62,756 nucleotides of DNA from a virus (Duplodnaviria; Caudoviricetes). How positions within the stretch are numbered: position 1 is the first letter of the stretch; each line of letters begins with the position of its first letter. Both the position numbers and the translations under genes were made by a program. Below are positions 1 through 62,756 of the stretch, piece by piece. The DNA is taken from positions 1 to 62,756 of the IMG/VR virus record IMGVR_UViG_3300027869_000002. One strand, written 5' to 3'. The notes below the pieces were generated by a model. It did no database searches, had not been told where the DNA came from, and worked only from the letters and a program-made list of their open reading frames with translations.

Positions 1-127
1 GATCAAGAAGGAGTTCACGGCCCTCGGCCGCCGCGCGCATCCGATGGCCATCATCCTGATGCAGTTCATCGACTCCCGCACCAGGTCTGCTCCCCTGCTC
101 TACAACGGCAAGCGACCCACCCACGCC
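1..127. repeat. Terminal direct repeat, identical to 62630..62756 (circular assembly overlap)
   Basis: gatcaagaaggagttcacgg...cccacccacgcc is identical at both ends; 127 nt is a common assembler k-mer; an ORF reads through the junction. Confidence 0.95.
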
Positions 128-1282
128 ACCATCCCGATGGTCGATTTCCAGCGCCTGACGGGCGCCTCCGATCGGACGATCAGCGCGCACCTTTCCAGAC
201 TCGAAAAGTGGCAATTCATCGAGCGTCAGATTTCGACCAATGGAACCCACAAGGGTGGGTATCGCACGCTCCCGCACAACTACCGCAAGCGGGAGATCCC
301 GCAACCCAAGCCGCACCGCGTCCGGACGAAGCCGCTCGAAGCGCACGTGAGCGGACCGAATTACCAGGCGGCTATGCGCGCGCCCGCGCGTGGCCAAGAG
401 GCGATTAAAGGGCAAAGTTTTCCGCTTCAGTTTTCCGTATCAGAGGCGATAATTGGGCGAAGAATTACCTTGGCACTAAGTGAACGCGGGGAACTGCCAT
501 CTATAGCTGAAATCAAAGAGATACAGGCTCTTGCCGAACAACAAGCCGCGCAGCCGGCTGCCGAATCGACCCTGGTGCGGGAAATTGCAGTAGCCGCCGG
601 CAGCAGCGGATTGCCGAACCGTGACAAGGAATTGCAGGTAAACCTGCAAGGGACAGCTGAAGTTCTGCCACTAGTAGGGGTAACTTCTGCAACCTGTTGC
701 CCATACGGATGGCTCTGCCCCGTATTTGACGGGCCTTCGGCGACGCCTCCTGTACAGAAACAGAAACAGAATCAGAGTGTGGGTGGGTGTGTTACAGGCG
801 AAGCCACCGAGGGCACCCACCCACCCACCTCCGAACCCGCTCTCCCCGCCACAACCCCGGAAGAGACGGAGCTCGAGGCGATAGCCGCAGCCATCCCGGA
901 GAAGCTGACGGAGAAATTGGTGAAGGTGCCGGACCGGGAGCTGCTGCTGTCTGTCCGGGCCGAATTAGCCGGGACCCCGCCTGAGTGGCTCACCCGCAAA
1001 ATCTACCAGCGGTTTCAGTCCATCACGTCTCTGGGGCTGCTGATCCGGCCGGACGGCGGACTGGCCGCGGACGCGCGCAAGGCGTATCAGAAATGGCTGG
1101 CGGAACATGCGCCGGCGCCCATCGCTAAACCGGCCGCGGTATCCACCTGCGATCAGTGCCACGGGTCAGGATTTCCCGGCTTGAACTGCAACAGCCTGGG
1201 CGAGGCTAAGCAATTTGTGGAATCCGGCGCCCGCCCGTGCACCTGTGAATTTGGAAAGTACTGGACGGCGATGCTCGAGTGA
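44..1282 (+). CDS. Putative replication initiator (N-terminal wHTH, C-terminal Cys cluster); true start 62529 across the circular junction
   Basis: wHTH-like segment (FQRLTGASDRTISAHLSRLEKWQFIER), low-complexity linker, C-terminal CDQC...CTC; in frame with ATG at 62529. Confidence 0.6.
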   Translation: MAIILMQFIDSRTRSAPLLYNGKRPTHATIPMVDFQRLTGASDRTISAHLSRLEKWQFIERQISTNGTHKGGYRTLPHNYRKREIPQPKPHRVRTKPLEAHVSGPNYQAAMRAPARGQEAIKGQSFPLQFSVSEAIIGRRITLALSERGELPSIAEIKEIQALAEQQAAQPAAESTLVREIAVAAGSSGLPNRDKELQVNLQGTAEVLPLVGVTSATCCPYGWLCPVFDGPSATPPVQKQKQNQSVGGCVTGEATEGTHPPTSEPALPATTPEETELEAIAAAIPEKLTEKLVKVPDRELLLSVRAELAGTPPEWLTRKIYQRFQSITSLGLLIRPDGGLAADARKAYQKWLAEHAPAPIAKPAAVSTCDQCHGSGFPGLNCNSLGEAKQFVESGARPCTCEFGKYWTAMLE

Positions 1283-1303
1283 TTTCAACGGGAGGGTAGA
1301 CCG

Positions 1304-1768
1304 GTGAACTGGCTACAATACGCGCTCCTCAAAGGCGGCTTCACCCCGCAGCAACTGGGGATGGCCGAGCAAATACCGGCGCCCGTCAAAAAACGGAACT
1401 ACTCCCACCAGGCGACTGAGAACCTTATGCATCGCGAGGCCCTCGCCATCGTTGTAGCCCAGGAATGCAAATCTCAAATCACACCGGCCGAGGCTGTCGT
1501 AGCGGGAGAGGTGGAGAGACAGGCGATACGTTCGGCCGCCAGGCGCGCGCCTGAGCCGCCACGTCCGGCGCCGCCCGTCATTGCGAACGCCGCGGAGCTG
1601 GTGCGTGACTTCGTGGATACGCTGCCCGTCGCCGGGCCGCCGGTATATCAGGCTCCCCTGGATGATGACGGCATTCGGTGGCGCTCGATCGTAGTGAAGC
1701 CGGACCCACCCCGCAAGTCCGCGCAGATGGAGTTATTCAGTGACCCCGAAATCCGGAGGGTGAAGTGA
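1304..1768 (+). CDS. Hypothetical protein
   Basis: GGAGG RBS upstream; stop overlaps next start (GTGA). Confidence 0.65.
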   Translation: MNWLQYALLKGGFTPQQLGMAEQIPAPVKKRNYSHQATENLMHREALAIVVAQECKSQITPAEAVVAGEVERQAIRSAARRAPEPPRPAPPVIANAAELVRDFVDTLPVAGPPVYQAPLDDDGIRWRSIVVKPDPPRKSAQMELFSDPEIRRVK

Positions 1769-2022
1769 CGCTCGACACGTTAGCCCAAGTCTCCGAGGCG
1801 CGCCTGTACCTGCGCTGGGCAGCGCGATCGCTGAGCCCACTCGAACTTCTCGCAATTGAGATGTGGCTGGCCGGCACCGACGAATATGAAGCGGCACGCG
1901 CCATGCGAAGAAGCCGCGCAACATTCTGGGCCGCCCGGCAGCGCGCGCTCCCTAAAATGCGCCGAGTACTCCGGCGCATGGGACTGACCGCCACCCACCA
2001 GGTGATTGGAGGCCGCGAATGA
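1765..2022 (+). CDS. Sigma-70 region-4-like HTH protein
   Basis: LSPLELLAIEMW...EYEAARAMRRSRAT...RQRALPKMR pattern; coupled to neighbours. Confidence 0.55.
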   Translation: MTLDTLAQVSEARLYLRWAARSLSPLELLAIEMWLAGTDEYEAARAMRRSRATFWAARQRALPKMRRVLRRMGLTATHQVIGGRE

Positions 2023-2213
2023 AACTTGTGCTGGGTGCCGTGGCTGTCTGGGCTTGCGGCTTTCTCGCCGGCCGCGCCGTTCCGTGGCTGCGATACGGGC
2101 CGCTTCGCCGGCACGTGGTCAGGTTCTGCAACTCACTGGAGCACGGCTCGTGGTTGCAGGAGCGAATTCTCGACTGGCTCTATCCGGGAAATTGCGAGGT
2201 AACTTTCAAATGA
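2019..2213 (+). CDS. Small membrane protein
   Basis: N-terminal hydrophobic helix; ATGA overlaps at both ends. Confidence 0.55.
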   Translation: MKLVLGAVAVWACGFLAGRAVPWLRYGPLRRHVVRFCNSLEHGSWLQERILDWLYPGNCEVTFK

Positions 2214-2491
2214 ACCGCCAGGAACTGGAACGCCGCCGCTACGCCGCCCTCCGCGAACTACACGCGCGCCTGTTCGCGGAAGCCAACCGCCGCGACGCCC
2301 TGATCCGGGAGCTCGCCGCGAAATACCGCGTGGCCCGCCAAACCATCCGCGCCTGGCTGCGCCGCGAAACTGCAGGCACGCTCGCCAGCACCAAAGCCAC
2401 CGGGAGGCCGCGCGGAAGCGTGAGAGCAGCGTTTCGGGCGGCGTCCGCTAATGATCAGCTTCCAGGCGGGTGGGACCCATGGGGTGTGTGA
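2210..2491 (+). CDS. HTH DNA-binding protein
   Basis: IRELAAKYRVARQTIRAWLRR...TGRPR; start reassigned to ATG 2210, which overlaps the upstream stop. Confidence 0.6.
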   Translation: MNRQELERRRYAALRELHARLFAEANRRDALIRELAAKYRVARQTIRAWLRRETAGTLASTKATGRPRGSVRAAFRAASANDQLPGGWDPWGV

Positions 2492-3066
2492 TGCCCCGAG
2501 ATCCTCAGCGCTTCCAAAAACTGATGCTGGCGGCCCTGGCGAAACCGCACGGCGTGCGCGCGCGTTATGTGGCCGGCTGCCGGTGCGATCTCTGCCGCGC
2601 GGCCACAAACGCCTACGAAAAGCGGCGCAACAAACTGCGCAACACCTTCGACTATAACGGCCTGGTGCCGGCGACGACGGCGCGGGAATATTTGCGGCGA
2701 CTCTCCCGTCAGGGGATCGGCAGGCATTCCGTGTCCGCAGTCACCGGCATCTCCGACACGATCCTCTACGGCATCATCACCGGCGAGCGCCCAAATTGCC
2801 GCGCGCGGACTGAGCGCCGGATACTGGCCGTCGAGCCAACCCTGGCCCGCGCGGGGCACTCACTGGTTTCAGGCCGCGAAACCTGGCACAAGCTCGATCA
2901 GCTCATCAGGGATGGATGGACGAAGACTTTCCTCGCGGCGCAGCTCGGCAAGAAGGGCAACCCACCGGCGCTTCAGCTCCGGAGGGACCGAATCACCTGG
3001 CAGAATGCCGTGGCTGTTGAGAAACTCTGGACGCTGATTAACGCGGGAAGGGTGAGGCGTCCCTGA
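2491..3066 (+). CDS. Zn-binding/HTH DNA-binding protein
   Basis: HG..ARY..GCRC..C motif followed by an HTH (IGRHSVSAVTGISDTILYGI); TGATG coupling. Confidence 0.65.
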   Translation: MPRDPQRFQKLMLAALAKPHGVRARYVAGCRCDLCRAATNAYEKRRNKLRNTFDYNGLVPATTAREYLRRLSRQGIGRHSVSAVTGISDTILYGIITGERPNCRARTERRILAVEPTLARAGHSLVSGRETWHKLDQLIRDGWTKTFLAAQLGKKGNPPALQLRRDRITWQNAVAVEKLWTLINAGRVRRP

Positions 3067-3332
3067 TGCCCTGCCACCACGTAACACTCCCCGGCGGAGC
3101 CCACGCCATCGTCCGGACCGCGAGCCCACGCGCGCGCGCCTGCTCCGTCTGCCAGATCAAGGTCCGCGATTACAAGCTATGTGACTGGCCAATCGGTGGA
3201 GTCATTCGGCGAGGCCTGCAGGAAATCCCGCGCACCTGTGATGCCGTGCTGTGCCGGATCCACGCCACACACATAGAGCCGGACACCGACTACTGCCCGC
3301 TGCACGCCGCGGCCGGAAAGCTGAAGCTCTGA
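3066..3332 (+). CDS. Cys/His-rich (Zn-finger) protein
   Basis: CSVC, LCD, TCD..LC..H, YCPLH. Confidence 0.65.
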   Translation: MPCHHVTLPGGAHAIVRTASPRARACSVCQIKVRDYKLCDWPIGGVIRRGLQEIPRTCDAVLCRIHATHIEPDTDYCPLHAAAGKLKL

Positions 3333-3333
3333 C

Positions 3334-3666
3334 ATGCCCATCCGGCCAGAGAACCGAAAATTCTACGGCTGGCACTGGCGCCGCCACGTCCGTCCGCCCG
3401 CCCTGGTCGCGATCGGCGCTGACCCGAAAACCAGCATAGGGAAATGCCAGGCCTGCTGGAAGATCAAGAAGCTGGACGTGGCCCACCGCGATCGCGTGGC
3501 CGGCCATGACGACCCGTCGAACCTGGTCTGTCTTTGCAAACCGTGCCACAACCGGTACGATGCCGCGGTGCGCGAGCGGAAGTCGAGGCGCACGCGCATC
3601 CGCCGCAAGGATGCGGCGCGGCCCATACTCGCGTTGATACAAGGAGAAGTCGATGCAAGAGCCTAA
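3334..3666 (+). CDS. HNH endonuclease
   Basis: CQAC...LDVAHRD...DDPSNLVCLCKPCHNRYD. Confidence 0.8.
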   Translation: MPIRPENRKFYGWHWRRHVRPPALVAIGADPKTSIGKCQACWKIKKLDVAHRDRVAGHDDPSNLVCLCKPCHNRYDAAVRERKSRRTRIRRKDAARPILALIQGEVDARA

Positions 3667-4117
3667 AACGTCGATCGATAAATCGAACTGGCCGCGCGGC
3701 CCGTGGGACGACGAACCCGACCGCGTGGAATTCGAACATGCCGGGCTGCCCTGCCTCATGATCCGGCACCCGAGACATGGAAACTATTGCGGCTATGCGG
3801 CGGTCCCGCCAGGGCACCCGCTACACGGCAAGGATTACGACACCCCGGAAGTGGATGTGCACGGCGGCCTCACCTATGCGGACAAGTGCCAGGGTGACAT
3901 TTGCCACGTGCCCAAGCCCGGAGAGCCCGAGGACGTATGGTGGTTCGGCTTTGACTGCGCGCACGGCGGGGATCGCGCGCCGGGACTGGAGGCTGATCTC
4001 CGAGAGGCCGGGATACCCCGGTTGAGCGATTACGGGGAAGTATATCGCGATCTCTCTTACGTGCGGGCCGAAACCGAAAAGCTGGCCGAACAACTAGCGA
4101 GGGTTTCCCATGCCTGA
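3653..4117 (+). CDS. Phage hypothetical protein
   Basis: GPWDDEPD...CGY...VHGGLTY...WWFGFDCAH motifs, typical of a widespread phage family. Confidence 0.75.
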   Translation: MQEPKTSIDKSNWPRGPWDDEPDRVEFEHAGLPCLMIRHPRHGNYCGYAAVPPGHPLHGKDYDTPEVDVHGGLTYADKCQGDICHVPKPGEPEDVWWFGFDCAHGGDRAPGLEADLREAGIPRLSDYGEVYRDLSYVRAETEKLAEQLARVSHA

Positions 4118-4322
4118 CAGCGACGCCGAGGATTATAACGGCCGCGAAGTGGATCCGGATTACCTGGTGAACCTGCGCAAGTTCATGAGACGCGGCTTGG
4201 GCGCCCAGCTCGCAATAGATAAAGCGCTGCGCGACGTCAATAGCTACGTCGAACGCGTGAAGCGGAAAGACGCCGAGAGCCTCATGCCCCCGGAGGATGA
4301 CCTGGAGCGGGGGCGGCGATGA
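4110..4322 (+). CDS. Hypothetical protein
   Basis: Overlap-coupled in the early operon. Confidence 0.6.
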   Translation: MPDSDAEDYNGREVDPDYLVNLRKFMRRGLGAQLAIDKALRDVNSYVERVKRKDAESLMPPEDDLERGRR

Positions 4323-4489
4323 GTCTCACGGTAGTGTGTGACGGCTGCGGGTTGAGATTTCCAATTGCCCTAGCCGACGTCCTGCATTGGTGGTGGACGG
4401 GAAGAACGATGGCCGAGTGCCGGGAGTATCGCAAATACGTCGCCGATCTGATAGCGGAGAACCTGCCGAACCTGGAGCACAGGTTATGA
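4319..4489 (+). CDS. 56-aa hypothetical protein (MSLTVVCDGCG...), absent from the ORF track
   Basis: ATGA overlaps at both ends; translated by hand. Confidence 0.55.
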   Translation: MSLTVVCDGCGLRFPIALADVLHWWWTGRTMAECREYRKYVADLIAENLPNLEHRL

Positions 4490-4599
4490 GACTGACCATC
4501 GACCTGATTGTCATCTTCCTGTCCTGCGTCGGCATCTGGATTCTGGGATATAAGACCGGACGCATCGCCCAGCGCAGGGCTGACAGGGAGCGGAAATGA
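4486..4599 (+). CDS. Small membrane protein (MRLTIDLIVIFLSCVGIWILG...)
   Basis: One TM helix; ATGA coupling. Confidence 0.5.
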   Translation: MRLTIDLIVIFLSCVGIWILGYKTGRIAQRRADRERK

Positions 4600-4832
4600 G
4601 CGACGACCCGAAACAGCACATCGAGGTTCAGGTCACCGACAGCACTGAATTCCATTGCTTCCGCGTGATCTTTTGGGCCGCCCTTGAACCCGGAGCCCAG
4701 AGGCACAAAATCGAGATCATGCTCCACGCCACGCAACTGGTTGACCTGCTGCACAAGGGATCGCAAGCCCTGGGTGAGTGGCAGTGTCAGACCACCGACT
4801 ACCTGCTCAAGCGGTTGGGCGTAGAGAGATGA
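4596..4832 (+). CDS. Hypothetical protein
   Basis: ATGA coupling, GGAG RBS. Confidence 0.6.
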   Translation: MSDDPKQHIEVQVTDSTEFHCFRVIFWAALEPGAQRHKIEIMLHATQLVDLLHKGSQALGEWQCQTTDYLLKRLGVER

Positions 4833-4850
4833 ATTTCTGGAGGGACTTCC

Positions 4851-5138
4851 ATGAAACACTTCGCATTCTTCAAACGCGCAATCCCCATCGCCGCCCTGCT
4901 GTTCGTGTGGTGGCTGCAATACCAGCAGTCCGAGACGTGGCGACACCAGGCCATGCGGGACGAAGTGGAGCTCCGCGAAGCGGACCGCGCGGCATCCAGG
5001 GCGCAGGCGGCGATCGACGAAGCCGGGCGTGAGGTGTCCGAGGCGCGCGCCGCTATCGACGAGGCGTACGCCACCTGCCGGACTTCACCGCTCAAAACTT
5101 TACAGGGTGCGTCAAATTTTACGGAGGCGCGCCGGTGA
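4851..5138 (+). CDS. Membrane-anchored coiled-coil protein
   Basis: GGAGG RBS, TM helix then coiled coil with an internal AAIDEA repeat. Confidence 0.6.
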   Translation: MKHFAFFKRAIPIAALLFVWWLQYQQSETWRHQAMRDEVELREADRAASRAQAAIDEAGREVSEARAAIDEAYATCRTSPLKTLQGASNFTEARR

Positions 5139-5305
5139 TGTGGGTGGGTGCGGCCGTGGCGTGCTGCGTGTCGTTTGCCCTCGGCTATTGCTTCAAGCTG
5201 CGTGTGCACGAGACGCTGCGCAGGCCGCGAGACACCCGCGAGTTGAAGCACTCCGTTGACCGGTGGGAGCGGAGTCACCCAACACGCGAGGATAGCCAGC
5301 TGTGA
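5138..5305 (+). CDS. 55-aa membrane protein (MWVGAAVACCVSFALGY...), absent from the ORF track
   Basis: TGATG and GTGA overlaps; translated by hand. Confidence 0.5.
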   Translation: MWVGAAVACCVSFALGYCFKLRVHETLRRPRDTRELKHSVDRWERSHPTREDSQL

Positions 5306-5490
5306 GCAACGAGCTGCTGTACTGGATCGCCCTGAAAGCCATCGCAAAGAGCGATAGCCCGGAATGGCTGCGGAAGCACAGCGAGAAAGCGTACGGCCTT
5401 TCATACCACGAAGCGTTGGAGATGGCCTACGAAAATTTGCAAGCGCTCGCCATCAATGCCACGTACAAAAAACGAAAGCCAAGCTTCTGA
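5302..5490 (+). CDS. Hypothetical protein
   Basis: Coupled start; protein-like composition (SEKAYGLSYHEALEMAYEN). Confidence 0.65.
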   Translation: MSNELLYWIALKAIAKSDSPEWLRKHSEKAYGLSYHEALEMAYENLQALAINATYKKRKPSF

Positions 5491-5512
5491 TGACCAGGGA
5501 GAAGGCGCACCA

Positions 5513-5701
5513 ATGATCACGGTCGTTATCACCGAGAGAGCCGACGGCAAGATGGATCTCCGGATCGAGCCGCCCCTTATCAGTGCGCTGGAATACACGA
5601 AAGAGCAACTCACCGCGGCATACCTCTGCTATTGCGCGGAGAAAATGACTGTCAATCTGGTGGGCTCCTGCCGCCTGGGAACGGAGCCGCCTACGCAATG
5701 A
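5513..5701 (+). CDS. Hypothetical protein (MITVVITE...)
   Basis: GGAG RBS upstream of ATG 5513. Confidence 0.5.
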   Translation: MITVVITERADGKMDLRIEPPLISALEYTKEQLTAAYLCYCAEKMTVNLVGSCRLGTEPPTQ

Positions 5702-5952
5702 AACGCCGCGCCACATCCGCCGAGGGGGACCGCTTCATCGACCAGCTTTTCTATGACCGCCTGCAGCGGAAGCAGCGCAATAGCGTTCCGGTGGGCGAAC
5801 TGGAGGCCGAGTTTCCACCAGGCTGGATCGAATCCACCACGCACCTGCGGCCCGCGCCTCAAAGTGCCGGAGCCTGCCAGTGCCCCATGTGCGCACGGGA
5901 CCGCTGGCTGCGACGGGTGCGGGCTGAACGCACCCAGGCCGCGGCAGGTTGA
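5698..5952 (+). CDS. Hypothetical protein with CxCxxC
   Basis: ATGA coupling; CQCPMC. Confidence 0.5.
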   Translation: MKRRATSAEGDRFIDQLFYDRLQRKQRNSVPVGELEAEFPPGWIESTTHLRPAPQSAGACQCPMCARDRWLRRVRAERTQAAAG

Positions 5953-6164
5953 GGTGTGTGGGTTTGATCGTAAGCCGATTTATGCAGCCTATGGACGATA
6001 ATCTCGAAGGCGAGAAGGAAGCACCCGATAAATCTGCGCTGTATGCCCAGGCCTGCCGGGATGCCCACTTCATCACGGATCGGCTTCGCGGGCTGCCATG
6101 GGCCGAAGGACGCCGGGTGCTGCTGGGAAAGCTGGAGATGGCGGCCACCGAGCTACTCGAATAG
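5949..6164 (+). CDS. Hypothetical protein
   Basis: In operon; start uncertain. Confidence 0.45.
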   Translation: MRCVGLIVSRFMQPMDDNLEGEKEAPDKSALYAQACRDAHFITDRLRGLPWAEGRRVLLGKLEMAATELLE

Positions 6165-6212
6165 ATCAAGGCATTGAAGGACGCCGAAAAACTCTGAAAA
6201 AGGAGGGAAGGT

Positions 6213-6407
6213 ATGGCAGGACAGCCGGGATCGAAGGCCGAGCGGGCTTTCGCTCTCTACACTGAGATGACCGCGGCGGAACGGAGCGAGTACGCGCTGC
6301 TGTGCCGCGGATACGACGCGGCGAAAGAGACGAAGAAGCAGCCGAAAGCCTCACCCGCGCGCGCGAGAGCGGTAGGTGTTGGAAAGGAGGTGGGCGAATC
6401 AGGGTAA
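6213..6407 (+). CDS. Hypothetical protein
   Basis: Strong AGGAGG RBS. Confidence 0.6.
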   Translation: MAGQPGSKAERAFALYTEMTAAERSEYALLCRGYDAAKETKKQPKASPARARAVGVGKEVGESG

Positions 6408-6437
6408 AAATCAACTAGCCAGGTACATGGGAAGGGG

Positions 6438-6477
6438 ACGGCGGGCGGTCGCGAGGCAGCCCGCCGTTTTCCGTTTT
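6438..6477 (+). terminator. Rho-independent terminator of the early operon
   Basis: acggcgggc...gcccgccgt stem followed by T runs, between convergent genes. Confidence 0.7.
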
Positions 6478-6480
6478 AGC

Positions 6481-7416
6481 CTAGACGTGCATGCTGGCGC
6501 GGATCGCCTGGGTGTCCGCATAGATCTGCGCGAGCGCCGCGGAGTCACCGGTAGCGGGTTGTGCCGGCAGCGCCGGGGGCTGGACATCCGTCCGCAGGAT
6601 AATCCATTGCATCGATGTGCCGGGGAACGGCTTACTGCCGGGCTGCAGGCCGGGGATGGCGTTCGCGATCACCTCGTTCGGAAGCGTCGCGCGAATGGGC
6701 GTCGGCCAGGTGGCTTCGTTCGGTGGCGCCTGGTCGGGCGGGCGGTCGAAGACCCATTGCGGATTCGGTCCCACCAGGATGAAGTGGCCGGGGGCGCCGT
6801 CGCCCTGGGACTTGGACGCCAGGATCAGCGCCTGGGCCAAGAACGTGTTGCCGGCAATCTGGATGTACCACTGCCGCGTGGGGACCTGCCCGTAGTTGAG
6901 GCGATACAGATTGCTCACCAGCTGGACGACGGTAGCTGTCTGGCCGGGATACAGCGCCTGAATCTGCGCGGCCATGGCTTGCGCGTCCGCCAATAGACAC
7001 ATCTGATTGGGATCCGCCGGCACGGTTCCTCCGCCCAGTAGCCACGTGAGGGTTGCATCGGTGGCCGGGGAAGTGTACGGCTCATAGAAGGCGCTCGGGT
7101 AGTTGATCGAGGTAGCCTCATCGATCGACATCGTGATCGTGCTCTCTACCCCCAGGCCGCCCGTGCCGGCTTTCGCTACGGCCGCATTTGCCGCAAGCGC
7201 CGGATCGAACACGTTGAACGTGAGATTTCCGTTTTTGTCTGCGTTGGCCGCCGCGTAGGCAGCGCTCACTGTCCACAGCTTCAGATTTCGGCTGGTACGG
7301 TATTTGTCTTGCGGGACGCCTTTGGCTTTCGCGTCGGCCGCGGAGAGGTACGCGGTAATGTTCGGATCGTCAAGGGTCGGGTGGATGGGATACCACCAGG
7401 TCGATGGTTGCGTCAT
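6481..7416 (-). CDS. Hypothetical protein (311 aa, MTQPSTWWYP...)
   Basis: GGAGG RBS before ATG 7416; Ala/Thr/Pro-rich, virion-protein-like composition. Confidence 0.7.
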   Translation of the reverse strand: MTQPSTWWYPIHPTLDDPNITAYLSAADAKAKGVPQDKYRTSRNLKLWTVSAAYAAANADKNGNLTFNVFDPALAANAAVAKAGTGGLGVESTITMSIDEATSINYPSAFYEPYTSPATDATLTWLLGGGTVPADPNQMCLLADAQAMAAQIQALYPGQTATVVQLVSNLYRLNYGQVPTRQWYIQIAGNTFLAQALILASKSQGDGAPGHFILVGPNPQWVFDRPPDQAPPNEATWPTPIRATLPNEVIANAIPGLQPGSKPFPGTSMQWIILRTDVQPPALPAQPATGDSAALAQIYADTQAIRASMHV

Positions 7417-7510
7417 AGATTGGCCTCCTGCCTCCCGTATGGTATTCCCATTCCGATGTGGCCGGAGGGTTTCGGGAACTCGCGCTAGTACTCTTCTACC
7501 CAGATTTGCA

Positions 7511-7539
7511 TTGACAATAAAACAGCTATAAGCGATACT
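7511..7539 (+). promoter_or_regulatory. Sigma-70 promoter
   Basis: TTGACA-17 nt-GATACT upstream of 7589. Confidence 0.7.
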
Positions 7540-7588
7540 GGGAGTGTAAGCAAGGCCCGCATCCACGGGCCGCAAACAGGAGATACGA

Positions 7589-7795
7589 ATGCCCACAAAA
7601 GAGACCCTCAGCACGCGCGTGAAGCGCCTGGAAGAATCCCAGATCAGGCTGGACAACGCCATGGCTCACCTGGCCGAAGTCCAGGCGCAGGATCAGACCG
7701 AAGCCCGCGAGCGCGAAAAGCGCATCGACGATCGCATTGAAAAGCTGGTGCTGGCCATTGCCGAGCTCGTCCGCCGCCAGAACGGGAAAAGCTAG
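7589..7795 (+). CDS. Coiled-coil protein, paralog 1
   Basis: AGGAG RBS; similar to the next gene. Confidence 0.75.
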   Translation: MPTKETLSTRVKRLEESQIRLDNAMAHLAEVQAQDQTEAREREKRIDDRIEKLVLAIAELVRRQNGKS

Positions 7796-7803
7796 GAGAT
7801 ACG

Positions 7804-8064
7804 ATGGCAACCAAAGACACCCTCAACGTACGTGTCACCCGCCTGGAAACCGAGATGGCCCTCCTGGTCAAAACCGTGCGGAAGCTGCGCATCGAATCGA
7901 ACGAACGCGAGAAGCGCATGGACAAACGGTTCGACGCCATGAATGCTCAAATCTTCCAGCTGCACATCGAATCGGACAAGCGCGAAAAGCGCATGGACGA
8001 GCGGATCGGTAGCCTGGTATCCGCCATCGGCGAATTCATCCGCCACCGGAACGGCAAAACTTAA
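7804..8064 (+). CDS. Coiled-coil protein, paralog 2
   Basis: Same aggagatacg RBS context; shared TK.TL..RV.RLE and REKR.D.RI..LV.AI.E..R..NGK. Confidence 0.75.
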   Translation: MATKDTLNVRVTRLETEMALLVKTVRKLRIESNEREKRMDKRFDAMNAQIFQLHIESDKREKRMDERIGSLVSAIGEFIRHRNGKT

Positions 8065-8156
8065 AAAAGCTCCGCTGCGATGCAGTATCTCCGCGCAGGC
8101 GGGGCGTCCGGAGGGAAACCGGGTGCGGGTACGTAACCCCGCGAAAGGATCTTCCC

Positions 8157-8336
8157 ATGCGCACTCTCACCACCCGACAGGCCCGCCAGATGGCCGCCCA
8201 GCGCAAGCGCTACGGCGCCGGCAGCGGCCGCCCGCCAGGCGCGCTCAGCGATAAGCCGCGCTGCCCCTGCGGGGTGATGACGCGCGATCGCGCGCGCAAG
8301 CGCCGGCACGTGTGCGAGGCTGTGGCTGTCGGATAA
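8157..8336 (+). CDS. 59-aa basic protein (MRTLTTRQARQMAAQRKRYGAGSGRPP...CPC...C), absent from the ORF track
   Basis: AAGGA RBS; GRPP AT-hook-like motif and Cys/His cluster. Confidence 0.5.
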   Translation: MRTLTTRQARQMAAQRKRYGAGSGRPPGALSDKPRCPCGVMTRDRARKRRHVCEAVAVG

Positions 8337-8344
8337 GATGAATG

Positions 8345-8505
8345 GCGGTAGCGTACCGTTGAGTGGCCTGGGGAGCGAAGACCAACAGCGGGTTGTGATT
8401 GAAGGGTCCTCGAAAGGGATCCTGGGAAAGTTACTGCCGAGCCCCCACTCAGCCTGATGTGTTCGTTCGCTCCCCCAAATTCCAAATCTTTGATGTTGCT
8501 GCCGC
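8345..8505 (+). ncRNA. Putative structured non-coding RNA (rod with central bubble)
   Basis: Nested complementarity gcggtagc/gctgccgc, ggggagcgaa/ttcgctcccc, cgggttg/cagcctg in an ORF-free gap. Confidence 0.4.
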
Positions 8506-8537
8506 GCCGGTCAGGCCTGCCCGGCGCTAGTAAAACC

Positions 8538-8810
8538 TCACTGCCCCTTCAATCGCTGCTGACCAGGTAATAGAACCGATTTTCCAGGCGGCTCCGGGTT
8601 TACAACACACCCATGCCGTTCCAGGACTGAGGCGCGATATTCGTCATAGGTAGCCTCGCGCAAAATGAACAGGGGCGGCGGGGGAAATATTGGGCAATCC
8701 TCGGGGCGCAGCGTCAGTACTGAATCGCGCGGGCAAAGTGGACAGCCAGGTCCGCAGACGGTCCCGATGGGGTGCGGAGCGGCGAAGCTGATAATAATTT
8801 CTCCAATCAC
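8538..8810 (-). CDS. Hypothetical protein
   Basis: Coupled to upstream gene. Confidence 0.45.
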   Translation of the reverse strand: MIGEIIISFAAPHPIGTVCGPGCPLCPRDSVLTLRPEDCPIFPPPPLFILREATYDEYRASVLERHGCVVNPEPPGKSVLLPGQQRLKGQ

Positions 8811-9055
8811 GGCAGGTCCACCTTGATCGGCAGCACCATCCCGCGCGGGTCGGTACCGAAGCGGACGAATCGTTGCAGCGGGTCCGGCTCATCCAGAAAT
8901 TCCATCTCGATCATGTGCGGGCCGTCTTTCAGCGCCTCCGCGTGACGATCCGCGAGCATCGCGATAGCCATGTCCTCGGCGCCGTCGTCGATCGCCACCA
9001 TGTCGGTGAACTGCAGCACGCCGTCCTTATAGCCGCGAATCGCGAGGTTGATCAC
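8807..9055 (-). CDS. Hypothetical protein
   Basis: GTGA coupling, GGAGG RBS. Confidence 0.65.
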   Translation of the reverse strand: MINLAIRGYKDGVLQFTDMVAIDDGAEDMAIAMLADRHAEALKDGPHMIEMEFLDEPDPLQRFVRFGTDPRGMVLPIKVDLP

Positions 9056-9261
9056 ACGTCCCTCCGCTCACCATTCAGGTATTGCACGATGGCCCCCAGG
9101 CTGGGAAATTCCTTCTTTCGATTGTTCGTGGTGTACAGCCAGCCGTCCTCCGTCTTGCTGATGGTCTCGATCCCGCGTTCGTAGTGGTCCATGCCCACCC
9201 GGCTGAATCCTTGGCAGCCGAGCACGAAAAGCGCGTCTTTGGGGATGAATTGTTTTTTCAT
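9052..9261 (-). CDS. Hypothetical protein (MKKQFIPKD...)
   Basis: ATGA overlap with the DUF968-like gene. Confidence 0.55.
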   Translation of the reverse strand: MKKQFIPKDALFVLGCQGFSRVGMDHYERGIETISKTEDGWLYTTNNRKKEFPSLGAIVQYLNGERRDV

Positions 9262-9578
9262 CGCCCCACTCCAAATTCCGCCTGCAGCTCCGCGATCAGC
9301 GCGCGCACGTCCAGCTTGTGCACCCGCGCGAACCTCACCGGCCCCAGCGCGTGTAGCGATTGATTTCCCGTGCTGTGATGCTTCCAACAGAGCGGGATGG
9401 CATCCAGGTCCGAGGCTTTCTGCCCCATCCCGTGCGGTCCGGTATGCGCCGCTTCTATGCCCCACGTGCGGCCACAGACGGCGCAGGGACGCGTCCGGAC
9501 CAGGGCGAGGTAGCGCGAGTCCCGGACTGGGGAGTTGCGCGCGTAGGCGGGGCGCGGGCGCACGGCAAAGGCGGTCAT
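9258..9578 (-). CDS. DUF968/Ref-like HNH-type nuclease
   Basis: YLALVRTRPCAVCG...EAAH...GMGQKASD...IPLCWKHH. Confidence 0.75.
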   Translation of the reverse strand: MTAFAVRPRPAYARNSPVRDSRYLALVRTRPCAVCGRTWGIEAAHTGPHGMGQKASDLDAIPLCWKHHSTGNQSLHALGPVRFARVHKLDVRALIAELQAEFGVGR

Positions 9579-9665
9579 AGGCGGCCTCTGCGAATTGAGA
9601 ACGTGAGCACGAACCACTTCCAGCACAGCCATTCCCACCAGGTATATTCGGTTGGCCCAGTTTTC

Positions 9666-10016
9666 TTAGGCATTGGGGGGCTCCTTTTTGTTTGCTGCCG
9701 CGCGGGTCACGGCCGTGCCCCGCGCTAGGTCCGGTCTCCGGCACGTGCAGGTCTTCGCGACAGGCCAGCCCTTCTGACAGTCCAGATCGTGGGCGCTCGG
9801 ATGCGGGCAGCGTTCCTCAGCCCAAAACGTGAACTTCGGATGGGTGATCTTCTCTCCGCGATGCATGATGATTTGAGCCATCGTGGAATCCAGGCCCGTG
9901 AAATGCTCGATGACGCGGAAGAAAGCCGGCACCACTTCCTGATCCATTATCGGGATCGCCCGCTCCTCCAATGGCCGGAAGCCCGGCTCCGCGATGAAGT
10001 AGGTGTAAGCTTTCAC
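9666..10016 (-). CDS. Hypothetical protein
   Basis: Coupled to 10013..10618. Confidence 0.5.
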   Translation of the reverse strand: MKAYTYFIAEPGFRPLEERAIPIMDQEVVPAFFRVIEHFTGLDSTMAQIIMHRGEKITHPKFTFWAEERCPHPSAHDLDCQKGWPVAKTCTCRRPDLARGTAVTRAAANKKEPPNA

Positions 10017-10618
10017 CGTCCGCCTCCCTGGATGACCACCGTGTTAGCCATGGCCCTGAGATCCTCGCCGGTGAATGCCGGCATCTGGAAGCCCAGCGTC
10101 TTGGCGTGCAGGGTGGCCTTATGCGCGGCGGTGACCGCCAGACACAGCGCGGCTTCGAGTCCGGAGATCTCGCCGGATCTGGCGGATCCGCTCGGCGGAC
10201 GTGGCGAGCATGCCGGCAGTTTCTCGACGACAAAAGTTCCGTCCGTCTGCTCTCCGGTGCGCTTCGATTCTGCCACCGGCTGCGGGGTGCGCCTTTCTGC
10301 AATCGGCTGCACGGGCAGGGATTCTGCATCGATCAGCCACCGGGTTACCGTCTTGCCGTTTGCGCCGGGCTTCTGGGATTTAGTGATGATCACCGGCTGG
10401 CCGGGCTGGATCGCGCGGTCCACCATCTGCTGAGTCACCGAGGCTGCAGCGGCTTCGGAGAGATAGAAGCAGCGGTGATCCGTGGTCGAGAACATCATCT
10501 GCCAGCCGCCCCCGAATTGCGAAGCCACGCGCTTGCCTTCGGCGAAGGCGAGGGTGAGTAACACCGGCACGTTAGCGGGGAATTCGATCTTGGCGCGAAG
10601 TGCTTGCGGTGCGGCCAT
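10013..10618 (-). CDS. Hypothetical protein, possibly ssDNA-binding/recombination
   Basis: GGAGG RBS; beta-rich N-terminus; position in leftward early operon. Confidence 0.6.
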   Translation of the reverse strand: MAAPQALRAKIEFPANVPVLLTLAFAEGKRVASQFGGGWQMMFSTTDHRCFYLSEAAAASVTQQMVDRAIQPGQPVIITKSQKPGANGKTVTRWLIDAESLPVQPIAERRTPQPVAESKRTGEQTDGTFVVEKLPACSPRPPSGSARSGEISGLEAALCLAVTAAHKATLHAKTLGFQMPAFTGEDLRAMANTVVIQGGGR

Positions 10619-10757
10619 CGCTAGATCCCCCTCCCGGAAAGCATGTTACCTCCGGTGCGCCAGTGGAAGCTGACAACCAGCCAGCGCCAGCATAGCCATT
10701 CCCAGGCGGTGTAGTGCGCCGCGTTTCGCGTTCTGTGGGTGTAGTGAATCCGTGCCA

Positions 10758-11081
10758 TTATGCCACCTCCGAATATTCAAACTCGAAACTGCCCTGTTGG
10801 CGAACCGGCCCGCGCCGCAGGTATTCCAGCTCGTCCTCGGGCTCCGGATCAGACTGCCGCGCTAACCGCTCCAGCTCCGCGGCGAGCAGCAGCGCGCGCC
10901 GCTCGTCTTCCATCGATGGCGCGGGGAGTTCCGCGTCCGCCCGCTCGTCGCCGTTGTCCCAGGCGAGCTCGTCGGCGTTGAGGCCGCTGATTTCTTCGGG
11001 GTCGTAATCTGCGGGGTGCTCGCGGATCTCGTAGCTGTCGCTGAAGTACGAGGGGTCCGGGCATACGCTGTATTGGCTCAT
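10758..11081 (-). CDS. Acidic hypothetical protein
   Basis: AAGGAG RBS; first gene of the leftward operon. Confidence 0.65.
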   Translation of the reverse strand: MSQYSVCPDPSYFSDSYEIREHPADYDPEEISGLNADELAWDNGDERADAELPAPSMEDERRALLLAAELERLARQSDPEPEDELEYLRRGPVRQQGSFEFEYSEVA

Positions 11082-11104
11082 TGGTTGCTCCTTTTTCCAA
11101 TAGA

Positions 11105-11126
11105 GGGCGCACAGCGCTGTGCGCCC
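11105..11126. repeat. Perfect 22-bp palindrome in the leftward leader
   Basis: gggcgcacagc|gctgtgcgccc. Confidence 0.85.
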
Positions 11127-11234
11127 CCGAGGGTCCTTTCCGGCCTGGAGGACCTTCCGTCCCCAGGTCCGGGGGTAGTCCCTCTCGATTCTGTTTGAGT
11201 CTCTTTGTGTGCTAGCGCTAGCATCGTCTATTCC

Positions 11235-11263
11235 AGTATGCTATGCTAGCGGTAGGATGTCAA
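11235..11263 (-). promoter_or_regulatory. Leftward sigma-70 promoter of a divergent pair
   Basis: Minus strand TTGACA-17 nt-CATACT; GCTAGC palindromes overlap it. Confidence 0.7.
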
Positions 11264-11280
11264 TAGGGTAAACGAAGGTT

Positions 11281-11309
11281 TTGACAAAATACTTGCGCTA
11301 GTATACTAT
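11281..11309 (+). promoter_or_regulatory. Rightward sigma-70 promoter of a divergent pair
   Basis: TTGACA-17 nt-TACTAT. Confidence 0.7.
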
Positions 11310-11317
11310 TGGGAACC

Positions 11318-11488
11318 ATGTCGAACGACGCTGCGAAAGAGTTGGGCCAGAGACGCTGGGAGGGTAAGACGGCGGAGGAGAGAAAAGAGCACATGCGCAA
11401 GATGGCGCAGGCTCGGTGGGGTGTGCCCAAGAAGCAGGCAACGAAGAAAAAGGCAGGCGTGAAGGGGAAGGGGAAGGCGAAGAGCTAG
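11318..11488 (+). CDS. 56-aa basic putative nucleic-acid-binding protein (MSNDAAKELGQRRWEGKTAEERKEHMRKMAQARW...), absent from the ORF track
   Basis: Near-leaderless start just after the -10 box; LG..RW...EER...ARW motif and Lys-rich tail. Confidence 0.6.
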   Translation: MSNDAAKELGQRRWEGKTAEERKEHMRKMAQARWGVPKKQATKKKAGVKGKGKAKS

Positions 11489-11536
11489 ACTTATGTGGAC
11501 TTGCGCCGTTTGGTCGCCGCAAGGCAGAATGCAGGC

Positions 11537-12229
11537 ATGAAAAAAACGATCTGTTTCATCGTGCTGTTTTTGGGCCGCTGCATCGCTGGCGCGCCCGCAT
11601 TCGATGCTGATCCGCCAAAACTGCTGGGGATGAGCCTTCGTGATTTCCTGAACGCCTACCCGAGTGAGTGCAAGAAGGTGTTCCGATTACGCGAACTTCC
11701 CCCGCACACATTTCAGGGTCTGTCGATTCCCGCGAGCGCATATGACCTCCACGCCAGTTTCAGGATTAACTACGGCGAAGAAGTCTACCGGTGCGAAATC
11801 CGGCATCGCGCAAAGGAGATTCTCCGAGGATTTCCTGCCAAAATTTTGCAAGAGCGTCTTTACATCAAGGCTGGCCGGATTGCGGAGGTGCAGATCCAAA
11901 CCAATTCACCTGAAGTGATGGATCACTTCCAGCAGGCCTTCGGGGCCTCCGATACGTTGGCTTTGGGGTTCGAGGATCATTCCAATTCTAGGGAAGTGGC
12001 CTACAGTGAGGGCGGCTATTCTTCAATCACCACACTCTCCAGCGCCTCAGAATCCTCCTTTCAAAAATGGACCAAGTGTTCGTTTCTGGTCATCTTGGCG
12101 TTCCATTCGATTGAGAGCTTTCAGAGCGGGTTGTCTTCGTCAGGATTGACCGCGACTTTCCGACCGTTGGAAGAGGGCGAAATCGGCACGCTCGATTACA
12201 AGCACGGATGTCCACAGGGGAAGAAGTGA
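11537..12229 (+). CDS. Exported hypothetical protein (moron)
   Basis: MKKTICFIVLFLG signal-peptide-like start; atypical codon usage. Confidence 0.6.
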   Translation: MKKTICFIVLFLGRCIAGAPAFDADPPKLLGMSLRDFLNAYPSECKKVFRLRELPPHTFQGLSIPASAYDLHASFRINYGEEVYRCEIRHRAKEILRGFPAKILQERLYIKAGRIAEVQIQTNSPEVMDHFQQAFGASDTLALGFEDHSNSREVAYSEGGYSSITTLSSASESSFQKWTKCSFLVILAFHSIESFQSGLSSSGLTATFRPLEEGEIGTLDYKHGCPQGKK

Positions 12230-12648
12230 GCGACGAAACCGAGAAACTCCTAGCCCGCGAAGCCGCCCAGCTTGAAGACACCAAGCGCTTCAACGCGGAG
12301 CGCGAGCTGGCCCTGCTTCTCGCCCCCGAAAAATGGGCTGAACTGAAGCGGGCATTCAGCGAACTGTGTGCGGAGATCTCAGCCCACACCCACAGCTTTG
12401 AATTTGAGTGCGAAGAGTCCGGCCACCGTTTTCAGGTGAACAAAGTGGTGCGGGGCACAGCGTTGCCCGCCGCCACGTTCACGTTCGAGCCCAGAATTCC
12501 CGCCATTCGTTACGAGATTGGGGAGAAGGGCTCGGGCGTGATCACGTTCGCCGTTTCCGGGCAGTCCGTATTTTTCACCATCGGACGCAGCGGTTTCGTG
12601 CTCCGCCAGTTTGTGGGTGATACGCTGATGCGGGTGATGAAAGCATGA
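12226..12648 (+). CDS. Hypothetical protein
   Basis: GTGA overlap with upstream gene. Confidence 0.65.
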   Translation: MSDETEKLLAREAAQLEDTKRFNAERELALLLAPEKWAELKRAFSELCAEISAHTHSFEFECEESGHRFQVNKVVRGTALPAATFTFEPRIPAIRYEIGEKGSGVITFAVSGQSVFFTIGRSGFVLRQFVGDTLMRVMKA

Positions 12649-12674
12649 CGTGCGGCAACTGCATCGACCGATCA

Positions 12675-12767
12675 CCAGCCGGGCATGCGGTAAGGAGGCG
12701 CGCGGCAAGAAACAGCCGACCATCGGCACACTGACGGAGGGATTTCAAAGAGGGAAGCTCAGAAAAG
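12675..12767 (+). repeat. ~95-bp dispersed repeat family, copy A
   Basis: ccagccgggcatgcggta...gaagctcagaaaag. Confidence 0.75.
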
Positions 12768-12807
12768 CATAAGGCCTAATTCAACTTGGCAGGGGGGAAA
12801 AAGGAAA

Positions 12808-13107
12808 ATGCTACTCAAACGTTCAAAGCTACTTTTCGCGCTGGTCGCACTTCTGGCCAGTGCTTACTCAGGACAGGCCATCTGCCTGCGCGGTACCGGC
12901 ATGGGTCAAAACTATTCATGCTGGGTTATGGATTCCTGCGGCTCTTACATGAAGGGAATCTACTGGCAGTGCATCGAAGAACAGTGCGGGGTGAACTGGG
13001 GAGACGGCTGCTGGCCGGCGAATTTCTACGGGTGTGCCTTCTTCGGCTGCGTGAATCCATTCACCGGCAACTGCACGCCCTGCGCCACGGAGGTGCCCCA
13101 TGCGTAA
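12808..13107 (+). CDS. Secreted 10-Cys peptide
   Basis: AAGGA RBS, signal peptide, 10 Cys in the mature part. Confidence 0.7.
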   Translation: MLLKRSKLLFALVALLASAYSGQAICLRGTGMGQNYSCWVMDSCGSYMKGIYWQCIEEQCGVNWGDGCWPANFYGCAFFGCVNPFTGNCTPCATEVPHA

Positions 13108-13852
13108 GCCGCTGTTCTGGTATCTGCTGATCGCGGCGTGCGTGGCCGCCTATTATGGCGCCGCCCACTGGACTGTCAAAGTCGCCGCGCAATCCGCCAT
13201 CAGCGTAAAGCCGTTCACGCTCGAATTTGTGACGTACAATTCCGCCGGCAAGCTGGTTGAGGACCGCATCACCGCGCGCAGAAGCGATGGGTCGGAGGTT
13301 ATGGTTTCGATGTCGCCGGCAGGGAAGAACCGCCGCATCGATTTCATGGACGGCGCTTCGATGGCGCTGCTCGACGCGGTGAAGATCCGGATGTCAGGGA
13401 TCGTCGCCGCAGACCGGACTGCCGCCCGAAAGACCATGCTCACAAACCCGCCGACGGATTGTCTCTTTCCCGGCGAGACACTGGCGAGCCGCACCACCAC
13501 TGGAGGCGTGGCCGTCAACGTGGTCAAATCAACCAGGGGGAGTTATAGCCTGACTGAGGACCGCGCGCCCGCGTACGCTTGCAAGGCGCTCGATGCCCTC
13601 GGCCAGGACCTGCAGCCGGATGGCACCTGGGTTACCCGCTTCCAGGCCCGCCTGGTGGCCTTCACGCCCGGCGAACCGGATGCAAGGATCTTTGCACCCG
13701 GCGACGGATATCGCGAAATGTCGCCCTCGCAGGTCCGCGACGAAGCACTGCGCGGTCAGGGGGTCACCAAGCAATCCTGTCCCGCCTGCTTCTCGCAAAG
13801 CGCCCAGGACATGGACGCGGAGTATAACGCGGCCCAGGGGAGGAAGCCGTAA
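13100..13852 (+). CDS. Exported/membrane-anchored beta-rich protein
   Basis: GGAGG RBS; N-terminal hydrophobic helix. Confidence 0.75.
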   Translation: MRKPLFWYLLIAACVAAYYGAAHWTVKVAAQSAISVKPFTLEFVTYNSAGKLVEDRITARRSDGSEVMVSMSPAGKNRRIDFMDGASMALLDAVKIRMSGIVAADRTAARKTMLTNPPTDCLFPGETLASRTTTGGVAVNVVKSTRGSYSLTEDRAPAYACKALDALGQDLQPDGTWVTRFQARLVAFTPGEPDARIFAPGDGYREMSPSQVRDEALRGQGVTKQSCPACFSQSAQDMDAEYNAAQGRKP

Positions 13853-13854
13853 GA

Positions 13855-14325
13855 ATGGCGAGCGAAAAGCGCGGCCTGTTCATGGAATCGACGGAGATCG
13901 ATCCCGCGCGCACCGCCGGGGAGATTGTCTCGGAGCTGGTGCGCAACGGGGCTACGTCCATCAATACCGATTACAAGGACGGGCAAGTGTGCGGGCTGCG
14001 CTGGATCATGAAGGTGAACGGCATCGACGTGCTGTTCGATATGCCAGTGCGGATCGATCCGGTAATGGCGATTTTCAAAAAGCGCGCGGAGGACGGCTAC
14101 CGCTCACTCACTCAGGCCGATGAAATCCGGATGCGCGGCAAGGCCGAGCGCGTGGCATGGCGTCAGTTGCTCCGTTGGGTGCAGGCCCAAAACGCCATGA
14201 TCGAAACAGGGATGGTGCAGGCAGCCGAAGTCTACATGCCCTACATGGTCGTGCACGCCTCCGGGCAAACGCTCTTCCAGCACATGAGCGGATCTCAGTT
14301 CAAGATGCTGACAGCCGGGAAGTGA
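13855..14325 (+). CDS. Phage hypothetical protein
   Basis: AERVAWRQLLRWVQAQ...EVYMPY...GQTLF motif. Confidence 0.75.
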   Translation: MASEKRGLFMESTEIDPARTAGEIVSELVRNGATSINTDYKDGQVCGLRWIMKVNGIDVLFDMPVRIDPVMAIFKKRAEDGYRSLTQADEIRMRGKAERVAWRQLLRWVQAQNAMIETGMVQAAEVYMPYMVVHASGQTLFQHMSGSQFKMLTAGK

Positions 14326-14394
14326 ATCCAGCGCGGGGTTAACCTCAGACAACGTTGCGGGCATCACCGGCAGGGGTGGGAAAATCGGAGAACC

Positions 14395-14805
14395 GTGATG
14401 AAGATTATCTGTCTCGGATTCCTAGTGCTGGTGGCCATCGGCTCCGTAATGAACTCGGTTCAGCAAGAACGGGATCGCGCTGCCGAAGTCAAACGGCAGG
14501 CGTCCCTTACGGAACCGCAGCGCCAGCAGGAAAAACTCAACAACCTGAAACGCAGCGCGGTGGCGAAGGCGCTTGAAAACCGGCTGCTCGATGCAGGATT
14601 CGACGTGCAGTGCACGCCAGTGATAGGCAACGGAGAATTATTTATTACCGGCCCCGTCGTAAACCGGGTGTTCGCGCGGCACTTCATGACCCGCGAGACG
14701 GTCAAGTCACTCAGAAAGGCTGGCTTTGACACCCTCGCCTTTTCGAACGGCACAAGCGCACTCTCCGCCTCGACCTATTCCGAGCGTTATGATCTGACCC
14801 GGTAG
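14395..14805 (+). CDS. Membrane-anchored hypothetical protein
   Basis: GGAG RBS; N-terminal TM helix. Confidence 0.65.
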   Translation: MMKIICLGFLVLVAIGSVMNSVQQERDRAAEVKRQASLTEPQRQQEKLNNLKRSAVAKALENRLLDAGFDVQCTPVIGNGELFITGPVVNRVFARHFMTRETVKSLRKAGFDTLAFSNGTSALSASTYSERYDLTR

Positions 14806-14933
14806 CTTCCGTCGCCCACAGCCAGCACGTCACTTCCCAGTCCCAATCGTCCGAGCCGATTTCGCATTCGATATCCGTGCTGCGGGTGTCCATAGGGGAG
14901 CCTCGAACGTGCGGACGATGTGACTACCAGAGA

Positions 14934-15029
14934 CCATCCGGGCATGCGGTAGGAGACGCCCGGCAGTAGATCACTGACAAGGTGCAACTGAAGCCGCGAG
15001 CGATTAGAAGGCGGCGAAGCTCCGAAAGG
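14934..15029 (+). repeat. ~95-bp dispersed repeat family, copy B
   Basis: ccatccgggcatgcggtaggag...gcgaagctccgaaagg; lies next to the stop of the last late gene. Confidence 0.8.
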
Positions 15030-15035
15030 CATAAA

Positions 15036-15302
15036 TCAGGCAGCCGGTGCCGGGGGTGCTGGCGCGGCAATCACAACTGGCGCGGCGATTACCCTGGGTT
15101 TGCGTCGCTCACCGACCCGATTTTTATTTGACGCCAGGGTCTGCGTCAGATCGAAGAACCAAGCGTTCAAATAGCCGCATTCTTCGAGCGGCGCCGGCAT
15201 GGTCGAGGCGGCGTCCACAAACAGCTTGCCGCCCACGGCCACCACGGTAGCCCAGGGAATCACGTGCAGGATTTGAGAGAGTGTTGCGAGTATAGGTGTC
15301 AT
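15036..15302 (-). CDS. Small membrane protein, possibly holin-like
   Basis: Hydrophobic N-terminal half; end of late operon. Confidence 0.55.
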   Translation of the reverse strand: MTPILATLSQILHVIPWATVVAVGGKLFVDAASTMPAPLEECGYLNAWFFDLTQTLASNKNRVGERRKPRVIAAPVVIAAPAPPAPAA

Positions 15303-15305
15303 AGG

Positions 15306-15698
15306 TCAAAAGGAGTTGCTGTAGCCGGCAGCGCCCATCTGCGCCCAGGAGTTCGGGGCATAGCACCAGTAGAAATTTCCGATCGCATCGAACGCCATCT
15401 GGCCGGGAATGCCGGCGGAGTTGTGATGTGCTGGTGTCGCGACCCGAAGAACGGGGGGCGCGCCCGCGTCGATAGCGTTGCCGTTCGCGTCGAAGATCAG
15501 CGCGTCGCCGTCCGCCGCCGAACCGTTGAACATCTGGAACAGCGCGCCGGTGCCCTGCCTGGCGATCGTCCGCACCTGGTCGAAGTCAATATTCCCGCGC
15601 TGCGTTTTGACCGCCGCACCCGCTCCGCCCGAGGGATAGGAAAATACCAGCGGGAGCGTGCCGATGTGCGCGGCGGTGCCTGACCAGGTGAGGATCAT
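15306..15698 (-). CDS. Tail-fibre-associated structural protein
   Basis: TP...NSAGIPGQMAFD...FYWCYAPNSW fibre-type C-terminal motif. Confidence 0.6.
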   Translation of the reverse strand: MILTWSGTAAHIGTLPLVFSYPSGGAGAAVKTQRGNIDFDQVRTIARQGTGALFQMFNGSAADGDALIFDANGNAIDAGAPPVLRVATPAHHNSAGIPGQMAFDAIGNFYWCYAPNSWAQMGAAGYSNSF

Positions 15699-16436
15699 TT
15701 AAGCCTGCGGGATGATGGTGATAGGCCGCGCGTCCGCGCCGGTGGCGGTGAATAGGAAGTTGATGATGCCGCCGTTCAAGTCCGTGTTCGCCAGGTTGAT
15801 CAGATAGAAGCCGCTTCCGAGTTCCGTGACCGCATTGGCGCAGGCGCCCAAGGCTCCGCCATCGATGGAACGGACGGCAGTGACTGTAGCCCCCAGCTTG
15901 GGCGTCACGTGATCGGAGGATTGCACCAGGTAGAACGCAAAATTGTTAAACGCCGTGTTCTTCTTCACCTGCATCTCGCCAGGCGCGTAGGTCACGCGGC
16001 CGCTGGCATCGCCCGTGGGCAAGCCGCCATTCGCTCCCGCCGCGGCGTTGGGGAGTGCCGTCAATCCAGCGCGCACGCCATCCTGGTTCGACCAGGCCGT
16101 CAATTCCACCTCGATGGCAACTGCGCCCATATTGGCGGCCCCTTGCAGGTAGAGAGTCACCAGGTCCGCGCCGGTGATCAGCGCAGCGTTGGGGATGCCG
16201 ATTTCGTAGAGACCCGGCATGTTGGTCGCATCGACTTCTATGAATCCCCCGGTGGCCCAGGTGCCAAGCGTCATGGTGGCGAGCGTGACAGCCACGCTTC
16301 CCGCTCCCGTGTTGCGCTTGTAGTAGCACGTCAGGCCGGAAGTACCGAACGCGAGCCCGGTGCGCCCTAGACCTGTCGAGCTATTCGGAATGTAGACCTG
16401 GATGATTTGCGAAGTGGTGCCGACTTGACGTTCCAT
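15699..16436 (-). CDS. Virion structural protein (tail tip/fibre)
   Basis: Gly/Thr/Ala-rich; EVDATNMPGLYEI and TELGSGFYLINL repeated beta-sandwich motifs. Confidence 0.65.
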   Translation of the reverse strand: MERQVGTTSQIIQVYIPNSSTGLGRTGLAFGTSGLTCYYKRNTGAGSVAVTLATMTLGTWATGGFIEVDATNMPGLYEIGIPNAALITGADLVTLYLQGAANMGAVAIEVELTAWSNQDGVRAGLTALPNAAAGANGGLPTGDASGRVTYAPGEMQVKKNTAFNNFAFYLVQSSDHVTPKLGATVTAVRSIDGGALGACANAVTELGSGFYLINLANTDLNGGIINFLFTATGADARPITIIPQA

Positions 16437-16463
16437 TGTTTGGGCCTTTGGGGGAAAAGCGGA

Positions 16464-17429
16464 TTACTGCGCGACCAGTGAGCTGAAGGAGCTATGGAGG
16501 AAGGTCACAGAGGAAGTGTTCGAGGCGTTATTTGCGTTGATGAACCCGCCGCAGTTGGTCACCGCAGCCAGGTTCCCGCTGGTCGATGCGGTGAGCGTGC
16601 GCCAGCCGCCCGTGGTTCCTCCTGGGGTGCCAACGCCGTCGAAGGAGTAGTGATAGGAGAGCGTTCCCGAAGAGTTTCCTACGTGAATCCAGATCTGGGT
16701 GCCCGCTGGCTGCGAGTTAAAGCCGTCGGCGTTGAGTGAAGAGGAAGCGGAGGTCGTGGTCGCCCAGGTTTCGCTGGCAATGACCGATGAGGACCCGTTA
16801 AAATTCACCCCGACGCCCGTCAGCTTGGTGCCGTCGTCCACTTCGATGCCCGCAAACGGGTTGCCGCTCAGGTAGCCGCTTATAACGTAGAGAATGTACC
16901 AGTCGGTCCAGGCGCTGCCGCTGTTGCACGCTGAATGCAGGACGCGCAGACTGTTACCGCTGGTAGCCGTCGCGGCGATAGAGAGGAAATTCGTGCCCGA
17001 AACCGAAGCGGACGAGCCCTGATTCATCCAAGTGGCCCATGTCGGCTTAGTGAGCGTCCACATTCCGTATCCAGCAGGCGCGCCGCCGGTGGCCGACACC
17101 GTGCAACTCGAGCCCAGGGTGCAGGTGGTGCTGTTGACGGTTGTGGACGCGTTGGCAAGCGCGGCGTTCGGCACGGCCTCATAAGTGACCGCGTTGGTAC
17201 CGGTGACCACGGGGACGGTGTTCGTGGATGGGCTGGCACCATAGGTCACGCCGTGGACCTTGGCAACCGTGGCCGCGGCGGATCCGCAGCACGAAGCCGT
17301 GACGTCCCCGGTTAAAGCGGTCAGTCCCGCCACTCCGGTGGTCAGGGGCGTCTGTCCGATGGCGGACGCCACGATGATGATGAGCAGCGCGAAAATTCCA
17401 AGGCGCACCTTGCGCCAGTCGATATGCAT
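16464..17429 (-). CDS. Fibre/receptor-binding-like protein with N-terminal signal peptide
   Basis: LTGDVTA fibre repeat, lectin-like C-terminus, hydrophobic N-terminal leader. Confidence 0.6.
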   Translation of the reverse strand: MHIDWRKVRLGIFALLIIIVASAIGQTPLTTGVAGLTALTGDVTASCCGSAAATVAKVHGVTYGASPSTNTVPVVTGTNAVTYEAVPNAALANASTTVNSTTCTLGSSCTVSATGGAPAGYGMWTLTKPTWATWMNQGSSASVSGTNFLSIAATATSGNSLRVLHSACNSGSAWTDWYILYVISGYLSGNPFAGIEVDDGTKLTGVGVNFNGSSSVIASETWATTTSASSSLNADGFNSQPAGTQIWIHVGNSSGTLSYHYSFDGVGTPGGTTGGWRTLTASTSGNLAAVTNCGGFINANNASNTSSVTFLHSSFSSLVAQ

Positions 17430-17439
17430 GCGAGTTCCT

Positions 17440-18114
17440 TTAGTGGGTGTATTGCGTGACAGGTGGATCGTCGGTCGATTTGGGAGCCACGGTAAACGTG
17501 ACGGTTGCCCCGCTCGCCGTGTAGTCCGTGGTGGGAATCTGCTCTACGCCATTCAGCCACACGGTCTGCGAGGAAACGGGATTCGGCGTGTAGCTTGAGG
17601 TGAAAGCGGTGTTTGATCCGTTCAAGGTGCCCGAGAGGTTCTCGCGGACGATACTGGGTCCGGAGCTCCCGGCGCCGCGTTCGGTGAAGTAGTTCGTGCC
17701 ATCCGACGCGATGTAGATGCCCTGGCCCGGCTGCAGCACGATCGACGCGGACGATCCGTCAAGATTCGCGCCTGCAGGAGGCGACCCGCTTAACGGGGTG
17801 ATCGTGAGCGTGGGAGTGACCGGCGGGCTTCCGGCAGTGACGCTCGCGTTCTGGATGAAGACGTCCCATTGTCCAAAGGGGGGCGCCGAGGGAAGCGTGA
17901 ACGTGCCGTTGGCCGTGCCTTCGAATACCAGCAGCATCCCGCAGTCGGAGCTGAGGAGCTGATAGCTGACGGTTTTGACCGCGGCCCCGCCGGTATTCGG
18001 CACATACGCGGAGTCGTTCCGCGGCGTGGAGGTGTCGCGCTGCCACTTGGCGTTCTGGCGTCCGGAGGGCGCCGCGGGCGTCGCGTCGTTCAGGTTTTGC
18101 TGGTTGGCAGGCAT
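17440..18114 (-). CDS. Tail fibre/baseplate-associated protein (2 GSPP motifs)
   Basis: GTLNGSNTAFT...WLNGVEQ..TTDYT fibre motif. Confidence 0.7.
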   Translation of the reverse strand: MPANQQNLNDATPAAPSGRQNAKWQRDTSTPRNDSAYVPNTGGAAVKTVSYQLLSSDCGMLLVFEGTANGTFTLPSAPPFGQWDVFIQNASVTAGSPPVTPTLTITPLSGSPPAGANLDGSSASIVLQPGQGIYIASDGTNYFTERGAGSSGPSIVRENLSGTLNGSNTAFTSSYTPNPVSSQTVWLNGVEQIPTTDYTASGATVTFTVAPKSTDDPPVTQYTH

Positions 18115-18153
18115 GACCGCAATGCGCTATATGTGTTGGGCGGAGGAATCCGA

Positions 18154-18585
18154 ATGGCACCGAAACAGATTGTGCGTCCCCCACTGAAAACGCCGGAAGC
18201 AGAGAAGCCGTCCGAAGTAAAGAAACCCGCCGAGGCAGAGAAAAAAGCCGAAGCACATGACAGGCGGAGTGCCGCGGGCGTAGCGTGGAAGAAGCCTCTC
18301 CCGCGAGAACCAGACCATCTCCTGTGGAAACGCGCCCGCGCCGAAAATGCGCGCGTGGTGATTCGCCTGCTAACCGGCGACGTGATCGCTGGCTTGGTGG
18401 CGGACTCCGGCTTGTACACCGTGATGATTCAAAGCGACGACGGCCAAGTGCTCGTTTTTAAAAACGCGATCGCGACGGTTCATGCCCCGTTCACCAGCAG
18501 CTCGAAAGAGTCGAAGCCGGACGAGCCGCCGGGCCCCACGACGGTTCCCCCACCTCCTGGCAGCGCCACGATCGATCCGATGTAA
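18154..18585 (+). CDS. hfq: Hfq/Sm-like RNA chaperone, antisense to the late operon
   Basis: GGAGGA RBS; Sm1-like VVIRLLTGDVIAGLVADSGLYTVMI and Sm2-like VLVFKNAIATV (compare Hfq VYKHAISTV). Confidence 0.7.
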   Translation: MAPKQIVRPPLKTPEAEKPSEVKKPAEAEKKAEAHDRRSAAGVAWKKPLPREPDHLLWKRARAENARVVIRLLTGDVIAGLVADSGLYTVMIQSDDGQVLVFKNAIATVHAPFTSSSKESKPDEPPGPTTVPPPPGSATIDPM

Positions 18586-21500
18586 GTGTTTCCCGGCACG
18601 CCCACTAGCGCCGCGGAGGTCTGGCAAATCCCTACGAGATTCGTCTGCCCCGGTGAGTCTCCGGTGTAGCCCGGATCTGTGATGGTCACGTAATAGGTCG
18701 TCGGCACTGAAGGCGCGGGAATGGTGAACACGCGCGCATTGTAAACCACCGTGTTCGACGGAAAATTCGCCGTCACCTGCGCCATATCGATGGTGGTGGC
18801 GGTGGGATTTGACAGCGCCGCCGATGGAGCAACCGGCGGAGAGCCCGCGGGCGTGGGAGTCACGGAATAGCTCGATGGATTTCCGGATGCCGAGCCCGCC
18901 GCGCCCGTCGGGGTGTAGGCGTATGGAGTGCAGTCGGCCAGGTCCTGGACCTGCGCGATGTTCGAATTAAAGGCCGCGAATTTGAAATAGAGCGTCTTGC
19001 CGATCCACGTCGGATCCAAGGCCAGGCGCATGATGCCGGTGTAGGGCGGTCCCACGAAACAGAATCGCGATGTGCCGCTTTGAGACAACGGCACGGCTGG
19101 AATGATCGGCCCTTGGTGGAAGACGCCCTGATTCGGCGCAGGGCAGCCGAAGACTCCGCGGTCCAGGTGATTTCCCACCGGCGGAGATCCCGTCGCGAGC
19201 GCCTTCAGCGCGTAGATTTCCGTGCCGACCAGCTCCGCCAGAGCGTAGGTCATCAGCTCGTATGGAATCCCCGTCACCTGGTTGCCGCTGGGGGGAAGCG
19301 CGATGGCTCCGAAGTGGATGGCGTTCTGTCCATCCGGCCCGGCCAGCGTGTCGTTCTGCGCCGAGACAAGTGGTACGGCGACATCCCACACGGCTAGTTG
19401 CGATTGATCGGAGCCCAAGGGCAGCGATGGATTTTCGCGCAGGTTCCAGGCAAAGTGCGGAGTGATGGTGAAGGGGTCCTGGTTCTGATTGTTCGCGGCG
19501 TCGTAGCCGAACGCGATGACCAGACTGCCGGGCTGGTTGACCGGGTAGGCTCCGCTCGAGATAGTGAAGGCGCCGCCGAAAATCGCCTGGTTAAACGAGA
19601 ACGTGAAGGGCAGGACACTGGGGGGCGAGCCCGTGGTGGCCAGGTCGGAGTATTCGAGCGCCGCGAACAGAATCTCTCCTGTTCCCGATTGAAACGATAC
19701 CGTAACCGTGTTCCCGCCCGAGACGATGTTCAGCGCGGCGTATACGTAGACCTTGGAGTAGACGCCGAAATCGGAGACGGCGGAGGTGGTGAACAGCAAC
19801 CCGTAGGAGTTGCCGTTCGAGTCTGAGACGTTGACGCCCAGCGGCATGCTTTCGCGCGTCGCAATGATCAGTAGGATGGCGTTGCCCGGATTGTTCGAGA
19901 GTGGAAAGATCTTGGAGGCGGTGGAGGCGCTGACGGCGGCCGTTGAACAGGACTGCTGATAGAGCGGGGAAGTGGCCGCCCCCGTCACCAGACACGGATA
20001 CGTGAAGGCGTCCTCGTCGGTGGCCGAATAGGAATCCAGCGTCCCGTGGCATTCCGAAAGGTCTACGATGAGATCGTTCGTTGAATCGGGCGACGGATGC
20101 GCCGCCCAGGGTTGGGTGAGCCATCCGGTGGTGGCGTTACCTAAGAGCGCGTTCGAGGGCGGGGCGTTGTTTCCGCCGACGACACTGCCGCCCTGCACCA
20201 AAGGCGCCACGGGCTGGTAGCTGTTCCCGCCGTCTGTCGAGACATACACGAAGCAGCCGCCGTAGTCCGGGATGACCGGCGGACTCCCCACGGCGGCGCC
20301 GCCGGAGACGGCCAGCCACAATTCGGGCTGCGTGTTCCCTCCCGCGAGTCTCGGTACCGGCTCGAAGAGCACCGGAATATTCACCGATCCCGGAGCTCCG
20401 GTTTTCGGAATGTATCCCTGCTGCTGAGTCGCGGGAAGTTCGAGGGGCGCGTAGCAGCCGTAGATAAACGGCTCCGCCGTGCACTTCAGGCCGAGGTCTT
20501 TGTCTTCATCGCATGAGAGCAGGCGGACCGGGACTTTCACATATGGCACAGGCACCGTTCCGCCCGGCCCCTGCGTGTTCGGCATCATGGAGGCCACGGG
20601 AACCGTGACCAGGTCGCCAGGTTCGAACAGTTTCCATTTCGCGTTCAGCGTGAACTCGGTCTGATTTCTGACCAGGTCCGCCAGTCTCACCTGGATGTCG
20701 AGATACATTCTCGAGACCGCCGGCGACTGGAACATGGGCATGCGCTTGGGCGAGTCCTTGCGCGGCCCGTAGAGCGCTACCGCTCCGGATTCCGGCTCCG
20801 AGATGTTGACTTCGTTGTATTGGGATGCCCGGTTGGGATGCGAGACGCTCAGAATGTCCGGTACGTTCACCTGCGCCTTGCGCGTGACAGTGACGGGCGG
20901 AGTATCCGGGCTCGATGTGATGAAGTCGGACTCGACCAGGTCAACGATGGGGCCCGCCGCGGTGGGCGCGTTGTAGACGGCGCCGTTTCCAACCGCCGAG
21001 ACTTCCGAGCGCGCGATGGACTTGAGCGAGAAGCCCGACCAGACCGGCCAGGCATCCATGGCTTCGTAGAGCTGCCCCAGGATGTCCGAGCCCCTGACCT
21101 GCGAATCAAGAAACAGCGAGCCCCACAGTCCCGCGGCCCGGCACTGGTTTCGCACGATCTGGAGCGACGGCTTGTCGAGAATGTCCCCGATCACATTGCC
21201 GAGGGCGGGGGGATAGTTCGGAGGCTGCGAGCACTTGAACGCCAGCAGGGCCACGTGCGCGGGGGTGTGGCTTGCGCCCACAGTGTGAGCGGTGTATTGG
21301 TACGTCCCTGGAAATTGCACCACGCGGTATTGCTCGCGGCAGAGCGCGGTGAGCACGGTAAGATCGGCCACGTCCGGATTCAGCAGGTTCTGCCACAGCG
21401 CCACCGGAGGAACGGCGCCTCCTCCAGAGAGTTGGGAATAATCCGCGATCGCCAGGATATATTCGGGCGTGCCCTGGACTCCCGTCGTCGTGATGGAAGC

Positions 21501-22970
21501 GGTGGCGCCCGCGGCGGTTGCCGATGCATCGAACGTATCCACGCCGGCGATCTCGAGCAGTGTGATCTGATTGGTGGCCAGGCCGAACCAGGGAATGGTG
21601 ACCGTGACCGTGGTGCCCTGGCCGTTGTGGTTGTAGGCTTTGGCTTGCGCGTACCAGACCTGGAAATTCGCGGCGCCGGCAAATAGTGCGGTCCAGGTGT
21701 TGCCGGCGGTATCCGAAATGCTCATCGCCCCCGAGGAGTCTCCGGCGCCGGCAATCACCACCAGCCAATCGCCCGCCACGTTGGGCAGGTTGTAGGCGAA
21801 CGTCCCACCCCCGCCGGACGCGAGCGCGGGCTCGTAAATGTAATCCGCCTGCTGCATGGTCCCCGGACGCTGCCCGCAGTTCAGCCCGTGCTGGATGGGG
21901 GTTTGCGGGTTATCGTTTCCGAAGCCGGCCTGGGTTGCGCCATAGAACAGGTCCTCCACCATGTCGGCGAAGTCCGCATCGACGCCCGAGCCGTCGCCGG
22001 TGGTTCCCGTGAACGGCCCTGACGGATTGACCGGGAAGGTGCCCAGCAGCTCGGGCGCGAATTCCGGGAAGGTCTGCGACGACCCCATGGCGAAGGCTTC
22101 CGAACCCGCCCCCGCATAATGCGGATAGATGATCTGCTGATCGTCGAGCGGGTTGCCGCTGGTGTTGTCGGTGCCTTGAAATTCCGGCCCGTCTCCGAGC
22201 GATGGCTCGAAGATCAGATTCATCGCGCCCACCGGGGTGTCGGCCGAGGCCTTTTGCCCGTTCAATCCCAGCGCGGTCTGGAGGGCGTTGGTATTGATTT
22301 CGTTGAAGCTCGGGATCTGGGCGTAGTAGACGTTGATGTCATACCCGCCGATGGGATACATGCCCAAAGCCGCATAGGGCAGCTGGATGGTTCGTCCCGC
22401 CGCGGGCGTCCACCAATACGCCCAGGGGGAGTTGCGCTGTCCGGAAGAGTGCACCGGGTCAGGCCCGTTATAGGCCGCGTTCCAGAGCGGGATTTCGTAG
22501 TTTCCGGAAAGCGTGGAGCTGCCCTGGGCGCCGTAATCGTCGAAGGTGACCGAGCCGCCCGAGCTGCCGGTGTAGTTGAAATCGTAGGGAACCGTGACGG
22601 TGACCGCGACAACGGCGTAGAGCGCGGTGTCGGGGACGGTGAGCGTGGCTCCGCCGATGAAACTCGAGTGCAGGGTGTACTTCGCGAAGTTGAGAATCAG
22701 CCACTGGTTCTGATTGATCCACGCCTGCAGGATGGTCGCGATGGGATTGTGGGCCATCAGCCAGTCCACGTTCGCCACGTAGTCCGGAGGGCCCTTCGTT
22801 TTCTTGGCCTTCTTCGCCGATCCCTGGCGCATGTTGGCCATCCAAATCAGGTACGCGGCCCCTTTGGTCATGCCGTAAAGCAGCGGGATGGTCTGGCCAT
22901 AGGCTCCGCTGTTGACAGTGGCGCCGAGGGCTACCGGGCGAATCTGATTTTGTGCTTTACCGCCGAGCAT
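18480..22970 (-). CDS. Large tail-tip/central fibre protein (GTA-type tail protein; 4 GSPP motifs)
   Basis: 1496 aa, YGQTIPLLYG N-terminus, IGKTLYFKFAAFN C-terminal motif, follows NlpC/P60. Confidence 0.85.
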   Translation of the reverse strand: MLGGKAQNQIRPVALGATVNSGAYGQTIPLLYGMTKGAAYLIWMANMRQGSAKKAKKTKGPPDYVANVDWLMAHNPIATILQAWINQNQWLILNFAKYTLHSSFIGGATLTVPDTALYAVVAVTVTVPYDFNYTGSSGGSVTFDDYGAQGSSTLSGNYEIPLWNAAYNGPDPVHSSGQRNSPWAYWWTPAAGRTIQLPYAALGMYPIGGYDINVYYAQIPSFNEINTNALQTALGLNGQKASADTPVGAMNLIFEPSLGDGPEFQGTDNTSGNPLDDQQIIYPHYAGAGSEAFAMGSSQTFPEFAPELLGTFPVNPSGPFTGTTGDGSGVDADFADMVEDLFYGATQAGFGNDNPQTPIQHGLNCGQRPGTMQQADYIYEPALASGGGGTFAYNLPNVAGDWLVVIAGAGDSSGAMSISDTAGNTWTALFAGAANFQVWYAQAKAYNHNGQGTTVTVTIPWFGLATNQITLLEIAGVDTFDASATAAGATASITTTGVQGTPEYILAIADYSQLSGGGAVPPVALWQNLLNPDVADLTVLTALCREQYRVVQFPGTYQYTAHTVGASHTPAHVALLAFKCSQPPNYPPALGNVIGDILDKPSLQIVRNQCRAAGLWGSLFLDSQVRGSDILGQLYEAMDAWPVWSGFSLKSIARSEVSAVGNGAVYNAPTAAGPIVDLVESDFITSSPDTPPVTVTRKAQVNVPDILSVSHPNRASQYNEVNISEPESGAVALYGPRKDSPKRMPMFQSPAVSRMYLDIQVRLADLVRNQTEFTLNAKWKLFEPGDLVTVPVASMMPNTQGPGGTVPVPYVKVPVRLLSCDEDKDLGLKCTAEPFIYGCYAPLELPATQQQGYIPKTGAPGSVNIPVLFEPVPRLAGGNTQPELWLAVSGGAAVGSPPVIPDYGGCFVYVSTDGGNSYQPVAPLVQGGSVVGGNNAPPSNALLGNATTGWLTQPWAAHPSPDSTNDLIVDLSECHGTLDSYSATDEDAFTYPCLVTGAATSPLYQQSCSTAAVSASTASKIFPLSNNPGNAILLIIATRESMPLGVNVSDSNGNSYGLLFTTSAVSDFGVYSKVYVYAALNIVSGGNTVTVSFQSGTGEILFAALEYSDLATTGSPPSVLPFTFSFNQAIFGGAFTISSGAYPVNQPGSLVIAFGYDAANNQNQDPFTITPHFAWNLRENPSLPLGSDQSQLAVWDVAVPLVSAQNDTLAGPDGQNAIHFGAIALPPSGNQVTGIPYELMTYALAELVGTEIYALKALATGSPPVGNHLDRGVFGCPAPNQGVFHQGPIIPAVPLSQSGTSRFCFVGPPYTGIMRLALDPTWIGKTLYFKFAAFNSNIAQVQDLADCTPYAYTPTGAAGSASGNPSSYSVTPTPAGSPPVAPSAALSNPTATTIDMAQVTANFPSNTVVYNARVFTIPAPSVPTTYYVTITDPGYTGDSPGQTNLVGICQTSAALVGVPGNTYIGSIVALPGGGGTVVGPGGSSGFDSFELLVNGA

Positions 22971-22990
22971 GGAAGTGGGAAGATCGGGCT

Positions 22991-23188
22991 ATGGTGGATT
23001 TCAAGATTGGCAACGTGGTGCGGCTGAAGACCGGCGGCCCATGCATGACAGTGGAGTCACTCAGCGATTCGCTAAAGGACCGGGTATCCTGCGTGTGGTT
23101 CAAAAATCACGCAAGCGAAAAGGACCCAATATGGGGGGAAGTCACACGCGCAAGATTTGAAGTTCAATCTCTCGAATTGGTTACCTGA
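22991..23188 (+). CDS. YodC/DUF2158-family protein, antisense
   Basis: FKIGNVVRLKTGGPCMTV...VSCVWF...F...SLE. Confidence 0.8.
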   Translation: MVDFKIGNVVRLKTGGPCMTVESLSDSLKDRVSCVWFKNHASEKDPIWGEVTRARFEVQSLELVT

Positions 23189-23466
23189 TGTTGAGGGACT
23201 GCCAAAAGTGCCGGACGCGCTACGACGACGCGGTTTCGAGAGACTTCTGCCCGCACAAGCCGTTTAAGTGCACGGAGTGCGGAACCGAAACCGGAGTGTC
23301 TCTGATCAGGGTTCTGCGGTCGGACGGAACCTTGCGCATGGAAATCGAACTGTGCGCCCCGTGCGGTGATGCGCTCGCAGCGAAGTACGTCGATCATTCG
23401 CCGCTGACACCGGGGGATATCAGGTCCGCCCAAGCACTCGCGCGGAAGCTCGGCCTGTGCGCGTGA
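23188..23466 (+). CDS. Zn-finger protein, antisense
   Basis: CQKC, CPH, CTEC, CAPC; TGATG coupling. Confidence 0.6.
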   Translation: MLRDCQKCRTRYDDAVSRDFCPHKPFKCTECGTETGVSLIRVLRSDGTLRMEIELCAPCGDALAAKYVDHSPLTPGDIRSAQALARKLGLCA

Positions 23467-23486
23467 GGCAAGTTTAGCCCGACAGG

Positions 23487-23984
23487 TTAATTTAGCCTGA
23501 ACGGATCAAACACCGCGATTTCGTGATGCGCCCACATGGGATGCCGCGTGGCGTCGGCTTCTGAAACTACCGGAGCGACTGCGTGCGCAATCAGCGGCCA
23601 GGCGAGTACGATGCCGCCGTGGTTATACACGCGGGAAACTCCCACTCTGACCAGCAGCAGGTTCCCCGGGTCAATTCTAGTGGACCGGTACGCCACGCCT
23701 TCCATGGCCTTTTCGGCGTGTCTGAGCAGGCGCACCATGTAGCGCTGCTCGCGCGTGTGACAGCACCAATCGAGATGATAGACGCCCAGGCCTCCGTAGA
23801 TGGCAGACTCGGAAGCCTCGCCGGATTCGACGAGCACGGATCCCAGAAACGTGGCGCAGTCGCACCCCACGCCCTTTAGCCTGGCGCCCAAGCGGTAGGG
23901 TGTGCCGATCCAGCTCCGCGCGATCGCAACAAGTGCGGCTCTACGATCCGCCAAGAGAGGAGCTGGGGACGAACAGGAATCCAT
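23487..23984 (-). CDS. NlpC/P60 tail-tip peptidase
   Basis: ARSWIGTPY...KGVGCDC...NHGGI. Confidence 0.85.
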   Translation of the reverse strand: MDSCSSPAPLLADRRAALVAIARSWIGTPYRLGARLKGVGCDCATFLGSVLVESGEASESAIYGGLGVYHLDWCCHTREQRYMVRLLRHAEKAMEGVAYRSTRIDPGNLLLVRVGVSRVYNHGGIVLAWPLIAHAVAPVVSEADATRHPMWAHHEIAVFDPFRLN

Positions 23985-24882
23985 CGAAGGCCTCGGGATC
24001 GTCCGACTGGTCGACCGGCGCCGGCGCGGAAGCGTAGAAGGTATCGACAGATGGGATCGGGGGTTGCGGGAGCGGGCGATACAGGATGAATTGATTCAGG
24101 TAGTTCATGGCGCCGATCGTGACGCCCACGTTTTCCTGAATCGCGCTCCAGTTGGAAGGCCCTAAAGCTCCGCCAGTCTTGTTGAACACCAGGTATCCAC
24201 CCCGCAAGACGTTGGTGCCGAACTGGTGATGCGGACCGATGTTTGTGCAGTCTCCGATAATGACCGTCGTCGAGTCGCCGGCGATCACGTTGAACTGCGG
24301 AATTACGTTAAAGCCCGCGGGCGGCGTGGCTCCCGAATAAGCCGCGGATTGCGAGTACATCTCGATCAGGTTCGTGGGGACCATCTGGCCCACCACGTCC
24401 AAAAACGAATTGACCGAGAAGACGATGGAGCCGCGGTCGATCTTCGATTGTCCGATCCTCCCGCCGAACGCCGCGGAGCAGCCCAGCGTCATGGCGTCCC
24501 CGCCCGGCAGAAGATAGCAGCTCCAGACCCGCACCGGGAGGTTGTCGTAATAGCCGGCTAGTGCCAGCTGCCACGGGTTCGAGGTGCCGGTGGTTGTGCC
24601 GTACGTCTGATTCTTGGGCGTCCAGGTGATATCCAGCTTCGAGGCCGCCAGGCCCACTTTCGTCGAGATGGTACCGCGGGAGACTGCGGCGTTTAGATAA
24701 TCCGCGCTTCCCCACACCGGCCAGCAGATGGGCGATTCGTAATCGGTGAGCCAGGCTGCGTTGGGGTCCTCTGGGTATCCGATCAAATACAAATTCACGA
24801 TGCGCAGGACGTTGTTCGCCTTCAGGTAGGCGAGGGTGGCCGCGGTGGAGTCTTGGCCGTAGCCTGAGATGACTTGACGCAT
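23941..24882 (-). CDS. Baseplate hub (DUF2163-like)
   Basis: Synteny Dit-hub-NlpC; FDGFLFVP C-terminus. Confidence 0.7.
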   Translation of the reverse strand: MRQVISGYGQDSTAATLAYLKANNVLRIVNLYLIGYPEDPNAAWLTDYESPICWPVWGSADYLNAAVSRGTISTKVGLAASKLDITWTPKNQTYGTTTGTSNPWQLALAGYYDNLPVRVWSCYLLPGGDAMTLGCSAAFGGRIGQSKIDRGSIVFSVNSFLDVVGQMVPTNLIEMYSQSAAYSGATPPAGFNVIPQFNVIAGDSTTVIIGDCTNIGPHHQFGTNVLRGGYLVFNKTGGALGPSNWSAIQENVGVTIGAMNYLNQFILYRPLPQPPIPSVDTFYASAPAPVDQSDDPEAFDGFLFVPSSSLGGS

Positions 24883-24898
24883 GCAAAATCTTTAGGGA

Positions 24899-24990
24899 TT
24901 GGTGAGCTTCGCGGCGCATCAGTCGCGCGATTTCGTCGGGGAACTGGAGCCCGTTGTCTTGTCGTGCGGCTTCCGCTGGTAGAGATGGGT
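24899..24990 (-). repeat. Repeat family copy L1 (inverted partner of copy C)
   Basis: ttggtgagcttcgcggcg...gtcggggaactgg...agatgggt; close match to L2. Confidence 0.85.
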
Positions 24991-25098
24991 GACGGTCGCC
25001 AGAAATCTAAAGTGAAACTTTAATGGCCCGTAAAGAAATCCGCAGGCAGTAAAAAAAAGCGCATCAAAGTCCGCCGTGTGGACGCTGCCACCCTCATC

Positions 25099-25194
25099 CC
25101 AGCCGGGCCTGCGGTAGCTCTCGCACGGCAGGAAAGCGGTCTACAGTTCCCCGGTTGCATCAGGAGTTTCAGAACGCCGCGAAGCTCAGAAGAG
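25099..25194 (+). repeat. Repeat family copy C
   Basis: ccagccgggcctgcggta...cagttccccgg...cgccgcgaagctcagaagag. Confidence 0.85.
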
Positions 25195-25232
25195 ACCACC
25201 CCGGGGGGTTGACTCCATCGGCGGAAAGAGCG

Positions 25233-25538
25233 ATGCTTCCGGGAATGGAATATCCCGGAGGAAAGAACGCGCCCGGCGTCTACCACCGCATCATCAACCT
25301 GATGCCGCCGCACGAAACGTACATCGAGCCTTTCGCGGGAAGCTTCGCGATCGGCAGGCTGAAGCGGCCGGCCTCGCTCAACATCGCGATAGACCTGGAT
25401 ATCGGCTCGCTCAAAATGCTATCTCGGCTCGGGCTTCCGGGAGCGGGAGAACATCCGCCGCCAGATCAAGCGCTGGAAAGGCAAGCTGGAACGGATGCCG
25501 CTATTGAAGCGCCAGGCCATGCTCGCGGCGATCGCTGA
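25233..25538 (+). pseudogene. Truncated Dam-like DNA adenine methyltransferase
   Basis: YPGGK...IINLMPPHETYIEPFAGS...IAIDLD motif I present; catalytic DPPY half missing. Confidence 0.7.
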
Positions 25539-25647
25539 TATCGGCTGATCCGGCGGTGCGGACCGCAGCGGCGTTTCCGGCGATCCTCGAGCAGCGGCGA
25601 ATCCGGCGAGCCCGGCCAGGCGCGGCGAATCCGGCGAGGGCAGCAGC

Positions 25648-26397
25648 TTAAGCCGCCGGCGGCCGCGAGCTAACGAGCTTCAGCGTCCCGGTGCCGTTGC
25701 GCGCGTTCTCTCCGCCGATGGTCCACAACTGCTGCGCCCACTGTTCGAATTCCGAGGTGTCGGATTTCAGCCTCACGCGGAAATAGAAGTTGAACGTGGC
25801 ACTGATCGGCCCGGTGGGTTGGGCGGCCCATTGAATCACGAGGCCCCGCCAGGAATAGCCGGGAATCGCAACGCCCGGGCCCAGGATAGTGTAGTCCGTG
25901 CCGTTGTTCTTCAATACGCCGTTCGCATAGACCGCGATGGTGCTCGCCGGGTTTAGGTCAGTGACATCCTCCCAGAACAATCCCCCCATGTTCCGCTGGA
26001 TGGGCGAGTAGTAAACCGGAGGCGAGCCGCCGTCGTTGACCAGTTGCAGCTCAGCCTGGGTGTTGGGAACCGGGGGAGAGCCTGAAAGCGCAGGACCCAC
26101 CGAGTCATCTGACGGATCGTCGAACAGGATGTCGTTCAATTGCCCCTGGCAGGCCAGGATGAATCCCATGAAATAGCGCAGGTCGGTGTACGGCGCGTAC
26201 GGTTGTGTGTTCCCCGAGCCTGGCCAGGCGTCGAAGAGAAACTCGTACATCAGTGTGAAGGTCCAGACGGGATTGTAGGTTTGCGCGATCCTTACGGTGT
26301 CTTCTCCAGGCGAGGCTTGGACGATGGTCTTGCCGTCCATGGATTTGAGGACGGTCCAGGTGAGTCCCTTGATATTGGCGGGCCAGATAGCTGACAT
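25648..26397 (-). CDS. Distal tail protein (DUF2460-like; 2 GSPP motifs)
   Basis: Follows tape measure; ISATFNFYFRVRL C-terminal motif. Confidence 0.75.
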   Translation of the reverse strand: MSAIWPANIKGLTWTVLKSMDGKTIVQASPGEDTVRIAQTYNPVWTFTLMYEFLFDAWPGSGNTQPYAPYTDLRYFMGFILACQGQLNDILFDDPSDDSVGPALSGSPPVPNTQAELQLVNDGGSPPVYYSPIQRNMGGLFWEDVTDLNPASTIAVYANGVLKNNGTDYTILGPGVAIPGYSWRGLVIQWAAQPTGPISATFNFYFRVRLKSDTSEFEQWAQQLWTIGGENARNGTGTLKLVSSRPPAA

Positions 26398-26402
26398 GGA
26401 TT

Positions 26403-26495
26403 TTGGTGAGCTTCGCGGCTTTGTCAGTCGCGCGATTTCGTCGGGGAACTGGAGAGCGGTGTCTTATCGTGCGGCTTCCGCTGGTAGAGATGGGT
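26403..26495 (-). repeat. Repeat family copy L2 (inverted partner of copy D)
   Basis: ttggtgagcttcgcggc...gtcggggaactgg...agatgggt. Confidence 0.85.
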
Positions 26496-26509
26496 TATAC
26501 TGCGGCCAG

Positions 26510-26740
26510 ATGAGCGCGAAGCACTTTGGAAGATTCCTGTTCGACGTTCAATTCTGTACCTTCGAAGCCAAGGATAAATACGGCATGGACTCCACTGGCG
26601 ACATTCTCGCCCTCGTGCTCATTCAATTCGGATGGGCGTGCGCTTGGGTGTGGATGTTCTCTAATTTGGCGATGTGGGTGTGGATAGCCACCCAGCAAGA
26701 GATTCTGCGAATGCTCGGAATGTCAGGGCTACCCATTTAA
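26510..26740 (+). CDS. Small Trp-rich membrane protein between inverted arms
   Basis: ILALVLIQFGWACAWVWMFSNLAMWVWIA hydrophobic stretch; alternative start 26585. Confidence 0.5.
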   Translation: MSAKHFGRFLFDVQFCTFEAKDKYGMDSTGDILALVLIQFGWACAWVWMFSNLAMWVWIATQQEILRMLGMSGLPI

Positions 26741-26769
26741 AGCAACGTGGCCGGAGTGCCCCCTCAGCC

Positions 26770-26865
26770 CCAGTCGGGCCTGCGGTAGCTCTCCCACGAA
26801 AGGGAATCGGTCTACAGTTCCCCGACAGCATCAGGAGTTTCAGAACGCATCAAAGCCCAGAAAAG
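26770..26865 (+). repeat. Repeat family copy D
   Basis: ccagtcgggcctgcggta...cagttccccgac...aaagcccagaaaag. Confidence 0.85.
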
Positions 26866-26886
26866 ACAGACTCAGAAGAGACAGAC

Positions 26887-29607
26887 TCATGAGTTGTTGA
26901 ACGCATTCGCCCGCACACGCATTTCACCGAACAGAAAATCCGCGTGGGCACGGAGATCATCGCGAGTCACCGGGTGGTTGATCACGGGCTGGTAATTCAC
27001 ATGGAACGTGTGGCCACCGCCGCGAGAGCTTCCGCCGCCCGATCCCTCGCCTGCTGCCTTCAGCACCCAGTTGGAAACGTGCCTGGGCAGCACCATTTCA
27101 CCCGGATGCGCATTGATCGGCACGACGCCGCCATGCTCAAACGATCCAAACGCCATCACTCCTGCGAATGCGCCTGCCGCGGCGATCGGCGCGAGAATCG
27201 CGTTTACCGGGAACGGCACTTCATTCATGACCCAGCGGAAGGCGGAGGCGCCGGCAGATCCCGCGTCGGAGAGGATGCCTGATTTCGCGATGGCTTTATG
27301 GGTGAGCATGGCCGCCAGCTCTTCCGCCCCCCACTTCACTAAATTGCCGATGATGCTGGTTACCATCTGGTCATAGACCTGGATCATGGCCCTGCCGAAA
27401 GTCTCATGCCGGCCGAGCCACTGCCCCAGATCGCGGGTCAGTAGCGTGCCCATGCGCTCGAACATCTGGGAGAACTTGTCATATTCCTGCTGCTGAATTT
27501 GGGCGATGCGGTCCGCTGCCTGCTGGGTGATCTGAACTTCCCGGTCTTTGATGCGCTTATATTCGGTGGTCTGGCGGCCCTGGATGGCCAACTCCTGCGC
27601 GGCTTCCTTCTCGAGGATCGCGATCGCCTGCGCCTGCCACTGCCGGACCGCTTCAATCTCCGCGTCCTCCCATTGCCGGGCGGTCATCTGGTGATGCTTC
27701 AGCCGGTCATTATCCATGCGCAGCGTGGTCTCGAGCTGCCGATTGTTCATCTCCGTGGCGAAGGACAGTTCCTCGCGCATGTCCCGCTCGCGTTCCTGGA
27801 GTTCCTTGCGCGCCTCCGCGCTTTCAACGGCGAATTCCCGCGCCTGGGCTTCCCCGAGCTGATGCAGGAGATTCTCTTTCGCCAGCTCTGCTTTCTTGCT
27901 ATCGGCGACGATTCTTTCGTTGGCCCGGTCGTTGATCTCGACGCGTTTCTCCGCGGCATGATCTTCCGCCGCCGCCCCTTCCGCGGCCAGGCGCGCCTGG
28001 CGGTCCGCGGTATTCTCATCGCCCTGTAGCGCCTTCAGCTCCGCGATGGCGTTTTGCTTGATGCGCAGCTCTCTATCGTTGAAGGCGAGCAGTTGCGCTT
28101 CAACCTGGAGGGCGGAGTCGCCGCGCAGTTTGGCTTCTGACTCATAACGCTTGCGCTCGATCTCGAGCATGGCGAGGGCGTGGGCTTCCTCGGCTTTCAC
28201 CTCGATATCGAAGGTGTGGTCTGGAACGAGTTTGCCCTCCTTGGGCGCGGCCGGCTTAGGAAGATTTGGACCACCCTTTCCTTCGCCCTTATCTTCGAAC
28301 GATGCCTTCAACTTCTCCCACTCGGAGCCCATCCGCCGCCAATAGTCCTCGATCTCCGTGGAGCCGGTTTTCCAGATGGCTACGATACTTTTCTCAGCCT
28401 CGGCTGCGTCAATGACGGCTTCGCCGAAGTTCCGCGATGCCACATCCATAGCGACCTTGGCCAGGCCCACCAGGCTATGCACCGCAACGGCCGCGGCGCT
28501 TGCGATGGCTTGTGCGACTGTGGCAACGATGGCCCCCAGCGCTTCGAATCCGAACGCCACAACCCGAACCGCGGGTACGATGACGGTGAGGAGGGTGGCT
28601 CCCAGGCGGCTGGCATATTCCTTCAGCTCCGCCATTCCCGCGGTCCATTTTGCGGCGGCGTCCGTGGCTTTAGTGGTCACGCCAGAAGCGATGGCCGCCT
28701 CTTTGACCATCTCTCTGATGCTGTCTCCAGCGCTTATAAAGATGGGAATCAGCGCCGCACCCCCCTTACCGAAGATGCCGATATCGGAAGCCGCATTGGC
28801 CGCGGTGCTTCCGCTTGTGCGCACTGCCTGCGCGATGCGATAGAAGAGTTCCTCCGGCTCCAGGGCTTTTAATTCCTGGACCGTGATTCCGATCCGCGCG
28901 AAAGCCTGCACCGCGCCCTGACTTCCCTCCCGTGCAAGTTGCTGGGCCTTCTGCATTTTGATGAGCCCATTCGCGACCGCCTCAAAGGGAGTGTCCAGCG
29001 CCTCGGCCATGTGCTTTAGCCCGGCTAGCGACTCGACGCTGATCAACGTCTGGAGGTGCAGATTTCTCAGCGCCATCAGGCTCTTGGCCACACCGTCTTC
29101 GAAGTGCGCGAAGAACCCGAGCAGCAGGCCCCCGCCCAGCAGCCCCGCGATCCCCGCGAACCCCGCCATGCTGCCTTCGGCCAGCTTTGATGCTTCCGCC
29201 GTCCCCACCAGGCGCTCCGTCAGCCCGGCCAGCATGCCTTCCTCTTCGACCCCCGCCACCGTAGCCGCCTTGATGGCCGCGGCCTGGGCTTCGGACGCGA
29301 TCGCCGCGTCTCGCTTAGCCAGCGCCAGGCGCGCCAGCGCCGCGGTGTCGCCCTCTTCGGCTTCTTTGGCCGCCAGAGTTGCAGAGCGGACATCCGATTG
29401 CGCGGCCTTCAGGGCGAGCGAGGCCTGCGCCACGTTCACCCAGTTGGAGGCGATCTCTTCAGTGGAGGCGCGCGACTCGGCCGCCAGCTGCTGGAACGCC
29501 TCGGACATGGAGCCCGCCTGCGAACGGACACTCCCGGCGGCGTCCACCATCGCTTCTTTGAGCGGGGCGATATCGACGGTGGCGCCGATCTGGAGTACGT
29601 TTCCCAT
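26887..29607 (-). CDS. Tape measure protein
   Basis: 906 aa, Ala-rich helical, follows tail chaperones. Confidence 0.9.
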   Translation of the reverse strand: MGNVLQIGATVDIAPLKEAMVDAAGSVRSQAGSMSEAFQQLAAESRASTEEIASNWVNVAQASLALKAAQSDVRSATLAAKEAEEGDTAALARLALAKRDAAIASEAQAAAIKAATVAGVEEEGMLAGLTERLVGTAEASKLAEGSMAGFAGIAGLLGGGLLLGFFAHFEDGVAKSLMALRNLHLQTLISVESLAGLKHMAEALDTPFEAVANGLIKMQKAQQLAREGSQGAVQAFARIGITVQELKALEPEELFYRIAQAVRTSGSTAANAASDIGIFGKGGAALIPIFISAGDSIREMVKEAAIASGVTTKATDAAAKWTAGMAELKEYASRLGATLLTVIVPAVRVVAFGFEALGAIVATVAQAIASAAAVAVHSLVGLAKVAMDVASRNFGEAVIDAAEAEKSIVAIWKTGSTEIEDYWRRMGSEWEKLKASFEDKGEGKGGPNLPKPAAPKEGKLVPDHTFDIEVKAEEAHALAMLEIERKRYESEAKLRGDSALQVEAQLLAFNDRELRIKQNAIAELKALQGDENTADRQARLAAEGAAAEDHAAEKRVEINDRANERIVADSKKAELAKENLLHQLGEAQAREFAVESAEARKELQERERDMREELSFATEMNNRQLETTLRMDNDRLKHHQMTARQWEDAEIEAVRQWQAQAIAILEKEAAQELAIQGRQTTEYKRIKDREVQITQQAADRIAQIQQQEYDKFSQMFERMGTLLTRDLGQWLGRHETFGRAMIQVYDQMVTSIIGNLVKWGAEELAAMLTHKAIAKSGILSDAGSAGASAFRWVMNEVPFPVNAILAPIAAAGAFAGVMAFGSFEHGGVVPINAHPGEMVLPRHVSNWVLKAAGEGSGGGSSRGGGHTFHVNYQPVINHPVTRDDLRAHADFLFGEMRVRANAFNNS

Positions 29608-29608
29608 G

Positions 29609-29976
29609 TCAGTGGATGGTTACGGATTTCGAAAGCTTGGCCTGGATTTCGATGGCCTCGAGCGCCATCTGGCGCAGGTGCGGCGGTAGCTTATTGGCGG
29701 CGGTCATGCCCGAGCCCAGCAGGCCGGACATGGATTGCAGGTCACCCAAGGCGGCCTGGGTGCTCTTCGGTGCCTTGCGCTTCTTGCGCCGGTTCTCCTG
29801 CTTCAAATACCGGGCAGCCAGAATCTCCGCGGCCGTCGGATTTTCGTTCAGATAGTCGAGCGTGTCGAACGCCCGGGCTACGCACATCCGATCGATGTAT
29901 TCATACGACCAGCCGGTAGCGGTGACCAGCCGCCCGTAGAGCCAGGGCCAGTCGATCTCTTCGGTACCGGCTTCTA
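29609..29976 (-). CDS. Tail assembly chaperone, -1 frameshift extension (gpGT-like)
   Basis: Open -1 frame from the slippery site: IEAGTEEIDWPWLYGRLVTATGWSYEYIDRMCVARAF... Confidence 0.75.
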
Positions 29977-30327
29977 TTCCCCCGGCTTGGCGGGACGCAT
30001 ACCACTGCCGGAAGAGATGGCGCGCATGATCGCGGGGACGTTGTTGGCGTCGATCATGTCTTCGAGCTGATCCTGGGTGAGGTCGGGATAGTTGCGCTGC
30101 ATGGCCGCCAGGATGACGGGCAGGCGTTCGTCGAGCGACTCATTCAGGATGCGCCCGGTCTCTTCGATGGAAGCGCCCTCCGGAATGCTGGTGGCTTTCG
30201 CCATGACCGGAAAGAACTTCTTAAACTGGCGCACGGAGAGGCCTGGGATAATCCAGGCCTTTCCCGCCATGAAAACCGGCAAGCCGTCATAATCGGGGCG
30301 TGAGTCAGGGTAAGGAGGAGGGGGCAT
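29974..30327 (-). CDS. Tail assembly chaperone (gpG-like)
   Basis: Between tail tube and tape measure; ends CCG GGG GAA TAG. Confidence 0.8.
   Translation of the reverse strand: MPPPPYPDSRPDYDGLPVFMAGKAWIIPGLSVRQFKKFFPVMAKATSIPEGASIEETGRILNESLDERLPVILAAMQRNYPDLTQDQLEDMIDANNVPAIMRAISSGSGMRPAKPGE
29977..29983 (-). other. Programmed -1 frameshift slippery site GGGGGAA
   Basis: Heptamer immediately before the stop of the chaperone gene; -1 frame open. Confidence 0.75.
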
Positions 30328-30330
30328 GCG

Positions 30331-31101
30331 TTATCCGAGATCCGCGTACATCTTGCCGAGCGTATCGGTCGAGTCCGTGTTGGCCTCGAAGTCCACGTCC
30401 GACACCCAGAAATCTTCCTGCTTGGTGGGGATGTTGAAGCTGCCCATCGTGCAGCAGTAGAGTTCCACGCCCAGGATCTGGTTGCGGAACGTGTTGAACA
30501 GGAACGCGCGGAATTCGGGCGCGTATCCCATGTACTGGTTCGTGAGGGTGACAGTCACGCCGCGGCTGGCATTGGTGTAGGTGTAGGAGACCAGCACGGT
30601 GGCGCCGTTGTCCAGCGCGTTGAACGTGTAGGTGCCGGCGGAATACTGATACTGCCCCTGCAGCGGGGCGCCAGTGACCAGCACGAGCTGTTGGCCGGCG
30701 TTCGTTCCCGTCGCGTAGATCACACCGTAATTGGTCACGATGGTGGCCGAATTGATCACGGTGATCTGGTTGGCCACGGGCGGCGAACCCACGGCTCCAA
30801 TGATGTCCTGCTCATCGGCCGCCAGGATGGTCATGCCCGCCGTCTGGGTCTGGCCCCAGTACAGCTGGTTCAACAGCGTGGGGTCTTGCGAGGCATACTT
30901 CGCCTTCACGGTCACATTGATTTTGCCCCTGGCCGTGGCCACGGCGAACTGCTTCTGACCGAACAGCTTTTTCAGGTCGCCTTTGACGTCGAGTTGGGCT
31001 TCCTGCAGCGTCCCGAATTTGTAAGGCGTGGGGTTCGCTGCCTGGTTGCCCTGGTTCGGTGTAGCGTAGAGAACGCCAGTCCCGAATTGAAAATCAGGCA
31101 T
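30331..31101 (-). CDS. Major tail tube protein (1 GSPP motif)
   Basis: AAGGAG RBS; FGTG.LY...FGTLQE...KKLFGQKQFAVA.ARGK; synteny. Confidence 0.85.
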   Translation of the reverse strand: MPDFQFGTGVLYATPNQGNQAANPTPYKFGTLQEAQLDVKGDLKKLFGQKQFAVATARGKINVTVKAKYASQDPTLLNQLYWGQTQTAGMTILAADEQDIIGAVGSPPVANQITVINSATIVTNYGVIYATGTNAGQQLVLVTGAPLQGQYQYSAGTYTFNALDNGATVLVSYTYTNASRGVTVTLTNQYMGYAPEFRAFLFNTFRNQILGVELYCCTMGSFNIPTKQEDFWVSDVDFEANTDSTDTLGKMYADLG

Positions 31102-31156
31102 TGTGGTGCTCCTTTTGTTTTGGGTTTTGAGATTGGCGTTTCTAAATCGCCGGGTG

Positions 31157-31657
31157 CTACGGAACTAAAATCTTGACCGGGATGATGGCGCCGGCCTGTT
31201 GGGAATAGATGCCCTGGTCAATGAGCGATTCGCCTTCGATCCAGCAGTGGTGAACCAGGCCGCCCAGGGTCTGCAGGTTCTGATAACTGCCATTCTGGGG
31301 TGCTAAGGCCGTTTCAATCGCCAGCAGCAGCGCGTTGATTTGTGTGGCCGCGAGCGAGGTTTCTTGTCCGGGCGCCGGATTGATGGCCGATTCGAAGCAG
31401 TACATCACCAGCCACACATCGAGCGTGAGTTTTCCCCCCGTGCCCATGGGCCTCGGGACGCGCGATTCCTTCATCTCGACGACGAACAGCGCGGGCTGCT
31501 GCGCGGGGGAGAGTTCTTCCGGATGCACGTGCCGGCGTCCGACCGTCTGAAAGATCGGCGGCGAGCCTTGCAGATTTACCTGCAACAGAGCGAGCAGCGC
31601 CGCGTAGATGGGCTCCCGATCGATCAGGGCGAGCTGGCTAGGCATGCAGCGCCTCAT
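31157..31657 (-). CDS. Tail terminator (1 GSPP motif)
   Basis: REPIYAAL...QPALF...QTLGGLVHHCWIEG; upstream of tail tube. Confidence 0.75.
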   Translation of the reverse strand: MRRCMPSQLALIDREPIYAALLALLQVNLQGSPPIFQTVGRRHVHPEELSPAQQPALFVVEMKESRVPRPMGTGGKLTLDVWLVMYCFESAINPAPGQETSLAATQINALLLAIETALAPQNGSYQNLQTLGGLVHHCWIEGESLIDQGIYSQQAGAIIPVKILVP

Positions 31658-32105
31658 CCACGCGCGCGCTCAGCCGCTCGAAGAACGCGCCCTCGTAGGC
31701 CTCGCCCGTGGCGATGATGAACGGCTTCGCGGCTTCGGTGAATGCCTTGTGGGCGCTCCGGAAAAGGGTCTCGCCGCCAATCTGCATGGGCACGAGCACG
31801 TCTGTCACTTCCGGGATGGAGACCCCGTACTCGAGCCAGTAATGCGGTTGCTTCGACGAGGAACGCGGCTTATAGATGGCCACGATCTCCGTGCCGGTCT
31901 CGATCACTCTGCCGGCGCGCCCCAGGATGCGCTCGAGCAACCCGGTTTTGCGGTGCGGCGCCGCGGCCGCGGCTTCGGCTTGCGCCAGGCCTCGAACCCC
32001 ATCCCGCATGCCCAGCCGGATGCCAACGAGGATGCGCTCCTGCATGTTCTCGATATGCGCCACGGAAGCGTCTACCGACGTCTGGGTGATTTGGAAAAGG
32101 ATCAT
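31638..32105 (-). CDS. Tail completion protein (HK97 gp10-like)
   Basis: APHRKTGLL...WLEYG...KPFI; ATGA coupling at 32102-32105. Confidence 0.7.
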   Translation of the reverse strand: MILFQITQTSVDASVAHIENMQERILVGIRLGMRDGVRGLAQAEAAAAAPHRKTGLLERILGRAGRVIETGTEIVAIYKPRSSSKQPHYWLEYGVSIPEVTDVLVPMQIGGETLFRSAHKAFTEAAKPFIIATGEAYEGAFFERLSARVDEALHA

Positions 32106-33100
32106 CGCTTCCGCGCCTTGGCCATCTCCAGCTTTTTGTCCATATTGAGCAACGGCACGCGCTCCGGAGGCGTTTGCAGCGGGTCGTAGCGCCTGTAGCG
32201 TTCGATCACGCGCTTGACCGATGCCGGAATTTCGCTTTCGGGCGTGGTCACGCTGTCGCCGGTCGACATGTGTTTCTGGGTCTGCCCGATGTTTTGCCGG
32301 CTTTTGTAACTGTGGCCGGTCCACTCGACGACGGCCTGCGCGGCGTCCGGAGGAACCGTGGCATAGCCGGCGTTGTAGGTGATCGAGTACTCGCGCTGAT
32401 CCGTGAATTTGTAGACCTTGCCGTCGAGATACAGTTCATAGCGCCGCTCGGGGTCGATGTCGGAATCGATCCACCAGCCCGGTAAAACGTCATTCGTCGA
32501 TTGCGGGATGGCCACCAGGCTTCCCAGGTCGAACCAGGTGTAGGTGATGACCACCTGGATGCCGGCCAGGGCATCCGCAGCCGAAAACGAATAGAAGCCC
32601 GTCGCTCGATTCACGCTGTACTGCCCGGCCGCGAGAGTCCCCTGCGAAACAAACGCCAGCGGAAGCCCGGTTGCCGCGTTCACCACCGCAGCTTGGGCAT
32701 TGCCGGCGTCCGGCGGTCCGTCATACATGAAATCCGCGGCATGGGCGACGCTGATGGTTGAGACTGGCGGAGAGCCGCCCAGCGTATAAGGCTCTTGCGC
32801 CTGCTCGATCGACGAGCCCGTGAGGGTGGGAGGGCTTCCCGTGGCGTGGCCGGCGTCGATCAGTGAGACATTCACGATCGAATTGATGGGCCAGTGCCGC
32901 AGCACCATCAAGTCTCCGCCGTCGCCTTCGCGCACCTCGTTGTAAATGGCGGCGGGATAAAAATCCGGGCGCTTGATTTCGTTGATGAAATCGAGTGAGG
33001 CGGAAGTCACCAGGCCCGAGATGATGGTGTCGTCGCTGATCTGCGCCGTAGGGATGGCCAGCCAGGCTTTGACCGCCGCGAGAGTAGTGAGATCAGCCAC
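32102..33100 (-). CDS. Head-tail adaptor-like protein with inserted domain (2 GSPP motifs)
   Basis: DLTTLAAVKAWL...ITYNAGYATVPPDAAQAV gp6-type ends. Confidence 0.75.
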   Translation of the reverse strand: MADLTTLAAVKAWLAIPTAQISDDTIISGLVTSASLDFINEIKRPDFYPAAIYNEVREGDGGDLMVLRHWPINSIVNVSLIDAGHATGSPPTLTGSSIEQAQEPYTLGGSPPVSTISVAHAADFMYDGPPDAGNAQAAVVNAATGLPLAFVSQGTLAAGQYSVNRATGFYSFSAADALAGIQVVITYTWFDLGSLVAIPQSTNDVLPGWWIDSDIDPERRYELYLDGKVYKFTDQREYSITYNAGYATVPPDAAQAVVEWTGHSYKSRQNIGQTQKHMSTGDSVTTPESEIPASVKRVIERYRRYDPLQTPPERVPLLNMDKKLEMAKARKR

Positions 33101-33803
33101 GGGTTTGCGCCCAATCCTCGACGCGCTTGGACCACAGCAAACGGTCGACGGCTTCCCAGGATTTGCCGGTCATCTCTACGTCCCGGTCCCAGGCCTTGAT
33201 GAGCATGCGCATGGCGAGGCGAATGGTCGCGGGGACTGACTCGGGTGCAGAGCCGTAGCCGGCGGTGAAGTTCACGGTGACGGCGCTTGGAACGTAGAGC
33301 ACAGAGGGCCAGTTCTGTCCGGAGTTCGGGAAGATGCGGGCGGGCTCGGATTTCAGATCGACGACGAATTGCCCGCTCTGATCCTGCGGCGTTCCTGGAA
33401 GCAGGGTCTGCTGGTTCCCGTTTGTGTCGACGTACTGGATGTTATCGACACTCAGGATGGGCGACGGAAACAGCTTGACCATCTGGCTGTAATTCCAGAG
33501 CGTGGTGGAGAATCTGGGCAGCGAGTAATATGCCGGCGGGTAGGCCTGCTGGCTCATTAACGTGTCGGTGTAGTACGGGAACGAATCCATCGACTGCGCG
33601 AAGCCCGTGGCGATGAAGGTGCGCCGCGTGAAGGTCTCGCAATATTCCCGCGCCGCTACGATGAGATCCCGCAGCCTGGTGGCCAGGTTCTTCGAAGTGA
33701 CATGGTCGGAGTCCTCCCAGGGTCCATAGCCGAGCATCACTTTCACGTCGGCGAGTGACAGCGGACCGCACGCGGGCGGAGAAGTATTTACAATGGACGA
33801 CAT
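33093..33803 (-). CDS. Head-tail connector (HK97 gp6-like)
   Basis: PLSLADVK...LIVAAREYCETFTRR...FTAGYG...VPATIRLAM. Confidence 0.85.
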   Translation of the reverse strand: MSSIVNTSPPACGPLSLADVKVMLGYGPWEDSDHVTSKNLATRLRDLIVAAREYCETFTRRTFIATGFAQSMDSFPYYTDTLMSQQAYPPAYYSLPRFSTTLWNYSQMVKLFPSPILSVDNIQYVDTNGNQQTLLPGTPQDQSGQFVVDLKSEPARIFPNSGQNWPSVLYVPSAVTVNFTAGYGSAPESVPATIRLAMRMLIKAWDRDVEMTGKSWEAVDRLLWSKRVEDWAQTRG

Positions 33804-33809
33804 TGGAGA

Positions 33810-34103
33810 GTGACCCTTATGGGCCTGGCTTACATCCGCATCGACGTGGCGCTGCCCTCTGAGCTGCTCGCTCGGTTCTTGCAGGGCATTCGCGATCTAG
33901 AACAGACCGCGCCAGACGATATTCAACTGGCGATCCTCACCAGCGACGACAGCGCCAGCATGCAGGAGCAGTTGGACCTGGTGAAAAACATCTCACCGGG
34001 ATTTGCGCACAGCGTGTCGGTGCCTCGATCCGAGATGACCGCCGAACAGAAGGCACGGCACGACGGTATTCTGAAGTACCTGAATCGCGATCGCGCCGGT
34101 TAG
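33810..34103 (+). CDS. Hypothetical protein, antisense
   Basis: Fills the gap between minus-strand genes; protein-like composition. Confidence 0.6.
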   Translation: MTLMGLAYIRIDVALPSELLARFLQGIRDLEQTAPDDIQLAILTSDDSASMQEQLDLVKNISPGFAHSVSVPRSEMTAEQKARHDGILKYLNRDRAG

Positions 34104-34318
34104 CGCGTCTCGCGCCTGACCGCGCGGGTCTTCGCTTCGGGATTCTCGATACGGAGCCTGTTGCCGCTCGCTACGACGGTGAGCAGTTCCCGGATCTTCT
34201 TCAGCTCGGCGGTTTGTGCGTCCATAGCTTCCTGCAGCCACGGCGCATGTAGCGAGGGTCCACCGCAGGAGTGCAGCTCGCCCGGCGCGACCTTGCAGGC
34301 GCAGTTGGGGCAGGTCAA
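34100..34318 (-). CDS. Small hypothetical protein (MTCPNCAC...RETR)
   Basis: TTG overlapping the upstream stop; basic C-terminus. Confidence 0.5.
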   Translation of the reverse strand: MTCPNCACKVAPGELHSCGGPSLHAPWLQEAMDAQTAELKKIRELLTVVASGNRLRIENPEAKTRAVRRETR

Positions 34319-34605
34319 TTGCGCATCCCCATGGGCATGGATACAGCCGGCACGATCAGGCTGCGCTGGATCGGCTCCATAAACGCGTGCTTGTGCGCGG
34401 TGCAGTAATGGCCTTCCGGTTGAATCAGCCATCCGAGACTGACCAGGTGATTGAAGAACCCCTGCACCACGTTGTTCTTGGGGACGCCCGGAGCCATCTG
34501 CCCGAACTGCTGTTCGAGGCAGCGGCCGTTATCACACTGCACGCGCATGATGGCCGCGTCGGGCTGGCCTGGCTGCCCTTTCTGGGAGCCTATACGGAAT
34601 GACAT
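34315..34605 (-). CDS. Small Zn-binding protein
   Basis: CDNGRC...GW...YCTAH. Confidence 0.6.
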   Translation of the reverse strand: MSFRIGSQKGQPGQPDAAIMRVQCDNGRCLEQQFGQMAPGVPKNNVVQGFFNHLVSLGWLIQPEGHYCTAHKHAFMEPIQRSLIVPAVSMPMGMRN

Positions 34606-34820
34606 CTATTCTCTTTCTTACCAGGAACCCGCTACAGGATTATGCCGGGTACATCCAACAGATCAGGGACTCGCGAGATACTCTCGCCTTGGCGGTCAAG
34701 CTCGCGGATCTGAGAGACCACCTTCGCCCGAACTGTCCGGCTCGACTGCGACCGCAATATCAGAAGGCTTGGCAGACTTTGACAGGCGGCCCTTTTCCCA
34801 CCATTCCCAAAGGTGACTGA
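34599..34820 (+). pseudogene. C-terminal half of an HD-domain (alarmone-hydrolase-like) phosphohydrolase, antisense
   Basis: LTR...DYAGYIQQI...ALAVKLADLRDH...QYQKA; HD-containing N-terminal half absent. Confidence 0.5.
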
Positions 34821-35514
34821 CTCCCGCGCTATACGTTCTCCAGGGGCGCTGCCAGCCCTTCGCGATATACTCCGCGCTCAGCGACGCCCACGGCTCCATG
34901 GGAAGCCGGTCCAGCAGGAACAGCGATAGTGCCGGCTGAATCTGCGCCCGCGTGACTTCCGGATGCGCCCTTTGCCAGGCCTCGAAGCCGCCGTATTTCC
35001 CCTCCGGACTCAGCGGCCGCCCTTCGAACGCGCGCCGGCGAAAGACGCCGATTCCGCCGATGGTGGCCACCTCCACGTAGGAAGGTGGACCTGGTCGCAT
35101 CTCCAGATCGCGCGTGGGCTCCGGACGATAGGCCATCGAGAAGTGCGGGCAGCGGCTGTCCGGCGGTTCGATGCCCAGCAGGTCCAGTTCCGGATGGGCT
35201 TCAAACGTGGCCGCGCATTGGTCGAGCCAGCCGGGAGGCACGATCACGTCGTTATCGATCTTGGCGAAGAACTCGGCGCCAGGCTGCGACAGGTATTCCG
35301 CCATGATTGCTACCGGGCTGCCCCATACTCCTCCGTGAATTTCCCCCGCCGTTCTGAACGGTGATTGAAATTCCAAACTCACGTTTGGAAATTCGCTGTC
35401 CTGATAGGTGATCTGGCGATCAACCAGCCCCCAGTTCGTGTTTGCCAGCAGCGCCTTGAAGCTCGCCCGCGAAAACTTCAGGCGGTGGTGCGCCAGGAAT
35501 AGGATGTCGATCAC
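34696..35514 (-). CDS. GT-A/GT2-like glycosyltransferase
   Basis: FFAKIDNDVIVPPGWL (DxD motif), IGGIG. Confidence 0.8.
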   Translation of the reverse strand: MIDILFLAHHRLKFSRASFKALLANTNWGLVDRQITYQDSEFPNVSLEFQSPFRTAGEIHGGVWGSPVAIMAEYLSQPGAEFFAKIDNDVIVPPGWLDQCAATFEAHPELDLLGIEPPDSRCPHFSMAYRPEPTRDLEMRPGPPSYVEVATIGGIGVFRRRAFEGRPLSPEGKYGGFEAWQRAHPEVTRAQIQPALSLFLLDRLPMEPWASLSAEYIAKGWQRPWRTYSAGVSHLWEWWEKGRLSKSAKPSDIAVAVEPDSSGEGGLSDPRA

Positions 35515-36146
35515 CTGGTGGCCTCGGCGAAACTGGCGCTGGTCGACGCCTTCACGGCCGCGATTCGATGCAGGATTTTGCGCAGATCATCGCCATGGCC
35601 TGGCTGCTTCCACATCCGGTCCGAATTGCTCTCATATTCAAGCCGCCTGATTGGCAGGTCCAGCTCGAAAAACGGATTCAGCGCCGTGAAGACGCGGTCG
35701 CATTCTCGGTAGAACAAATCGTCGAATGGAAGTACGCCAAAGTAACGGTCGAAGCAGAAGCGCAGGTTGCGGTGAAACAGCGCCCCCCAGCCCACGAGAC
35801 TGATTCCGAGCGGGGCGTATGCCCGCCGGTGGCCAGGCGAAGGTATGTTGCAGGCGATTTCTTCCTGCGTCATTCGGTTATCGCAGATGGGCGATAGTGG
35901 CCCGGCACCCTTCTCCGCTCGCTCGATGAATTCCCGCACAGGCACCACGCAATCGTCATCCTGCACATAAATCCATTCGTGCTTCGCTTCGGCGATTCCC
36001 AGGTATCGCCCATAGACCTTAACGTCCAGCTTCCGTTTCGAGTTATCCCAGACCACGATGTCATCAAACGGCAGTGACTCCAGGATGGGAGACAGGTCCA
36101 CATCGCCCTTGGTGACGAGGACGGCCGAGATGTCAGAGCAGTTCAC
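35511..36146 (-). CDS. GT-A/GT2-like glycosyltransferase
   Basis: IVVWDNS...GRY...IYVQDDDCVV. Confidence 0.8.
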   Translation of the reverse strand: MNCSDISAVLVTKGDVDLSPILESLPFDDIVVWDNSKRKLDVKVYGRYLGIAEAKHEWIYVQDDDCVVPVREFIERAEKGAGPLSPICDNRMTQEEIACNIPSPGHRRAYAPLGISLVGWGALFHRNLRFCFDRYFGVLPFDDLFYRECDRVFTALNPFFELDLPIRRLEYESNSDRMWKQPGHGDDLRKILHRIAAVKASTSASFAEATR

Positions 36147-37593
36147 GAAAGAACTCCAGCGCCCGCGCCTTGGTCAGTTGCCCGCTGCGGGTGTACGCGC
36201 GGGTCTTGCCATCTAACAGCGGAGGATTTAGCGGGTCCATGGCCGATCCCAGGTTGATATACGTCCGCCCGGGGAACTTCTCCCACAGCTTCACCACCGG
36301 GATGGTTCCAGCCATGCCGGCCGCCCAGAGCAGGATATCGAAGCCGAACGGGTCATTCGCCAGCTTCTCGTAAATCGAATCCACCGACGCCAGCAGGTCC
36401 TTCATGGGCGTGACCACGTGCTCGCAGCCGAGCATGCGCGCGGCCGCGGCGTGCTCCTTGGGTCCAATATACACTTTCCGCCGCGTGTCCGCCTTGACCG
36501 CCCTGTAGAAATCGAGCAGCTCGCAGGATTCGCGCGTTAGGAGCAGGGCTTCGAAGTGTAGGAAGTTCAGCCGGGCGCCCCCGATCAGCCTGGCATACTC
36601 TGCCCGGTATTCTGTCGAGCGGTTGGCACCGAACGAAGCCGAGAGCCAGTCGCCGACAAAAATTCGGCCCTGCTCCTTTTCCCAATAATCAAGCTCTGCA
36701 TCGCCGCCAGACCCATCCGGACGCCAGGCGAACAGGCGATCCCACGCCTCCTGCATCCCGCGCGCAAGTTCCGGCGAATACTGTTCGCCGTCCGCTGTGT
36801 GGCCGATTCCCTTCCGGTTGATGCACTCTAACGCGCCATCGCCGTAGCGGACGAACAGGAACGGGTTGCGGCTCCGAAGCCTGGATGTGAGGTACCCGGC
36901 GCTTTCGTCGATCGACAGGCGGGCGTAGGTCCCATTGCGGCTGAGCGGGTCGAATCTCATCTGGCTATCCGAGCTGATGACTCCCGTGGGCCTCGGCGGG
37001 CCGCCCCAGAATTCGGATGATCCCCGTACCGGGCGCTGCGCCACCACGCCGTATCCCAGCGGGAATCGAAAGCCGCCCAGGTCGATCGAAGCGCGGCGCT
37101 CGTGGCGGACGATGTCAAAGCCGGCCTGGAACAGCAGGACTTCCATCCCCGCCTTGGTGAACCGCCAGAAATCGTTAACCTCCACCTCGTCCCAATTTGT
37201 CGGGTACGTCATCACCAGGTAGCCGCCGGGTTTCAGCACACCGAATAACCGGCCCAGCCACACCTTGGGGTCGACCAGGTATTGCATCACCTGGGTGCAG
37301 ATGACGGCGTCGAAGAGCGCGCCTGCCGGCCAGGGATCGCCCTCGTCGTACGGCACATAATCGCCGTGGACAAGGTCCCGGTATGGCTGCGGCGTTCGGC
37401 ACGTCTCCGGCTTCCCGGCGCCGAAGTCCAGCACGCGGCCGCCGTAAATATATCTGCCGTGCTGCTCCATGAACCGGCGTATGGAGGTGCGCTCCAGCTC
37501 CCGCACGGTGTGCTGGTTCCACAGCTCGGGCGCGATCCAGTCCTTGGTTAAAGTGGCTTCTGCCATATCCCTATCATGGCCGGGATCTCGCAC
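36133..37593 (-). CDS. SAM methyltransferase fused to a GT-D (DUF1792)-like domain
   Basis: VLDFGAG...FDAVICTQV...LKPGG; C-terminal FVRYGDG...AAGM...INLGSAMDP. Confidence 0.75.
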   Translation of the reverse strand: MRDPGHDRDMAEATLTKDWIAPELWNQHTVRELERTSIRRFMEQHGRYIYGGRVLDFGAGKPETCRTPQPYRDLVHGDYVPYDEGDPWPAGALFDAVICTQVMQYLVDPKVWLGRLFGVLKPGGYLVMTYPTNWDEVEVNDFWRFTKAGMEVLLFQAGFDIVRHERRASIDLGGFRFPLGYGVVAQRPVRGSSEFWGGPPRPTGVISSDSQMRFDPLSRNGTYARLSIDESAGYLTSRLRSRNPFLFVRYGDGALECINRKGIGHTADGEQYSPELARGMQEAWDRLFAWRPDGSGGDAELDYWEKEQGRIFVGDWLSASFGANRSTEYRAEYARLIGGARLNFLHFEALLLTRESCELLDFYRAVKADTRRKVYIGPKEHAAAARMLGCEHVVTPMKDLLASVDSIYEKLANDPFGFDILLWAAGMAGTIPVVKLWEKFPGRTYINLGSAMDPLNPPLLDGKTRAYTRSGQLTKARALEFFRELL

Positions 37594-38183
37594 TGCATCA
37601 CCGGGTCAGTGGAAAATAACTCGCGATGCACCTCCCGCAGTTCTGTATAGGACAGGTGCCTGTCGAGCTGCCCGGTGGTGAGCGAGTGATCGTGAATCAG
37701 GTTCAGCAGCTCCAGCGGACGCAGGTGCACGTGCAGGTAGAAGACGCCCCCCGGCTTCAGGATGCGGGCGATCTTGGGGAGCAGGTGGAAGCCCATCTCG
37801 CCGTGATCCAGGGCGTTGGCGCACAGGATGGTGTCGAAGACGTAATCGCCCGGGTCCCACTGTTCAAACGGCTCCGCGAAATACCGGATGTCGCCGCGCC
37901 CCTCCAGCAGGCTCAGCTCCTCATAGTGCTCGATCAGCGGATCGATCGCCACGCGCAGGCCCGCGTTCAGATGCGGAAGCATTCCCCAATACGGTCCGGT
38001 CCCGATCTCCAGGATGCTCTGATCTTCCGGTGCAACCCACGGCCGCTCGGGCGCGTGTGACCCGAAAGCCACGAGGTAGGCACGTTGCAGCGCCTTCTGC
38101 GCCAGGAGGCCGTCCGGTCCGTCGAGCAGCTCCGCCCGTGTCCAGTACTTCAGCTCGCGGAGATCTTTTCGGCTGAGGGTCAC
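37548..38183 (-). CDS. Class I SAM methyltransferase
   Basis: ILEIGTGP...AIDPL...NALDH...ILKPGG; GTG start overlaps the upstream stop. Confidence 0.85.
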   Translation of the reverse strand: MTLSRKDLRELKYWTRAELLDGPDGLLAQKALQRAYLVAFGSHAPERPWVAPEDQSILEIGTGPYWGMLPHLNAGLRVAIDPLIEHYEELSLLEGRGDIRYFAEPFEQWDPGDYVFDTILCANALDHGEMGFHLLPKIARILKPGGVFYLHVHLRPLELLNLIHDHSLTTGQLDRHLSYTELREVHRELFSTDPVMQCEIPAMIGIWQKPL

Positions 38184-38797
38184 TCGTAATACTCCCAGAG
38201 ATCCCGGCAGAAATGATCCCGGCACCCCAGGCGTTCCAGGTCGATCTGCGACTCGTAGCAGGCCAGCGCTCGAAGCTTGCGGCGGACCATTTCGCCCGTG
38301 AATGCCACTGGCCTATCCGGGTCTCCGTTCGGCAATCGGCGCTCGGATTTCCCGCCTCGATGCGTCTCTGTTCGATAGGTGTAGGTGAGATAGTGAGTCA
38401 CCTGGCCTGGCCAGAGGATGTCTGCGGCGCGCCCGACGGCGTTGTGCTGCTCGTGGCCATTCTCTTCAATTGCGGGGGCATAGACGTGCTCGATCTCTTC
38501 ATCTCCGAATGGCCGCCATGGCTTTATAAGTAGTAGCGCATCCGAGACCGCCTCCGCGTCCGACGCGGTCGCATGATGGTCGGGGATGCCGGCAAACATC
38601 GCGATATCACAGCCCAGTTCCAGCAGCGCGCGGCGGGTTTCGAATCGTCGATCGTCCGCAGTCACCGGATTACCCCGCTTTTGCTGGAGGAACGAATCGA
38701 AGACCACAACCACTGCCACATTCGACTTCTCGCGCTGGATGGTGAAACTAGTCCACAACGTTTCATCATCGTTGTGGGGGGCCAACACGAGCCTCAA
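38180..38797 (-). CDS. PIG-L family N-acetylhexosamine deacetylase
   Basis: LAPHNDDE...RRFETRRA...GHEQH...KLRALACYESQ. Confidence 0.85.
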   Translation of the reverse strand: MRLVLAPHNDDETLWTSFTIQREKSNVAVVVVFDSFLQQKRGNPVTADDRRFETRRALLELGCDIAMFAGIPDHHATASDAEAVSDALLLIKPWRPFGDEEIEHVYAPAIEENGHEQHNAVGRAADILWPGQVTHYLTYTYRTETHRGGKSERRLPNGDPDRPVAFTGEMVRRKLRALACYESQIDLERLGCRDHFCRDLWEYYE

Positions 38798-39510
38798 GCG
38801 GACGCTCTCCGAAGAACCCAGGCGGCCTTCATGCGCGCGCGGGTTTCCGCGCTCTTTGGCCTACCTTTTGAAGCGACGCTGATCTTTCGTTTCGTCTCCG
38901 CTGAAAGCGGAACTCCCGGACGGACGACACGGCATATTGCTTGCTGGCGTTGTTCGGGATTCTGCAAGCGACGTTTGGCCGCCGCACTCATTGCCGCCCT
39001 GCCGGCTAGAGATTTAGGCTTCCCGGCGTTCGCGGCGCGGCATTTGTCTTTTGCGAGGTCGCTGTGCTTCCAGCCTCTGACTCTTTCGCGGGTTCGATTG
39101 GCCTCAGCGATGCGCTCCCGAGCTGCTGGATCCGCAAACCGCCGTCTATTAGCCGCGGCTATTTTCGCGCGCTGTTCTTGGGTCAGCGCAAAGCCGCCGC
39201 CGCCCTCTCCGCCCGCTCTGATATTGGTCAGGCGCGCGCCCGCATCACGAAAAGCAGCGATCCATCTTTGCTCAGCCTGGTCGAGTCCAGCCCCTTCCGC
39301 CAGTGATTCGAGCTGCACAATGGAGACCTGATAACCCGCCGATCTGATCCAGTTACAGACGTACTGCCGCATACCCCTGCGCGCAGCCCAGAGGTGGCGG
39401 TCCAGGCGATCAGCCAAAGAAGCCGTCGTCTTCCCGACGTAGCGAATCGCTCCAGTCCGATTATCGCGAAGCCCATAAATAAAGGCGCTTTCCATATTCC
39501 CCATGGTCAC
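38794..39510 (-). CDS. GIY-YIG homing endonuclease with NUMOD3 repeats
   Basis: IYGLRD...RYVGKT...RL..H...E..WI...LTN..GGEG; SAETKRKIS and SAETRARM repeats. Confidence 0.85.
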   Translation of the reverse strand: MTMGNMESAFIYGLRDNRTGAIRYVGKTTASLADRLDRHLWAARRGMRQYVCNWIRSAGYQVSIVQLESLAEGAGLDQAEQRWIAAFRDAGARLTNIRAGGEGGGGFALTQEQRAKIAAANRRRFADPAARERIAEANRTRERVRGWKHSDLAKDKCRAANAGKPKSLAGRAAMSAAAKRRLQNPEQRQQAICRVVRPGVPLSAETKRKISVASKGRPKSAETRARMKAAWVLRRASA

Positions 39511-39554
39511 ACAGAGCGATCAAATCGAAGGTACTAGATGGGTGGTATCCAGCT

Positions 39555-40079
39555 TCAATTCTTGACCGCCTGTAACAATGCCCTCACCTTGCTGCGTCTC
39601 TCCGCGCCCTCGCCGTATTCATAGAGCTCCCAGTGCAGCGGCCGAAACAGCGCTGTGATTCCATAAGCCGGCCCCAATCTTCCGCGTTCACCCCGAGGGT
39701 GATTCCACTCTTCGCAGAAGTAGTACCGGTCATCCATGGTCCAGAACGTCGTGTGCGTGGGGTCCGCAAACGCCCCCGGATTCACCCGTCCGTCCGAGAG
39801 ATACACGCACGGCACCCACAGATCCAAAGTCCCGTTAGCCTGCAGCACGCGGTGGGCTTCGTTCAGCGTGAAGATCTTCGATGGGAGATGCTCGAACACA
39901 TCGTGGGCAATGATGTCCTCGACTGACGACGTCCGCCACGGCCAGGCCACCCGCAGGTCCGCGATCTGATCGCACGGCGGGCATTGATCCACGTTCAGAT
40001 AGCCCGGCTTCAAATCGTCCGAGCATCCCAAATGCAGCCTCAAAACCACTCCCGCTTCGAAGCCGCCAGGCCCGCGCAC
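39555..40079 (-). CDS. SAM methyltransferase (type 11-like)
   Basis: LHLGCS...GYLNVD...DL...HDVFEHL...EAHRVL...DPTH. Confidence 0.85.
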   Translation of the reverse strand: MRGPGGFEAGVVLRLHLGCSDDLKPGYLNVDQCPPCDQIADLRVAWPWRTSSVEDIIAHDVFEHLPSKIFTLNEAHRVLQANGTLDLWVPCVYLSDGRVNPGAFADPTHTTFWTMDDRYYFCEEWNHPRGERGRLGPAYGITALFRPLHWELYEYGEGAERRSKVRALLQAVKN

Positions 40080-40110
40080 AGACTCAGGCCATAAAGGAAC
40101 AGCAGAAAGA

Positions 40111-40824
40111 TCATGTCAGTGCCTCAACATTGACCGCCGCGAAGAATGCCGACGGAAACGCCTCGTCCCGGATGCGCGGCCAGCCGTTCGATGCGATGTT
40201 GCGCGCGCTTGAGCTATTCGAATCGTGCGCCCGCGCCACGCACATCCCTCCGCCGTCGAGGGTGGCCACGCCGTCAATCGCTTGCGCCTGGCGCATGACT
40301 TGTACGTCCGTGGCGTCGAAGCGCGGGTTCGCGGGGAGTCCGGAGTACTCGGGCCACCGGTGCGATTTCCAGAACTCTTTGGTGTAGGCCATGGAGGTTC
40401 CGATCGCGAAGCCTTCCGCGCCTTTCCACCGGTATCCGAGCGCCGTCCGCATGTCCCAGAACAGGAGCGAGTGATAGCCGGACATGGGTTTGCCTGACTC
40501 GCCGAGCAGTCTTACCTGCTCTTCCATCCGTCCGGGCGCCGACCAGTCGTCGGAATCGAAGTGCATAATCACTTCGCCCTGGGCAAGCTGGCAGCACTTT
40601 TCACGCTTCGCCCCGATGGTTGCGCGTGGCTGTCTCAGGTACCGCAGCGAAAGCTGCTTTCCCGCACAGAAGCGATCGGCAAACGCTCCGGGGAATGACG
40701 GATCGTCTTCGTCGTCCAGAATCACCAGCTCGCGCGGCGCGTACGTCTGCGCCATGAAACACTTCACAGCGGTCCGGGCGAGCGCCTGCCTGCCCCTGGT
40801 GGGCATGATGGCGGAAACGAGCAT
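40111..40824 (-). CDS. GT2 glycosyltransferase
   Basis: VSAIMPT.GR...ELVILDD...IGAKR...HFDSDDWS. Confidence 0.9.
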   Translation of the reverse strand: MLVSAIMPTRGRQALARTAVKCFMAQTYAPRELVILDDEDDPSFPGAFADRFCAGKQLSLRYLRQPRATIGAKREKCCQLAQGEVIMHFDSDDWSAPGRMEEQVRLLGESGKPMSGYHSLLFWDMRTALGYRWKGAEGFAIGTSMAYTKEFWKSHRWPEYSGLPANPRFDATDVQVMRQAQAIDGVATLDGGGMCVARAHDSNSSSARNIASNGWPRIRDEAFPSAFFAAVNVEALT

Positions 40825-40879
40825 TCTCAGGCTTTCTCGCGTTTGGCCCGCGCGCGCTTCTTCTTGTCGCGGCCCTTGC

Positions 40880-41710
40880 TCACAGGACTTCTACCGTGGC
40901 AACGATATCCCCGAGAGCGTCCACTGTGACTGCTCCACCGGTGAATACGCCCGCACCGGTGCAGGTGGCGATGGTGCCGGCAGTGGGCGACGCGGAGTAG
41001 AGCGTGCCGCCGTTATTCGTGATGGTCACCGCACCCGTGGGAACGTTGCCCGATACCGTGATGGTCCCGAGGGCTGCGACACCGGTGGAATTATTGGTAA
41101 AGGTGACGATCTGGGTGCCATAGCGCCCATCGAGAGTCGTGCCGTAGGCCTGGATGATTTTTCCCGTGTAGTCGATGAACGTTGCCGGATTGGTGTGGCA
41201 GGTCCGCGGGGGAAACGTGATCACCCCGCCGGCGGCGATCGCCGTGGTGATCGCGGTGGTGTCGTCAGTCACTCCATCGCAGCGGGCGCCTGAGTTTTCA
41301 ACCGACACGGCGCCGGTGACCTGGGATGGATTCGGCCCGCTGATCTCCGTGCGAATGGTGACCAGCACGCCTGCCCCTCCGGACCAGGTGGCGGAGATGG
41401 AATAGTGATCGTAGACCGAGGCGATCGTGGGTTTGCGCGAAGCCACGCTCGAGCCCGTGGTGGCGTTCGAATCCAGCTGCGTGCAAACGTTCAGCGACGT
41501 GCAGCCCGAAATAACTACGGTCGTTGAGGTGGGAGAGCCGAGGACCGTTTCGAGGAAGCCGGCGACCTGGGAGCTATACTGATTCGCCACCGTGATGGAG
41601 GCGCCCGAGGCGGAGATGGTCTGCGAATCGGTATGGAGCAGCCCGCCCTGGGCGAGAGTCAGCAGGCACGCGAGCAGCCCGAGCGCGATGGTCTTTGAGA
41701 GTGTGAGCAT
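40880..41710 (-). CDS. Exported-looking protein with a pectate-lyase-3-type beta-helix start
   Basis: Signal-peptide-like MLTLSKTIALGLLACLLTLAQG; GARCDGVTDDTTAI motif. Confidence 0.6.
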   Translation of the reverse strand: MLTLSKTIALGLLACLLTLAQGGLLHTDSQTISASGASITVANQYSSQVAGFLETVLGSPTSTTVVISGCTSLNVCTQLDSNATTGSSVASRKPTIASVYDHYSISATWSGGAGVLVTIRTEISGPNPSQVTGAVSVENSGARCDGVTDDTTAITTAIAAGGVITFPPRTCHTNPATFIDYTGKIIQAYGTTLDGRYGTQIVTFTNNSTGVAALGTITVSGNVPTGAVTITNNGGTLYSASPTAGTIATCTGAGVFTGGAVTVDALGDIVATVEVL

Positions 41711-41762
41711 GAGGAAAAGGTGGGGCCGCTGGTAGGCAGCAGCCCCCAAGCGAGGCTTCTGG

Positions 41763-42194
41763 TTAAGTGATTGCAAAGCCGGTGATTGAGCCGTTGACGT
41801 ACCAGGTGCCGTTATACGCTTTGAGCGATACGGACTGGCCCTTGGTGCCGGCGGCGGTCAGGATGTGGTTGACGCCGTTGATGCCGTTGGCGGGCGTGGT
41901 CACGGTGTGCGCGTGCCCCGTGCCGTCGATGATATCCAGCCGGCGGCCGTCATCACCGCCTGCGGAGGGCAGGCCGGCAATAGGAGCGGCGAGAAGATAG
42001 GCGCCGGCACTCACCTTAGTGAGAATGACCAGGCCTTCCTTCGAGGAGATCTCCGCCGGGTCGGAGGCCACGGGCGGGGACGATACGGTATCGAGCGGTT
42101 TCACCTCGACGCCAAACATGGGTTCGAGGTTTTGACAGATGAAGCTCTCCTCGTCGGGAGAGGTAGTCGGGAAGCGGTTCACGATATTAGCCAT
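41763..42194 (-). CDS. Head decoration/capsid-associated protein (SSPPV variant motif)
   Basis: AAGGAG RBS, directly after MCP; beta-rich, ends LKAYNGTWYV. Confidence 0.65.
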   Translation of the reverse strand: MANIVNRFPTTSPDEESFICQNLEPMFGVEVKPLDTVSSPPVASDPAEISSKEGLVILTKVSAGAYLLAAPIAGLPSAGGDDGRRLDIIDGTGHAHTVTTPANGINGVNHILTAAGTKGQSVSLKAYNGTWYVNGSITGFAIT

Positions 42195-42254
42195 TGAATT
42201 GTTCTCCTTGGTTTTTGAAATTGGGGGGCCATGTTGTTTCAGCCCCCCGGCAGG

Positions 42255-43559
42255 TTAGGAATTGGCGCAGTAGAACACCGGGTGGGTGCCGGCGTCCAAC
42301 AGGTTGCCGTCGTAGCGCGCAAACGCCAAGAACGCCACCTGGCCAAAATCCGCAAACCGCTCGACCAGGCGCAGGACCGACATCTCCTTCACGCGCCGGA
42401 TCAGGTACTTATCCAACGGGCCGAACGCCACGCTCTTGTTGAGGTGTCCCAACTGGGCCATGTCGTTATTGATCGAGAAGCCGTAGCCGTTGATGGTGTC
42501 CGCGGCGCCGGTGGTCATGCCGGCCATCCACAAGGGGCGGCCGTACTTGTCCTTCAGGGTCTTCACGAAGCGCAGGGTCTGATCGTGGAACATGAACTTC
42601 GCGCCCTTGCGATACAGCGGGTCTACCTGGTGCTCCAGGTTGACGAAGTCGGTGTAACCGAACTGCGTGGTGGGGTCCGGAACGGTCGCGTTGTCGTCGC
42701 CGATGACGGTCTGGGTGGAAGCGGCGGACGCGGTGATGATGCCCTTCGGCTCATTGGTTCCCGAGCCCACCGTGAACTTGGTGTTCGAGATACGGCCCAG
42801 GCGGGTGCCGAATTTCTTGACGAGGAAGCTCTCCATGTCGAAGGCCGAATCCTGGAGCAGCTCGATCGAAACCTTGACCAGCTTCGAAGAGAACTTCCAG
42901 GCGCCGAACAGGATCTGGCCGAGCGACACATCCGCGGTCGAAACCTGCTGGCCTTCGCCCACGATCTCACCGGCTACCGTGGTGTCGTTGTCGGTCGGGT
43001 AGGGCAACTGCTGGCCGGTGGCGGTGTCGAGCACCTCCGCCTGGTTCCACATGTCGCCGTAATACTTCAGCGCGTCTTCGATCTTGTTGGTAAAACCAAC
43101 CGGGACGAAGAAGCCCGTGGTGGCTCCGGGATACGCACCCTGGCCGCCGGATCCCATGTCGCGCGATTCCACGTCCATGATGGTGCGGCGGGTGGTGAGG
43201 ATTTTCTTATCCTCGTCCGAAATGCCGCGGAAGCCGTACTGGTCCGGCGTCCATCCCTGGCGCATGAAGTTATTGAACGCCCGCGCTTCTTTCTTGCGGG
43301 CTTCGGCGGCCACGTCGGGGCTGTCGGCGCCGTTGGGCGCGTTTTCCCGTCGCGTGGGGTCCTGGGGCGTGCGCAGCTCCGCGTCGAGAGCACCCGAGCG
43401 TTCCATGCGCGTGATGGCTTCGAGCAACTGCTTCTGCTCGGCGTCCATGGCGTCGAATTTGGTCATGTTCTCGGCCCGCGTGGCGGGAGTCGAGAGGTCC
43501 AAAGCTGCCATGTCGGCCGCGATTTTGCCGCGCTGTTCGCGCAGCTCCTTGCTGGTCAT
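42255..43559 (-). CDS. Major capsid protein (HK97 family, with delta domain)
   Basis: AGGAG RBS at MTSKELREQRG; GFFVP, VSIELLQDS, LKDKYGRPLW, FLAFARYDG. Confidence 0.95.
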   Translation of the reverse strand: MTSKELREQRGKIAADMAALDLSTPATRAENMTKFDAMDAEQKQLLEAITRMERSGALDAELRTPQDPTRRENAPNGADSPDVAAEARKKEARAFNNFMRQGWTPDQYGFRGISDEDKKILTTRRTIMDVESRDMGSGGQGAYPGATTGFFVPVGFTNKIEDALKYYGDMWNQAEVLDTATGQQLPYPTDNDTTVAGEIVGEGQQVSTADVSLGQILFGAWKFSSKLVKVSIELLQDSAFDMESFLVKKFGTRLGRISNTKFTVGSGTNEPKGIITASAASTQTVIGDDNATVPDPTTQFGYTDFVNLEHQVDPLYRKGAKFMFHDQTLRFVKTLKDKYGRPLWMAGMTTGAADTINGYGFSINNDMAQLGHLNKSVAFGPLDKYLIRRVKEMSVLRLVERFADFGQVAFLAFARYDGNLLDAGTHPVFYCANS

Positions 43560-43699
43560 AGAGTTTTCTCCTGTTGAGTTTTGGGGTGTGACACATCGCG
43601 CCTCAGCCGCCGCGGCCCGCGGGGTGTGCGCGCTTCCGCCCTCCGCGCGTGGCATCCAAGCCAGCCCGCATCCGGGCGCGCGTCAGGCGGCGAAAATTG

Positions 43700-43927
43700 T
43701 TAGCTGATTAGCTTTCCGTCCACCAGCACGGAAAGCGTGTGCTTCGGACAGTAGAACTTTTTGTCGATCTCCCGCCAGCCTTCCGGCATTGACGGATTCG
43801 GAATCTGATGCTGGGGCCCGTAGGGCCTGTGCTGCTCCACCCCGACTTGCTCGCATCCGAAGCAGTGCCATTCGTACCGAAGCACCGCTACGGTGAATCC
43901 ACCGGGAAGGTAGCTAGGCTGCGACAT
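43700..43927 (-). CDS. Small Zn-binding protein
   Basis: CFGC...PEGW...YCPKH. Confidence 0.55.
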   Translation of the reverse strand: MSQPSYLPGGFTVAVLRYEWHCFGCEQVGVEQHRPYGPQHQIPNPSMPEGWREIDKKFYCPKHTLSVLVDGKLIS

Positions 43928-44780
43928 CGGGCTCCAGGGTGGCCTGGATGGCGCGCAGGCGGAAGTTGCGCTTCTCGACTTCGGGGTCGACGGCGTTCGC
44001 CTCGACTGGATCCACAGCGGCGGGCGCAGCCACGGCGGGCGGATCAACCACCACGGGCTTGGGCTCAACCTTGGGAGCCCGCTTGTGGCGCTTCATGGAG
44101 CGCTCGCCGTCCTCGGCTTCGCAGTTGGTATCCACGCAATCCGAATTCGAACACTCGGCGCACTCGCCGGCCTCGCACTGCTCGCACTCACACTTGCAAT
44201 ACGTGTTGCGCTTCTCAAAGCGGGAGCGGACTTCGGAGGGCATGCCCTGCGGAAACATGGAGCGGATGCCGGCGGTGGCGCTTTCGCTGGCCGGGAAAGT
44301 GACGGGCGAAACGTCGAACAGGTCCACGTCCAGGATGGTGCGGGTGGATTTAACCAGCTTGCCGGCGTCGTCGAATTCGTCCGCCCAGGTGTCTTTCTTG
44401 ACGATGAAGCCGATCGAGGCGCCGTCCACATCGCCGCGTTCGATCGCGTCGGTGACATGCGTGGCCATGGGTCCGGCCGGGGGAGTGTCGGTATATTTCA
44501 GGCCGGTCGAATCCACGCTCAGCACCAGGGTGCCGGGCTTGGTACGCCCCAGGATGAAATTCACATCGTGGTTGAAGAGGCACCGCACGTCCTGCTTTTC
44601 CGCTATCGCTCGGTTGAACGCCAGGGGCGACATGATTTCTTCGTATTCGTCCCACCAGTCGGAGATGGAATAGGGCACGTTGAAAACCGAGGCGTAGCCC
44701 TCGATGCGGCGCGTGTCGGCCGCACCTGTCATCCGGACTTCAGTTTTCAAGTTGCGGTATTCGATCTTCTGCTTGCTCAT
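43914..44780 (-). CDS. HK97-family prohead protease with Cys-rich C-terminal extension
   Basis: IEGYASVFN, LFNHD, RGDVDGASIGF, DVSPVTFPA. Confidence 0.92.
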   Translation of the reverse strand: MSKQKIEYRNLKTEVRMTGAADTRRIEGYASVFNVPYSISDWWDEYEEIMSPLAFNRAIAEKQDVRCLFNHDVNFILGRTKPGTLVLSVDSTGLKYTDTPPAGPMATHVTDAIERGDVDGASIGFIVKKDTWADEFDDAGKLVKSTRTILDVDLFDVSPVTFPASESATAGIRSMFPQGMPSEVRSRFEKRNTYCKCECEQCEAGECAECSNSDCVDTNCEAEDGERSMKRHKRAPKVEPKPVVVDPPAVAAPAAVDPVEANAVDPEVEKRNFRLRAIQATLEPDVAA

Positions 44781-46548
44781 GGCTCAACTCCTCTTTGGCT
44801 TTTCGTGCTGCGAGGTCCCGATAGACCGCGATTTTGATGGCGCCCACCGCGCGCGCTAATTCGCGGCCGGTAGCGGCGGGTTCGTCGGCTTTCCAGTCGC
44901 CCGAGCGCTTCTGCATGCCGGAAATATATTCCTGGACGAAGGAAACGACTTCGGTTGACGGCGGGTCGCTGGGGTTCACTGAATCGAGGCGCATCATGAC
45001 CGCGCCGACCTGGGTAGCGACTTCCGCCACGGCGTAAAGCACGGGCGTAAACGCCTTCTGAAAGTCGCGTAAGTCCGGCTTATCGCGGGCTAAAACGCGC
45101 TGCAATGCGTCCTGAAACACGCGGGAATAGGCGCGGATAAAGCGCTGATCTTCGGCGGGCGGCGTTTTCTTCTTGGGGTCTGGTTCGGACTCTCCGCCCG
45201 TGCCGTCGCTTCCGTCCTGCGAGTTCGGATCACCCGGCGACAATGCCAGCGGGTCCGAGGCATCCATCATGTTGACCGGCATCCAGTAGGTTTGCCCGGC
45301 CTTTCCGCCGATCGGATTCCAGTCCAGGAAGAACTCGCGGATATCGTCGGTATTGGCCAGGCCCCACTGCTTCAGGACCGTGATAATCTTCGCCCGGCTC
45401 TCGCTGTCCGGCGTCAGGAGTTCCTGATAATAGAAGCCGGGAAAGAACTTGTTCGCGGTGCGCCCAGTCTTCACAAACAGCTTGCGCTTGAATTCCTGTT
45501 GCAGCGGCTTGAACCACGGCCGCAGGGTATACTGCACCAGCTCGATGGCTTCCTGCTCGGCCGAAGAACGGTTGACCCTGCCCGACTCGCCCAGCATGCG
45601 GACGGGAACGTGGAAGATAGCCGCGATCTCTTCGCGCTGGTGCTTTCTCGTTTCGAGGAACTGCGCTTCGTTCGGTTTGATGTCCGAGGGCTTCCAGATC
45701 ATCCCGCCCTCGATCACCATGGGGCGGAGCATGTTTTCCCCGCCGTAGGCTTCGTTGATCGAGCGCTTGAAGTTCTCCATGGCCTTGGGCTCCATGGTGT
45801 GCGGGATCTCAACGACGCCCGTGGGGCGGATGCCGTTCGCAAAGAACTTGCCGCCGAACTTCTCCGCCGCGAGTGACAGCCCCATCACTTGCCGCGTGAG
45901 TTCAATAACGGGCTTGCCGAGTCTCCCGTCCAAAGACAGGCCCGGCACGTGCAGCATGTTGTCCGCGAGGATCAGGCGCGGCTCGCGCGGCGCGTTCTCC
46001 TCAAACGGATGGCCGTCGGTGGTCTCATAGATGATCTTGCCGAACGGGACCATCTCGCCCTGCACCATCAGCGGAACGACAACTCGGCGGGGCTTGGTGG
46101 AGATGGGAGACCGCGGCCACAGCCCGATTACCCGGTTCGCCTGGTCGCGTTCGATTTCGGCATAGGCATTGGTCCACAAAAGCGCGTGGGCCATATACGT
46201 CTTGATGAACGTGAACGCGGTCATCTCCTCGTTCGGTTCGTCGTGCAGGATGAAGTGCAGGTCCTGCTCGTAGGCCAGGCGCTTGCCCCTGGGGTCCAGT
46301 TGCTCGTAGACGTTCAGGTCCGTGGCGGCCATGGCGCCCGAGACGAGATCGACGCACGAATAGACCGTGGCGATTTGCAGCGCGGTGAGTTCGGAAACGC
46401 GGATGCCGGAGTCCGTCCGGCCGCCGTTGAAGATATCGAGCAACCATTCTGCTGGGTAGCTCAACGGAGTCATCGGATTTTCGAGCGATGATCGAAATTC
46501 CGGCAGAAAGCCTGCCACGCCCGCACTGATTCTCTGGAGTAGTCCCAC
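44740..46548 (-). CDS. Portal protein (HK97 family)
   Basis: VYSCVDLVS, MLHVPGLSLDG, FFANG, AQFLETRK..REEIAAIFHVP. Confidence 0.95.
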   Translation of the reverse strand: MGLLQRISAGVAGFLPEFRSSLENPMTPLSYPAEWLLDIFNGGRTDSGIRVSELTALQIATVYSCVDLVSGAMAATDLNVYEQLDPRGKRLAYEQDLHFILHDEPNEEMTAFTFIKTYMAHALLWTNAYAEIERDQANRVIGLWPRSPISTKPRRVVVPLMVQGEMVPFGKIIYETTDGHPFEENAPREPRLILADNMLHVPGLSLDGRLGKPVIELTRQVMGLSLAAEKFGGKFFANGIRPTGVVEIPHTMEPKAMENFKRSINEAYGGENMLRPMVIEGGMIWKPSDIKPNEAQFLETRKHQREEIAAIFHVPVRMLGESGRVNRSSAEQEAIELVQYTLRPWFKPLQQEFKRKLFVKTGRTANKFFPGFYYQELLTPDSESRAKIITVLKQWGLANTDDIREFFLDWNPIGGKAGQTYWMPVNMMDASDPLALSPGDPNSQDGSDGTGGESEPDPKKKTPPAEDQRFIRAYSRVFQDALQRVLARDKPDLRDFQKAFTPVLYAVAEVATQVGAVMMRLDSVNPSDPPSTEVVSFVQEYISGMQKRSGDWKADEPAATGRELARAVGAIKIAVYRDLAARKAKEELSHEQAEDRIPQLEN

Positions 46549-46733
46549 GGTGAGAGTTGGAAATGAGGTTGCTAAGTGACTGGCGGTCGGAAACTATCTG
46601 ATCACGCCAAGCTGAAACAGCAGGCTGAAGAACGCGCCCACTAGCGCGCCCGCCGCGAAGCTCAAGGCCAGCGCCAGAAACCAGGTAACGGCTATGTCGG
46701 CTCCGCGCGGAACTGTGACCCCGCCGAATCCGC

Positions 46734-46940
46734 TCATTCCGCCTTCTTGTGACTTATCTTGCTACCCGACGAAGATGTGACAAAGGCCCACGCGAACAGC
46801 AGCCCGCCCGCGAGCAGCAGCGCGGACCGCCACGACCAGCACGCCACCGCGCCCACAATCATGGCCAGGCCGATGAGTGCGGCCAGGCCGCGGGCAGCAG
46901 CGGCGCCCGCTTCCAGACGATTCTGGACCGGGCTGCTCAT
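46734..46940 (-). CDS. Small membrane protein
   Basis: Two hydrophobic helices; typical terL-portal position. Confidence 0.6.
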   Translation of the reverse strand: MSSPVQNRLEAGAAAARGLAALIGLAMIVGAVACWSWRSALLLAGGLLFAWAFVTSSSGSKISHKKAE

Positions 46941-47476
46941 ATGGACTTCACGACGAACGGCCTGCGCACGCCAGCGCTGTGGCGCTCAGCGGCTCCGAGG
47001 GCCAGGGCCATCCGGTCCACCGCAGACAGGTTCATGTCTTTCGTCGCGAATAGTGCGCCGCAGGCTATCTGGTTTCCACATCCGCAGGCGTCGTAGCCGT
47101 CCAGAGATTCGCCCACCTGGTAATCGCTCTGCACGCTGAACAGCCGGCCGCGAAACCCTACCAGAAATGTGCCGGCGGATTCCACGTCCTTGTCTTTGGT
47201 GGCGAAGCCGCCGGCCTTGAGGCAGTCGCGAACGGCGTTCACGAACGTGGTGCACATGAAGCCGTAAACGTTCTGGCCCTCCGCCATCACGGGCGGGGAG
47301 AAGGAATAGCGGAGCAGCTGGCCCATCCGGAACGAGGACGTGAAGCCGAAGAGAAACTCACCATTCTGGAAAACCTTCGGATCAGCCCGGACGGTCAAAT
47401 CGAACCCCGCAACGCCCGCGCTATCGCCGCCAATCCAGACCTTACCCTGCTCGCAGAATCCCGCGATGGCGGTCAT
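46937..47476 (-). CDS. Ntn-hydrolase (HslV/proteasome beta-like) protein
   Basis: N-terminal MT, IGGDS, PKVF, ACGCG...GAL. Confidence 0.7.
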   Translation of the reverse strand: MTAIAGFCEQGKVWIGGDSAGVAGFDLTVRADPKVFQNGEFLFGFTSSFRMGQLLRYSFSPPVMAEGQNVYGFMCTTFVNAVRDCLKAGGFATKDKDVESAGTFLVGFRGRLFSVQSDYQVGESLDGYDACGCGNQIACGALFATKDMNLSAVDRMALALGAAERHSAGVRRPFVVKSI

Positions 47477-49134
47477 ACAACCACCGGCCCGTTATCAAAG
47501 ATGGACTTCCGGTACTTCGGCTGGTTCTCAAACAGGATCGCCCGGCACAATGCATCGACCGTAGCCGAGAGACCGTCAATCCTGCTCGATTCTCTCTCGC
47601 GGTCCGGCTTCTTAAACATGGTGAGATCGTTCTTTCTGACCAGCGACGCGCAGGAAGCGTTCCACCGCAGTACCGGATGATTCCCGTGGTGCAGTCTGCC
47701 CTGGCTGATCAGCTCCAGGATTTTCTTCGTCGGTTCGTGCAGCGTGACCAGCCCCTGCTTCACATCCATGCACTCGTATCCGTTCTCGATCATGGGAACG
47801 GAGATCTGGTGCGAGTTATAAGGGTCCCAGCAGAATTGCTCGACCTCGAACATTTGCGCGCCCCACTTCAAGCGCTCCTCGATGTCCCGATAATCGATGC
47901 ACGCGCCCGGGCAGGTTTCAATCCAGCCCTCCTCCACCCAGCGTTCGTAGGGCATGCCGTCTTTGCGCTGCAGCTTCAATACCGCGTCCTGGGGCATCCA
48001 GAAAAACGGGATCACCTCATACTGCGGGAGCAGCTCGAGTGCCGGCCCGAAGCCCTCCGTCAGAAACACAAACGCCACCGCCGACAGGTCCGTGGTCATG
48101 GAGAGATCGACGCCCACCCAGCAGCGCCGTTCGATAAACCGCTTCAGCAGCCCGTCCGGCAGCCGGCGCAATTTATCCTCGGGAAGCTTCGATCGGAGGG
48201 GCGCCGCCACCCAATCCGTCGGGCAGGCGTCCCACTTGATCATGTCGATGGCCCGGTCCTCTTTCTGATCCCAGACGTTGAGGAAGTACCGTTTGAACGA
48301 GGTGAGCTGGCCTTCTGCCAGGGCCGAGACGTATTCCTTGGCGATCTTTTCGAGCGGCAGGAATCCGCCGTTGGGAATGAGCGATGGATTCGCCTTGATC
48401 CAGGTAGCCGGTAAGGAGGGGTCGTCGGTTGGTGCGGCGCCATAGAGCCGCCCGAAGAACCTGGGGTCGGATACGATGCCTTCCTGGATCTTGCGGGTCT
48501 TCTCGTGCAGTCGCCAGGCCAGGGGTGATTCCGATTGCACGCCCGCCGTGGTGATCGCCACCGTGAGCGTCTGCTTGCGGGTGATGCCGCCCTTCGAGAG
48601 TACGTCCCAGTTCTCTTGCTGCTTGCGCGTCTTCCAGCGGTGCACTTCATCCGCCACCACGAAGGCCGGGTTCACGCCGTCCCCGAGATCTCCATCCGCC
48701 GCGATCGCGGCATAGAAGCTGTCCGGGTCGGAGCGCTTCAGAATCCGGTTCGTTCCACGCAGGATGCGGAACTGCCTCTGCAGTAGCGGCGACTGCTCCA
48801 CCATTTTGCAGGCGGCCCGGTAGACATTCATCGCCTGGCGGGTGGCAGCCGCGGCCCCGTAGACCTGGCAGCCAGGCGCAGAGGTGCAGAGCGATACCCA
48901 CAGCACCAGGCCCGCGGCGAATTCGGTCTTGCCTGCTTTTTTCGGCACTTCCAAGTACACCTGTTCGATCAGCCGGTTACCGTCGTCGCCGAGAGTCCCG
49001 AAGACCTGGACCAGCACTTCCTCCTGCCAGGGCGTGAGCAGGAACGGTTTACCCCAATACTCATCGGCTGAGTGTTTGAGGACGCCCTCGAAGAAGTTGC
49101 AGGCGGCGTCCGCGGCTTGCTGCGAGAAGGGCAC
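47473..49134 (-). CDS. terL: Terminase large subunit
   Basis: LTPWQ, VPKKAGKT (Walker A), VVADEVH (Walker B), ITTAG, GVDLS, RIDG. Confidence 0.95.
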   Translation of the reverse strand: MPFSQQAADAACNFFEGVLKHSADEYWGKPFLLTPWQEEVLVQVFGTLGDDGNRLIEQVYLEVPKKAGKTEFAAGLVLWVSLCTSAPGCQVYGAAAATRQAMNVYRAACKMVEQSPLLQRQFRILRGTNRILKRSDPDSFYAAIAADGDLGDGVNPAFVVADEVHRWKTRKQQENWDVLSKGGITRKQTLTVAITTAGVQSESPLAWRLHEKTRKIQEGIVSDPRFFGRLYGAAPTDDPSLPATWIKANPSLIPNGGFLPLEKIAKEYVSALAEGQLTSFKRYFLNVWDQKEDRAIDMIKWDACPTDWVAAPLRSKLPEDKLRRLPDGLLKRFIERRCWVGVDLSMTTDLSAVAFVFLTEGFGPALELLPQYEVIPFFWMPQDAVLKLQRKDGMPYERWVEEGWIETCPGACIDYRDIEERLKWGAQMFEVEQFCWDPYNSHQISVPMIENGYECMDVKQGLVTLHEPTKKILELISQGRLHHGNHPVLRWNASCASLVRKNDLTMFKKPDRERESSRIDGLSATVDALCRAILFENQPKYRKSIFDNGPVVV

Positions 49135-49167
49135 ATTCGCTAAGCTCTAGGCAAAGGAGAATCAGAC

Positions 49168-49365
49168 GTGGACGAAACCACGGCAACAATCAAAAACGAA
49201 TGGCTCGAAAGGTCGTTAGCGGCTGGCATCCCCGGATGCGACAAGCGGATAGCCGGGCTGCTCTTCGACAAAATCGAGACGGATCCGCTGTTTCAGAAGG
49301 TCGTCGTGAGTATGGCGGCTCATTTCAGCGGCTCCAAACAAACCCAACACGCGGGCGGCGTCTAA
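49168..49365 (+). CDS. Hypothetical protein, antisense
   Basis: AAGGAG RBS. Confidence 0.55.
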   Translation: MDETTATIKNEWLERSLAAGIPGCDKRIAGLLFDKIETDPLFQKVVVSMAAHFSGSKQTQHAGGV

Positions 49366-49498
49366 CCCCTCGCGTCAACCGTGCGCGGCGCTGCTAGGTG
49401 GCCCTGGTGGCGCCGCGCCGTCTTCGTCCCCGTACCAGGTGGCCCAGCGTCTCAGGGCTTCGGTCTCTTCTGCTGATTTCGGATACTCCACCAGGCGA

Positions 49499-49852
49499 TC
49501 ACTCTTCATCCGTGAGGCCTTCGGGCAGGGGTGGCAGCGGGACGGATTTTCCCACTAGAGCGTGCGTGCAGTCGTTCTGGAAGTTGAGCTGGCCAGCGGT
49601 CAGAATGTAGTGGCAAAGAAACTGCACCGTGTTCCCGTTCGCGTCGCGGACCCATTCTCCCGTCCACTTGCCCGCAACGAAAACCCTCTGTATACCCCAG
49701 TGCTTGAAGCTCGGGGTGAAAGTCGGACGCTCTAAATTTCCATCGAAGGTCCACCCGGACGGAAACGGTAGCCGGTGCATTTCCTGGCAGCCCGGACACC
49801 AGTGACCGTAGCCCCCTTTAACGCGGCGTAACGTGCTGCTGAGCTGTCCCAT
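49499..49852 (-). CDS. DUF6527-like Zn-binding protein
   Basis: HWCPGC..MH...WTFDGN..RPTFTPS...CHYI...DCTHAL.GK. Confidence 0.75.
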   Translation of the reverse strand: MGQLSSTLRRVKGGYGHWCPGCQEMHRLPFPSGWTFDGNLERPTFTPSFKHWGIQRVFVAGKWTGEWVRDANGNTVQFLCHYILTAGQLNFQNDCTHALVGKSVPLPPLPEGLTDEE

Positions 49853-50036
49853 GTATTCGCGTGGCCTTCCCTACCGCGCAGGCCTTGCCACGCCGGGGCG
49901 CGCGGAAGTCGGCTGCGAGTTTGCCGGGCTTATAAGCATCGCAAGAGTCGCCATTGCTATCAGCAGTCCCTTCGTAATGCTTGGCTTCGCATTCTCGTCT
50001 AGCCGTTTCTTTTTCATCGGTACGCTCACCGCCCTC

Positions 50037-50576
50037 TCACTGCACCGTTTCCGGTTTGGGTTTCGCGTCGCGGGGTCGGGAAAGGATCGCCATCAGGTCA
50101 TCCACGCCGGCGTCCTTCTTCTCGAGCGTCAGGCGCGTGCGGCTCACGGGTGACAATCCAAACTCGGAGCAGAAGCTGCGCACCTGCCGCCAGCACATAT
50201 TGCTGAGCCGATTCGCCGGGTGGTTTTTCAGACCGGTGAGAACTTTCTCACCGCTCTCGGCGACGGTCCACTCCTCGAACATCAAGCCTTCGCGGTCCAG
50301 GATCAGATCCGCCTTGACGGCCCGCGCGTAATTAACGCAGGCGCCTTCGAGCATCATGGCGTCCGGCCGGCGGTCGAGGTTCATGGCGGCCAGCTCCTCC
50401 ACCCAGAAATTCCAGGCGAACCGCGCGCGCCCCTTCAAATGCCGCGGGCATTCCGGCAGCCCCTTAGTCGGCCGCGGCTCGGCATCCAGCCGCTCGGCCA
50501 GTTTTTTCACGCCGTGCTTGCGGGGGTCGCCCTCGGCTATCTGCTGCGCGACGGGTTTCGGCTTGCGCCCTCTCAT
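50037..50576 (-). CDS. terS: Terminase small subunit (P27 family)
   Basis: MRGRKPKP...GDP...CPRHL...NHPA...SEFGLSPVSRTRL. Confidence 0.92.
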   Translation of the reverse strand: MRGRKPKPVAQQIAEGDPRKHGVKKLAERLDAEPRPTKGLPECPRHLKGRARFAWNFWVEELAAMNLDRRPDAMMLEGACVNYARAVKADLILDREGLMFEEWTVAESGEKVLTGLKNHPANRLSNMCWRQVRSFCSEFGLSPVSRTRLTLEKKDAGVDDLMAILSRPRDAKPKPETVQ

Positions 50577-51091
50577 TCGATCTTGAGGCCGGTCTCTGTA
50601 TGGCGCCGGGGTACGAGCATGCGCACGGGGCGGACCTTGACGGCCGGCTCCTTCGCGAGCGCCCGCGCGGTGGTGAGGAAGCGCAGCGCCGTATTCATGT
50701 TCCAGCCGGCCGGGTGAACGGTAGTTACCTGCTTCTCGTTGCCCGCCATATCCTGCTGTGTCACGCGCGTGACGTCCGCCAGCGGGAACGCGAGCATGTC
50801 GTCCGCCTTGGCCAGCAGCTTGTCCCGGACCGCGGCTTCCCGATCGGCGGGTGCCGGTTTCTGCCCGGTATCAAATGATACTGCCCGCTCCGTCCACTTC
50901 CAGGCCTTCGACCACTTGGCCAGCATCGCCTGGCTCTTCCCGGTGGTGGCGGCCAGGGCGTGTAGCGTCCGGGCGGGCCCCATCGTCAAGAACGACTCGA
51001 GTGCGCGGTAGGCCGCCGGGGTCTCGCCGGGGAGCCGGTCGATGGTTAACATGCGAATCCGCTTGACTTCAGAGCGTCGACAGAGCGACAC
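50573..51091 (-). CDS. HTH protein of the packaging module
   Basis: ETPAAYRA...MGPARTL...WSKAWKWTERA..FD. Confidence 0.7.
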   Translation of the reverse strand: MSLCRRSEVKRIRMLTIDRLPGETPAAYRALESFLTMGPARTLHALAATTGKSQAMLAKWSKAWKWTERAVSFDTGQKPAPADREAAVRDKLLAKADDMLAFPLADVTRVTQQDMAGNEKQVTTVHPAGWNMNTALRFLTTARALAKEPAVKVRPVRMLVPRRHTETGLKIE

Positions 51092-51097
51092 ATCGAT

Positions 51098-51742
51098 GTG
51101 CGCAAAGGAGCGCCAGAAACGATGCTATACGTGATCGACAACGACAACGATGTAACCTACGGCAAGCTGGCCCGAGACATAGAACCGGGAAGCGCGGTCT
51201 TCGCCAGCCTCTCCGATCTGGATATCGCCACCAACGGCTGGCCCATGGCCCGCCTGGTCGAGATCTGGAACGGCTTCGCCGGGGTGGTGCCCTTCGACGA
51301 CCTGAAACCGGTCCAAAAGTTCATGGACCGCAAGACGGCTCTGTCACGGCTGTGGAACGCGGTCCGGCGCCTTTCGAACCACAAGGCCACAGAAACGGCC
51401 AGCCCCGCGCCCGTGTCGCCCGACGTTGCGCCCGCGGCCAACGGGAGCGACAATGCACCCATGCCGAAAACCAAAGCCAAGGGCGCTAAACCCGCCGCAA
51501 AGAAGGCCCAATCGAAGAAGGCCGCCAAGCCGGCTGCTGAGCGGGACAGCAAAAAGGCCTCGGTGATCGAAATGATGAGCCGCAAGGGCGGCGCCACCCT
51601 GGCCGAGGTCATGAAGGCCACAGGCTGGCAGCCCCACACCGTGCGCGGCTTCGTAGCCGGGACGCTCGGCAAGAAGATGGGCCTGACCGTCGAATCGACC
51701 AAGTCGGAGGCCGGCGAGCGGACGTATCGGATTGCCGGTTAG
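51098..51742 (+). CDS. DUF3489-domain protein, antisense
   Basis: SKKASVIEMMSRKGGATLAEVMKATGWQPHTVRGF...RTYRI. Confidence 0.88.
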   Translation: MRKGAPETMLYVIDNDNDVTYGKLARDIEPGSAVFASLSDLDIATNGWPMARLVEIWNGFAGVVPFDDLKPVQKFMDRKTALSRLWNAVRRLSNHKATETASPAPVSPDVAPAANGSDNAPMPKTKAKGAKPAAKKAQSKKAAKPAAERDSKKASVIEMMSRKGGATLAEVMKATGWQPHTVRGFVAGTLGKKMGLTVESTKSEAGERTYRIAG

Positions 51743-53058
51743 GCGGCCACGGGGACGCGAGCGCGCGCCAGATCGTCAAAGGCGCGCCCGTCCCCGTCGA
51801 GGGACGCCGCCTTGCCGGTGAAGGCCTGCCAGCGCTTTACAATCACATCCACGTACCTGGGGTCCAGCTCCATCAGCCTTGCATCCCGTCCGTTTTTCTC
51901 GCAGGCGATCAGCGTGGAGCCGGAGCCGCCGAAGCTATCCAGGACCACATCTCCCGTCTTGCTGCTGTTGACCAGCGCCCGCTCAATCAGCGCCACCGGC
52001 TTCTGGGTCGGGTGCACGTATTTCCCGCCGGTATCTGAGCCGGGCTTGTCATAGTGATCGGTCGCGATCTCTACGATGGTGGTCTGCGTCCGATCGCCGC
52101 ACCACTCGTGGGGCGCGCCGTCCTTCCAGCCGTAGAGGATGGGCTCGTGCATCCAGTGATAATCGGAGCGCCCAAAAACCAGGACCGTCTTCTTCCAGAT
52201 GAGGCAGCTCTTCAGCTTCCACGGCTGCGCGATGAAGGCGTTGCGGAAGTGGTGGCCTTCGGTGTCGGCGTGGCAGATGTAAATCGCGCCGCCCGGCTTT
52301 AGGTTGAGATCGATCGCGCCATATACCTCGTCCAGAAAGGCGCGGAAGGCCTCCGGGGTCTTGGTGTCGTTTTTGATCTTGCCCAGCTTGTGGGCCTTGC
52401 GCTGGGGCGAGAAATAGGAGGCGCGCGCCTCGGGATCGTAGTCGACGTTGTACGGCGGGTCGGTGAAAACCATGTCCGCCTTGGCGCCTTCCATCAAACG
52501 TTCGGCCGCGTCCACCTGGGTCGCGTCCCCGCACAGCAGGCGATGCCTCCCCAGAATCCACAAATCGCCCAGCACGCTGGCCGGCTGCGCGGGAGGCTCC
52601 GTCGCCGCGTCATCGTCCGTTTGCCCGGGTGCCGGCGGCTGGCTGGCTGCCACGCGGTCGACCAGGTCCCGCAGGGCTGCGTCGTCGTACCCGGTACCCG
52701 TCAGGCCGCCAGGCGAGGCGCTCATCTCCTGCAGCAGCTTGATCAGCTCCGGTTCGTTGTAGCCGGCGACGTCGTTGGTTCGATTGTCGGCCAGCAGGAT
52801 CTGCTTGGCGGTTTTCTCGTCGCACTCTACCCAGATCACCGGGACGACGTCGGCGCCTTTTTTGATAGCCGACTTCCACCGGTGGTTTCCGGCCAGGATG
52901 TAGTCCGTCCCGACCTGCGCCACTACCGCGCCGTAGAATCCGTTCGCCTCGATCGACGCGCAGATGGCGTCCTCGTTGCCCAGGCGCGGATTGGCCGGGT
53001 GTGGCTTCAGCCGCGATGCAGGGCAAGCCGCTTCATAGCCTCGGTTTATGATTCGCAC
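51739..53058 (-). CDS. ParB-N domain fused to N6/N4 DNA methyltransferase
   Basis: LKPHPANPR, ILAGNHR, ADNR; TDPPY, HPTQKP, LDSFGGSGST. Confidence 0.92.
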   Translation of the reverse strand: MRIINRGYEAACPASRLKPHPANPRLGNEDAICASIEANGFYGAVVAQVGTDYILAGNHRWKSAIKKGADVVPVIWVECDEKTAKQILLADNRTNDVAGYNEPELIKLLQEMSASPGGLTGTGYDDAALRDLVDRVAASQPPAPGQTDDDAATEPPAQPASVLGDLWILGRHRLLCGDATQVDAAERLMEGAKADMVFTDPPYNVDYDPEARASYFSPQRKAHKLGKIKNDTKTPEAFRAFLDEVYGAIDLNLKPGGAIYICHADTEGHHFRNAFIAQPWKLKSCLIWKKTVLVFGRSDYHWMHEPILYGWKDGAPHEWCGDRTQTTIVEIATDHYDKPGSDTGGKYVHPTQKPVALIERALVNSSKTGDVVLDSFGGSGSTLIACEKNGRDARLMELDPRYVDVIVKRWQAFTGKAASLDGDGRAFDDLARARVPVAA

Positions 53059-53140
53059 GGGCGTTTTTTCAATTTCGCGGATTTACGCATACGGGACCCT
53101 GACGGCTCCAGCGCCGCGCGGCTGCGGGAAGGAAGACCCC

Positions 53141-53500
53141 CTACCCGGTCGCCTCGCTTCCCGTCTCCCGGCGCGTCTTGAGGGCGTGGCAGCGCGCGCA
53201 GAGGCCTTGCAAGTTATCAAGCGACCAGACGTCGCCGCCGCGCGCGATGGCTATCACGTGATCAGCTTCAGTAGCGGCTGCCACACCGCACGCCTTGCAC
53301 ACCAGGTCACGCTCCAGCACCTGCTGGCGTAGGCGTCGCCAGCGGGGTGAGTTGTAGCGTCCCAGGCCTGGCACCCGCTCGGGGTCTGCGTGACGCGCCC
53401 GCCGGCGCGCCTGGTCGTAGAGCCTGGATGCCGAGTGCTCCGTGCAGTTCAGGAGCGGGCAGCCAGGCTTGGGACACGGGCGCGAGGGCGCTGCGGGCAT
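53141..53500 (-). CDS. Packaging-associated HNH endonuclease
   Basis: RWRRLR..VL.RD..CKAC...EADHVI..GG...NLQGLCARCHALKT. Confidence 0.9.
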   Translation of the reverse strand: MPAAPSRPCPKPGCPLLNCTEHSASRLYDQARRRARHADPERVPGLGRYNSPRWRRLRQQVLERDLVCKACGVAAATEADHVIAIARGGDVWSLDNLQGLCARCHALKTRRETGSEATG

Positions 53501-53751
53501 TAGGCAGCGGGTGGTGCAGGTGGTGCAGGAGGGGTCAGGGCTGCCACTTCCGCCAGGGCGGCCGCGGACAGCGCATTCAGTGTAGTGATGTAGGCGGCCT
53601 GATCGGTGGCGAGCTGTGTCTGCGCCGGTGCTAGCGGTGTAGTGGCGGCTGTGATGGCCGTCTCAATATTCTCCACGTTGGTCACGTCCGCGTTGTAGGT
53701 CGCCTCGGCGGCGGCTGCGGCGGTAATGGCATTGTCGATTGCTGTGTTCAT
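53500..53751 (-). CDS. Ala-rich coiled-coil protein
   Basis: AAGGA RBS; MNTAIDNAITAAAAAEA... Confidence 0.6.
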   Translation of the reverse strand: MNTAIDNAITAAAAAEATYNADVTNVENIETAITAATTPLAPAQTQLATDQAAYITTLNALSAAALAEVAALTPPAPPAPPAA

Positions 53752-53963
53752 TGGGGTGTTTGGTTCCTTGGTTTTAAGAAATTGGTGGGTCTGTTCTGGT
53801 CCCACACGGGATGCTGATCGAATCTCAGTCGCTGCCTGAAGCGGTGATTCACGCAGCGCTCGCACTGGCAAATCTTCTGCCGTGAGCAGGTCTGTCTCTT
53901 CAGCCAGCGCTCTTCCGCCCGCTCGACATGAGCCTTCCGACGTTTGACCGCATGGGCCACTGC

Positions 53964-54371
53964 CTATAGCAAGCAGAGTGCTTCTTCGAGACGGCGCCGG
54001 GCTACCAGGCCTGGCTGTACGTTGCCGTGGCGATCGGTGGTGTGCACCGGGTTGCCGATGGTGTCGTGGCCGGCCAGCACGCTTTCGAGTCTCGAACGGC
54101 CGCAGTTATAACCGAATGAGACGAGCGCTGCGGCGTGAGCAGTGGGAAGATCCTTGACCAGCGCGAACAAGCCAGCCGCGTCTTCACGCAGCCACTCAAC
54201 AGCCTGAGCGTGATTGCAGGTGAGATTCTGGTGCACGTCCTTGGTGTGACCGAATCCTATTGTCCACACGTCGCCCGAGTCACGATATGCGATGTGCTTT
54301 TCGCCTTCGAACGACGCGATCAGCGCGCCGGCAAGTTCTTCGGTGGTGAGTTTGGCCAGGATGTCGCTCAC
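53964..54371 (-). CDS. Endolysin, GH24 lysozyme
   Basis: FEG...AYRDSGDVWTIGFGHT...ALVSFGYNCG...GLVARRRLE. Confidence 0.9.
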   Translation of the reverse strand: MSDILAKLTTEELAGALIASFEGEKHIAYRDSGDVWTIGFGHTKDVHQNLTCNHAQAVEWLREDAAGLFALVKDLPTAHAAALVSFGYNCGRSRLESVLAGHDTIGNPVHTTDRHGNVQPGLVARRRLEEALCLL

Positions 54372-54760
54372 GCGTTCGCCTTCGGTTTCAGCGCACCAAT
54401 AAATAGCGCGAGAGCGTTGCGCGCGGCCACCGCGGCATCGATCGCCGTTGAGAGCGCGCTTTCACCTTCCGGAGTCAGTTTTAAATTGCCTCCGAACTCC
54501 GCAACGATAGCTTCCGCATTCGGCAGCTCGGACATGGCGATCGCGCTGGCGGTTTGCTTCTTGGCTATGCCTGATTGAGCAGTGGTAATGGAGGCCTCGG
54601 CGATGTGGATGCCTTTGGCAATCGCCTGCTCGGCCGCAAGCGCCGGACCGCTCAGCATGGGCGCGATGAAGGGCGTGGCCACTTGCGCGATCTGGTCAGC
54701 GACTCCGACACCGATGAGCGCGTCTTTGGCGATCTTCTTCAGAATAGAGACGAAGCTCAT
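54368..54760 (-). CDS. Hypothetical protein, possibly lysis-associated
   Basis: Amphipathic/hydrophobic; directly upstream of endolysin. Confidence 0.6.
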   Translation of the reverse strand: MSFVSILKKIAKDALIGVGVADQIAQVATPFIAPMLSGPALAAEQAIAKGIHIAEASITTAQSGIAKKQTASAIAMSELPNAEAIVAEFGGNLKLTPEGESALSTAIDAAVAARNALALFIGALKPKANA

Positions 54761-55026
54761 TGTGAGTCCTTGAAATCGAACAGCAGCTTGGCGGCGTTGC
54801 GCGCGCGAGTGTAGGACGGAAAATCGAACTGCCGGCTGGCGATGTCACACTGAACCGCGAAGGCCTGCGTGACTCCTGCCGTTTTACCGTACGCTGGACA
54901 GCCCATGTAGAGGCGGTAAAACGTCTCCCAGGCGACGTGATTGAGCTGGGCGCGGTGCGCGAAGCCGTCGCCGGCAGGAGCTGCAGACAGGTGCAGGCCG
55001 AGAAGTAGGATGAACAGCAGCCGCAC
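54757..55026 (-). CDS. Secreted hypothetical protein
   Basis: Signal-peptide-like N-terminus. Confidence 0.55.
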   Translation of the reverse strand: MRLLFILLLGLHLSAAPAGDGFAHRAQLNHVAWETFYRLYMGCPAYGKTAGVTQAFAVQCDIASRQFDFPSYTRARNAAKLLFDFKDSQ

Positions 55027-55044
55027 GTTTACACGCTCACACGC

Positions 55045-55668
55045 TTATTGCGGGATCACCCCGAGAGACGCTGCGACAATCAACTGAACATCGAGCAGGT
55101 TACAGGCGCCGTCGCCGTTCACGTCCGCATTGGTGCAGGGCGATAGACCGAGAGCCTGTTGTGCCGCCAGGTTCACATCTAGCTGATTTACCAGCCCGTC
55201 ACCGTTTAGATCGTACCGAGATAGAACAACCACGCCTAAAGGGCTTCCTACGGCCACCGCCACAGCCGTGCCTGCAGGAGACGCACCCAATGCGGGAGCG
55301 GGAGTGTTGGGGAGCGAGATGGAATACGTTCCCGGAATGGTAGGCAGTCGGACGCTGTAGATGGCCACGACGCCAGGCGAAATGGTGTTTGAGTTCAGGC
55401 CAGCTTCGAGACACAGCGTTCCAGCAGAATTGCAGGAGAGTGTCTTCGCTGAGAGTGTAGCCGCGGGGCCCGGAGCAAAGGTCACCGTCGAACCGTTAGG
55501 CCCCGCGAAGTTCCACTCCAGGCCCGCAACGGCCGCTCCATTGTAATTCAGCGATACCTGGATGGTTGCGCCTTCCGGAGCTGAGGTTGTGGGGCAGGAA
55601 AGTGAAAGCGTGTTGGTCTGCGCGAACGCGCCGACGGTCAGAAGGAGGGCGAGAAGTAGTCGTTTCAA
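55045..55668 (-). CDS. Secreted cohesin-like plus dockerin (EF-hand pair) protein
   Basis: MKRLLLALLLTVGAFAQ leader; DLNGDGLVNQLDV and DVNGDGACNLLDV. Confidence 0.75.
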   Translation of the reverse strand: MKRLLLALLLTVGAFAQTNTLSLSCPTTSAPEGATIQVSLNYNGAAVAGLEWNFAGPNGSTVTFAPGPAATLSAKTLSCNSAGTLCLEAGLNSNTISPGVVAIYSVRLPTIPGTYSISLPNTPAPALGASPAGTAVAVAVGSPLGVVVLSRYDLNGDGLVNQLDVNLAAQQALGLSPCTNADVNGDGACNLLDVQLIVAASLGVIPQ

Positions 55669-56015
55669 GTGAGTCCTTTCGATTGGAGGCACCAGGGCTG
55701 ATAAGGCCCGAGCGGATAGAACGGGATGCCACCGTACGAGATGGCGAGATACAAAAGCTGCAGATCCACGATGTCGCACGCGCCGTTGCCGTCGAAGTCC
55801 GCGCTTGTGCACGGCGCCTGTCCCAGGATCTGGGCGAGCGCCAGGGTCACATCGTTCTGATCGAGCGCGCCGCTGCAATCGAGATCGAAAATGAACGGCG
55901 GGTGGCCGAGGAAGAAGCCGAGATCGGGAGGCGGCCCCAGGCCGGGAGGCGTGATTTGCGCGCACATGCCGGCGGCCAGCAGCACAAGCGCAAGAGCGAG
56001 CCGTCTCATATACAC
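55665..56015 (-). CDS. Secreted dockerin-domain protein
   Basis: Leader peptide; DLDCSGALDQNDV and DFDGNGACDIVDL. Confidence 0.75.
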   Translation of the reverse strand: MYMRRLALALVLLAAGMCAQITPPGLGPPPDLGFFLGHPPFIFDLDCSGALDQNDVTLALAQILGQAPCTSADFDGNGACDIVDLQLLYLAISYGGIPFYPLGPYQPWCLQSKGLT

Positions 56016-56467
56016 GTGAGGCTGGAGCCGTGTCGAACGATCAGCCCGGTATCGCTGGGATGCGCGAACCGCTCGTCATAGATGCGGTTCCAGCGCTCTT
56101 CATCGGGTGTCAGTTTCCGCCCGGCCTTCCCTGTTCGGCGACGATTGAGGAATGCCTCGGCTTGCTCGGGGGATACCGATGGGACACGAGCGGATGGTTT
56201 GATCGGAGCTGCTTTGGAATGCACCAGCCGTGTATATGCGCGCCGGGGTTTTCCAAGGCAAAACTTACCCGCCAGAAAATCGAGGGCTAGCTTCAAGCGC
56301 AGATTAACGCCTTTATCGCCGGGCAGCCGCCGCCAAAGGTGAGACAGATAAACCTTGGCAGTGCCCTCGCTGATTCCCAGCTCGCGAGCGATGGCTTTAT
56401 TGGGGAGCCCACGGGACAGGCATTCGACCAACTGCCATTCGCGAGGTGTGAGACCAACCGGCTCCAT
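56006..56467 (-). CDS. LuxR-type HTH regulator
   Basis: LTPREWQLVECLSRGLPNKAIARELGISEGTAKVYL. Confidence 0.85.
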   Translation of the reverse strand: MEPVGLTPREWQLVECLSRGLPNKAIARELGISEGTAKVYLSHLWRRLPGDKGVNLRLKLALDFLAGKFCLGKPRRAYTRLVHSKAAPIKPSARVPSVSPEQAEAFLNRRRTGKAGRKLTPDEERWNRIYDERFAHPSDTGLIVRHGSSLTCI

Positions 56468-56848
56468 TTACGCCGCCAGCAAACCCCGCGCCGGACTCAA
56501 CCGCCGCCATTCGCCCGCCGCATAGGCGCGCGCCAGCTTCCGCCGTTCGGCCCGCGGCATGATGTTCCACCAGCAGCGACGTCCGCCTACCGTTCGCTCG
56601 GTCGAGTTGCGCTTGTTCACCTGGGCCATGGCCGCGCGGAAGAGGAAGTGCCGGGCAAGCTGGCGTGTCTTGTCCATCGGCGCTTTGAGTTCCGGTGGAT
56701 CCGCACGGCGAACCTGCCGGTGGCGGCCGCGCAGCGCTTCCCGCACGCGCTTAAAAGGATTGGCCGCACCGAAGCGCGCGTGGCGGATGTTCTGCTCCTT
56801 CGCCTGGTGCTGGCGGTTCAGGAGTCGATCGAACAAGTCCATCATCAT
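56468..56848 (-). CDS. Basic hypothetical protein
   Basis: Abuts neighbours; Arg-rich. Confidence 0.5.
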   Translation of the reverse strand: MMMDLFDRLLNRQHQAKEQNIRHARFGAANPFKRVREALRGRHRQVRRADPPELKAPMDKTRQLARHFLFRAAMAQVNKRNSTERTVGGRRCWWNIMPRAERRKLARAYAAGEWRRLSPARGLLAA

Positions 56849-57940
56849 TTACTTCGGTCCTTTGATGCCCAGGTGATCGCACGGTGCGTCGGTGAGATCC
56901 TGTCTCACTCCCAGGTATCGTTCGGTGGTTTGAATCGACGAATGGCCCAGGCTGAGCTGGATTTGTCCTAACTCCGCCTTGCCGCCGTGCGCCAGTTTTG
57001 CAAACGTGCGCCGCAGATCGTGGGGCGCAAGGTGAGGAAGCGCCATCGCGCGGCCGTACGCGGCAACCAGGTCGTGGATGTTCTGGCCTACCAGCGGGCT
57101 CGATTGCAGCCGGCCGTGGTTATCGAGCGATCGGAAGACGCTGCCTGAGTTGCCCGCTCCAGAGAACTCTTGCCAGGCGTCGATCGCCAGCTTGGCCCAG
57201 TCCGGCATGGGCACGCTGCGGACGCGGTTCCCTTTGCCGCGAATGTCCAGGATCATCCAGCGCCCGTTGCGCTGCTGGATATCTACCCACTTCAGGTTTG
57301 CGGCTTCCGCGCGCCGCAGGCCTGCACCGATCAGTACGGCGAGGATCGCCCGATCGCGTACCCCCTTTAACGTCGAGGGGTCCGGAAGACCGAGGAGCTG
57401 CTCGGCCTGGTCCATGGTGAGCCAGGTGCCGGTGCGGACGCCTGAAGATTTCTCGCCTTTCACCCGGGCGATGCCGGCCGCCAGCTCGGGAGCGAGTAGT
57501 CCGTTGTCCGCAGCTTCCGCTGCCAGGCGCCGGACGGCCGTCAATTTCAGGTTCATTGAAGCAGGCGCCAGGCCCGAGGCCGCCAGGTGCCTTCCGTACC
57601 GCTGGACGAGCGCCTTCGAAAACGGTTCTCCTCGAGGGACCCACTCCAGGAAGCGCGATAGCGCCAGGTTATAGGCGCGCCGGCTTTGGGGTGAGCTGAG
57701 GGAATCGAGGACCAGTGCCTTGATGCGGTGCAGATCGAGGGGATCCGCCACCGGCTGGATTGCCGAGGGCGCCGGCACTATCGCCAGGTCCGCCGCGGCT
57801 GGCCGGGCCCGCTCGCTGATTTGGTTTTCGGTGGTAACGCCGGCGCCGCTCGCTGATTCCACAGAGGCGCGCTCGAGGTCCGGCTGGCTCAAAACCAAGG
57901 CCCCAGGAGCCAGAGAATGCGGAGTTGGAGGCGTTCCCAC
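56849..57940 (-). CDS. Tyrosine recombinase 1 (no arm-binding domain; resolvase-like)
   Basis: GLRRAE, GKGNRVR, HDLRRT, LGHSSIQTTERY catalytic motifs. Confidence 0.92.
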   Translation of the reverse strand: MGTPPTPHSLAPGALVLSQPDLERASVESASGAGVTTENQISERARPAAADLAIVPAPSAIQPVADPLDLHRIKALVLDSLSSPQSRRAYNLALSRFLEWVPRGEPFSKALVQRYGRHLAASGLAPASMNLKLTAVRRLAAEAADNGLLAPELAAGIARVKGEKSSGVRTGTWLTMDQAEQLLGLPDPSTLKGVRDRAILAVLIGAGLRRAEAANLKWVDIQQRNGRWMILDIRGKGNRVRSVPMPDWAKLAIDAWQEFSGAGNSGSVFRSLDNHGRLQSSPLVGQNIHDLVAAYGRAMALPHLAPHDLRRTFAKLAHGGKAELGQIQLSLGHSSIQTTERYLGVRQDLTDAPCDHLGIKGPK

Positions 57941-58092
57941 CAGGTGAACTGCCGCAATTTCGACATAAATAATGCAAACAGCCTGCTACGGGGCTATCGC
58001 CATGCAGCCATAGGACTTGGAGAATGGAAACGGGCTATTTTCGCGAAATGAACGCAGGCGGTTTTGAACGTTTTTCGAAATTTCGTTCATTC

Positions 58093-58128
58093 CCGTGCGT
58101 TTGATAATTCCCGTTAACACACGCACGG
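58093..58128. other. lox/dif-like recombination core site
   Basis: ccgtgcgtttgataa-ttcccg-ttaacacacgcacgg: 15-bp inverted arms (13/15) with a 6-bp spacer, upstream of recombinase 1. Confidence 0.6.
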
Positions 58129-58225
58129 CGCGAACTGCCGGCGGCCGGAAAGCGTCCTCGGGAAACCGCGGCCGGAACTTTCCGAAATCCCAACCGTGAC
58201 TTAAAGGTGACCAAAAGGTGACTGC

Positions 58226-58408
58226 TCAGGCTGCCCGGACCATGGCGTCCTTAGCGTGAGGCGCATTGTAAACCACGGTTCGGAACAGCCGCTCCCGGAT
58301 CAGCGCCTCAACCGCATCGAGCGTCTGGCAGTCCGGGCATTCTCCGCCCTGGCAGTCATGATCGAGCAGCAGCTGGAGATATTGCCGGATTTCAGACACC
58401 CTGGACAC
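58226..58408 (-). CDS. Small hypothetical protein
   Basis: HDCQGGECPDC cluster. Confidence 0.45.
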   Translation of the reverse strand: MSRVSEIRQYLQLLLDHDCQGGECPDCQTLDAVEALIRERLFRTVVYNAPHAKDAMVRAA

Positions 58409-58483
58409 CCGGTCGATCGGCGCCTGAATCGGGAGCGGGGCTAAAGGGGTGGGATAGCCGCTCGCTCGCCGGGCGCCCAGGTT

Positions 58484-58672
58484 TCAGTACAGTTTCAGTG
58501 CCAACGCCACCCGCGGGTCTTCGAAGCGGTGCAGATCGAGGCGCCGGTAGAGCGTCCGCAAACGCGCGCGCACGGTAGAGACGGACATGCCGAGCTCGCG
58601 CCCGATGCTCTCATTCGAACGCGCCTGTATGACCAGGCCGACGATGGCCGTTTCGCGTGGGGTCAGTTCCAT
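58484..58672 (-). CDS. Stand-alone LuxR-type HTH protein
   Basis: LTPRETAIVGLV...SNESIGRELGMSVSTVRARLRTLYRRL. Confidence 0.8.
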   Translation of the reverse strand: MELTPRETAIVGLVIQARSNESIGRELGMSVSTVRARLRTLYRRLDLHRFEDPRVALALKLY

Positions 58673-58897
58673 TTAGGATGGCACCACCACCACGGGCGGA
58701 AGCCCCATGCGCTCGCGGCAGACAGTCTCCTTGACGTAATGCACGGAGATGCGGCGCTCGAAGTCTGCCAGTTGCTCGGTCATTTTGGCGCTCAGCAGTG
58801 CGTTCGCGGCCGAGCTGCGGGCATTGTAAATGGTCCAGATACAGCTTGCGACCCAACCTAAAAGCAGCCCTGCGGCCGAAAACCATGCTGTATTCAT
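58673..58897 (-). CDS. Small membrane protein, possibly holin-like
   Basis: One TM helix and a short coiled coil. Confidence 0.6.
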   Translation of the reverse strand: MNTAWFSAAGLLLGWVASCIWTIYNARSSAANALLSAKMTEQLADFERRISVHYVKETVCRERMGLPPVVVVPS

Positions 58898-58915
58898 TAT
58901 GGACCTTCGCGTCTT

Positions 58916-59422
58916 TTATTTACCGACAGCCTTGGCAACGGCCGCGGCGCGGGCTTGGAGGGCGGGAGCCTGTTTCACGTCTGAAACTGTCACAACAGGA
59001 GGCGGAGCGGTGGGCGCGAAGAGTGCCAGCAACACCCGAATGCCGGCATCGGCCGCGGAGAGGTAGGTCTGGGCCTGGGGGGAGAAGTTCGAGATATTGA
59101 TGCCCGTCAAGCACGCGGTGCCCTTGATCGCTAGTTGGGTTCCGGTAGCGCCCGCGGCGATGGCTTGACTGGCGCACGCGAGACCGGTCGAGAAGTCACC
59201 GAGGCCGGCTTCCACCTCAGCCTTTACCGACGCCGACATGTTCGGCATCAGCGGGACGACGGCTTCACCGACGGCGATGCCTACCGTGATCTTCGCGATG
59301 ACATCGGAGGGTTGCGGAGGCGCCGGCGTTGCTCCGGTGGTTGCCGACTTCGCGCAACCGGCCATACCGACGATGAGGACCGCGGCGAGCGCGACGATTG
59401 TCAGGCGTTGGGAGAATTGCAT
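58916..59422 (-). CDS. Lipoprotein
   Basis: Signal peptide with lipobox MAGC. Confidence 0.7.
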   Translation of the reverse strand: MQFSQRLTIVALAAVLIVGMAGCAKSATTGATPAPPQPSDVIAKITVGIAVGEAVVPLMPNMSASVKAEVEAGLGDFSTGLACASQAIAAGATGTQLAIKGTACLTGINISNFSPQAQTYLSAADAGIRVLLALFAPTAPPPVVTVSDVKQAPALQARAAAVAKAVGK

Positions 59423-59455
59423 TTCTAAAAGTCCTTTTTTGAAAATGTGGGAATT

Positions 59456-59833
59456 TCAGGCCGCGCAGCTGTTCAAAACTTCGCGGTAAATGCGCCGGTT
59501 TCGGCGCCGGATGGGCTTGATGGTCCAGCAGCGATCGGGGTTGCCGGTCCAGTCCGTCTGGTCAACGGCGTGGTTATGTGACAGGCGCCGCGGGTTCCCC
59601 TGCTTCGCTTTCATGGCCAGATCGTCAGACGTGGCCGTGATGCGCAGCTCGACAATGCGCCGCTCGCCCTTGTTGCGCTTGCGCACGGCTTTCACGTTGG
59701 GCGCCTTCAGGAGCAACTGAACGCGAGATGGGTCGGCCAGCTCGATGAACCTATCCCCTTCAAACACAGGCACAAATCCAGCGGCAATCAGAATCGCCGA
59801 CATGCGCGGGCCTGGATAGGTGGAGACTGACAC
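59456..59833 (-). CDS. Basic hypothetical protein
   Basis: ORF in the late orientation. Confidence 0.55.
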   Translation of the reverse strand: MSVSTYPGPRMSAILIAAGFVPVFEGDRFIELADPSRVQLLLKAPNVKAVRKRNKGERRIVELRITATSDDLAMKAKQGNPRRLSHNHAVDQTDWTGNPDRCWTIKPIRRRNRRIYREVLNSCAA

Positions 59834-59895
59834 TTCGGGTGTAACGGGTGAAACCAGAGTGGATTGATGCGGGCGCTCTGCCGCCCAGCGCTGCC

Positions 59896-60342
59896 TTACG
59901 CCGCCTGCAATGCAGCTTCTGTCGGCCGGGGGATGGCCGTCAGGTGGCGTGAGCCTCGCCGCTCGTTGGTGGTATAGAGGCCCTTCTTGTCTTTCGGGTC
60001 GGGGAGCTGACTAGCAGCGATTTGGCAGCGGTCGAGAAACTCCGCGGCGCCCCACAATCGCTTCAGCTTTCGTTTACCGGCTAATGTTACTTCGCGCCGG
60101 AAGTCACACACTGAGATCAGGAGACGGGATTCCAACCCATCGATAAAGCCAGGATCGACGCCCCGCATGGAGGGGGGCAGCAGTTTCAAAAAATGCTCTC
60201 GCAGGTCTTCGAGCCGCTTGATTTTCGCCTGCCACGGGGCCAGGGCGATCGAAACCTCTTTGCTGAGGCGTGCCCATTCATCCACGGGATCTTCGAGACC
60301 CAGCGACTGAACGGTTACCTCGGGGGAGGGTGAGGCGGTCAT
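59896..60342 (-). CDS. Hypothetical protein
   Basis: ORF with N-terminal coiled coil. Confidence 0.6.
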   Translation of the reverse strand: MTASPSPEVTVQSLGLEDPVDEWARLSKEVSIALAPWQAKIKRLEDLREHFLKLLPPSMRGVDPGFIDGLESRLLISVCDFRREVTLAGKRKLKRLWGAAEFLDRCQIAASQLPDPKDKKGLYTTNERRGSRHLTAIPRPTEAALQAA

Positions 60343-60429
60343 TGTTCAGTCCGATTGTACGCAAAGGCACGGAGTCTGTAAATCGTCCCTGGGGCCTAAT
60401 GGAAGGGTATTAGGCTTCAAAGCCTAATT

Positions 60430-60523
60430 GATTTTGGAGCTTCGCGCGCCGCAATCGCTCGGTTTGTGGTTGCACCTGGTCACCGCTTGTCTGCCGCGCA
60501 CCTCCTACCGCAGGCCCGGCTGG
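60430..60523 (-). repeat. Repeat family copy E
   Basis: Reverse complement ccagccgggcctgcggtaggag...aggtgcaac...cgagcgatt...gcgaagctccaaaa, closest to copy B. Confidence 0.8.
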
Positions 60524-60928
60524 AGTGAGGAGTGACACTCCAGGCACGGCGTGCTGAGGACTACAATGGCAGTTTCGGTTGAAAGGAGGAGGGGTGGGCC
60601 AGTCAGAAGGATGGACTGGCCCGGGAATGCTCTATTCGCTACTCTCTCTGTTCATGCCGAATGTACCACATTCCGGCCCAGTTAGCAGCTTCCGACCGCC
60701 CCTCGCCCGCCTCGCTATGTTAGTGCACAGTTGCGCAATATGGCCGGGGCCAAAGAATTCTCTTGATTTTTCGAGGGTGGTGCGTTTATTCTACGAAACA
60801 GGTTTCGGGCGGTTGGGACGGTGCCGCTCCCTGGTACTCATACGGGGAAATCGGACACTACCCGGCCCAGCCGCTCGGCTCTTTAGTGAGAGCAGCAGCC
60901 TATGAGAGATGCAGGCCCAACCCGACCG

Positions 60929-61870
60929 CTACAATCCCACCTGCCCCGAACAATTGCCTACGAACGGATCGCTCTGCCGGACGTACCTGCGCAGGCTCGA
61001 AAGCGACCGGTGACCGGTGTGGCCGGCGATGGCGATCTCGTTCAAGCCGTGTTCAAAACAGCTCGTCACAAAGCCGCTTCTGAGAGAGTGCCCGCCGTAT
61101 TCCGCGGCGTTATATCCCAGGGCGCGCGCCCCGCGTTTGACGACGTACGCTATCGTAGATGGGTGCAATCGCCTGGTGAAGGCCTGCGATCCGAAGGCGG
61201 GAGTGAACAGCGGACCGGGGGAGCTACCGCGTTTTTTGAGCCAGGTTTCGATCGCACGGACCGGGCAGGTTTCCGGATGCTCACCTCTGGCGATGGCGAT
61301 CAATCGCCCCTTCCCCAGGCGGTCCTGTTTCTCGTTGCGGATCTCGATCAGCAGTCCGCGCTGCTCTACCGTTACGTCCGCCAAGTCCAGGCGACAGAGG
61401 CTGCGGCGGCGCAGTGCGGAGGCGAAGCCCAGGGTAAGAATAGCCCGATTTCTGGCTTTCAGGCTTTCCGGCCCGGCGACCGCATCGCACATCCGGCGCA
61501 GCAGATCGACCGTCACCGGCCGCTTCTGAGAGGGCCGCTGGCATCGAAGGCGCTGGGCACCTCGCAACAGCGCGCGGATCTCACCCGAGACGGGCGAGGG
61601 GAAGCCGCCCTGGATGTGTCTGTGGCGGATGGCGGTAAGGTATCGCCTGACCGTCGAAAGCTTCTTGGGCGCCACCAGCAGGCCCGTGAGGTACAGGACT
61701 ATCGTCTCGCCGGAGGCCGGCAGGCTCTCTCTCCCCAGGATCCGGCACCAGGAGTCAAACGACGCCCAATTAGCGGCGTAGAACTGGCGCGTCGAATCCG
61801 CGTAAGCGGCGCCGCGCATCATCACCTCGGCGGAGGCGAGCAGCAGCCGCTCGCATTCCTGGTCGAGCAT
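60929..61870 (-). CDS. Tyrosine recombinase 2 (Cre-like, no arm-binding domain)
   Basis: ALRRRS, KQD, CPVRA, GHSLRSG, TGHRS...RRY. Confidence 0.92.
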   Translation of the reverse strand: MLDQECERLLLASAEVMMRGAAYADSTRQFYAANWASFDSWCRILGRESLPASGETIVLYLTGLLVAPKKLSTVRRYLTAIRHRHIQGGFPSPVSGEIRALLRGAQRLRCQRPSQKRPVTVDLLRRMCDAVAGPESLKARNRAILTLGFASALRRRSLCRLDLADVTVEQRGLLIEIRNEKQDRLGKGRLIAIARGEHPETCPVRAIETWLKKRGSSPGPLFTPAFGSQAFTRRLHPSTIAYVVKRGARALGYNAAEYGGHSLRSGFVTSCFEHGLNEIAIAGHTGHRSLSSLRRYVRQSDPFVGNCSGQVGL

Positions 61871-62208
61871 AGTCTCGATGGTGGCGCGTGCTCGGGTTGG
61901 ATTGGTAGTCCCGTATGGGTTGGGAGGGGCCCAGAGGTCCCATTTCCCGCGATATTGGAACTACTATCGCAGGTTCCCGCTACCGTGGCTGCTCGCATGA
62001 GCCGCGGAAGATCCCCTCCATTAACTGACTTTTAACCTGTCGGCTGGATGTCTTCTTGGCAGGAGGGTAGCCAGCAAACAAGTCCATTATCAACGCGTTG
62101 GAGGTTACGGCTCTGTTCTATTTTCTACCAGAGTTTCCCGCCTTCGCGCAAGTCCTGCCAGCGAAATTATCAGAACGGCAACGTTCAGAAAAGAGGCAGC
62201 GATCCAGC

Positions 62209-62532
62209 ATGGAAAATCCGAGTGCTATTGAAAGCGTGCTGATGGCTTACATCGAGAAGCGCGCGGGGCGCCAATTCACCCGCATCCCGTTATGCCAGAT
62301 GGGACAGCACTGCCACCGAAGCGAGCGTATGGTGGGTCTCTACCTCAGCCGGCTGGAGGCCTCCGGCTTACTTGAACGCCAGATACCAGGCCAGCACAGC
62401 CACAAGCTTGGATGCCGCCTCACAGCCGCCGGTCGAGCGCATCTGGCGGCCATGTTTATGTCGCCTCATCGCCAGAATTATGAGGGTGCGCTCGTGCCTT
62501 CAGCGTCACACCGGCACGGAGGTGCCGCATGA
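62209..62532 (+). CDS. wHTH DNA-binding protein upstream of the replication gene
   Basis: MGQHCHRSERMVGLYLSRLEASGLLERQ...CRLTAAG; ATGA coupling to 62529. Confidence 0.65.
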   Translation: MENPSAIESVLMAYIEKRAGRQFTRIPLCQMGQHCHRSERMVGLYLSRLEASGLLERQIPGQHSHKLGCRLTAAGRAHLAAMFMSPHRQNYEGALVPSASHRHGGAA

Positions 62533-62756
62533 ACGCGCCCGAAGTTCAACCTACCGTGAAGATTCCGGACCGCCCGCCCGTTCTGTTTCCTTTGGAAGAA
62601 CTGCCCGAAGAAGCCGGGTATATCGAGGTGATCAAGAAGGAGTTCACGGCCCTCGGCCGCCGCGCGCATCCGATGGCCATCATCCTGATGCAGTTCATCG
62701 ACTCCCGCACCAGGTCTGCTCCCCTGCTCTACAACGGCAAGCGACCCACCCACGCC
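62529..62756 (+). CDS. N-terminus of the replication protein (continues at position 128)
   Basis: GGAGG RBS; MNAPEVQPTV...GRRAHPMAIILMQF is in frame with 44..1282. Confidence 0.8.
   Translation, partial: MNAPEVQPTVKIPDRPPVLFPLEELPEEAGYIEVIKKEFTALGRRAHPMAIILMQFIDSRTRSAPLLYNGKRPTHA

What the first reader, a model, noticed from the sequence alone, without database searches (positions are those of the whole stretch)
12675..60523. Unannotated ~95-bp repeat family (7 copies) marking gene junctions and accessory-gene boundaries
Seen: copies A 12675-12767(+), B 14934-15029(+), C 25099-25194(+), D 26770-26865(+) and E 60430-60523(-) share CCA(G/T)(C/T)CGGGC(A/C)TGCGGTA at one end and a GAAGCTC-like motif at the other, with nearly constant 93-96 nt length. 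L1 (24899) and L2 (26403) are more diverged inverted members. All are intergenic. The GAAGCTC end lies close to a late-gene stop (B, D) or start (L1, L2), or points toward a downstream gene (A, C, E). No reading frame is conserved. Inference: these could be ends of a mobile or cassette element, sites for one of the two tyrosine recombinases (integron-like gene capture), a structured RNA family, or a complex regulator-binding element.
Basis: partly seen in the sequence, partly recalled or inferred. Interest (0 to 1): 0.8.

Follow-up and report, generated by a model that had tools for sequence, protein, structure and literature searches.

The report
Two-ended intergenic repeat shared by phages
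A non-coding DNA repeat of about 95 bases sits at gene junctions of this soil phage and, in far more copies, in an unrelated phage, where it brackets small inserted pieces of DNA, so it looks like a mobile junction module of unknown mechanism and not an RNA gene.

Summary
The window is a complete 62.6-kb phage genome. It holds exactly seven copies of a ~95-nt non-coding repeat, all intergenic.

The same family occurs 26 times in an unrelated 84.5-kb viral genome (G411) and once in a third contig.

Copies have one of two 5' ends: type I (A-E) or type II (L1, L2). The two types pair head-to-head around 28-938 nt of variable DNA. One such unit (D, a small ORF, L2) fills a tape-measure/distal-tail junction that is a bare ATGA stop/start overlap in a relative.

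Type II copies almost always lie just upstream of a gene start, in sense.

Not supported:
- an Rfam family
- a conserved RNA fold
- a reading frame
- an integron integrase
- sigma-70 promoter or terminator consensus inside the copies

No copy was found in closer relatives, or in the GTDB and metagenome hits that I scored.

Best reading (0.45): a DNA-level, two-ended junction cassette that spreads among phages and probably supplies an expression signal to the next gene. The mechanism is not shown.

The parts
12675..12767 (+). copy A, type I (5' block CCAGCCGGGCATGCGGTA). It lies 27 nt after the stop of ORF 12208-12648 and 40 nt before the ORF 12808-13107 start.
14934..15029 (+). copy B, type I. 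It sits between convergent genes; its 3' end is 8 nt from the stop of the minus-strand ORF 15036-15263/15302.
24893..24993 (-). copy L1, type II (5' block CCCATCTCTACCAGCGGAA). It lies in sense, and its 3' end is 15 nt upstream of the baseplate-hub gene start (24882).
25099..25194 (+). copy C, type I. It is head-to-head with L1 across a 102-110-nt AT-rich spacer and lies 38 nt upstream of the decayed Dam-like methylase ORF.
26396..26498 (-). copy L2, type II. It lies in sense, and its 3' end is 4 nt upstream of the distal-tail (DUF2460) gene start (26397).
26770..26865 (+). copy D, type I. It is head-to-head with L2 across ORF 26510-26740; its 3' end is 21 nt from the tape-measure stop (26887).
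60430..60523 (-). copy E, type I. It lies between tyrosine recombinase 60929-61870 (-) and ORF 59896-60342 (-). It is followed by an 8-bp-stem palindrome (60409-60428) and a sigma-70-like site (60382-60354).
24893..25199 (.). unit 1: L1 plus spacer plus C, an inverted pair with the GAAGCTC ends outward. It lies between the hub start and the Dam-remnant start.
   Evidence: I9; hairpin z -3.64; arm duplex z -7.8
26396..26883 (.). unit 2: L2 plus small ORF plus D, with a duplicated A-rich tail. It fills the tape-measure/distal-tail junction, which is an ATGA overlap in relatives G001 and L142, 29 nt in G002/G004 and 35 nt in L147.
   Evidence: arm duplex z -4.8
26510..26740 (+). 76-aa hydrophobic ORF carried inside unit 2. 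It is antisense to the tail operon, lies in a low-GC stretch (52-55%), and has no homologue in relatives or family libraries.
25233..25538 (+). decayed Dam-like DNA methylase next to copy C. An intact 280-aa antisense version sits at the same junction in relative G002.

Best explanation
The repeat is a non-coding DNA-level element and not an RNA gene. It acts as a modular 'junction cassette' end that comes in two forms.

Type I and type II share their outer ~75 nt, which ends in CGAAGCTC followed by an A-rich tail. They differ in their inner ~20 nt.

A full unit is a type I and a type II copy placed head-to-head, outer ends pointing away from each other, around 28-938 nt of variable DNA that may hold 0-2 small genes. 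Such a unit sits exactly between two genes. Single ends also occur.

The family spreads within and between phage genomes, by transposition-like insertion or by recombination between copies. I infer this step.

It is kept in a fixed polarity: the type II end lies in sense just before the next gene's start. I therefore infer that it also supplies what that gene needs after the insertion has cut it off from its upstream neighbour, namely a start region or a protein-bound expression signal.

Shown: the family, its two types, the pairing, the polarity, its presence in an unrelated phage, and one filled-versus-empty junction.

Inferred: the mobility mechanism, the enzyme, and any effect on expression.
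For: 1. The family is real. There are seven copies in the window, all intergenic.

2. It occurs in other viral records. A profile built from 31 copies gives 26 hits in G411 and 1 in G410. In G411, 24 of the 26 do not touch a confident gene, although such genes cover 67% of that genome.

3. G411 is unrelated to the window phage. It has a P22-like portal and coat. Only 6 of 93 window proteins find a G411 homologue by blastp. Of 24 blastn HSPs between the two genomes, 18 are element copies.

4. Both end types occur in both genomes. L1 and L2 are 82-83% identical to a G411 type II copy, against 57-64% to the window's own type I copies.

5. Pairing is non-random. In G411, 7 of 10 type II copies have an inverted type I copy within 1 kb on their 5' side. 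Random placement gives a mean of 1.54, and 0 of 20,000 trials reach 7. The window has the same geometry twice: L1/C and L2/D.

6. One insertion can be seen. The tape-measure/distal-tail junction is an ATGA overlap in G001 and L142, 29 nt in G002/G004 and 35 nt in L147. In the window it is 489 nt made of D, a small ORF and L2, with the unit's two tails abutting the stop and the new start.

7. The closest relatives lack the family. There are 0 hits in G001-G004, although G003 is syntenic at about 70% nt identity.

8. Polarity holds. For 10 of 11 classified type II copies, the next confident gene boundary beyond the 3' end is a gene start, and 8 of those lie within 184 nt.

9. The DNA inside or beside units is accessory: a low-GC hydrophobic ORF and a decayed methylase.
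Against: - No transposase or other obvious mobilising enzyme was found in either phage. Pfam family lists were obtained for 91 and 82 ORFs; for the window only the first 25 of 34 families are shown.
- No target-site duplication is visible at the two window units.
- Copies are old and diverged, at 48-89% identity. Nothing shows recent movement.
- The source-sample contigs show one arrangement only.
- Only 3 of 8 units have strongly complementary arms, so the inverted-repeat character is weak in most.
- Type I copies have no single polarity. Of 21, 14 face a stop and 7 face a start.
- A, B and E are single ends.
- The interiors of the two window units are not homologous.
- No sigma-70-like promoter or intrinsic terminator consensus lies inside the copies, except a 9-of-12 match in L2. 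The expression role therefore has no direct support.
- Only one junction gives a clean filled-versus-empty comparison.
Confidence: 0.45

Rival explanations
1. It is a purely cis-regulatory element that does not move. A phage or host DNA-binding protein recognises it and controls a set of genes. It is shared by the two phages because they use the same host or the same regulator.
For: Type II copies lie in sense and upstream of a start in 10 of 11 cases.

Both end types are conserved across unrelated phages.

The two phages share a small LuxR/sigma-region-4-like HTH protein (window 58484-58672; 44% identity to a G411 ORF) and three proteins of unknown function.

Relative G003 has its own six-copy promoter-like cassette upstream of small genes, so repeated regulatory cassettes do occur in this group.
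Against: B and D face only stops of convergent genes, and 14 of 21 type I copies face a stop.

No promoter or terminator consensus lies inside the copies.

Syntenic relatives express the same tail genes without the element.

A regulatory role does not explain the head-to-head pairing around variable DNA.
Confidence: 0.2
2. It is a host chromosomal repeat (a REP- or MITE-like family moved by a host enzyme) that has invaded phages of that host.
For: The family is shared by two phages with different structural genes.

Neither phage shows a mobilising enzyme.

A second short GC-rich hairpin repeat is also shared by both phages. This fits a common host or a common gene pool.
Against: An anchored pattern that 4 of the 5 type I window copies match found only 2 places in one genome each of 185,579 species. 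Both match in the anchors only.

None of the 119 metagenome loci fetched with a looser pattern is a member.

No meaningful match was found in the plasmid or phage collections.

The test is therefore weak.
Confidence: 0.15
3. The copies act as RNA. They could be a structured leader, a small RNA, or a loading or pause signal for a NusG-type antiterminator.
For: G411, with 26 copies, encodes a NusG-domain protein (56.8 bits, cut-off 22.2; PHROG 'transcription antiterminator', E 4e-25).

The most conserved core of type I (GCGGTAG) resembles, from my recollection, the core of the enterobacterial ops site.

Inverted units can form long hairpins in the late transcript (L1-C z -3.64).
Against: No Rfam match.

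Single copies fold no better than shuffles on either strand, with z from -0.57 to +1.35.

RNAalifold gives 0 pairs on 31 copies.

The best candidate hairpin shows less covariation than shuffled controls: 0.115 against 0.130, with 476 of 500 shuffles at least as high.

The window phage has no NusG domain at E<=1.

Many type I copies are antisense to the local genes.

The arms pair strongly in only 3 of 8 units.
Confidence: 0.08
4. The copies are recombination sites for one of the phage's tyrosine recombinases. This would be integron-like or dif-module-like cassette capture, or inversion.
For: Two Xer-like tyrosine recombinases are encoded. One of them (60929-61870) is absent from relative G003 and lies about 400 nt from copy E.

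Cassette-like units are flanked by inverted copies.

G411 also has a tyrosine recombinase.
Against: Neither recombinase reaches the integron-integrase model: 35.6 bits against a cut-off of 265, and no hit for the other.

The G411 recombinase is only 26% identical to the window's.

Active sites in direct order (C/D, L1/L2) would delete the essential distal-tail gene.

Copies are 48-89% identical with no shared exact core beyond short blocks.

No alternative joints appear in the source-sample contigs (contigs drop rare variants).
Confidence: 0.07

Closest known systems
PeSLs (promoter-early stem-loops), the mobile regulatory cassettes of T4-type phages. Arbiol et al. 2010, PMC2839356: abstract and section 13 read. 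Comeau et al. 2014, PMC4122927: abstract read.
   Same: Both are a dispersed intergenic repeat family inside phage genomes. Both sit between the stop of one gene and the start of the next, concentrate next to variable genes of unknown function, and mark the indels that distinguish related phages.
   Different: PeSLs are defined by a sigma-70 consensus promoter plus a stable stem-loop terminator. Neither is found inside these copies.

The present family has two end types that pair in inverted order, occurs on both strands, and is shared by phages with unrelated structural genes.
MPME1/2, the ultra-small mobile elements of mycobacteriophages. Pope et al. 2011, PMC3029335: passages on MPME read.
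   Same: Both are phage-borne insertions of a few hundred bp bounded by inverted ends, sometimes with a small ORF. Both are recognised by comparing filled and empty sites in related phages. Unit 2 here is about 490 bp with a 76-aa ORF.
   Different: According to that paper, MPME copies are identical or nearly so and about 439 bp long, with defined IR-L/IR-R ends and a 6-bp addition at the insertion.

Here the ends are about 95 nt and of two types, copies are 48-89% identical, the interiors are unrelated, single ends are common, and no junction signature was found.
Start-associated sequences (SAS) and extended SAS of Cluster K mycobacteriophages. Pope et al. 2011, PMC3203893: passages of section 15 read.
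   Same: Both are repeats of unknown function kept in one orientation just upstream of start codons of many unrelated genes. Both are phage-specific and absent from the host genomes searched. Some SAS carry imperfect inverted repeats.
   Different: An SAS is a 13-bp motif next to the start codon, and an ESAS adds 17-bp inverted repeats.

The present element is about 95 nt, also occurs facing stop codons, and forms units around inserted DNA.
Integron attC sites with IntI. Features are given from my own knowledge; no paper was read.
   Same: Both are non-coding sites of 60-140 nt with conserved ends and a variable middle at cassette boundaries, in a genome that encodes tyrosine recombinases.
   Different: There is no integron integrase. 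Single copies have no internal dyad that folds better than shuffles. There is no one-orientation array next to the recombinase.
Bacterial MITE, REP and ERIC type intergenic repeats. Features are given from my own knowledge; no paper was read.
   Same: Both are short non-coding dispersed repeats confined to intergenic DNA, on either strand, often as imperfect inverted pairs.
   Different: The present family was found only in viral records so far. No chromosomal copies were detected with the pattern scans used. The two distinct end types and the start-proximal polarity of type II are not features of those families.

Membership tests
Any Rfam RNA family | A match to a curated covariance model | tested here: not met
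   No match at gathering score over the whole window. At E<=10, two chance-level hits lie away from the copies in 12500-15200, and there are none in 9,267 nt around C, D, L1, L2 and E.
Structured RNA (generic) | Helices conserved across copies, with compensatory changes | tested here: not met
   Single-copy fold z-scores run from -0.57 to +1.35 on both strands. Five copies give 10 and 18 weak pairs with 1 and 2 compensatory. Thirty-one copies give 0 consensus pairs. The candidate 5' hairpin has a covariation score of 0.115 against a shuffled 0.130.
Integron (attC + IntI) | An integron-type integrase | tested here: not met
   TIGR02249 scores 35.6 bits against a cut-off of 265 for 56849-57940. 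There is no hit for 60929-61870.
Integron (attC + IntI) | Sites in one orientation, forming an array next to the integrase | tested here: not met
   The copies lie at 12.7, 14.9, 24.9-26.9 and 60.4 kb on both strands.
PeSL regulatory cassette | A sigma-70 consensus promoter inside the repeat | tested here: not met
   The only site overlapping a copy is a 9-of-12 match in L2. None overlaps the 8 copies in a 20-kb stretch of G411. Counts equal those of the shuffles.
PeSL regulatory cassette | A stable stem-loop terminator inside the repeat | tested here: not met
   One 5-bp minus-strand site lies in A. None lies in the other copies. Folds are no better than shuffles.
PeSL regulatory cassette | Location at variable junctions next to genes of unknown function that differ between related phages | tested here: met
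MITE / MPME-like mobile element | Terminal inverted repeats | tested here: inconclusive
   There are eight head-to-head type I/type II units. Their arms are strongly complementary in 3 (z -8.1, -7.8, -4.8) and weakly in 5 (z -0.8 to -2.1).
MITE / MPME-like mobile element | Target-site duplication or another junction signature | tested here: not met
   No duplication beyond a repeated ATG at the tape-measure/distal-tail junction. Flanks of the two units that look alike are part of the element.
MITE / MPME-like mobile element | Filled versus empty sites in related genomes | tested here: met
   Shown at one junction: an ATGA overlap in G001 and L142 against 489 nt in the window. The hub-side junction is confounded by an ancestral methylase gene.
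MITE / MPME-like mobile element | A cognate transposase somewhere in the genome or host | tested here: inconclusive
   None appears among the Pfam families listed for 91 window ORFs (25 of 34 families shown) or for 82 G411 ORFs. The host is unknown.
Host REP/IS family | Many copies in bacterial chromosomes | tested here: inconclusive
   The anchored pattern gave 2 anchor-only hits in GTDB species genomes. This was exact-pattern matching only, and the host was not identified.
ops-like site for a NusG paralogue | A cognate NusG-family protein, and the site in the sense strand of the leader | tested here: inconclusive
   A NusG-domain ORF is present in G411 but absent from the window at E<=1. Many type I copies are antisense. 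The resemblance to ops is recalled and was not tested.

The most novel reading that the evidence does not exclude
This may be a new kind of phage-borne mobile element. It would have two different ~95-bp ends (type I and type II), insert precisely at stop/start junctions of operons, carry small cargo genes, and bring its own start-proximal signal for the gene downstream.

An enzyme not yet recognised as a transposase would move it. The candidates are the few proteins shared by the two phages:
- The family of window ORF 6481-7416. Its G411 homologue (19602-20429) is bracketed exactly by two inverted type I copies.
- The shared HNH and DUF968 nucleases.
Probability: 0.2. Interest if true: 0.8.

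Novelty: new variant of a known kind. Interest (0 to 1): 0.6.

Why it matters
How phage genomes gain and lose accessory genes ('morons') between tightly coupled structural genes is only partly understood.

This family offers a concrete handle on that question. It is recognisable and has two end types. It sits at the insertion points, is shared by unrelated phages from uncultured soil hosts, and in one case fills a junction that is a bare stop/start overlap in a relative.

If it is mobile, it is a new vehicle for gene flow among phages. It would also be a marker for finding inserted cargo, including defence and counter-defence genes, in metagenomic phage genomes.

If it is regulatory, it is a long, conserved, polar signal used by different phages of one host, and that would point to an unknown expression mechanism.

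Tried and rejected
**Structured RNA.** Tried with Rfam, single folds, alifold, my own helix scan and pair counting. None gave support.

**Coding.** Rejected: mismatches show no periodicity and no frame is shared.

**Promoter or terminator consensus.** Scans gave nothing inside the copies apart from a 9-of-12 match in L2 and one 5-bp minus-strand site in A.

**Searches for further members**
- Megablast and blastn of window segments and of copies against phages and plasmids gave nothing or chance hits.
- The exact 18-mer in viral contigs gave 2 hits that look like chance.
- The subtype motifs gave 0 hits.
None is a member, so real members may have been cut off.
- The GTDB pattern scan gave 2 anchor-only hits.

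**Relatives of neighbouring genes.** The proteins of ORFs 13100-13852 and 60929-61870 found no relatives in viral contigs.

**Host.**
- Terminase tblastn gave only hits of 34% identity or less, to phages of many hosts.
- The distal-tail protein gave none.
- No terminase hit at 1e-60 appeared in 401 genomes of one phylum.

The host remains unknown.

**Expression.** No RNA holder is listed. Only the source soil run holds the DNA.

**Source-run contigs.** They show one arrangement, and the contig graph breaks at L1 and L2. Contigs cannot show rare variants.

**Possible diverged copy.** One may fill the 126-nt distal-tail/hub spacer of relative L142/G407. It has both blocks at the family's spacing, directly before the hub start. 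It scores only 7.7 bits (E 0.17) and is not found at E<=0.1 by the 31-copy profile. I do not count it.

**Apparent likeness in G002.** The leader upstream of the hub gene looked similar, but the match is not significant.

**Window ORF 6481-7416.** The ESM Atlas gave nothing usable.

Full report
**What the window is.** Bases 1-127 repeat at 62630-62756, and the record is an IMG/VR virus with direct terminal repeats, rated complete. GC content is 61.8%.

Pfam finds a portal, capsid, prohead protease, large and small terminase, lysozyme, two tyrosine recombinases, DNA methylases and LuxR-type regulators.

The tail module runs on the minus strand:
- tape-measure protein, 26887-29607
- DUF2460 distal-tail protein, 25648-26397
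- hub protein, 23941-24882 (weak phiJL001 Gp84 match, 19.3 bits, below the cut-off of 26)
- a 1,496-aa tail protein, 18480-22970

No cultured phage is similar at the DNA level.

**Check of the observation.** The 18-nt 5' motif matches exactly five times. It matches six times with up to 3 mismatches against 0.48 expected, and 0 of 100 shuffles reach six.

L1 and L2 are true members. Profiles built without them find them at E 8.5e-5 and 1.5e-5. Profiles built from them alone find C and D at 7e-8 and 1e-4.

There is no eighth copy. Identities are 70-72% (A/B/E), 82-85% (C/D), 87-89% (L1/L2) and 48-65% between these groups.

All copies are intergenic. There is no codon periodicity and no shared open frame.

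**Not an RNA family that can be recognised.**
- Rfam gives nothing at gathering score. At E<=10 it gives nothing at the copies: only two chance-level hits elsewhere in 12500-15200 and none around the other copies.
- Each copy folds no better than its shuffles on either strand.
- RNAalifold on five copies gives a few weak pairs. On 31 copies it gives none.
- The best candidate hairpin has less covariation than shuffled controls.

**Context in the window and in relatives.** Four IMG/VR records share the distal-tail protein at 71-75% identity. One of them, G003 (56 kb, 90% complete), is syntenic with the window over 15.3-60.1 kb at about 67-81% nt identity. None of the four holds the element.

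The tape-measure/distal-tail junction compares as follows:
- an ATGA stop/start overlap in G001 and L142
- 29 nt in G002 and G004
- 35 nt in L147
- 451 nt in L146
- 633 nt of unrelated insert in G003
- 489 nt in the window

The window's 489 nt are made of D (antisense), a 76-aa hydrophobic ORF in low-GC DNA, and L2 (sense). D's A-rich tail abuts the tape-measure stop, and L2's tail abuts a rebuilt ATG.

The distal-tail/hub junction holds an intact antisense Dam-like methylase in G002. The window has a decayed remnant of it, and G001/G003 have a 97-nt scar. In the window, L1, a 102-nt AT-rich spacer and C lie between the hub start and the remnant's start.

The block between A and B (four ORFs) and the recombinase next to E have no counterpart at these places in the relatives.

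**The family exists elsewhere.** The last viral-contig scan, with a two-block pattern, returned 38 loci. Two of them score as members: L174 at 3.8e-7 and L185 at 5.7e-7.

L185 belongs to G411, an 84.5-kb viral genome rated 97% complete. The sequence-only model finds 24 copies there at E<=1.5e-5. The 31-copy profile finds 26. Of these, 24 do not touch a confident gene, although such genes cover 67% of that genome. G410, a 4.5-kb contig, has one copy.

G411 is a different phage. It has a P22-like portal and coat, a T4-type terminase and a 3,397-aa ORF. Only 6 of 93 window proteins find a G411 homologue by blastp. Of 24 blastn HSPs between the two genomes, 18 are copies of this element.

**Anatomy that emerges from 34 copies.** There are two 5' ends.
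- Type II begins like L1 and L2: 9 classified copies in G411, plus one that is truncated at its 5' end.

Both types share the outer part, which ends in CGAAGCTC and an A-rich tail.

L1 and L2 are 82-83% identical to a G411 type II copy, but only 57-64% identical to the window's type I copies. The two types are therefore older than their spread into these phages.

Type II copies pair with an inverted type I copy on their 5' side, with the outer ends pointing away from each other. This holds for 7 of 10 in G411 within 1 kb. Random placement gives a mean of 1.54, and 0 of 20,000 trials reach 7. It holds for both type II copies in the window.

The enclosed DNA is 28-938 nt long and holds 0-2 small ORFs.

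Beyond the 3' end of type II, the next confident gene boundary is a start in 10 of 11 cases. For type I it is a stop in 14 of 21 and a start in 7.

The arms of a unit are strongly complementary in only 3 of 8 units.

**Interpretation.** The data fit a DNA element with two end types that brackets inserts placed exactly between genes, and that has spread among phages.

I cannot say how it moves.
- No transposase was found.
- No target duplication was found.
- The copies are diverged.
- The source-sample contigs show one arrangement.

The constant sense position of type II before starts suggests a second role in expressing the downstream gene. However, no sigma-70 promoter or terminator consensus lies inside the copies.

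The tyrosine recombinases are generic Xer-like enzymes and not integron integrases.

G411 encodes a NusG-like antiterminator. The window does not.

**Comparison with known systems.** The closest concept is the PeSL cassette of T4-type phages (PMC2839356, abstract and section 13; PMC4122927, abstract). The defining promoter and stem-loop are not met here.

MPME elements (PMC3029335, passages) share the small size and the filled/empty logic. They are near-identical copies with a junction signature.

SAS/ESAS repeats (PMC3203893, passages) share the start-proximal polarity and the unknown function. They are far shorter.

I therefore file this as a new variant of the known kind 'dispersed intergenic repeats or mobile cassettes of phage genomes'. 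It is not a member of any named family.

**Limits.**
- Gene calls are my own crude codon-usage calls.
- The host is unknown.
- There are no RNA data.

Noticed in passing
window 8476-8538 and 9692-9728; G411 at about 5100, 33939, 38128, 49942: A second short repeat is shared by the two unrelated phages at 82-92% identity. It is a GC-rich hairpin (stem GCGCCGG..CCGGCGC) preceded by T-rich sequence, in non-coding DNA.
   Followed up: partly
G003 (L134) about 2547-6458: The syntenic relative has its own six-copy ~90-nt cassette (82-99% identical). On the coding strand it reads as a sigma-70-like -35/-10, a Shine-Dalgarno site and a start codon, upstream of consecutive small genes. One of those genes is a homologue of window ORF 14398-14805.
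   Followed up: partly
G003 18374-18528 and 37801-37953: A 155-nt two-copy repeat (92% identical) ends in a GC hairpin. One copy is inserted at a structural-gene junction that is only 64 nt in the window. It was not searched against Rfam.
   Followed up: no
L011 (G003) 3353-3985: A different 633-nt insert sits at the same tape-measure/distal-tail junction. It is bounded by direct repeats of a small palindromic motif and holds an antisense cysteine-rich ORF fragment. It may be another small mobile element.
   Followed up: no
window 25233-25538; L010 4865-5707: A Dam-like methylase lies antisense between the distal-tail and hub genes. It is intact (280 aa) in relative G002, decayed in the window, and reduced to a 97-nt scar in G001/G003.
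   Followed up: yes
G411 41296-41865 and 8902-19095: This phage encodes a NusG-domain 'transcription antiterminator' of 189 aa and a single 3,397-aa ORF.
   Followed up: partly
G411 19504-20542: The ORF 19602-20429 is 31% identical to window ORF 6481-7416 and has no known family. It is bracketed exactly by two inverted type I copies with their GAAGCTC ends facing the gene.
   Followed up: partly
L142 (G407) 3781-3906: The 126-nt distal-tail/hub spacer of this relative carries both conserved blocks at the family's spacing, directly before the hub start. It does not reach significance with the profiles.
   Followed up: yes
window 60354-60428: Just 3' of copy E lie an 8-bp-stem palindrome with a 4-nt loop (as scored by the scan) and then a sigma-70-like site (TTTACA, 17 nt, TACAAT) before ORF 59896-60342. 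A similar promoter-like site follows a G411 type I copy at 66456-66484.
   Followed up: no
window 7689-8059: Internal direct repeats (65-84% identical) lie within two adjacent small ORFs (7589-7795 and 7804-8064), which look like paralogues.
   Followed up: no
window 24920-24948 and 26425-26453: The public contigs of the source run break exactly at the identical 29-31-nt cores of L1 and L2. A 1,534-nt contig lies between them at the same depth as the rest, about 34. Assemblies of such phages may therefore be mis-joined at these repeats.
   Followed up: no

What the first reader, a model, noticed from the sequence alone, without database searches (positions are those of the whole stretch)
17440..42194. 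A GSPP(V) peptide motif recurring across the neck and tail proteins: candidate glycosylation sequon
Seen: exact G-S-P-P occurs 12 times in six structural proteins. Locations are the fibre-like protein (17776, 17821), large tail protein (18834, 19179, 19620, 20277), Dit (26017, 26071), tail tube (30778), terminator (31556) and adaptor (32765, 32828). Eight are GSPPV; the rest are GSPPA/S/I/T. Variants SSPPV (head decoration, 42072) and TSPPA (connector, ~33775) also occur. The Ser is encoded by TCG, TCT, AGC and AGT, so this is protein-level selection rather than a DNA repeat. I found none in the MCP, portal, tape measure or non-structural genes I accept as real. A rough estimate (G, S, P about 8-10% each, ~2700 aa) predicts well under one chance hit. 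Established: some mycobacteriophages O-glycosylate a Ser on capsid/tail-tube subunits using their own glycosyltransferases. Inference: GSPPV is a portable acceptor site that directs the phage's own glycan enzymes to many virion surfaces. Alternatives are a docking site for a decoration protein or a protease site.
Basis: partly seen in the sequence, partly recalled or inferred. Interest (0 to 1): 0.92.

Follow-up and report, generated by a model that had tools for sequence, protein, structure and literature searches.

The report
Recurring GSPP tag on phage tail proteins
A four-residue motif (Gly-Ser-Pro-Pro) has been inserted again and again into surface loops of this phage's neck and tail proteins and is inherited together with a phage sugar-transferase gene, so it is probably the address label for coating the virus particle with sugars, though no experiment has shown this yet.

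Summary
GSPP occurs 12 times in six neck and tail proteins, at the stated coordinates. About 0.36 are expected, and it is the commonest and most over-represented 4-mer of the proteome. Synonymous codons vary at all four residues.

New evidence:
- The sites are coil segments. Compared with outgroups they are 2-9-residue loop insertions or substitutions. In the tube and terminator they sit where other relatives carry a ~60-aa domain insert.
- Against the closest relative, motif residues are 37/40 identical and flanks 122/200, with many synonymous changes. There are also lineage-specific gains.
- Relatives whose GT2 is at least 50% identical hold 27 GSPP in 51,979 aa. Those with more distant GT2s hold 2 in 234,033 aa.
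- Two unrelated glycan islands share only this GT2.
- An unrelated siphophage (L211) shares only GT2 paralogues with the window. It has three GSPPV in distal-tail proteins.

Against: many phages with GT2s 33-46% identical lack GSPP, L211's GT2s are not sister to the window's, and no chemistry exists.

Best reading (about 0.55): a Ser O-glycosylation sequon read by the phage GT2. This is a new variant of phage virion glycosylation.

The parts
17821..17832 (-). GSPP(V), aa95 of the fibre-like protein 17440-18114
   Evidence: absent at the aligned position in G001, so a lineage-specific site
17776..17787 (-). GSPP(A), aa110 of the fibre-like protein
20277..20288 (-). GSPP(V), aa895 of the 1,496-aa tail protein 18480-22970 (Phage-tail_3 domain at aa623-791)
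   Evidence: lies in a 9-residue insertion relative to G002 and G003, and is conserved in G001
19620..19631 (-). GSPP(S), aa1114 of the large tail protein
   Evidence: GSPPA in G001
19179..19190 (-). GSPP(V), aa1261 of the large tail protein
   Evidence: GSPPE in G001
18834..18845 (-). GSPP(V), aa1376 of the large tail protein
26071..26082 (-). GSPP(V), aa106 of the distal tail protein (Dit) 25648-26397
   Evidence: ASPPV or ASPPE in close relatives and G(A/E/T)PN in more distant ones; coil in the model; Dit fold
26017..26028 (-). GSPP(V), aa124 of Dit
   Evidence: replaces (V/A)GN in relatives and makes the loop 2 residues longer; coil 122-128 in the model
30778..30789 (-). GSPP(V), aa105 of the tail tube protein 30331-31101
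   Evidence: loop 101-111 between strands with a pLDDT dip; tail-tube fold; at the same alignment position six relatives carry a ~60-aa insert
31556..31567 (-). GSPP(I), aa31 of the 166-aa protein 31157-31657 between adaptor and tube (tail terminator by position only)
   Evidence: at the same position five relatives carry a ~60-aa insert
32828..32839 (-). GSPP(T), aa88 of the head-tail adaptor 32102-33100
   Evidence: GSPP in G001, ASPP in L003, G005 and L073, VSPPA in L069
32765..32776 (-). GSPP(V), aa109 of the adaptor, at the start of a domain homologous to the tube's middle domain
   Evidence: shared with L073 and absent in G001, L003 and G005
33774..33785 (-). TSPP(A) variant, aa7 of connector/adaptor-like protein 33093-33803
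   Evidence: TSPP in G001, L003, G005 and L073; ETQP or EVAA in G003 and G002
42072..42083 (-). SSPP(V) variant, aa38 of the 143-aa protein next to the MCP (decoration protein by position only)
   Evidence: SSPPL in G001; not in G005 or G002
40111..40824 (-). GT2-family glycosyltransferase, 237 aa; candidate enzyme that reads the motif
   Evidence: Pfam PF00535, 50.4 bits against a cutoff of 23.3; HFDSDDWS invariant in 7 homologues; the only island gene shared by both island types of the GSPP clade
34696..40079 (-). Rest of the glycan island: a methyltransferase-like protein (39555-40079; its Pfam hit is below the cutoff), a GIY-YIG homing endonuclease (38794-39510), a PIG-L-type de-N-acetylase (38180-38797), a methyltransferase (37548-38225), a 486-aa protein with an N-terminal methyltransferase domain (36133-37593), and two unknown proteins (35511-36146, 34696-35514)
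   Evidence: conserved at 56-78% in G001, L009 and L011 and at 51-60% in L069

Best explanation
G-S-P-P is a short, portable acceptor site (sequon). The core is S-P-P, preceded by a small residue (mostly Gly) and usually followed by Val or another small or beta-branched residue. It marks exposed loops of neck, tail-tube, tail-tip and fibre proteins for O-glycosylation of the Ser in the cytoplasm.

The proposed mechanism is as follows. The conserved phage GT2 (40111-40824), a GT-A-type enzyme with an intact DxD-like motif, would add the first sugar from a nucleotide sugar. The variable rest of the island would then tailor the glycan: a PIG-L de-N-acetylase, methyltransferases and unknown proteins in this phage, and other GTs and methyltransferases in relatives. 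The PIG-L enzyme hints that the first sugar is an N-acetyl-hexosamine.

What is shown:
- The motif's enrichment and its restriction to virion proteins.
- Its position in coil segments and at loops that tolerate insertions in relatives.
- Purifying selection on the four residues.
- Repeated gains of the motif.
- Co-inheritance with the GT2 orthologue.

What is inferred:
- That the Ser is modified.
- That the modification is a glycan.
- The identity of the sugar.
- The benefit to the phage, such as a hydrophilic or protective coat, or adhesion.
For: 1. Enrichment. There are 12 GSPP against 0.36 expected (P 7.6e-15), and it is the top 4-mer of the proteome. All 12 lie in neck and tail proteins, which make up 4,663 of 18,040 aa. 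By my arithmetic 0.258^12 is about 9e-8.

2. Protein-level selection. Synonymous codons vary within the window and between orthologous sites, including AGC versus TCG for Ser. Against G001, motif residues are 37/40 identical and +-10-residue flanks 122/200 at the 10 alignable sites. Of all 12 window sites, 8 are fully kept in G001. One is G to A, one is lost, and the two fibre sites are absent. From a flank identity of 0.61, my arithmetic gives P(>=8 of 12) of about 4e-5.

3. Cassette-like gains in loops. The motif sits in short insertions relative to outgroups G002 and G003: 9 residues in the tail protein, 7 in the tube and 2-4 in the terminator. New sites have arisen in single lineages: MCP aa419 GSPPV in G005, L070 and L072; aa1582 in G001's tail protein; and fibre aa95 and aa110 here.

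4. Exposure. The tube site is in loop 101-111 with a pLDDT dip. The Dit sites are in coil. The tube and terminator sites coincide with the point where other relatives carry a ~60-aa insert.

5. Co-occurrence with the GT2. Loci with GT2 at least 50% identical hold 27 GSPP in 51,979 aa. These are 12 loci from 9 distinct contigs, and 7 of the 9 have at least one GSPP. The two without (L066, L069) hardly reach the neck genes, and L069 has VSPPA and ASPPV. Loci with GT2 below 50% identity hold 2 GSPP in 234,033 aa (59 loci). Relatives without an island have none in their structural genes: G002 and, L019, L020, L024, L028, L031, L034, L036 and L039, apart from four single hits on the opposite strand or in an unassigned 91-aa frame.

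6. Only the GT2 is common to the two island types of the GSPP clade. These are the window/G001/L069 type and the G005/L070-72/L073 type. In blastp at E <= 0.01 the GT2 is the only island enzyme they share. The only other cross-type hits are a 608-aa G005 protein with no family hit, matching window ORFs 40880-41776 and 16464-17429.

7. An independent lineage. L167/L211 is a siphophage with a small major tail protein. None of the 13 proteins tested is similar to a window protein at E < 0.01, except two GT2 paralogues at 34-40% identity; the only other hit is a 31-residue match at E 0.032. One paralogue lies directly upstream of the distal-tail genes, and the locus also has a GT-B enzyme and a methyltransferase. 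Its only three SPP are all GSPPV, in the 771-aa and 323-aa proteins after the tape measure. The expected GSPPV count is 0.0034, giving P 7e-9 before correcting for about 200 loci examined.

8. Precedent. Phage-encoded GTs glycosylate capsid and tail-tube subunits in mycobacteriophages (passages in PMC11600133, PMC12619734 and PMC12363180). Chloroviruses glycosylate capsid proteins in the cytoplasm at non-canonical sites, using virus GTs with a methyltransferase domain (PMC7019647 passages).
Against: - There is no chemical evidence of any modification.
- The GSPP-positive relatives are one clade, so points 5 and 6 amount to about one evolutionary event plus island swapping.
- G003 has the sister GT2 (43%) together with the adjacent methyltransferase (44%), a PIG-L enzyme and further GTs, yet has no GSPP and no other clearly enriched motif.
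- Dozens of loci with GT2s of 33-46% identity that include structural genes have none.
- In the GT2 tree, L211's two paralogues are not sisters of the window-clade GT2. A single origin of GSPP specificity is therefore not supported.
- The GT2's nearest solved relatives are polysaccharide synthases, not protein glycosyltransferases.
- Surface exposure is inferred from secondary structure, pLDDT and indels, not computed on an assembled tail.
- The Freeman et al. 2023 paper and all supplements were not available, so the Che8 acceptor residues are known to me only as 'C-termini'.
Confidence: 0.55

Rival explanations
1. GSPP is a recognition site for a different enzyme or modification. Examples are a host-encoded glycosyltransferase, kinase or prolyl hydroxylase, or one of the phage methyltransferases. 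On this reading the GT2 island is only a fellow traveller, serving for instance glycan synthesis for another purpose.
For: Many phages carrying this GT2 family lack GSPP. G003 has the sister GT2 without the motif. L211's GT2s are not sisters of the window's, so a shared reader outside the island would explain the recurrence equally well. Both prolines are as conserved as the Ser.
Against: No kinase or 2OG-oxygenase family was detected in the island by Pfam, NCBIfam or PHROGs, although two proteins remain unassigned. The window (62% GC) and L211 (55% GC) need not share a host. The only proteins the two phages detectably share are the GT2s.
Confidence: 0.17
2. GSPP is an unmodified docking motif. 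A short polyproline-II-type ligand would be bound by a phage decoration, fibre or chaperone protein that attaches along the neck and tail.
For: The motif is exposed, proline-rich and restricted to virion proteins. Unassigned proteins with weak structural-protein hits lie next to the island and fibre genes (40880-41776 and 16464-17429).
Against: The sites lie in proteins of very different symmetry and copy number: tube, terminator, adaptor, Dit, tail tip and fibre. The motif is only four residues with variable flanks. The candidate partners are not conserved across all GSPP lineages, while the GT2 is. L211 shares none of them.
Confidence: 0.1
3. GSPP is a purely structural loop cassette, a rigid Gly-Ser-Pro-Pro turn. 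It would spread by a local mutational bias or be favoured for folding or protease resistance, with no reader at all.
For: It always sits in coil segments at domain or strand boundaries. Pro-rich loops are stiff (general knowledge).
Against: A structural turn does not explain any of the following:
- The exact same tetrapeptide appears at 12 unrelated loops.
- SPP is almost never preceded by anything but Gly or another small residue.
- GTPP is not enriched.
- Equally related outgroups build the same loops without the motif.
- The motif tracks one GT2 lineage.
Confidence: 0.12

Closest known systems
Virion glycosylation of mycobacteriophages Che8, Corndog and Myrna (Freeman et al. 2023, Cell Host Microbe 31:1216). 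I saw only passages in citing papers; the paper itself is not held.
   Same: The phage itself encodes glycosyltransferases, and in Corndog also an O-methyltransferase. These modify capsid and tail-tube subunits, and the genes are a small cluster in the phage genome.
   Different: - The enzymes are not homologous. hhalign of the GT2 profile against Che8 gp109 and gp110 gives a probability below 1%, and tblastn of the GT2 against 50,697 phage records gave one weak hit.
- Che8's glycans are reported at the C-termini of two proteins. Here there are 12 internal loop sites in six neck and tail proteins and none in the MCP.
- Che8 has no GSPP in 15 structural proteins (6,074 aa). Its MCP and tube both end in -GS.
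- The host here is unknown, possibly Acidobacteriota, and not Mycobacterium.
Chlorovirus PBCV-1 capsid glycosylation (review PMC7019647, passages seen)
   Same: Virus-encoded, cytoplasmic glycosylation of structural proteins at sites that are not the canonical sequon. The GTs are combined with a methyltransferase activity. Atlas neighbours of the window's GT2 are small viral GT2s from Uroviricota and Nucleocytoviricota.
   Different: There the glycans are N-linked to Asn on capsid proteins of a eukaryotic giant virus. Here a Ser-based motif lies on the neck and tail of a siphophage. No orthology was tested.
Bacterial cytoplasmic protein glycosyltransferases with short sequons, such as NGT/HMW1C acting on N-X-S/T. 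The abstracts of PMC5303269 and PMC6318927 were seen in the listing. Listeria flagellin O-GlcNAc transferase GmaR, a GT2 enzyme, is recalled from memory and not checked.
   Same: A soluble GT uses nucleotide sugars and recognises a very short peptide motif on folded or folding proteins in the cytoplasm.
   Different: The motif, linkage and enzyme family differ (NGT is a GT41-type enzyme, from recall). None of these is known to use G-S-P-P. A search for the whole word 'GSPP' together with 'glycosylation' found 5 papers, none about a peptide motif.

Membership tests
Mycobacteriophage-type virion glycosylation (Che8/Corndog) | Phage-encoded glycosyltransferase gene(s) in the genome | tested here: met
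   GT2 at 40111-40824, PF00535 at 50.4 bits against a cutoff of 23.3
Mycobacteriophage-type virion glycosylation (Che8/Corndog) | Enzymes homologous to Che8 gp109/gp110 | tested here: not met
   hhalign probabilities of 0.2-0.3%; no Che8 or Corndog hit in tblastn of the phage records. gp108 was not compared.
Mycobacteriophage-type virion glycosylation (Che8/Corndog) | Glycans at the C-termini of the capsid and tail-tube subunits (as stated in PMC12619734) | tested here: not met
   The candidate sites here are internal (tube aa105 of 256) and there is none in the MCP. Che8's MCP and tube end in -GS and hold no GSPP.
Mycobacteriophage-type virion glycosylation (Che8/Corndog) | Glycan demonstrated on virion proteins | not testable with these tools
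   This is a metagenomic phage with no virions and no proteomics
GT2 / GT-A glycosyltransferases | Pfam Glycos_transf_2 domain above the gathering score, with a conserved acidic DxD-type motif (the motif's role is recalled) | tested here: met
   H88-F-D-S-D-D-W-S95 is invariant in 7 homologues; Atlas model pTM 0.85, and its structural neighbours are GT2 domains
Protein glycosylation sequon | The motif is necessary and sufficient for modification of the Ser | not testable with these tools
   Indirect evidence only: enrichment, selection and co-inheritance
Siphophage tail tube protein (carrier of site aa105) | Tail-tube fold | tested here: met
   Model pLDDT 80; Foldseek hits 8xkn_B (E 6e-9, TM 0.60), YSD1, Chi and JBD30 tube proteins
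Distal tail protein, Dit (carrier of sites aa106 and aa124) | Dit fold | tested here: met
   Model pLDDT 75; Foldseek hits the R4C baseplate chain 8gtc_G (E 1e-5), DT57C and T5 pb9; Pfam DUF2460

The most novel reading that the evidence does not exclude
G-S-P-P(V) is the first defined O-glycosylation sequon of a bacteriophage. It would be a four-residue tag that evolution can drop into any exposed loop to have a virion protein glycosylated by a small viral GT2. It has been used independently by at least two unrelated siphophage lineages, and the glycan-tailoring island behind it is exchangeable. If so, it would be a ready-made cytoplasmic 'glyco-tag' plus enzyme pair.
Probability: 0.4. Interest if true: 0.88.

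Novelty: new variant of a known kind. Interest (0 to 1): 0.8.

Why it matters
Virion glycosylation by phage-encoded enzymes is known from a few mycobacteriophages, where it changes antibody recognition. I found no peptide motif in print that directs it. I ran five searches, but the key paper and all supplements were not available to me.

A four-residue tag matters for several reasons. It would explain how a phage can coat many different structural proteins with one small enzyme. It would make virion glycosylation predictable from sequence alone, by counting the motif next to a GT2. It would show a modular design, with a conserved initiating enzyme and sequon and swappable tailoring islands. 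It would also offer a simple tool for cytoplasmic glyco-engineering of proteins and phage particles.

The hypothesis can be tested without the unknown host, by co-expressing synthetic genes.

Tried and rejected
- **Chance.** Rejected.
- **DNA repeat or DNA-level motif.** Rejected because all four residues use several codons, both here and at orthologous sites.
- **Repeated protein domain.** Mostly rejected, because the contexts of the 12 sites are unrelated. The exception is the adaptor aa109 and tube aa105 pair, which lie at the start of a homologous domain.
- **Thr as an alternative acceptor.** GTPP (3) and TPP (10) are not concentrated in virion proteins.
- **EF-P or polyproline stalling as the selected feature.** Considered and set aside. 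There are 89 PP in the proteome, and only the G-S-preceded ones are enriched and restricted to virion proteins. The stalling rules themselves are recalled, not checked.
- **Alternative enriched motif in G003,** which has the sister GT2 and its own island. None stood out; the top entries were EEQK 3 and SAST 5.
- **Naming the ~60-aa insert** found in relatives at the tube, terminator and Dit loops. It has no Pfam family at E <= 1. My first impression of a carbohydrate-binding module is unsupported.
- **Complex prediction of GT2 with the tail tube**. No verdict: score 0.00 and controls not run. This is neither evidence for nor against.
- **Cultured relatives.** There is no near DNA match in 50,697 phage records. 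The tube has only 33-34% relatives, in Acinetobacter, Brevundimonas and Pseudomonas phages. The GT2 has one weak hit.
- **Single GSPP hits elsewhere.** These include a conserved GAGSPPL in a ~390-aa protein of L174, L182, L199 and L205, and GSPPV in an ORF of L140 fused to or preceding an adaptor domain. They are too few to count as support.
- **GT2 orthologues in long contigs.** The large protein database lists GT2 orthologues of 50-65% identity in contigs of 12-308 kb (P0002, P0005, P0009, P0011, P0016, P0018).

Full report
**What the window is.** The 62,756-bp window is a complete virus record with direct terminal repeats and about 62% G+C. It has no near DNA match among 50,697 deposited phage records. 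The late region lies on the minus strand. Pfam and PHROGs identify the following:
- an HK97-type capsid protein (42255-43655);
- a gp6-like head-tail adaptor (32102-33100) and a second adaptor-like protein (33093-33803);
- a tape measure protein (26887-29607);
- a DUF2460 protein (25648-26397);
- a 1,496-aa protein with a Phage-tail_3 domain (18480-22970).

The 256-aa protein 30331-31101 has a siphophage tail-tube fold (model pLDDT 80; Foldseek 8xkn_B E 6e-9). The DUF2460 protein is a distal tail protein, Dit (8gtc_G, T5 pb9). The labels 'terminator' (31157-31657), 'decoration' (41763-42194) and 'fibre' (17440-18114; weak PHROG tail-fibre hit) rest on position or weak hits only.

A glycan island sits between the capsid/decoration genes and the neck genes. 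It holds:
- a GT2 glycosyltransferase (40111-40824);
- methyltransferase domains above the Pfam cutoff in two proteins (37548-38225 and 36133-37593), plus a weaker methyltransferase-like protein (39555-40079);
- a PIG-L-type de-N-acetylase (38180-38797);
- a GIY-YIG homing endonuclease (38794-39510);
- two proteins with no family hit.

**The observation.** The six-frame scan finds 13 GSPP. Eight are GSPPV. The SSPPV and TSPPA variants also exist.

My provisional gene set has 98 ORFs and 18,040 aa. It comes from a crude GC3-based caller that missed at least two genes and probably includes a few false ORFs. In this set GSPP is both the most frequent and the most over-represented 4-mer (12 against 0.36 expected, P 7.6e-15), and GSPPV is the most frequent 5-mer. 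Shuffling each neck or tail protein 2,000 times never gave more than 3.

SPP itself occurs only 15 times in the proteome. Twelve are GSPP, one is TSPP, one is SSPP, and one is FSPP in ORF 46937-47476. GTPP and other G-x-P-P are not concentrated in virion proteins. All four residues use several codons.

**Not a repeated domain, with one exception.** The flanks of the 12 sites are unrelated. The exception is the adaptor's aa109 site and the tube's aa105 site. The adaptor's residues 127-188 match the tail-tube family phrog_8234. A relative's tube protein also aligns to the adaptor at 41% identity, with the two GSPP in register. At most 11 sites are therefore independent in origin.

**Where the sites sit.**
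- In the tube model, GSPPV (105-109) lies in the loop 101-111 between two strands. The mean pLDDT of that block falls to 69, between blocks of 95 and 93.
- In the Dit model both sites are coil: 106-109 between short bridges, and 122-128 before a strand.
- Alignments of 44 tube-based loci are more telling. In the tube, six relatives (L017, L018, L023, L040-L042) carry a ~60-residue insert exactly at the GSPP position. In the terminator, five others (L030-L032, L034, L035) carry a similar insert exactly at its GSPP position. A similar insert sits in another loop of L031's Dit. These loops therefore tolerate a whole extra domain, which argues that they face outwards. The insert has no Pfam family.
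- I could not compute accessibility on an assembled tail.

**Comparative test 1: relatives found through the tail tube**.
- G001 is about 90% complete and 59-88% identical protein by protein. It has the same island. GSPP is again its top 4-mer (9 against 0.36 expected, P 2e-10), and all nine are in structural proteins.
- G002 is 93% complete, with tube 59% and MCP 60% identical. It has no island between MCP and connector and no GSPP.
- G003 has a different island and no GSPP.
- At the aligned positions the outgroups lack the residues altogether. Examples are window tail protein 'AVSGGAAVGSPPVIPDYGGCF' against 'GLSGAL---------QWGGCR', tube 'GAVGSPPVANQ' against 'LVG-------TS', and terminator 'QGSPPIF' against 'GS--TF'. 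In Dit, relatives of 41-53% identity have G(A/E/T)PN and (V/A)GN where the clade has (G/A)SPP(V/E) and GSPPV.
- Sites also turn over within the clade. G005, L070 and L072 have a six-residue insertion that creates GSPPV in the capsid protein (aa419). G001 has a seven-residue insertion that creates GSPPV near the C-terminus of its 1,614-aa tail protein. The window's two fibre sites and its adaptor aa109 site are absent in G001, and the latter is shared with L073.

**Selection.**
- At the 10 window sites with an alignable G001 orthologue, 37 of 40 motif residues are identical against 122 of 200 flanking residues.
- Counting all 12 window sites, 8 are fully kept, one is G to A, one is lost, and two (the fibre sites) have no motif in G001.
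- The residue after PP is free: V/L, I/T, V/A, S/A and V/E.
- The residue before S may be A, T, S or V in some lineages (ASPPV, ASPPQ, VSPPA).
- S-P-P was kept at most of these variant sites. The exception is adaptor aa109, where G001, L003 and G005 have DPP in place of SPP.
- Orthologous motif codons differ synonymously at most positions. One Ser uses AGC in the window and TCG in G001.

**Comparative test 2: the glycosyltransferase.** The GT2 has an invariant HFDSDDWS block. Its nearest neighbours are small GT2s of viruses, and its nearest solved relatives by sequence are polysaccharide synthases. Searching IMG/VR with a GT2 alignment gave 65 loci. The counts in my called ORFs were as follows:

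| Group of loci | Loci | aa scanned | GSPP |
|---|---|---|---|
| GT2 at least 50% identical | 12 | 51,979 | 27 |
| GT2 below 50% identical | 59 | 234,033 | 2 |
| No GT2 hit in the locus | 40 | 162,748 | 14 |

- The 12 loci of the first group come from 9 distinct contigs (L004=L071, L007=L067, L009=L068). Seven of the 9 contigs have at least one GSPP.
- In the third group, 13 of the 14 GSPP are in five short fragments of the same clade that do not reach the island (L003, L005, L006, L008, L010).
- A further 78 metagenome loci (some duplicating viral contigs) held 8 GSPP in 159,379 aa, three of them in one locus.

Within the GSPP clade there are two island types. The window/G001/L069 type is described above. 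The G005/L070-72/L073 type has a second GT2, FkbM- or Methyltransf_24-like proteins, a weak GDSL-like hit and unknown proteins. L073's island is 58-82% identical to G005's. The only island enzyme shared between the two types is the GT2, at 52-55%. One search's only other cross-type hits are a 608-aa G005 protein with no family hit, matching window ORFs 40880-41776 and 16464-17429. This is the pattern expected if the GT2 initiates on the protein and the rest tailors the glycan.

Two cautions apply. All these phages are one clade. G003 carries the sister GT2 (43%), with the adjacent methyltransferase (44%), a PIG-L enzyme and two more GTs, yet has no motif.

**An independent lineage.** Locus L167 and the longer, identical L211 (13.3 kb, 55% G+C) belong to a different siphophage. 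It has a 141-aa major tail protein of phrog_158, head-closure, chaperone and neck proteins, and a 710-733-aa tape measure. Upstream of its head-closure gene are a GT-B-like enzyme, a methyltransferase and a GT2. A second GT2 lies between the tape measure and the distal-tail genes.

I compared 13 of its proteins with the whole window proteome by blastp at E < 0.1. Only the two GT2s matched clearly, at 40% and 34% identity; the one other hit was a 31-residue match at E 0.032.

Its only three SPP are all GSPPV. Two are in the 771-aa protein and one is in the 323-aa protein that follow the second GT2. The expected GSPPV count is 0.0034, giving P 7e-9, which remains small after allowing for the roughly 200 loci I looked at. 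These two proteins have no family assignment, and 'distal tail' is by position only.

This is the strongest single argument that GSPPV is a recognised signal linked to this enzyme family. It is tempered by the GT2 tree, in which L211's paralogues are not sisters of the window clade, and by the many GT2-bearing loci without the motif.

**Host.** The only genome hit with a clear relative of the GT2 (41%) is a prophage in a Bryobacteraceae (Acidobacteriota) MAG. There the GT2 again lies beside the connector-like gene, downstream of terminase, portal and protease genes 29-31% identical to the window's. That prophage has no SPP. An acidobacterial host for the window's phage is therefore a weak inference.

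**Comparison with what is known.** Passages in citing papers state the following:
- Che8, Corndog and Myrna virions are glycosylated by phage GTs.
- Cluster O phages such as Corndog have three GTs downstream of an O-methyltransferase.
- The glycans sit at the C-termini of capsid and tail-tube subunits.

The original paper is not held, and supplements are closed, so I cannot exclude that an acceptor motif is described there.

Che8 gp109 and gp110 show no profile similarity to the window's GT2. Che8's 15 structural proteins (6,074 aa) hold no GSPP. Its capsid and tube proteins both end in Gly-Ser, which is a possible parallel to the G-S of GSPP that I could not follow up. Chloroviruses offer a second analogy: cytoplasmic, virus-encoded glycosylation at non-canonical sites, with a methyltransferase domain in a GT. 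Five literature searches found no GSPP-type sequon.

**Verdict.** Several lines of evidence show that GSPP is a functional, portable recognition signal on exposed loops of virion proteins:
- protein-level conservation against variable flanks;
- cassette-like gains in insertion-tolerant loops;
- restriction to virion proteins;
- co-inheritance with one GT2 lineage across swapped islands;
- recurrence as GSPPV in an unrelated GT2-bearing phage.

That it is an O-glycosylation sequon read by the GT2 is the best-supported mechanism (about 0.55), but it is wholly inferential. The rivals are another modification or a host reader (0.17), a structural cassette (0.12) and a docking motif (0.10). It is a new variant of phage virion glycosylation rather than a member of the mycobacteriophage system.

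Noticed in passing
L017, L018, L023, L040-L042 (tail tube); L030-L032, L034, L035 (terminator); L031:15408-16310 (Dit): A ~60-residue Trp/Gly/Thr-rich insert recurs in different structural proteins of related phages, at the very loops that carry GSPP in the window's clade. An example begins 'APAWTPSTPVAQGY'. It looks like a mobile decoration domain and has no Pfam family at E <= 1.
   Followed up: partly
window 38794-39510 (-): A GIY-YIG/NUMOD3 homing endonuclease sits between the methyltransferase-like gene and the PIG-L gene of the island. In G001 (L007) these two genes abut (tblastn ends at 2479 and starts at 2479), so the endonuclease is an insertion specific to this phage.
   Followed up: partly
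window 32102-33100 (-), aa about 100-190: The head-tail adaptor has a long N-terminal extension. Its residues 127-188 match the tail-tube family phrog_8234, so a copy of the tube's middle domain, GSPP included, has been grafted onto the adaptor. G002 and G003 adaptors are shorter and lack it.
   Followed up: partly
window 17440-18114 (-) versus G001:46449-51293: The window's separate 224-aa fibre-like protein is 50% identical to the C-terminal part of G001's 1,614-aa tail protein. This is a gene split or fusion between close relatives.
   Followed up: no
L126 (Bryobacteraceae MAG contig), 2567-10663: A prophage with terminase, portal and protease 29-31% identical to the window's has a GT2 (41%) right after a connector-like gene. 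This hints that this phage group, and the habit of keeping a GT2 at the head-neck junction, occurs in Acidobacteriota.
   Followed up: partly
L211:7593-8246 (+): A second GT2 paralogue is placed between the tape measure gene and the distal-tail genes that carry GSPPV. This is an unusual position for an enzyme gene.
   Followed up: partly
L174:12789-13994, L182:4469-5662, L199 and L205:13314-14474: A ~390-aa protein a few kb from a GT2 (35-38% identity) has a conserved 'GAGSPPL' and a Gly/Pro-rich tail. It is a single conserved site, too little to count as support.
   Followed up: no
L213 (Che8) 5051-5872 and 7613-8422: Che8's major capsid and major tail proteins are the two proteins reported as glycosylated at their C-termini. 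Both end in the dipeptide Gly-Ser.
   Followed up: no
G002 (L054-L056): The most enriched 4-mers of this relative are GSGY, YGSG and GDGY (7-8 each against about 0.2 expected). This points to a Gly/Tyr-rich repeat protein that I did not locate or study.
   Followed up: no

Follow-up and report, generated by a model that had tools for sequence, protein, structure and literature searches.

Layout and enzymes of the locus

The window analyzed here, a 62,756-nucleotide stretch of viral DNA, holds a complete 62.7-kb phage genome. Eight minus-strand ORFs (34696-40824) separate the major capsid gene from those of the head-tail adaptors; seven of the eight encode enzymes that add, trim, or methylate sugars and one encodes a homing endonuclease (Table 1). 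The cassette genes point the same way as the structural genes. Taken as longest ORFs, neighbors within the cluster overlap at five of the seven junctions. Two small ORFs, g143 and g298, follow the capsid gene before the cluster begins, and one or two more (g96, g110) come after the cluster, ahead of the adaptors. The first-pass annotation, made from the sequence alone, had given these eight mostly overlapping ORFs, their order, and their capsid/neck placement, all of which was confirmed, the coordinates exactly. A consensus scan returned no promoter-like sites and eight terminator-like sites compared to 8.4 in shuffled sequence; because these counts are no better than those of the shuffles, the scan is uninformative about operon structure.

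Table 1. Coordinates of the cassette genes, their flanks, and the GSPP-bearing neck and tail genes, in order of transcription.
Feature	Coordinates	Strand	Matches and remarks
Major capsid protein, HK97 type	42255-43655	-	PF05065 1.3e-49; upstream flank; GSPP count 0
g143, small conserved protein 3' of capsid gene	41763-42194	-	60% identical in L002; S-S-P-P-V
GT2a, soluble family-2 (GT-A) glycosyltransferase	40111-40824	-	PF00535 E 3e-13, 50.4 bits (cut-off 23.3)
sMT, small class-I SAM methyltransferase	39555-40079	-	Methyltransf_11 E 0.005, under Pfam cut-off
GIY-YIG/NUMOD3 homing endonuclease	38794-39510	-	phrog_314 5e-15; TIGR01453 3e-8, under its cut-off
PIG-L/LmbE-family de-N-acetylase	38180-38797	-	PF02585 9e-11, 42.8 bits (cut-off 28.2)
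MT2, class-I SAM methyltransferase	37548-38225	-	Methyltransf_23 3e-6; Methyltransf_11 1e-4
Fusion of class-I methyltransferase (~residues 25-190) and predicted GT-D-fold glycosyltransferase (~residues 220-470)	36133-37593	-	Methyltransf_23 9e-10 on N-terminal domain
g211, GT-A-fold glycosyltransferase, mostly viral unnamed family	35511-36146	-	Model pLDDT 94.8; no significant Pfam match (GT2 E 0.019)
g272, divergent GT2 glycosyltransferase, K-I-D-N-D motif	34696-35514	-	No Pfam match of its own
Head-tail adaptor 1	33093-33803	-	phrog_442 1e-8; downstream flank; T-S-P-P-A at residue 8
Head-tail adaptor 2 with inserted tube-like domain	32102-33100	-	PF05135, phrog_442; GSPP at 32825-32839, 32762-32776
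g166, neck/tail protein	31157-31657	-	phrog_8150 1e-21; GSPP at 31553-31567
Candidate tail tube protein	30331-31101	-	phrog_8234 8e-47; GSPPV at 30775-30789, indel-rich loop
DUF2460 tail protein	25648-26397	-	PF09343 3e-8; GSPPV at 26068-26082, 26014-26028
1496-residue tail protein	18480-22970	-	PF13550 2e-9; GSPP at 20274-20288, 19617-19631, 19176-19190, 18831-18845
g224, distal tail-module protein	17440-18114	-	No family match; GSPP at 17818-17832, 17773-17787

The phage is uncultured and temperate, and its genome encodes two tyrosine integrases. Its nearest cultured capsid relatives are 31-36% identical and come from phages of Proteobacteria and cyanobacteria, and the best match to its TerL protein among phage records is only 34% identical. 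Neither the cluster DNA (megablast against phage records) nor the fusion protein (tblastn against 50,697 phage records) found a match, and with TerL identity no higher than this no cultured relative or host can be named. A TerL search of 301 genomes from the phylum of locus L009 gave two matches at 37-38% identity, which are uninformative about the host, and four metagenome-assembled genomes containing g211 relatives had no TerL match.

In total, the cassette encodes four glycosyltransferase domains, one deacetylase, and three methyltransferase domains. In GT2a, D90, D92, and D93 form an acidic motif of the D-x-D type that is invariant among homologues. Its closest NCBIfam profiles were exopolysaccharide (EPS), colanic-acid, and teichuronic-acid enzymes, all scoring far under their cut-offs; indeed, no protein in the NCBIfam search scored near any curated cut-off. 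The small methyltransferase sMT is the best-conserved protein of the cluster (78% identity in L002, 72% in L006), and its orthologues match Methyltransf_11 well (4.8e-9 in L006, 2.1e-6 in L007). The PIG-L protein has the sequence PHNDDE near its N-terminus and HEQH further on (H-x-D-D and H-x-x-H), which we take to be the zinc/metal-binding motifs of the PIG-L/LmbE family. In Pfam family and motifs it thus resembles GlcNAc-PI deacetylase, MshB, and BshB; however, the best NCBIfam equivalog, BshB1, scored 22 bits against a cut-off of 182.5, so low that the protein is not a thiol-pathway enzyme. The homing endonuclease is a selfish insertion outside the pathway: it failed a GC3 filter that the neighboring genes passed, and it is missing from relatives L002-L008, in which sMT directly adjoins the PIG-L gene.

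The fusion protein and g211 were assigned largely by structure prediction, and g272 through its homologues. The model of the fusion protein (pLDDT 82) predicts a GT-D fold for its C-terminal part: residues 220-470 superimpose on the streptococcal DUF1792 structures 5v4a and 4pfx with Z 15.3 and an rmsd of 3.3-3.4 Å (211 aligned of 268-277 residues, VIA comparison), and 4pfx was also the top Foldseek match (E 1e-7). At the sequence level the domain scored E 0.0096 against PF22882 (GT-D-like; 15.7 bits, cut-off 27), and phmmer with an E limit of 10 retrieved nothing from the PDB sequences. Among 26 homologues, G251-D252-G253 and T266/D268/E270 never vary, and D268-G-E270 forms a D-x-E triplet. 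The DUF1792 structure paper reportedly describes a metal-binding D-x-E motif, to which this triplet or D252 may correspond. For g211, alignment-based comparison with hhalign gave no meaningful match (probability 17% for GT2a, 0.5% for g272), and its fold was therefore assigned from the predicted structure, whose top Foldseek matches are all GT-A enzymes (WrtF, ppGalNAcT2, K4CP, TarP, EXTL2; TMq 0.65). D63-D64-D65 and R47 are invariant, D63-D65 across 50 homologues. None of the 168 g211 homologues has a name, and the best six rows of look-alike clusters in the ESM Atlas are 95-100% viral. The g272 protein has an invariant D87-N88-D89 in a four-sequence alignment, and its homologues at L007:3520-4344 and L008:3283-4011 match PF00535 at 1.3e-12 and 3.3e-11. 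All of the enzyme identities proposed in the first-pass annotation, including the GT-D fold and the two proteins called GT2-like, stood up to these profile and structure searches. So did its statement that transmembrane helices are lacking: no enzyme reached 1.6 in a 19-residue Kyte-Doolittle window, and the maximum of 1.58 falls within the GT-D fold.

A four-residue tag in neck and tail proteins

The sequence Gly-Ser-Pro-Pro (GSPP) occurs 12 times in the 7045 residues of the structural proteins, where 0.17 occurrences are expected. It ranked first in an unbiased 4-mer scan, followed by SPPV (9 observed, 0.13 expected), and the best 4-mer after these two had P ~7e-5. Shuffling the residues within each protein 5000 times gave a mean of 0.20 and never more than 3. 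Translation of all six frames yields 13 copies, of which 12 are in-frame within neck and tail genes; none is found in the cassette enzymes or early genes, nor in the capsid and portal proteins. Packaging and structural proteins have 15 copies of the shorter SPP in 7777 residues, compared with zero in 2144 residues of cluster proteins and zero in 7922 residues of other ORFs. The Gly and Ser codons differ between copies, with Ser encoded by both TCN and AGY triplets, and the copies are spread over at least six proteins with differing sequence contexts. Among the tagged proteins, head-tail adaptor 2 is 42% identical to the tube protein over residues 94-198, the designation of the phrog_8234 protein as a probable tail tube coming from its position and family size.

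The tag is also conserved. Over 26 site-by-relative comparisons, 88% of the motif columns are identical (91/104) versus 62% (322/520) for the ten flanking residues on each side. The commonest change in orthologues is Gly to Ala, and the tag is frequently found beside indels in orthologue alignments. The related genome G001 has nine in-frame copies in the same protein families, including all four sites of the 1496-residue tail protein (five there in total); the g166 copy is retained in L002, L023, L026, and L028; and GSPP is the top 4-mer in L038 and L023 as well. The pairing of the cassette with a GSPP motif, suggested in the first-pass annotation, is therefore strongly borne out by both enrichment and conservation. 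Its further proposal of a glycan on the virion fits the presence of the tag in structural proteins, with the amendment that these are neck and tail proteins and not the capsid.

Could GSPP instead be a structural or assembly motif, or a site for some other modification, with the cassette glycosylating virion proteins elsewhere or acting otherwise? An [S/T]-P pair is found at the same loop in many tube-family members, so the motif may be partly structural, and cassette variants occur in L007, L008, and L018 with no GSPP in the sequenced stretches examined (L006 has one). Similarly, L051 has a GT2a 42% identical to the one here and a tube protein 60% identical, but no in-frame GSPP. On the other hand, GSPP is present in only 1 of the best 150 tube-family representatives, indicating that the tag is not required by the fold, and the capsid protein of L026 has acquired a copy. 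Given its recurrence in at least six proteins of unlike context, often near indels, its absence from the other 149 representatives, and the gain in L026, a portable recognition site fits better than an element of the fold, and we regard the structural explanation as improbable.

The association of tag and cassette is confounded by descent, since clear GSPP enrichment is seen only in close relatives, those with a GT2a at least 51% identical. In the small samples available from L006, L007, L008, L018, and L034, 4-mer scans gave no clear outlier, and L031-L033, L035, and L036, which are short and more distant stretches, have neither cassette nor tag. L034 was considered as a cassette-free control and rejected because other transferases lie at the same junction. 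Within the closer relatives, L023 and L026 have kept GSPP alongside a different set of enzymes; GT2a is the only one they have in common with the cassette here, which makes it the candidate for the enzyme that reads the tag and initiates the glycan.

Genomic placement and missing partners

All seven viral loci found with the fusion protein have at least four cluster homologues. In four divergent lineages (the window group, L006, L007, and L008) the cassette belongs to the structural module, where it sits at the head-tail joining region amid capsid, gp6-like connector, head-completion, and tail-completion genes. In L018, a fifth and unrelated phage contig with an SU10-type capsid, genes for PIG-L, methyltransferase, g211, and GT2 proteins are found directly 3' of the capsid gene. 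More broadly, 51 of the 80 GT2a loci retained from 373 IMG/VR relatives have a packaging, head, neck, or tail homologue of this phage no more than 10 kb away.

This placement bears on the idea that the cassette acts on a host molecule, either a surface polysaccharide precursor or a protein such as flagellin, pilin, or an S-layer protein, in superinfection exclusion or lysogenic conversion, with GSPP unrelated. A role in the lysogen is possible for a temperate phage with two tyrosine integrases, polysaccharide clusters often contain family-2 transferases and methyltransferases, the nearest NCBIfam profiles to GT2a are of enzymes of this kind, and the cassette is exchanged between close relatives as surface-glycan clusters are. 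However, the genes reside in the late structural operon in several lineages and not beside the integrase, none of the enzymes has membrane segments, and a conserved, tail-specific tag would be left unexplained. Moreover, the complete genome, searched in six frames, has no match to GtrA (PF04138, E up to 1; positive controls detected in 13 of 14 genomes) and none to Wzx-type flippase or Wzy/ligase families. O-antigen conversion would thus be without its usual partners, as the first-pass annotation had noted, and we consider action on a host molecule unlikely.

The same is true of sugar hypermodification of DNA: six-frame searches of the complete genome with an E limit of 1 returned no Tet/JBP (PF12851), C5 DNA methylase (PF00145), or ThyA (PF00303), and neither a polymerase nor a gene of nucleotide metabolism turned up in a Pfam scan of 87 ORFs. 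Phage GT-A enzymes that add sugars to 5-hydroxymethylpyrimidines are described as widespread, as having an R...DDD...EDY/F signature, and as resembling TarP (bioRxiv 10.1101/2023.12.21.572611), and g211 has the invariant R47 and D63-D65 and TarP among its fold matches. Nevertheless, that preprint holds the ~65% of GT-containing viral contigs without such partners less likely to act on DNA, and the DNA pathways in the part of it available to us do not feature a deacetylase, three methyltransferases, or a GT-D domain. We regard transfer of sugars to phage DNA for evading restriction as a very remote prospect, in agreement with the lower rank it was given at first pass.

A proposed route to virion glycosylation

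We think it reasonably probable that the cassette carries out sequon-directed, cytoplasmic O-glycosylation of the virion, mainly of its tail. Support for this is comparative, and the glycan itself is a prediction. The enzyme families and folds, their solubility, the fixed place in the structural operon across lineages, and the extreme, conserved, protein-level enrichment of the tag, confined to neck and tail proteins, are observed; from them we infer glycosylation of the tag, the identity of its reader enzyme and of the sugars, the order of the steps, and a benefit in shielding, stability, or adsorption. Expressed from the late operon and working wholly in the cytoplasm, the pathway would decorate the phage's own particle, chiefly its neck and tail proteins. 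The attachment site would most likely be the Ser of [G/A]-S-P-P-(V/T/I), placed in surface loops of adaptor, tube, distal-tail, and large tail proteins. GT2a would read the tag and add a first sugar, probably a HexNAc, from which the PIG-L enzyme would then remove the N-acetyl group. To our knowledge, action on a protein-linked substrate would be a novelty in the PIG-L/LmbE family. The chain could next be lengthened by g211, g272, and the GT-D domain, and hydroxyl or amino groups capped by the three methyltransferase domains. The more specific version, in which soluble GT2a recognizes [G/A]-S-P-P on tail and neck proteins that are already folded and initiates there an O-glycan that interchangeable cassettes elaborate, is put forward only tentatively.

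Several known systems offer parallels. DUF1792 enzymes of streptococci extend Ser-linked protein glycans, and those acting on serine-rich-repeat adhesins (4pfx, 4phr, 5v4a) have the GT-D fold in common with the model of the fusion protein; they are the only solved GT-D enzymes that its domain matched. Unlike them, the domain here has no detectable sequence similarity to the streptococcal proteins, is fused to a methyltransferase and not to a GT-A domain, and occurs without a GtfA/B pair or accessory secretion system. In the mycobacteriophages Che8, Corndog, and Myrna, phage-encoded glycosyltransferases, joined in cluster O by an O-methyltransferase, decorate capsid and tail-tube proteins of their own particles, at the C-terminal ends of the subunits (PMC11600133, PMC12619734, PMC12363180). 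In the available parts of these sources, virion glycosylation is demonstrated only in mycobacteriophages, where it blunts antibody recognition (PMC11600133, PMC12363180). The cassette described here appears analogous, combining transferases and methyltransferases with a predicted target on its own particle, but not homologous: GT2a had six partial matches in the 50,697 phage records, none of them from a Mycobacterium phage. Here the candidate sites are internal loops with a four-residue tag and the capsid is untagged, and the cassette is larger, adding a PIG-L deacetylase, a GT-D domain, and three methyltransferase domains. Chlorovirus PBCV-1 likewise makes its capsid glycan in the cytoplasm with viral enzymes (A064R, A111/114R) and without host organelles, and A064R, with two transferase domains and a glycan-capping methyltransferase, resembles the methyltransferase/GT-D fusion by its published description (PMC7826918, in part). 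PBCV-1 differs in being a eukaryotic giant virus with N-linked glycans on its capsid protein (PMC7826918).

If correct, the version with GT2a reading the tag would be the first to define a sequon for glycosylation of phage particles; it would also supply a glyco-tag that is portable and works in the cytoplasm, and the first evidence of virion glycosylation beyond actinobacteriophages. A non-homologous system in an unrelated, uncultured phage lineage would suggest that virion self-glycosylation is widespread and arose more than once, and the genetic footprint is broad, with the hundreds of GT2a relatives in IMG/VR and the mostly viral g211-like clusters of the ESM Atlas. The short, sharply defined tag makes the hypothesis directly testable, and if active in the cytoplasm it could become a tool for placing sugars on recombinant proteins or therapeutic phages.

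The reach of these enzymes may extend to phage-tail-like injection systems. Cassette-like transferases are encoded beside tail-fibre genes of such systems. Tail fibres with a DUF6519/eBAP5 anchor are known from the extracellular contractile injection systems (PMC12923769; the word "glycosyl" is never used in its main text). These loci are cellular and not from phages, and GSPP enrichment was not seen there. If the parallel holds, the fused pair of GT2a and g211 relatives found beside the fibre genes would glycosylate the fibres, a link that would open an unexplored layer of target recognition. Distant GT2a/g211 relatives (27-36% identical) lie directly 3' of a GT2a-like segment at 10 of the 14 genome loci; at several of these, one protein combines the GT2a-like and g211-like parts, to which a third GT2 domain is often added. 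A DUF6519 fibre gene or eCIS_core protein adjoins at eight of the 14 loci.

The GSPP tag in neck and tail proteins

The first-pass annotation had raised a GSPP motif, which belongs to the [G/A]-S-P-P tag considered here as a proposed serine glycosylation site, and a blind scan of all 4-mers bore it out. GSPP is the top-ranked 4-mer in the 7045 residues of structural protein (12 copies observed, 0.17 expected; at most 3 in any of 5000 shufflings of these proteins), SPPV ranks second, and no further 4-mer comes near the two. The shorter SPP occurs 15 times in packaging and structural proteins and is absent from both the cluster enzymes and 54 other ORFs. All 12 GSPP copies are spread over head-tail adaptor 2, the neck/tail protein g166, the candidate tube protein, the DUF2460 protein, the large tail protein and the distal tail-module protein g224; portal, capsid and internal tape measure are devoid of the motif. 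A six-frame count of GSPP gave 13, including the 12 in-frame copies in neck and tail proteins. The codons used for GSPP vary from site to site, with both serine codon families represented, and the signal therefore lies in the protein and not in the DNA. The same pattern was found in a related phage genome (G001), which has nine GSPP sites.

In 26 site-by-relative comparisons, tag columns were 88% identical versus 62% in the flanks, the commonest change being Gly to Ala. Indels often adjoin the tag, and it was from these that its exposure was judged. Of the 150 best representatives of the tube family, one contains GSPP, so the tag is not required for the fold; [S/T]-P is common at the tag-bearing loop of this family. 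Two side observations concern where the tag is found. Adaptor 2 has a domain inserted at residues 94–198 that shares 42% identity with the tube protein's central domain, and both domains carry the tag. In one relative, L026, the capsid protein has gained a copy of the tag: GSPPV is inserted close to the C-terminus, and the window capsid has no such insertion.

The cassette enzymes and their genomic setting

The record, 62,756 bases long, is that of a complete virus. It carries a direct terminal repeat of 127 bases, its G+C content is ∼62%, and no tRNA genes were found in it. Its minus-strand morphogenesis operon begins with small and large terminase genes followed by that of an HslV-like peptidase, continues with portal, S78 protease and HK97-type capsid protein, and then encodes head-tail adaptors, the candidate tube protein, a 906-residue tape measure, the DUF2460 protein and the large tail protein (1496 residues). 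Two tyrosine integrases show the phage to be temperate. No cultured relative was found among 50,697 phage records, where the best capsid and terminase matches were 31–36% identical.

Coordinates of features in the window and in loci of relatives
Feature	Coordinates	Strand	Remarks
Candidate tail tube protein	30331-31101	-	
Adaptor 2	32102-33100	-	
g96 and g110	34100-34605	-	two overlapping Cys-rich small ORFs between cassette and adaptor 1; both kept in L023 and L026 (tblastn)
Cassette	34696-40824	-	GT2a, sMT, homing endonuclease, PIG-L, MT2, MT/GT-D fusion, g211, g272
Homing endonuclease	38794-39510	-	GIY-YIG/NUMOD3 protein
g298	40880-41776	-	
Hairpin	41746-41722		10 pairs plus T-rich tail, directly past the g143 stop, within the annotated 5' end of g298
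HslV-family peptidase homologue	46937-47476	-	phrog_1040, 6e-19; between large terminase and portal; one F-S-P-P-V
N6/N4 DNA methylase	51739-53058		
Dockerin-domain protein	55045-55965		near lysozyme gene
Tyrosine integrase	56849-57940		
Tyrosine integrase	60929-61870		
GSPPV insertion in capsid protein	L026:79-93		
L034 transferases	L034:1927-2646 and L034:4714-5661		DXD-motif and Galactosyl_T/Fringe-like transferases at the protease-capsid and capsid-adaptor junctions
1529-residue fusion	L017:712-5301		

The eight ORFs first delineated in the cassette proved exact in their coordinates, and every family call made for them held. Seven of the ORFs encode the cassette enzymes, which between them have eight catalytic domains, and the eighth encodes the selfish endonuclease. 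In Pfam, GT2a is a clear family-2 transferase, the PIG-L protein scores over the cut-off, and all three methyltransferase domains belong to the class-I SAM type, with sMT assigned via its orthologues. For the MT/GT-D fusion, a structure predicted with 25 homologues (pLDDT 82) was compared with known folds. The modeled C-terminal half matched three DUF1792 GT-D structures (Z 15.3, rmsd 3.3–3.7 Å, 211–213 residues aligned) at least as well as the N-terminal half matched methyltransferases. The g211 protein has no significant match in Pfam, and its predicted structure (pLDDT 94.8) has only GT-A transferases as leading Foldseek matches; it is thus modeled as a GT-A transferase fold, and a D-D-D motif is invariant among its homologues. 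The remaining protein, g272, is assigned to GT2 through its homologues. As anticipated, the enzymes appear to be soluble: none contains a membrane-like segment. The endonuclease insertion was found only in the window genome, the relatives being without it, and in L002 the sMT and PIG-L genes abut.

Between the capsid gene and the cassette, the small ORF g298 encodes a Ser/Thr-rich protein with a hydrophobic N-terminal stretch (Kyte-Doolittle 2.06). A piece of it recurs in proteins of 608 residues in L026 and 925 residues in L007; g298 is absent from L002.

Conservation of the cassette and its probable target

A search of 5.8 billion clustered proteins gave 27 homologues of the fusion protein, of which several lie on phage-sized contigs, and each of the seven viral loci recovered with it contains at least four cluster homologues. 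In L002–L005 all seven enzymes are encoded at the same place, with proteins 59–88% identical, and in L006 six of the seven lie 3' of adaptor and head-completion genes and 5' of tail completion. Variants with extra GT2 genes adjoin capsid, connector and head-completion genes in L007 and L008. On a CPR-bin contig with an SU10-type capsid gene (L018), genes for a GT2-TPR protein, PIG-L, a methyltransferase, a cytidylyltransferase, g211 and a GT2 follow directly downstream of the capsid gene. GT2a itself has 373 relatives in IMG/VR, and 51 of the 80 loci kept have a homologue of a packaging, head, neck or tail protein of the window phage within 10 kb. In the 13 loci with a recognizable capsid, adaptor and GT2a, GT2a lies between the other two in six, after the adaptor in six and before the capsid in one. 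A more distant relative, L034, has Fringe/GT31-like (Galactosyl_T) and DXD-motif transferases in place of the window cassette, which marks the capsid-adaptor junction as a hot spot of changing transferase sets.

The adaptors of two close relatives, L023 and L026, are 71–87% identical to those of the window. Both keep the tag in g166, tube and DUF2460 proteins, and L023 keeps it in adaptor 2 too. Their cassettes are different, with GT2a (52–55% identity) followed by proteins without a family assignment, methyltransferases of the Methyltransf_24 and FkbM types, and a further GT2. Because GT2a is the only enzyme common to these cassettes and that of the window, it is the best candidate for the enzyme that would read the tag and take the first step. 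A supporting case is L084, where a 39% identical GT2a accompanies three GSPPV copies in two large downstream ORFs; L051 is a counter-example, with GT2a at 42% and tube at 60% identity and no tag.

We infer that the cassette probably serves as a virion glycosylation pathway. That the tag is unrelated to the cassette is a real possibility, since their co-occurrence is confounded by descent. Modification of a host molecule, as in conversion of the host envelope, is rather unlikely: flippase, polymerase and ligase families were not found in the genome, the cassette has no membrane enzyme, and the tag would be left unexplained. Glycosylation of phage DNA by the cassette transferases is highly improbable, as it needs hydroxymethylpyrimidine and neither Tet/JBP, C5 methylase nor ThyA was found in the complete genome; the known pathways cluster with genes of this kind (bioRxiv 10.1101/2023.12.21.572611).

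The proposed virion glycosylation would work like that of mycobacteriophages, although no homologous enzyme is common to both. The candidate sites here are internal tagged loops, whereas the mycobacteriophage sites are reported to be C-terminal ends. The MT/GT-D fusion recalls chlorovirus PBCV-1 A064R, described in PMC7826918 as transferases fused with a glycan methyltransferase. Among the papers listed in searches on phage virion and structural-protein glycosylation, DUF6519 and phage DUF1792, a scope set without "GSPP" as a term, no title or abstract opening reported a phage GT-D enzyme, a phage PIG-L glycan cassette or a GSPP sequon.

Cellular relatives beside injection systems

Searching one genome per species with the g211 alignment yielded 14 cellular loci at 28–34% identity, in 10 of which a GT2a-like segment directly precedes the g211-like part. 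Several loci combine both in a single protein of ∼700 residues, where a third GT2 domain is often present as well. A DUF6519 protein is encoded immediately upstream in six of the 14 and an eCIS_core protein next door in two more, these neighborhoods being among loci L011–L016, L019, L020 and L022. With 8 of 14 neighborhoods of this kind, the GT2a-g211 pair recurs beside phage-tail-like structural proteins. According to PMC12923769, DUF6519 is eBAP5, the baseplate anchor of contractile injection system tail fibers. This gene order suggests that the fibers of such systems may be glycosylated. One locus, L017, encodes a fusion of the pair to an MptE-like domain, with three GT2-type stretches that include the g211-like part; MptE-like domains of this type occur in flagellin glycosyltransferases.
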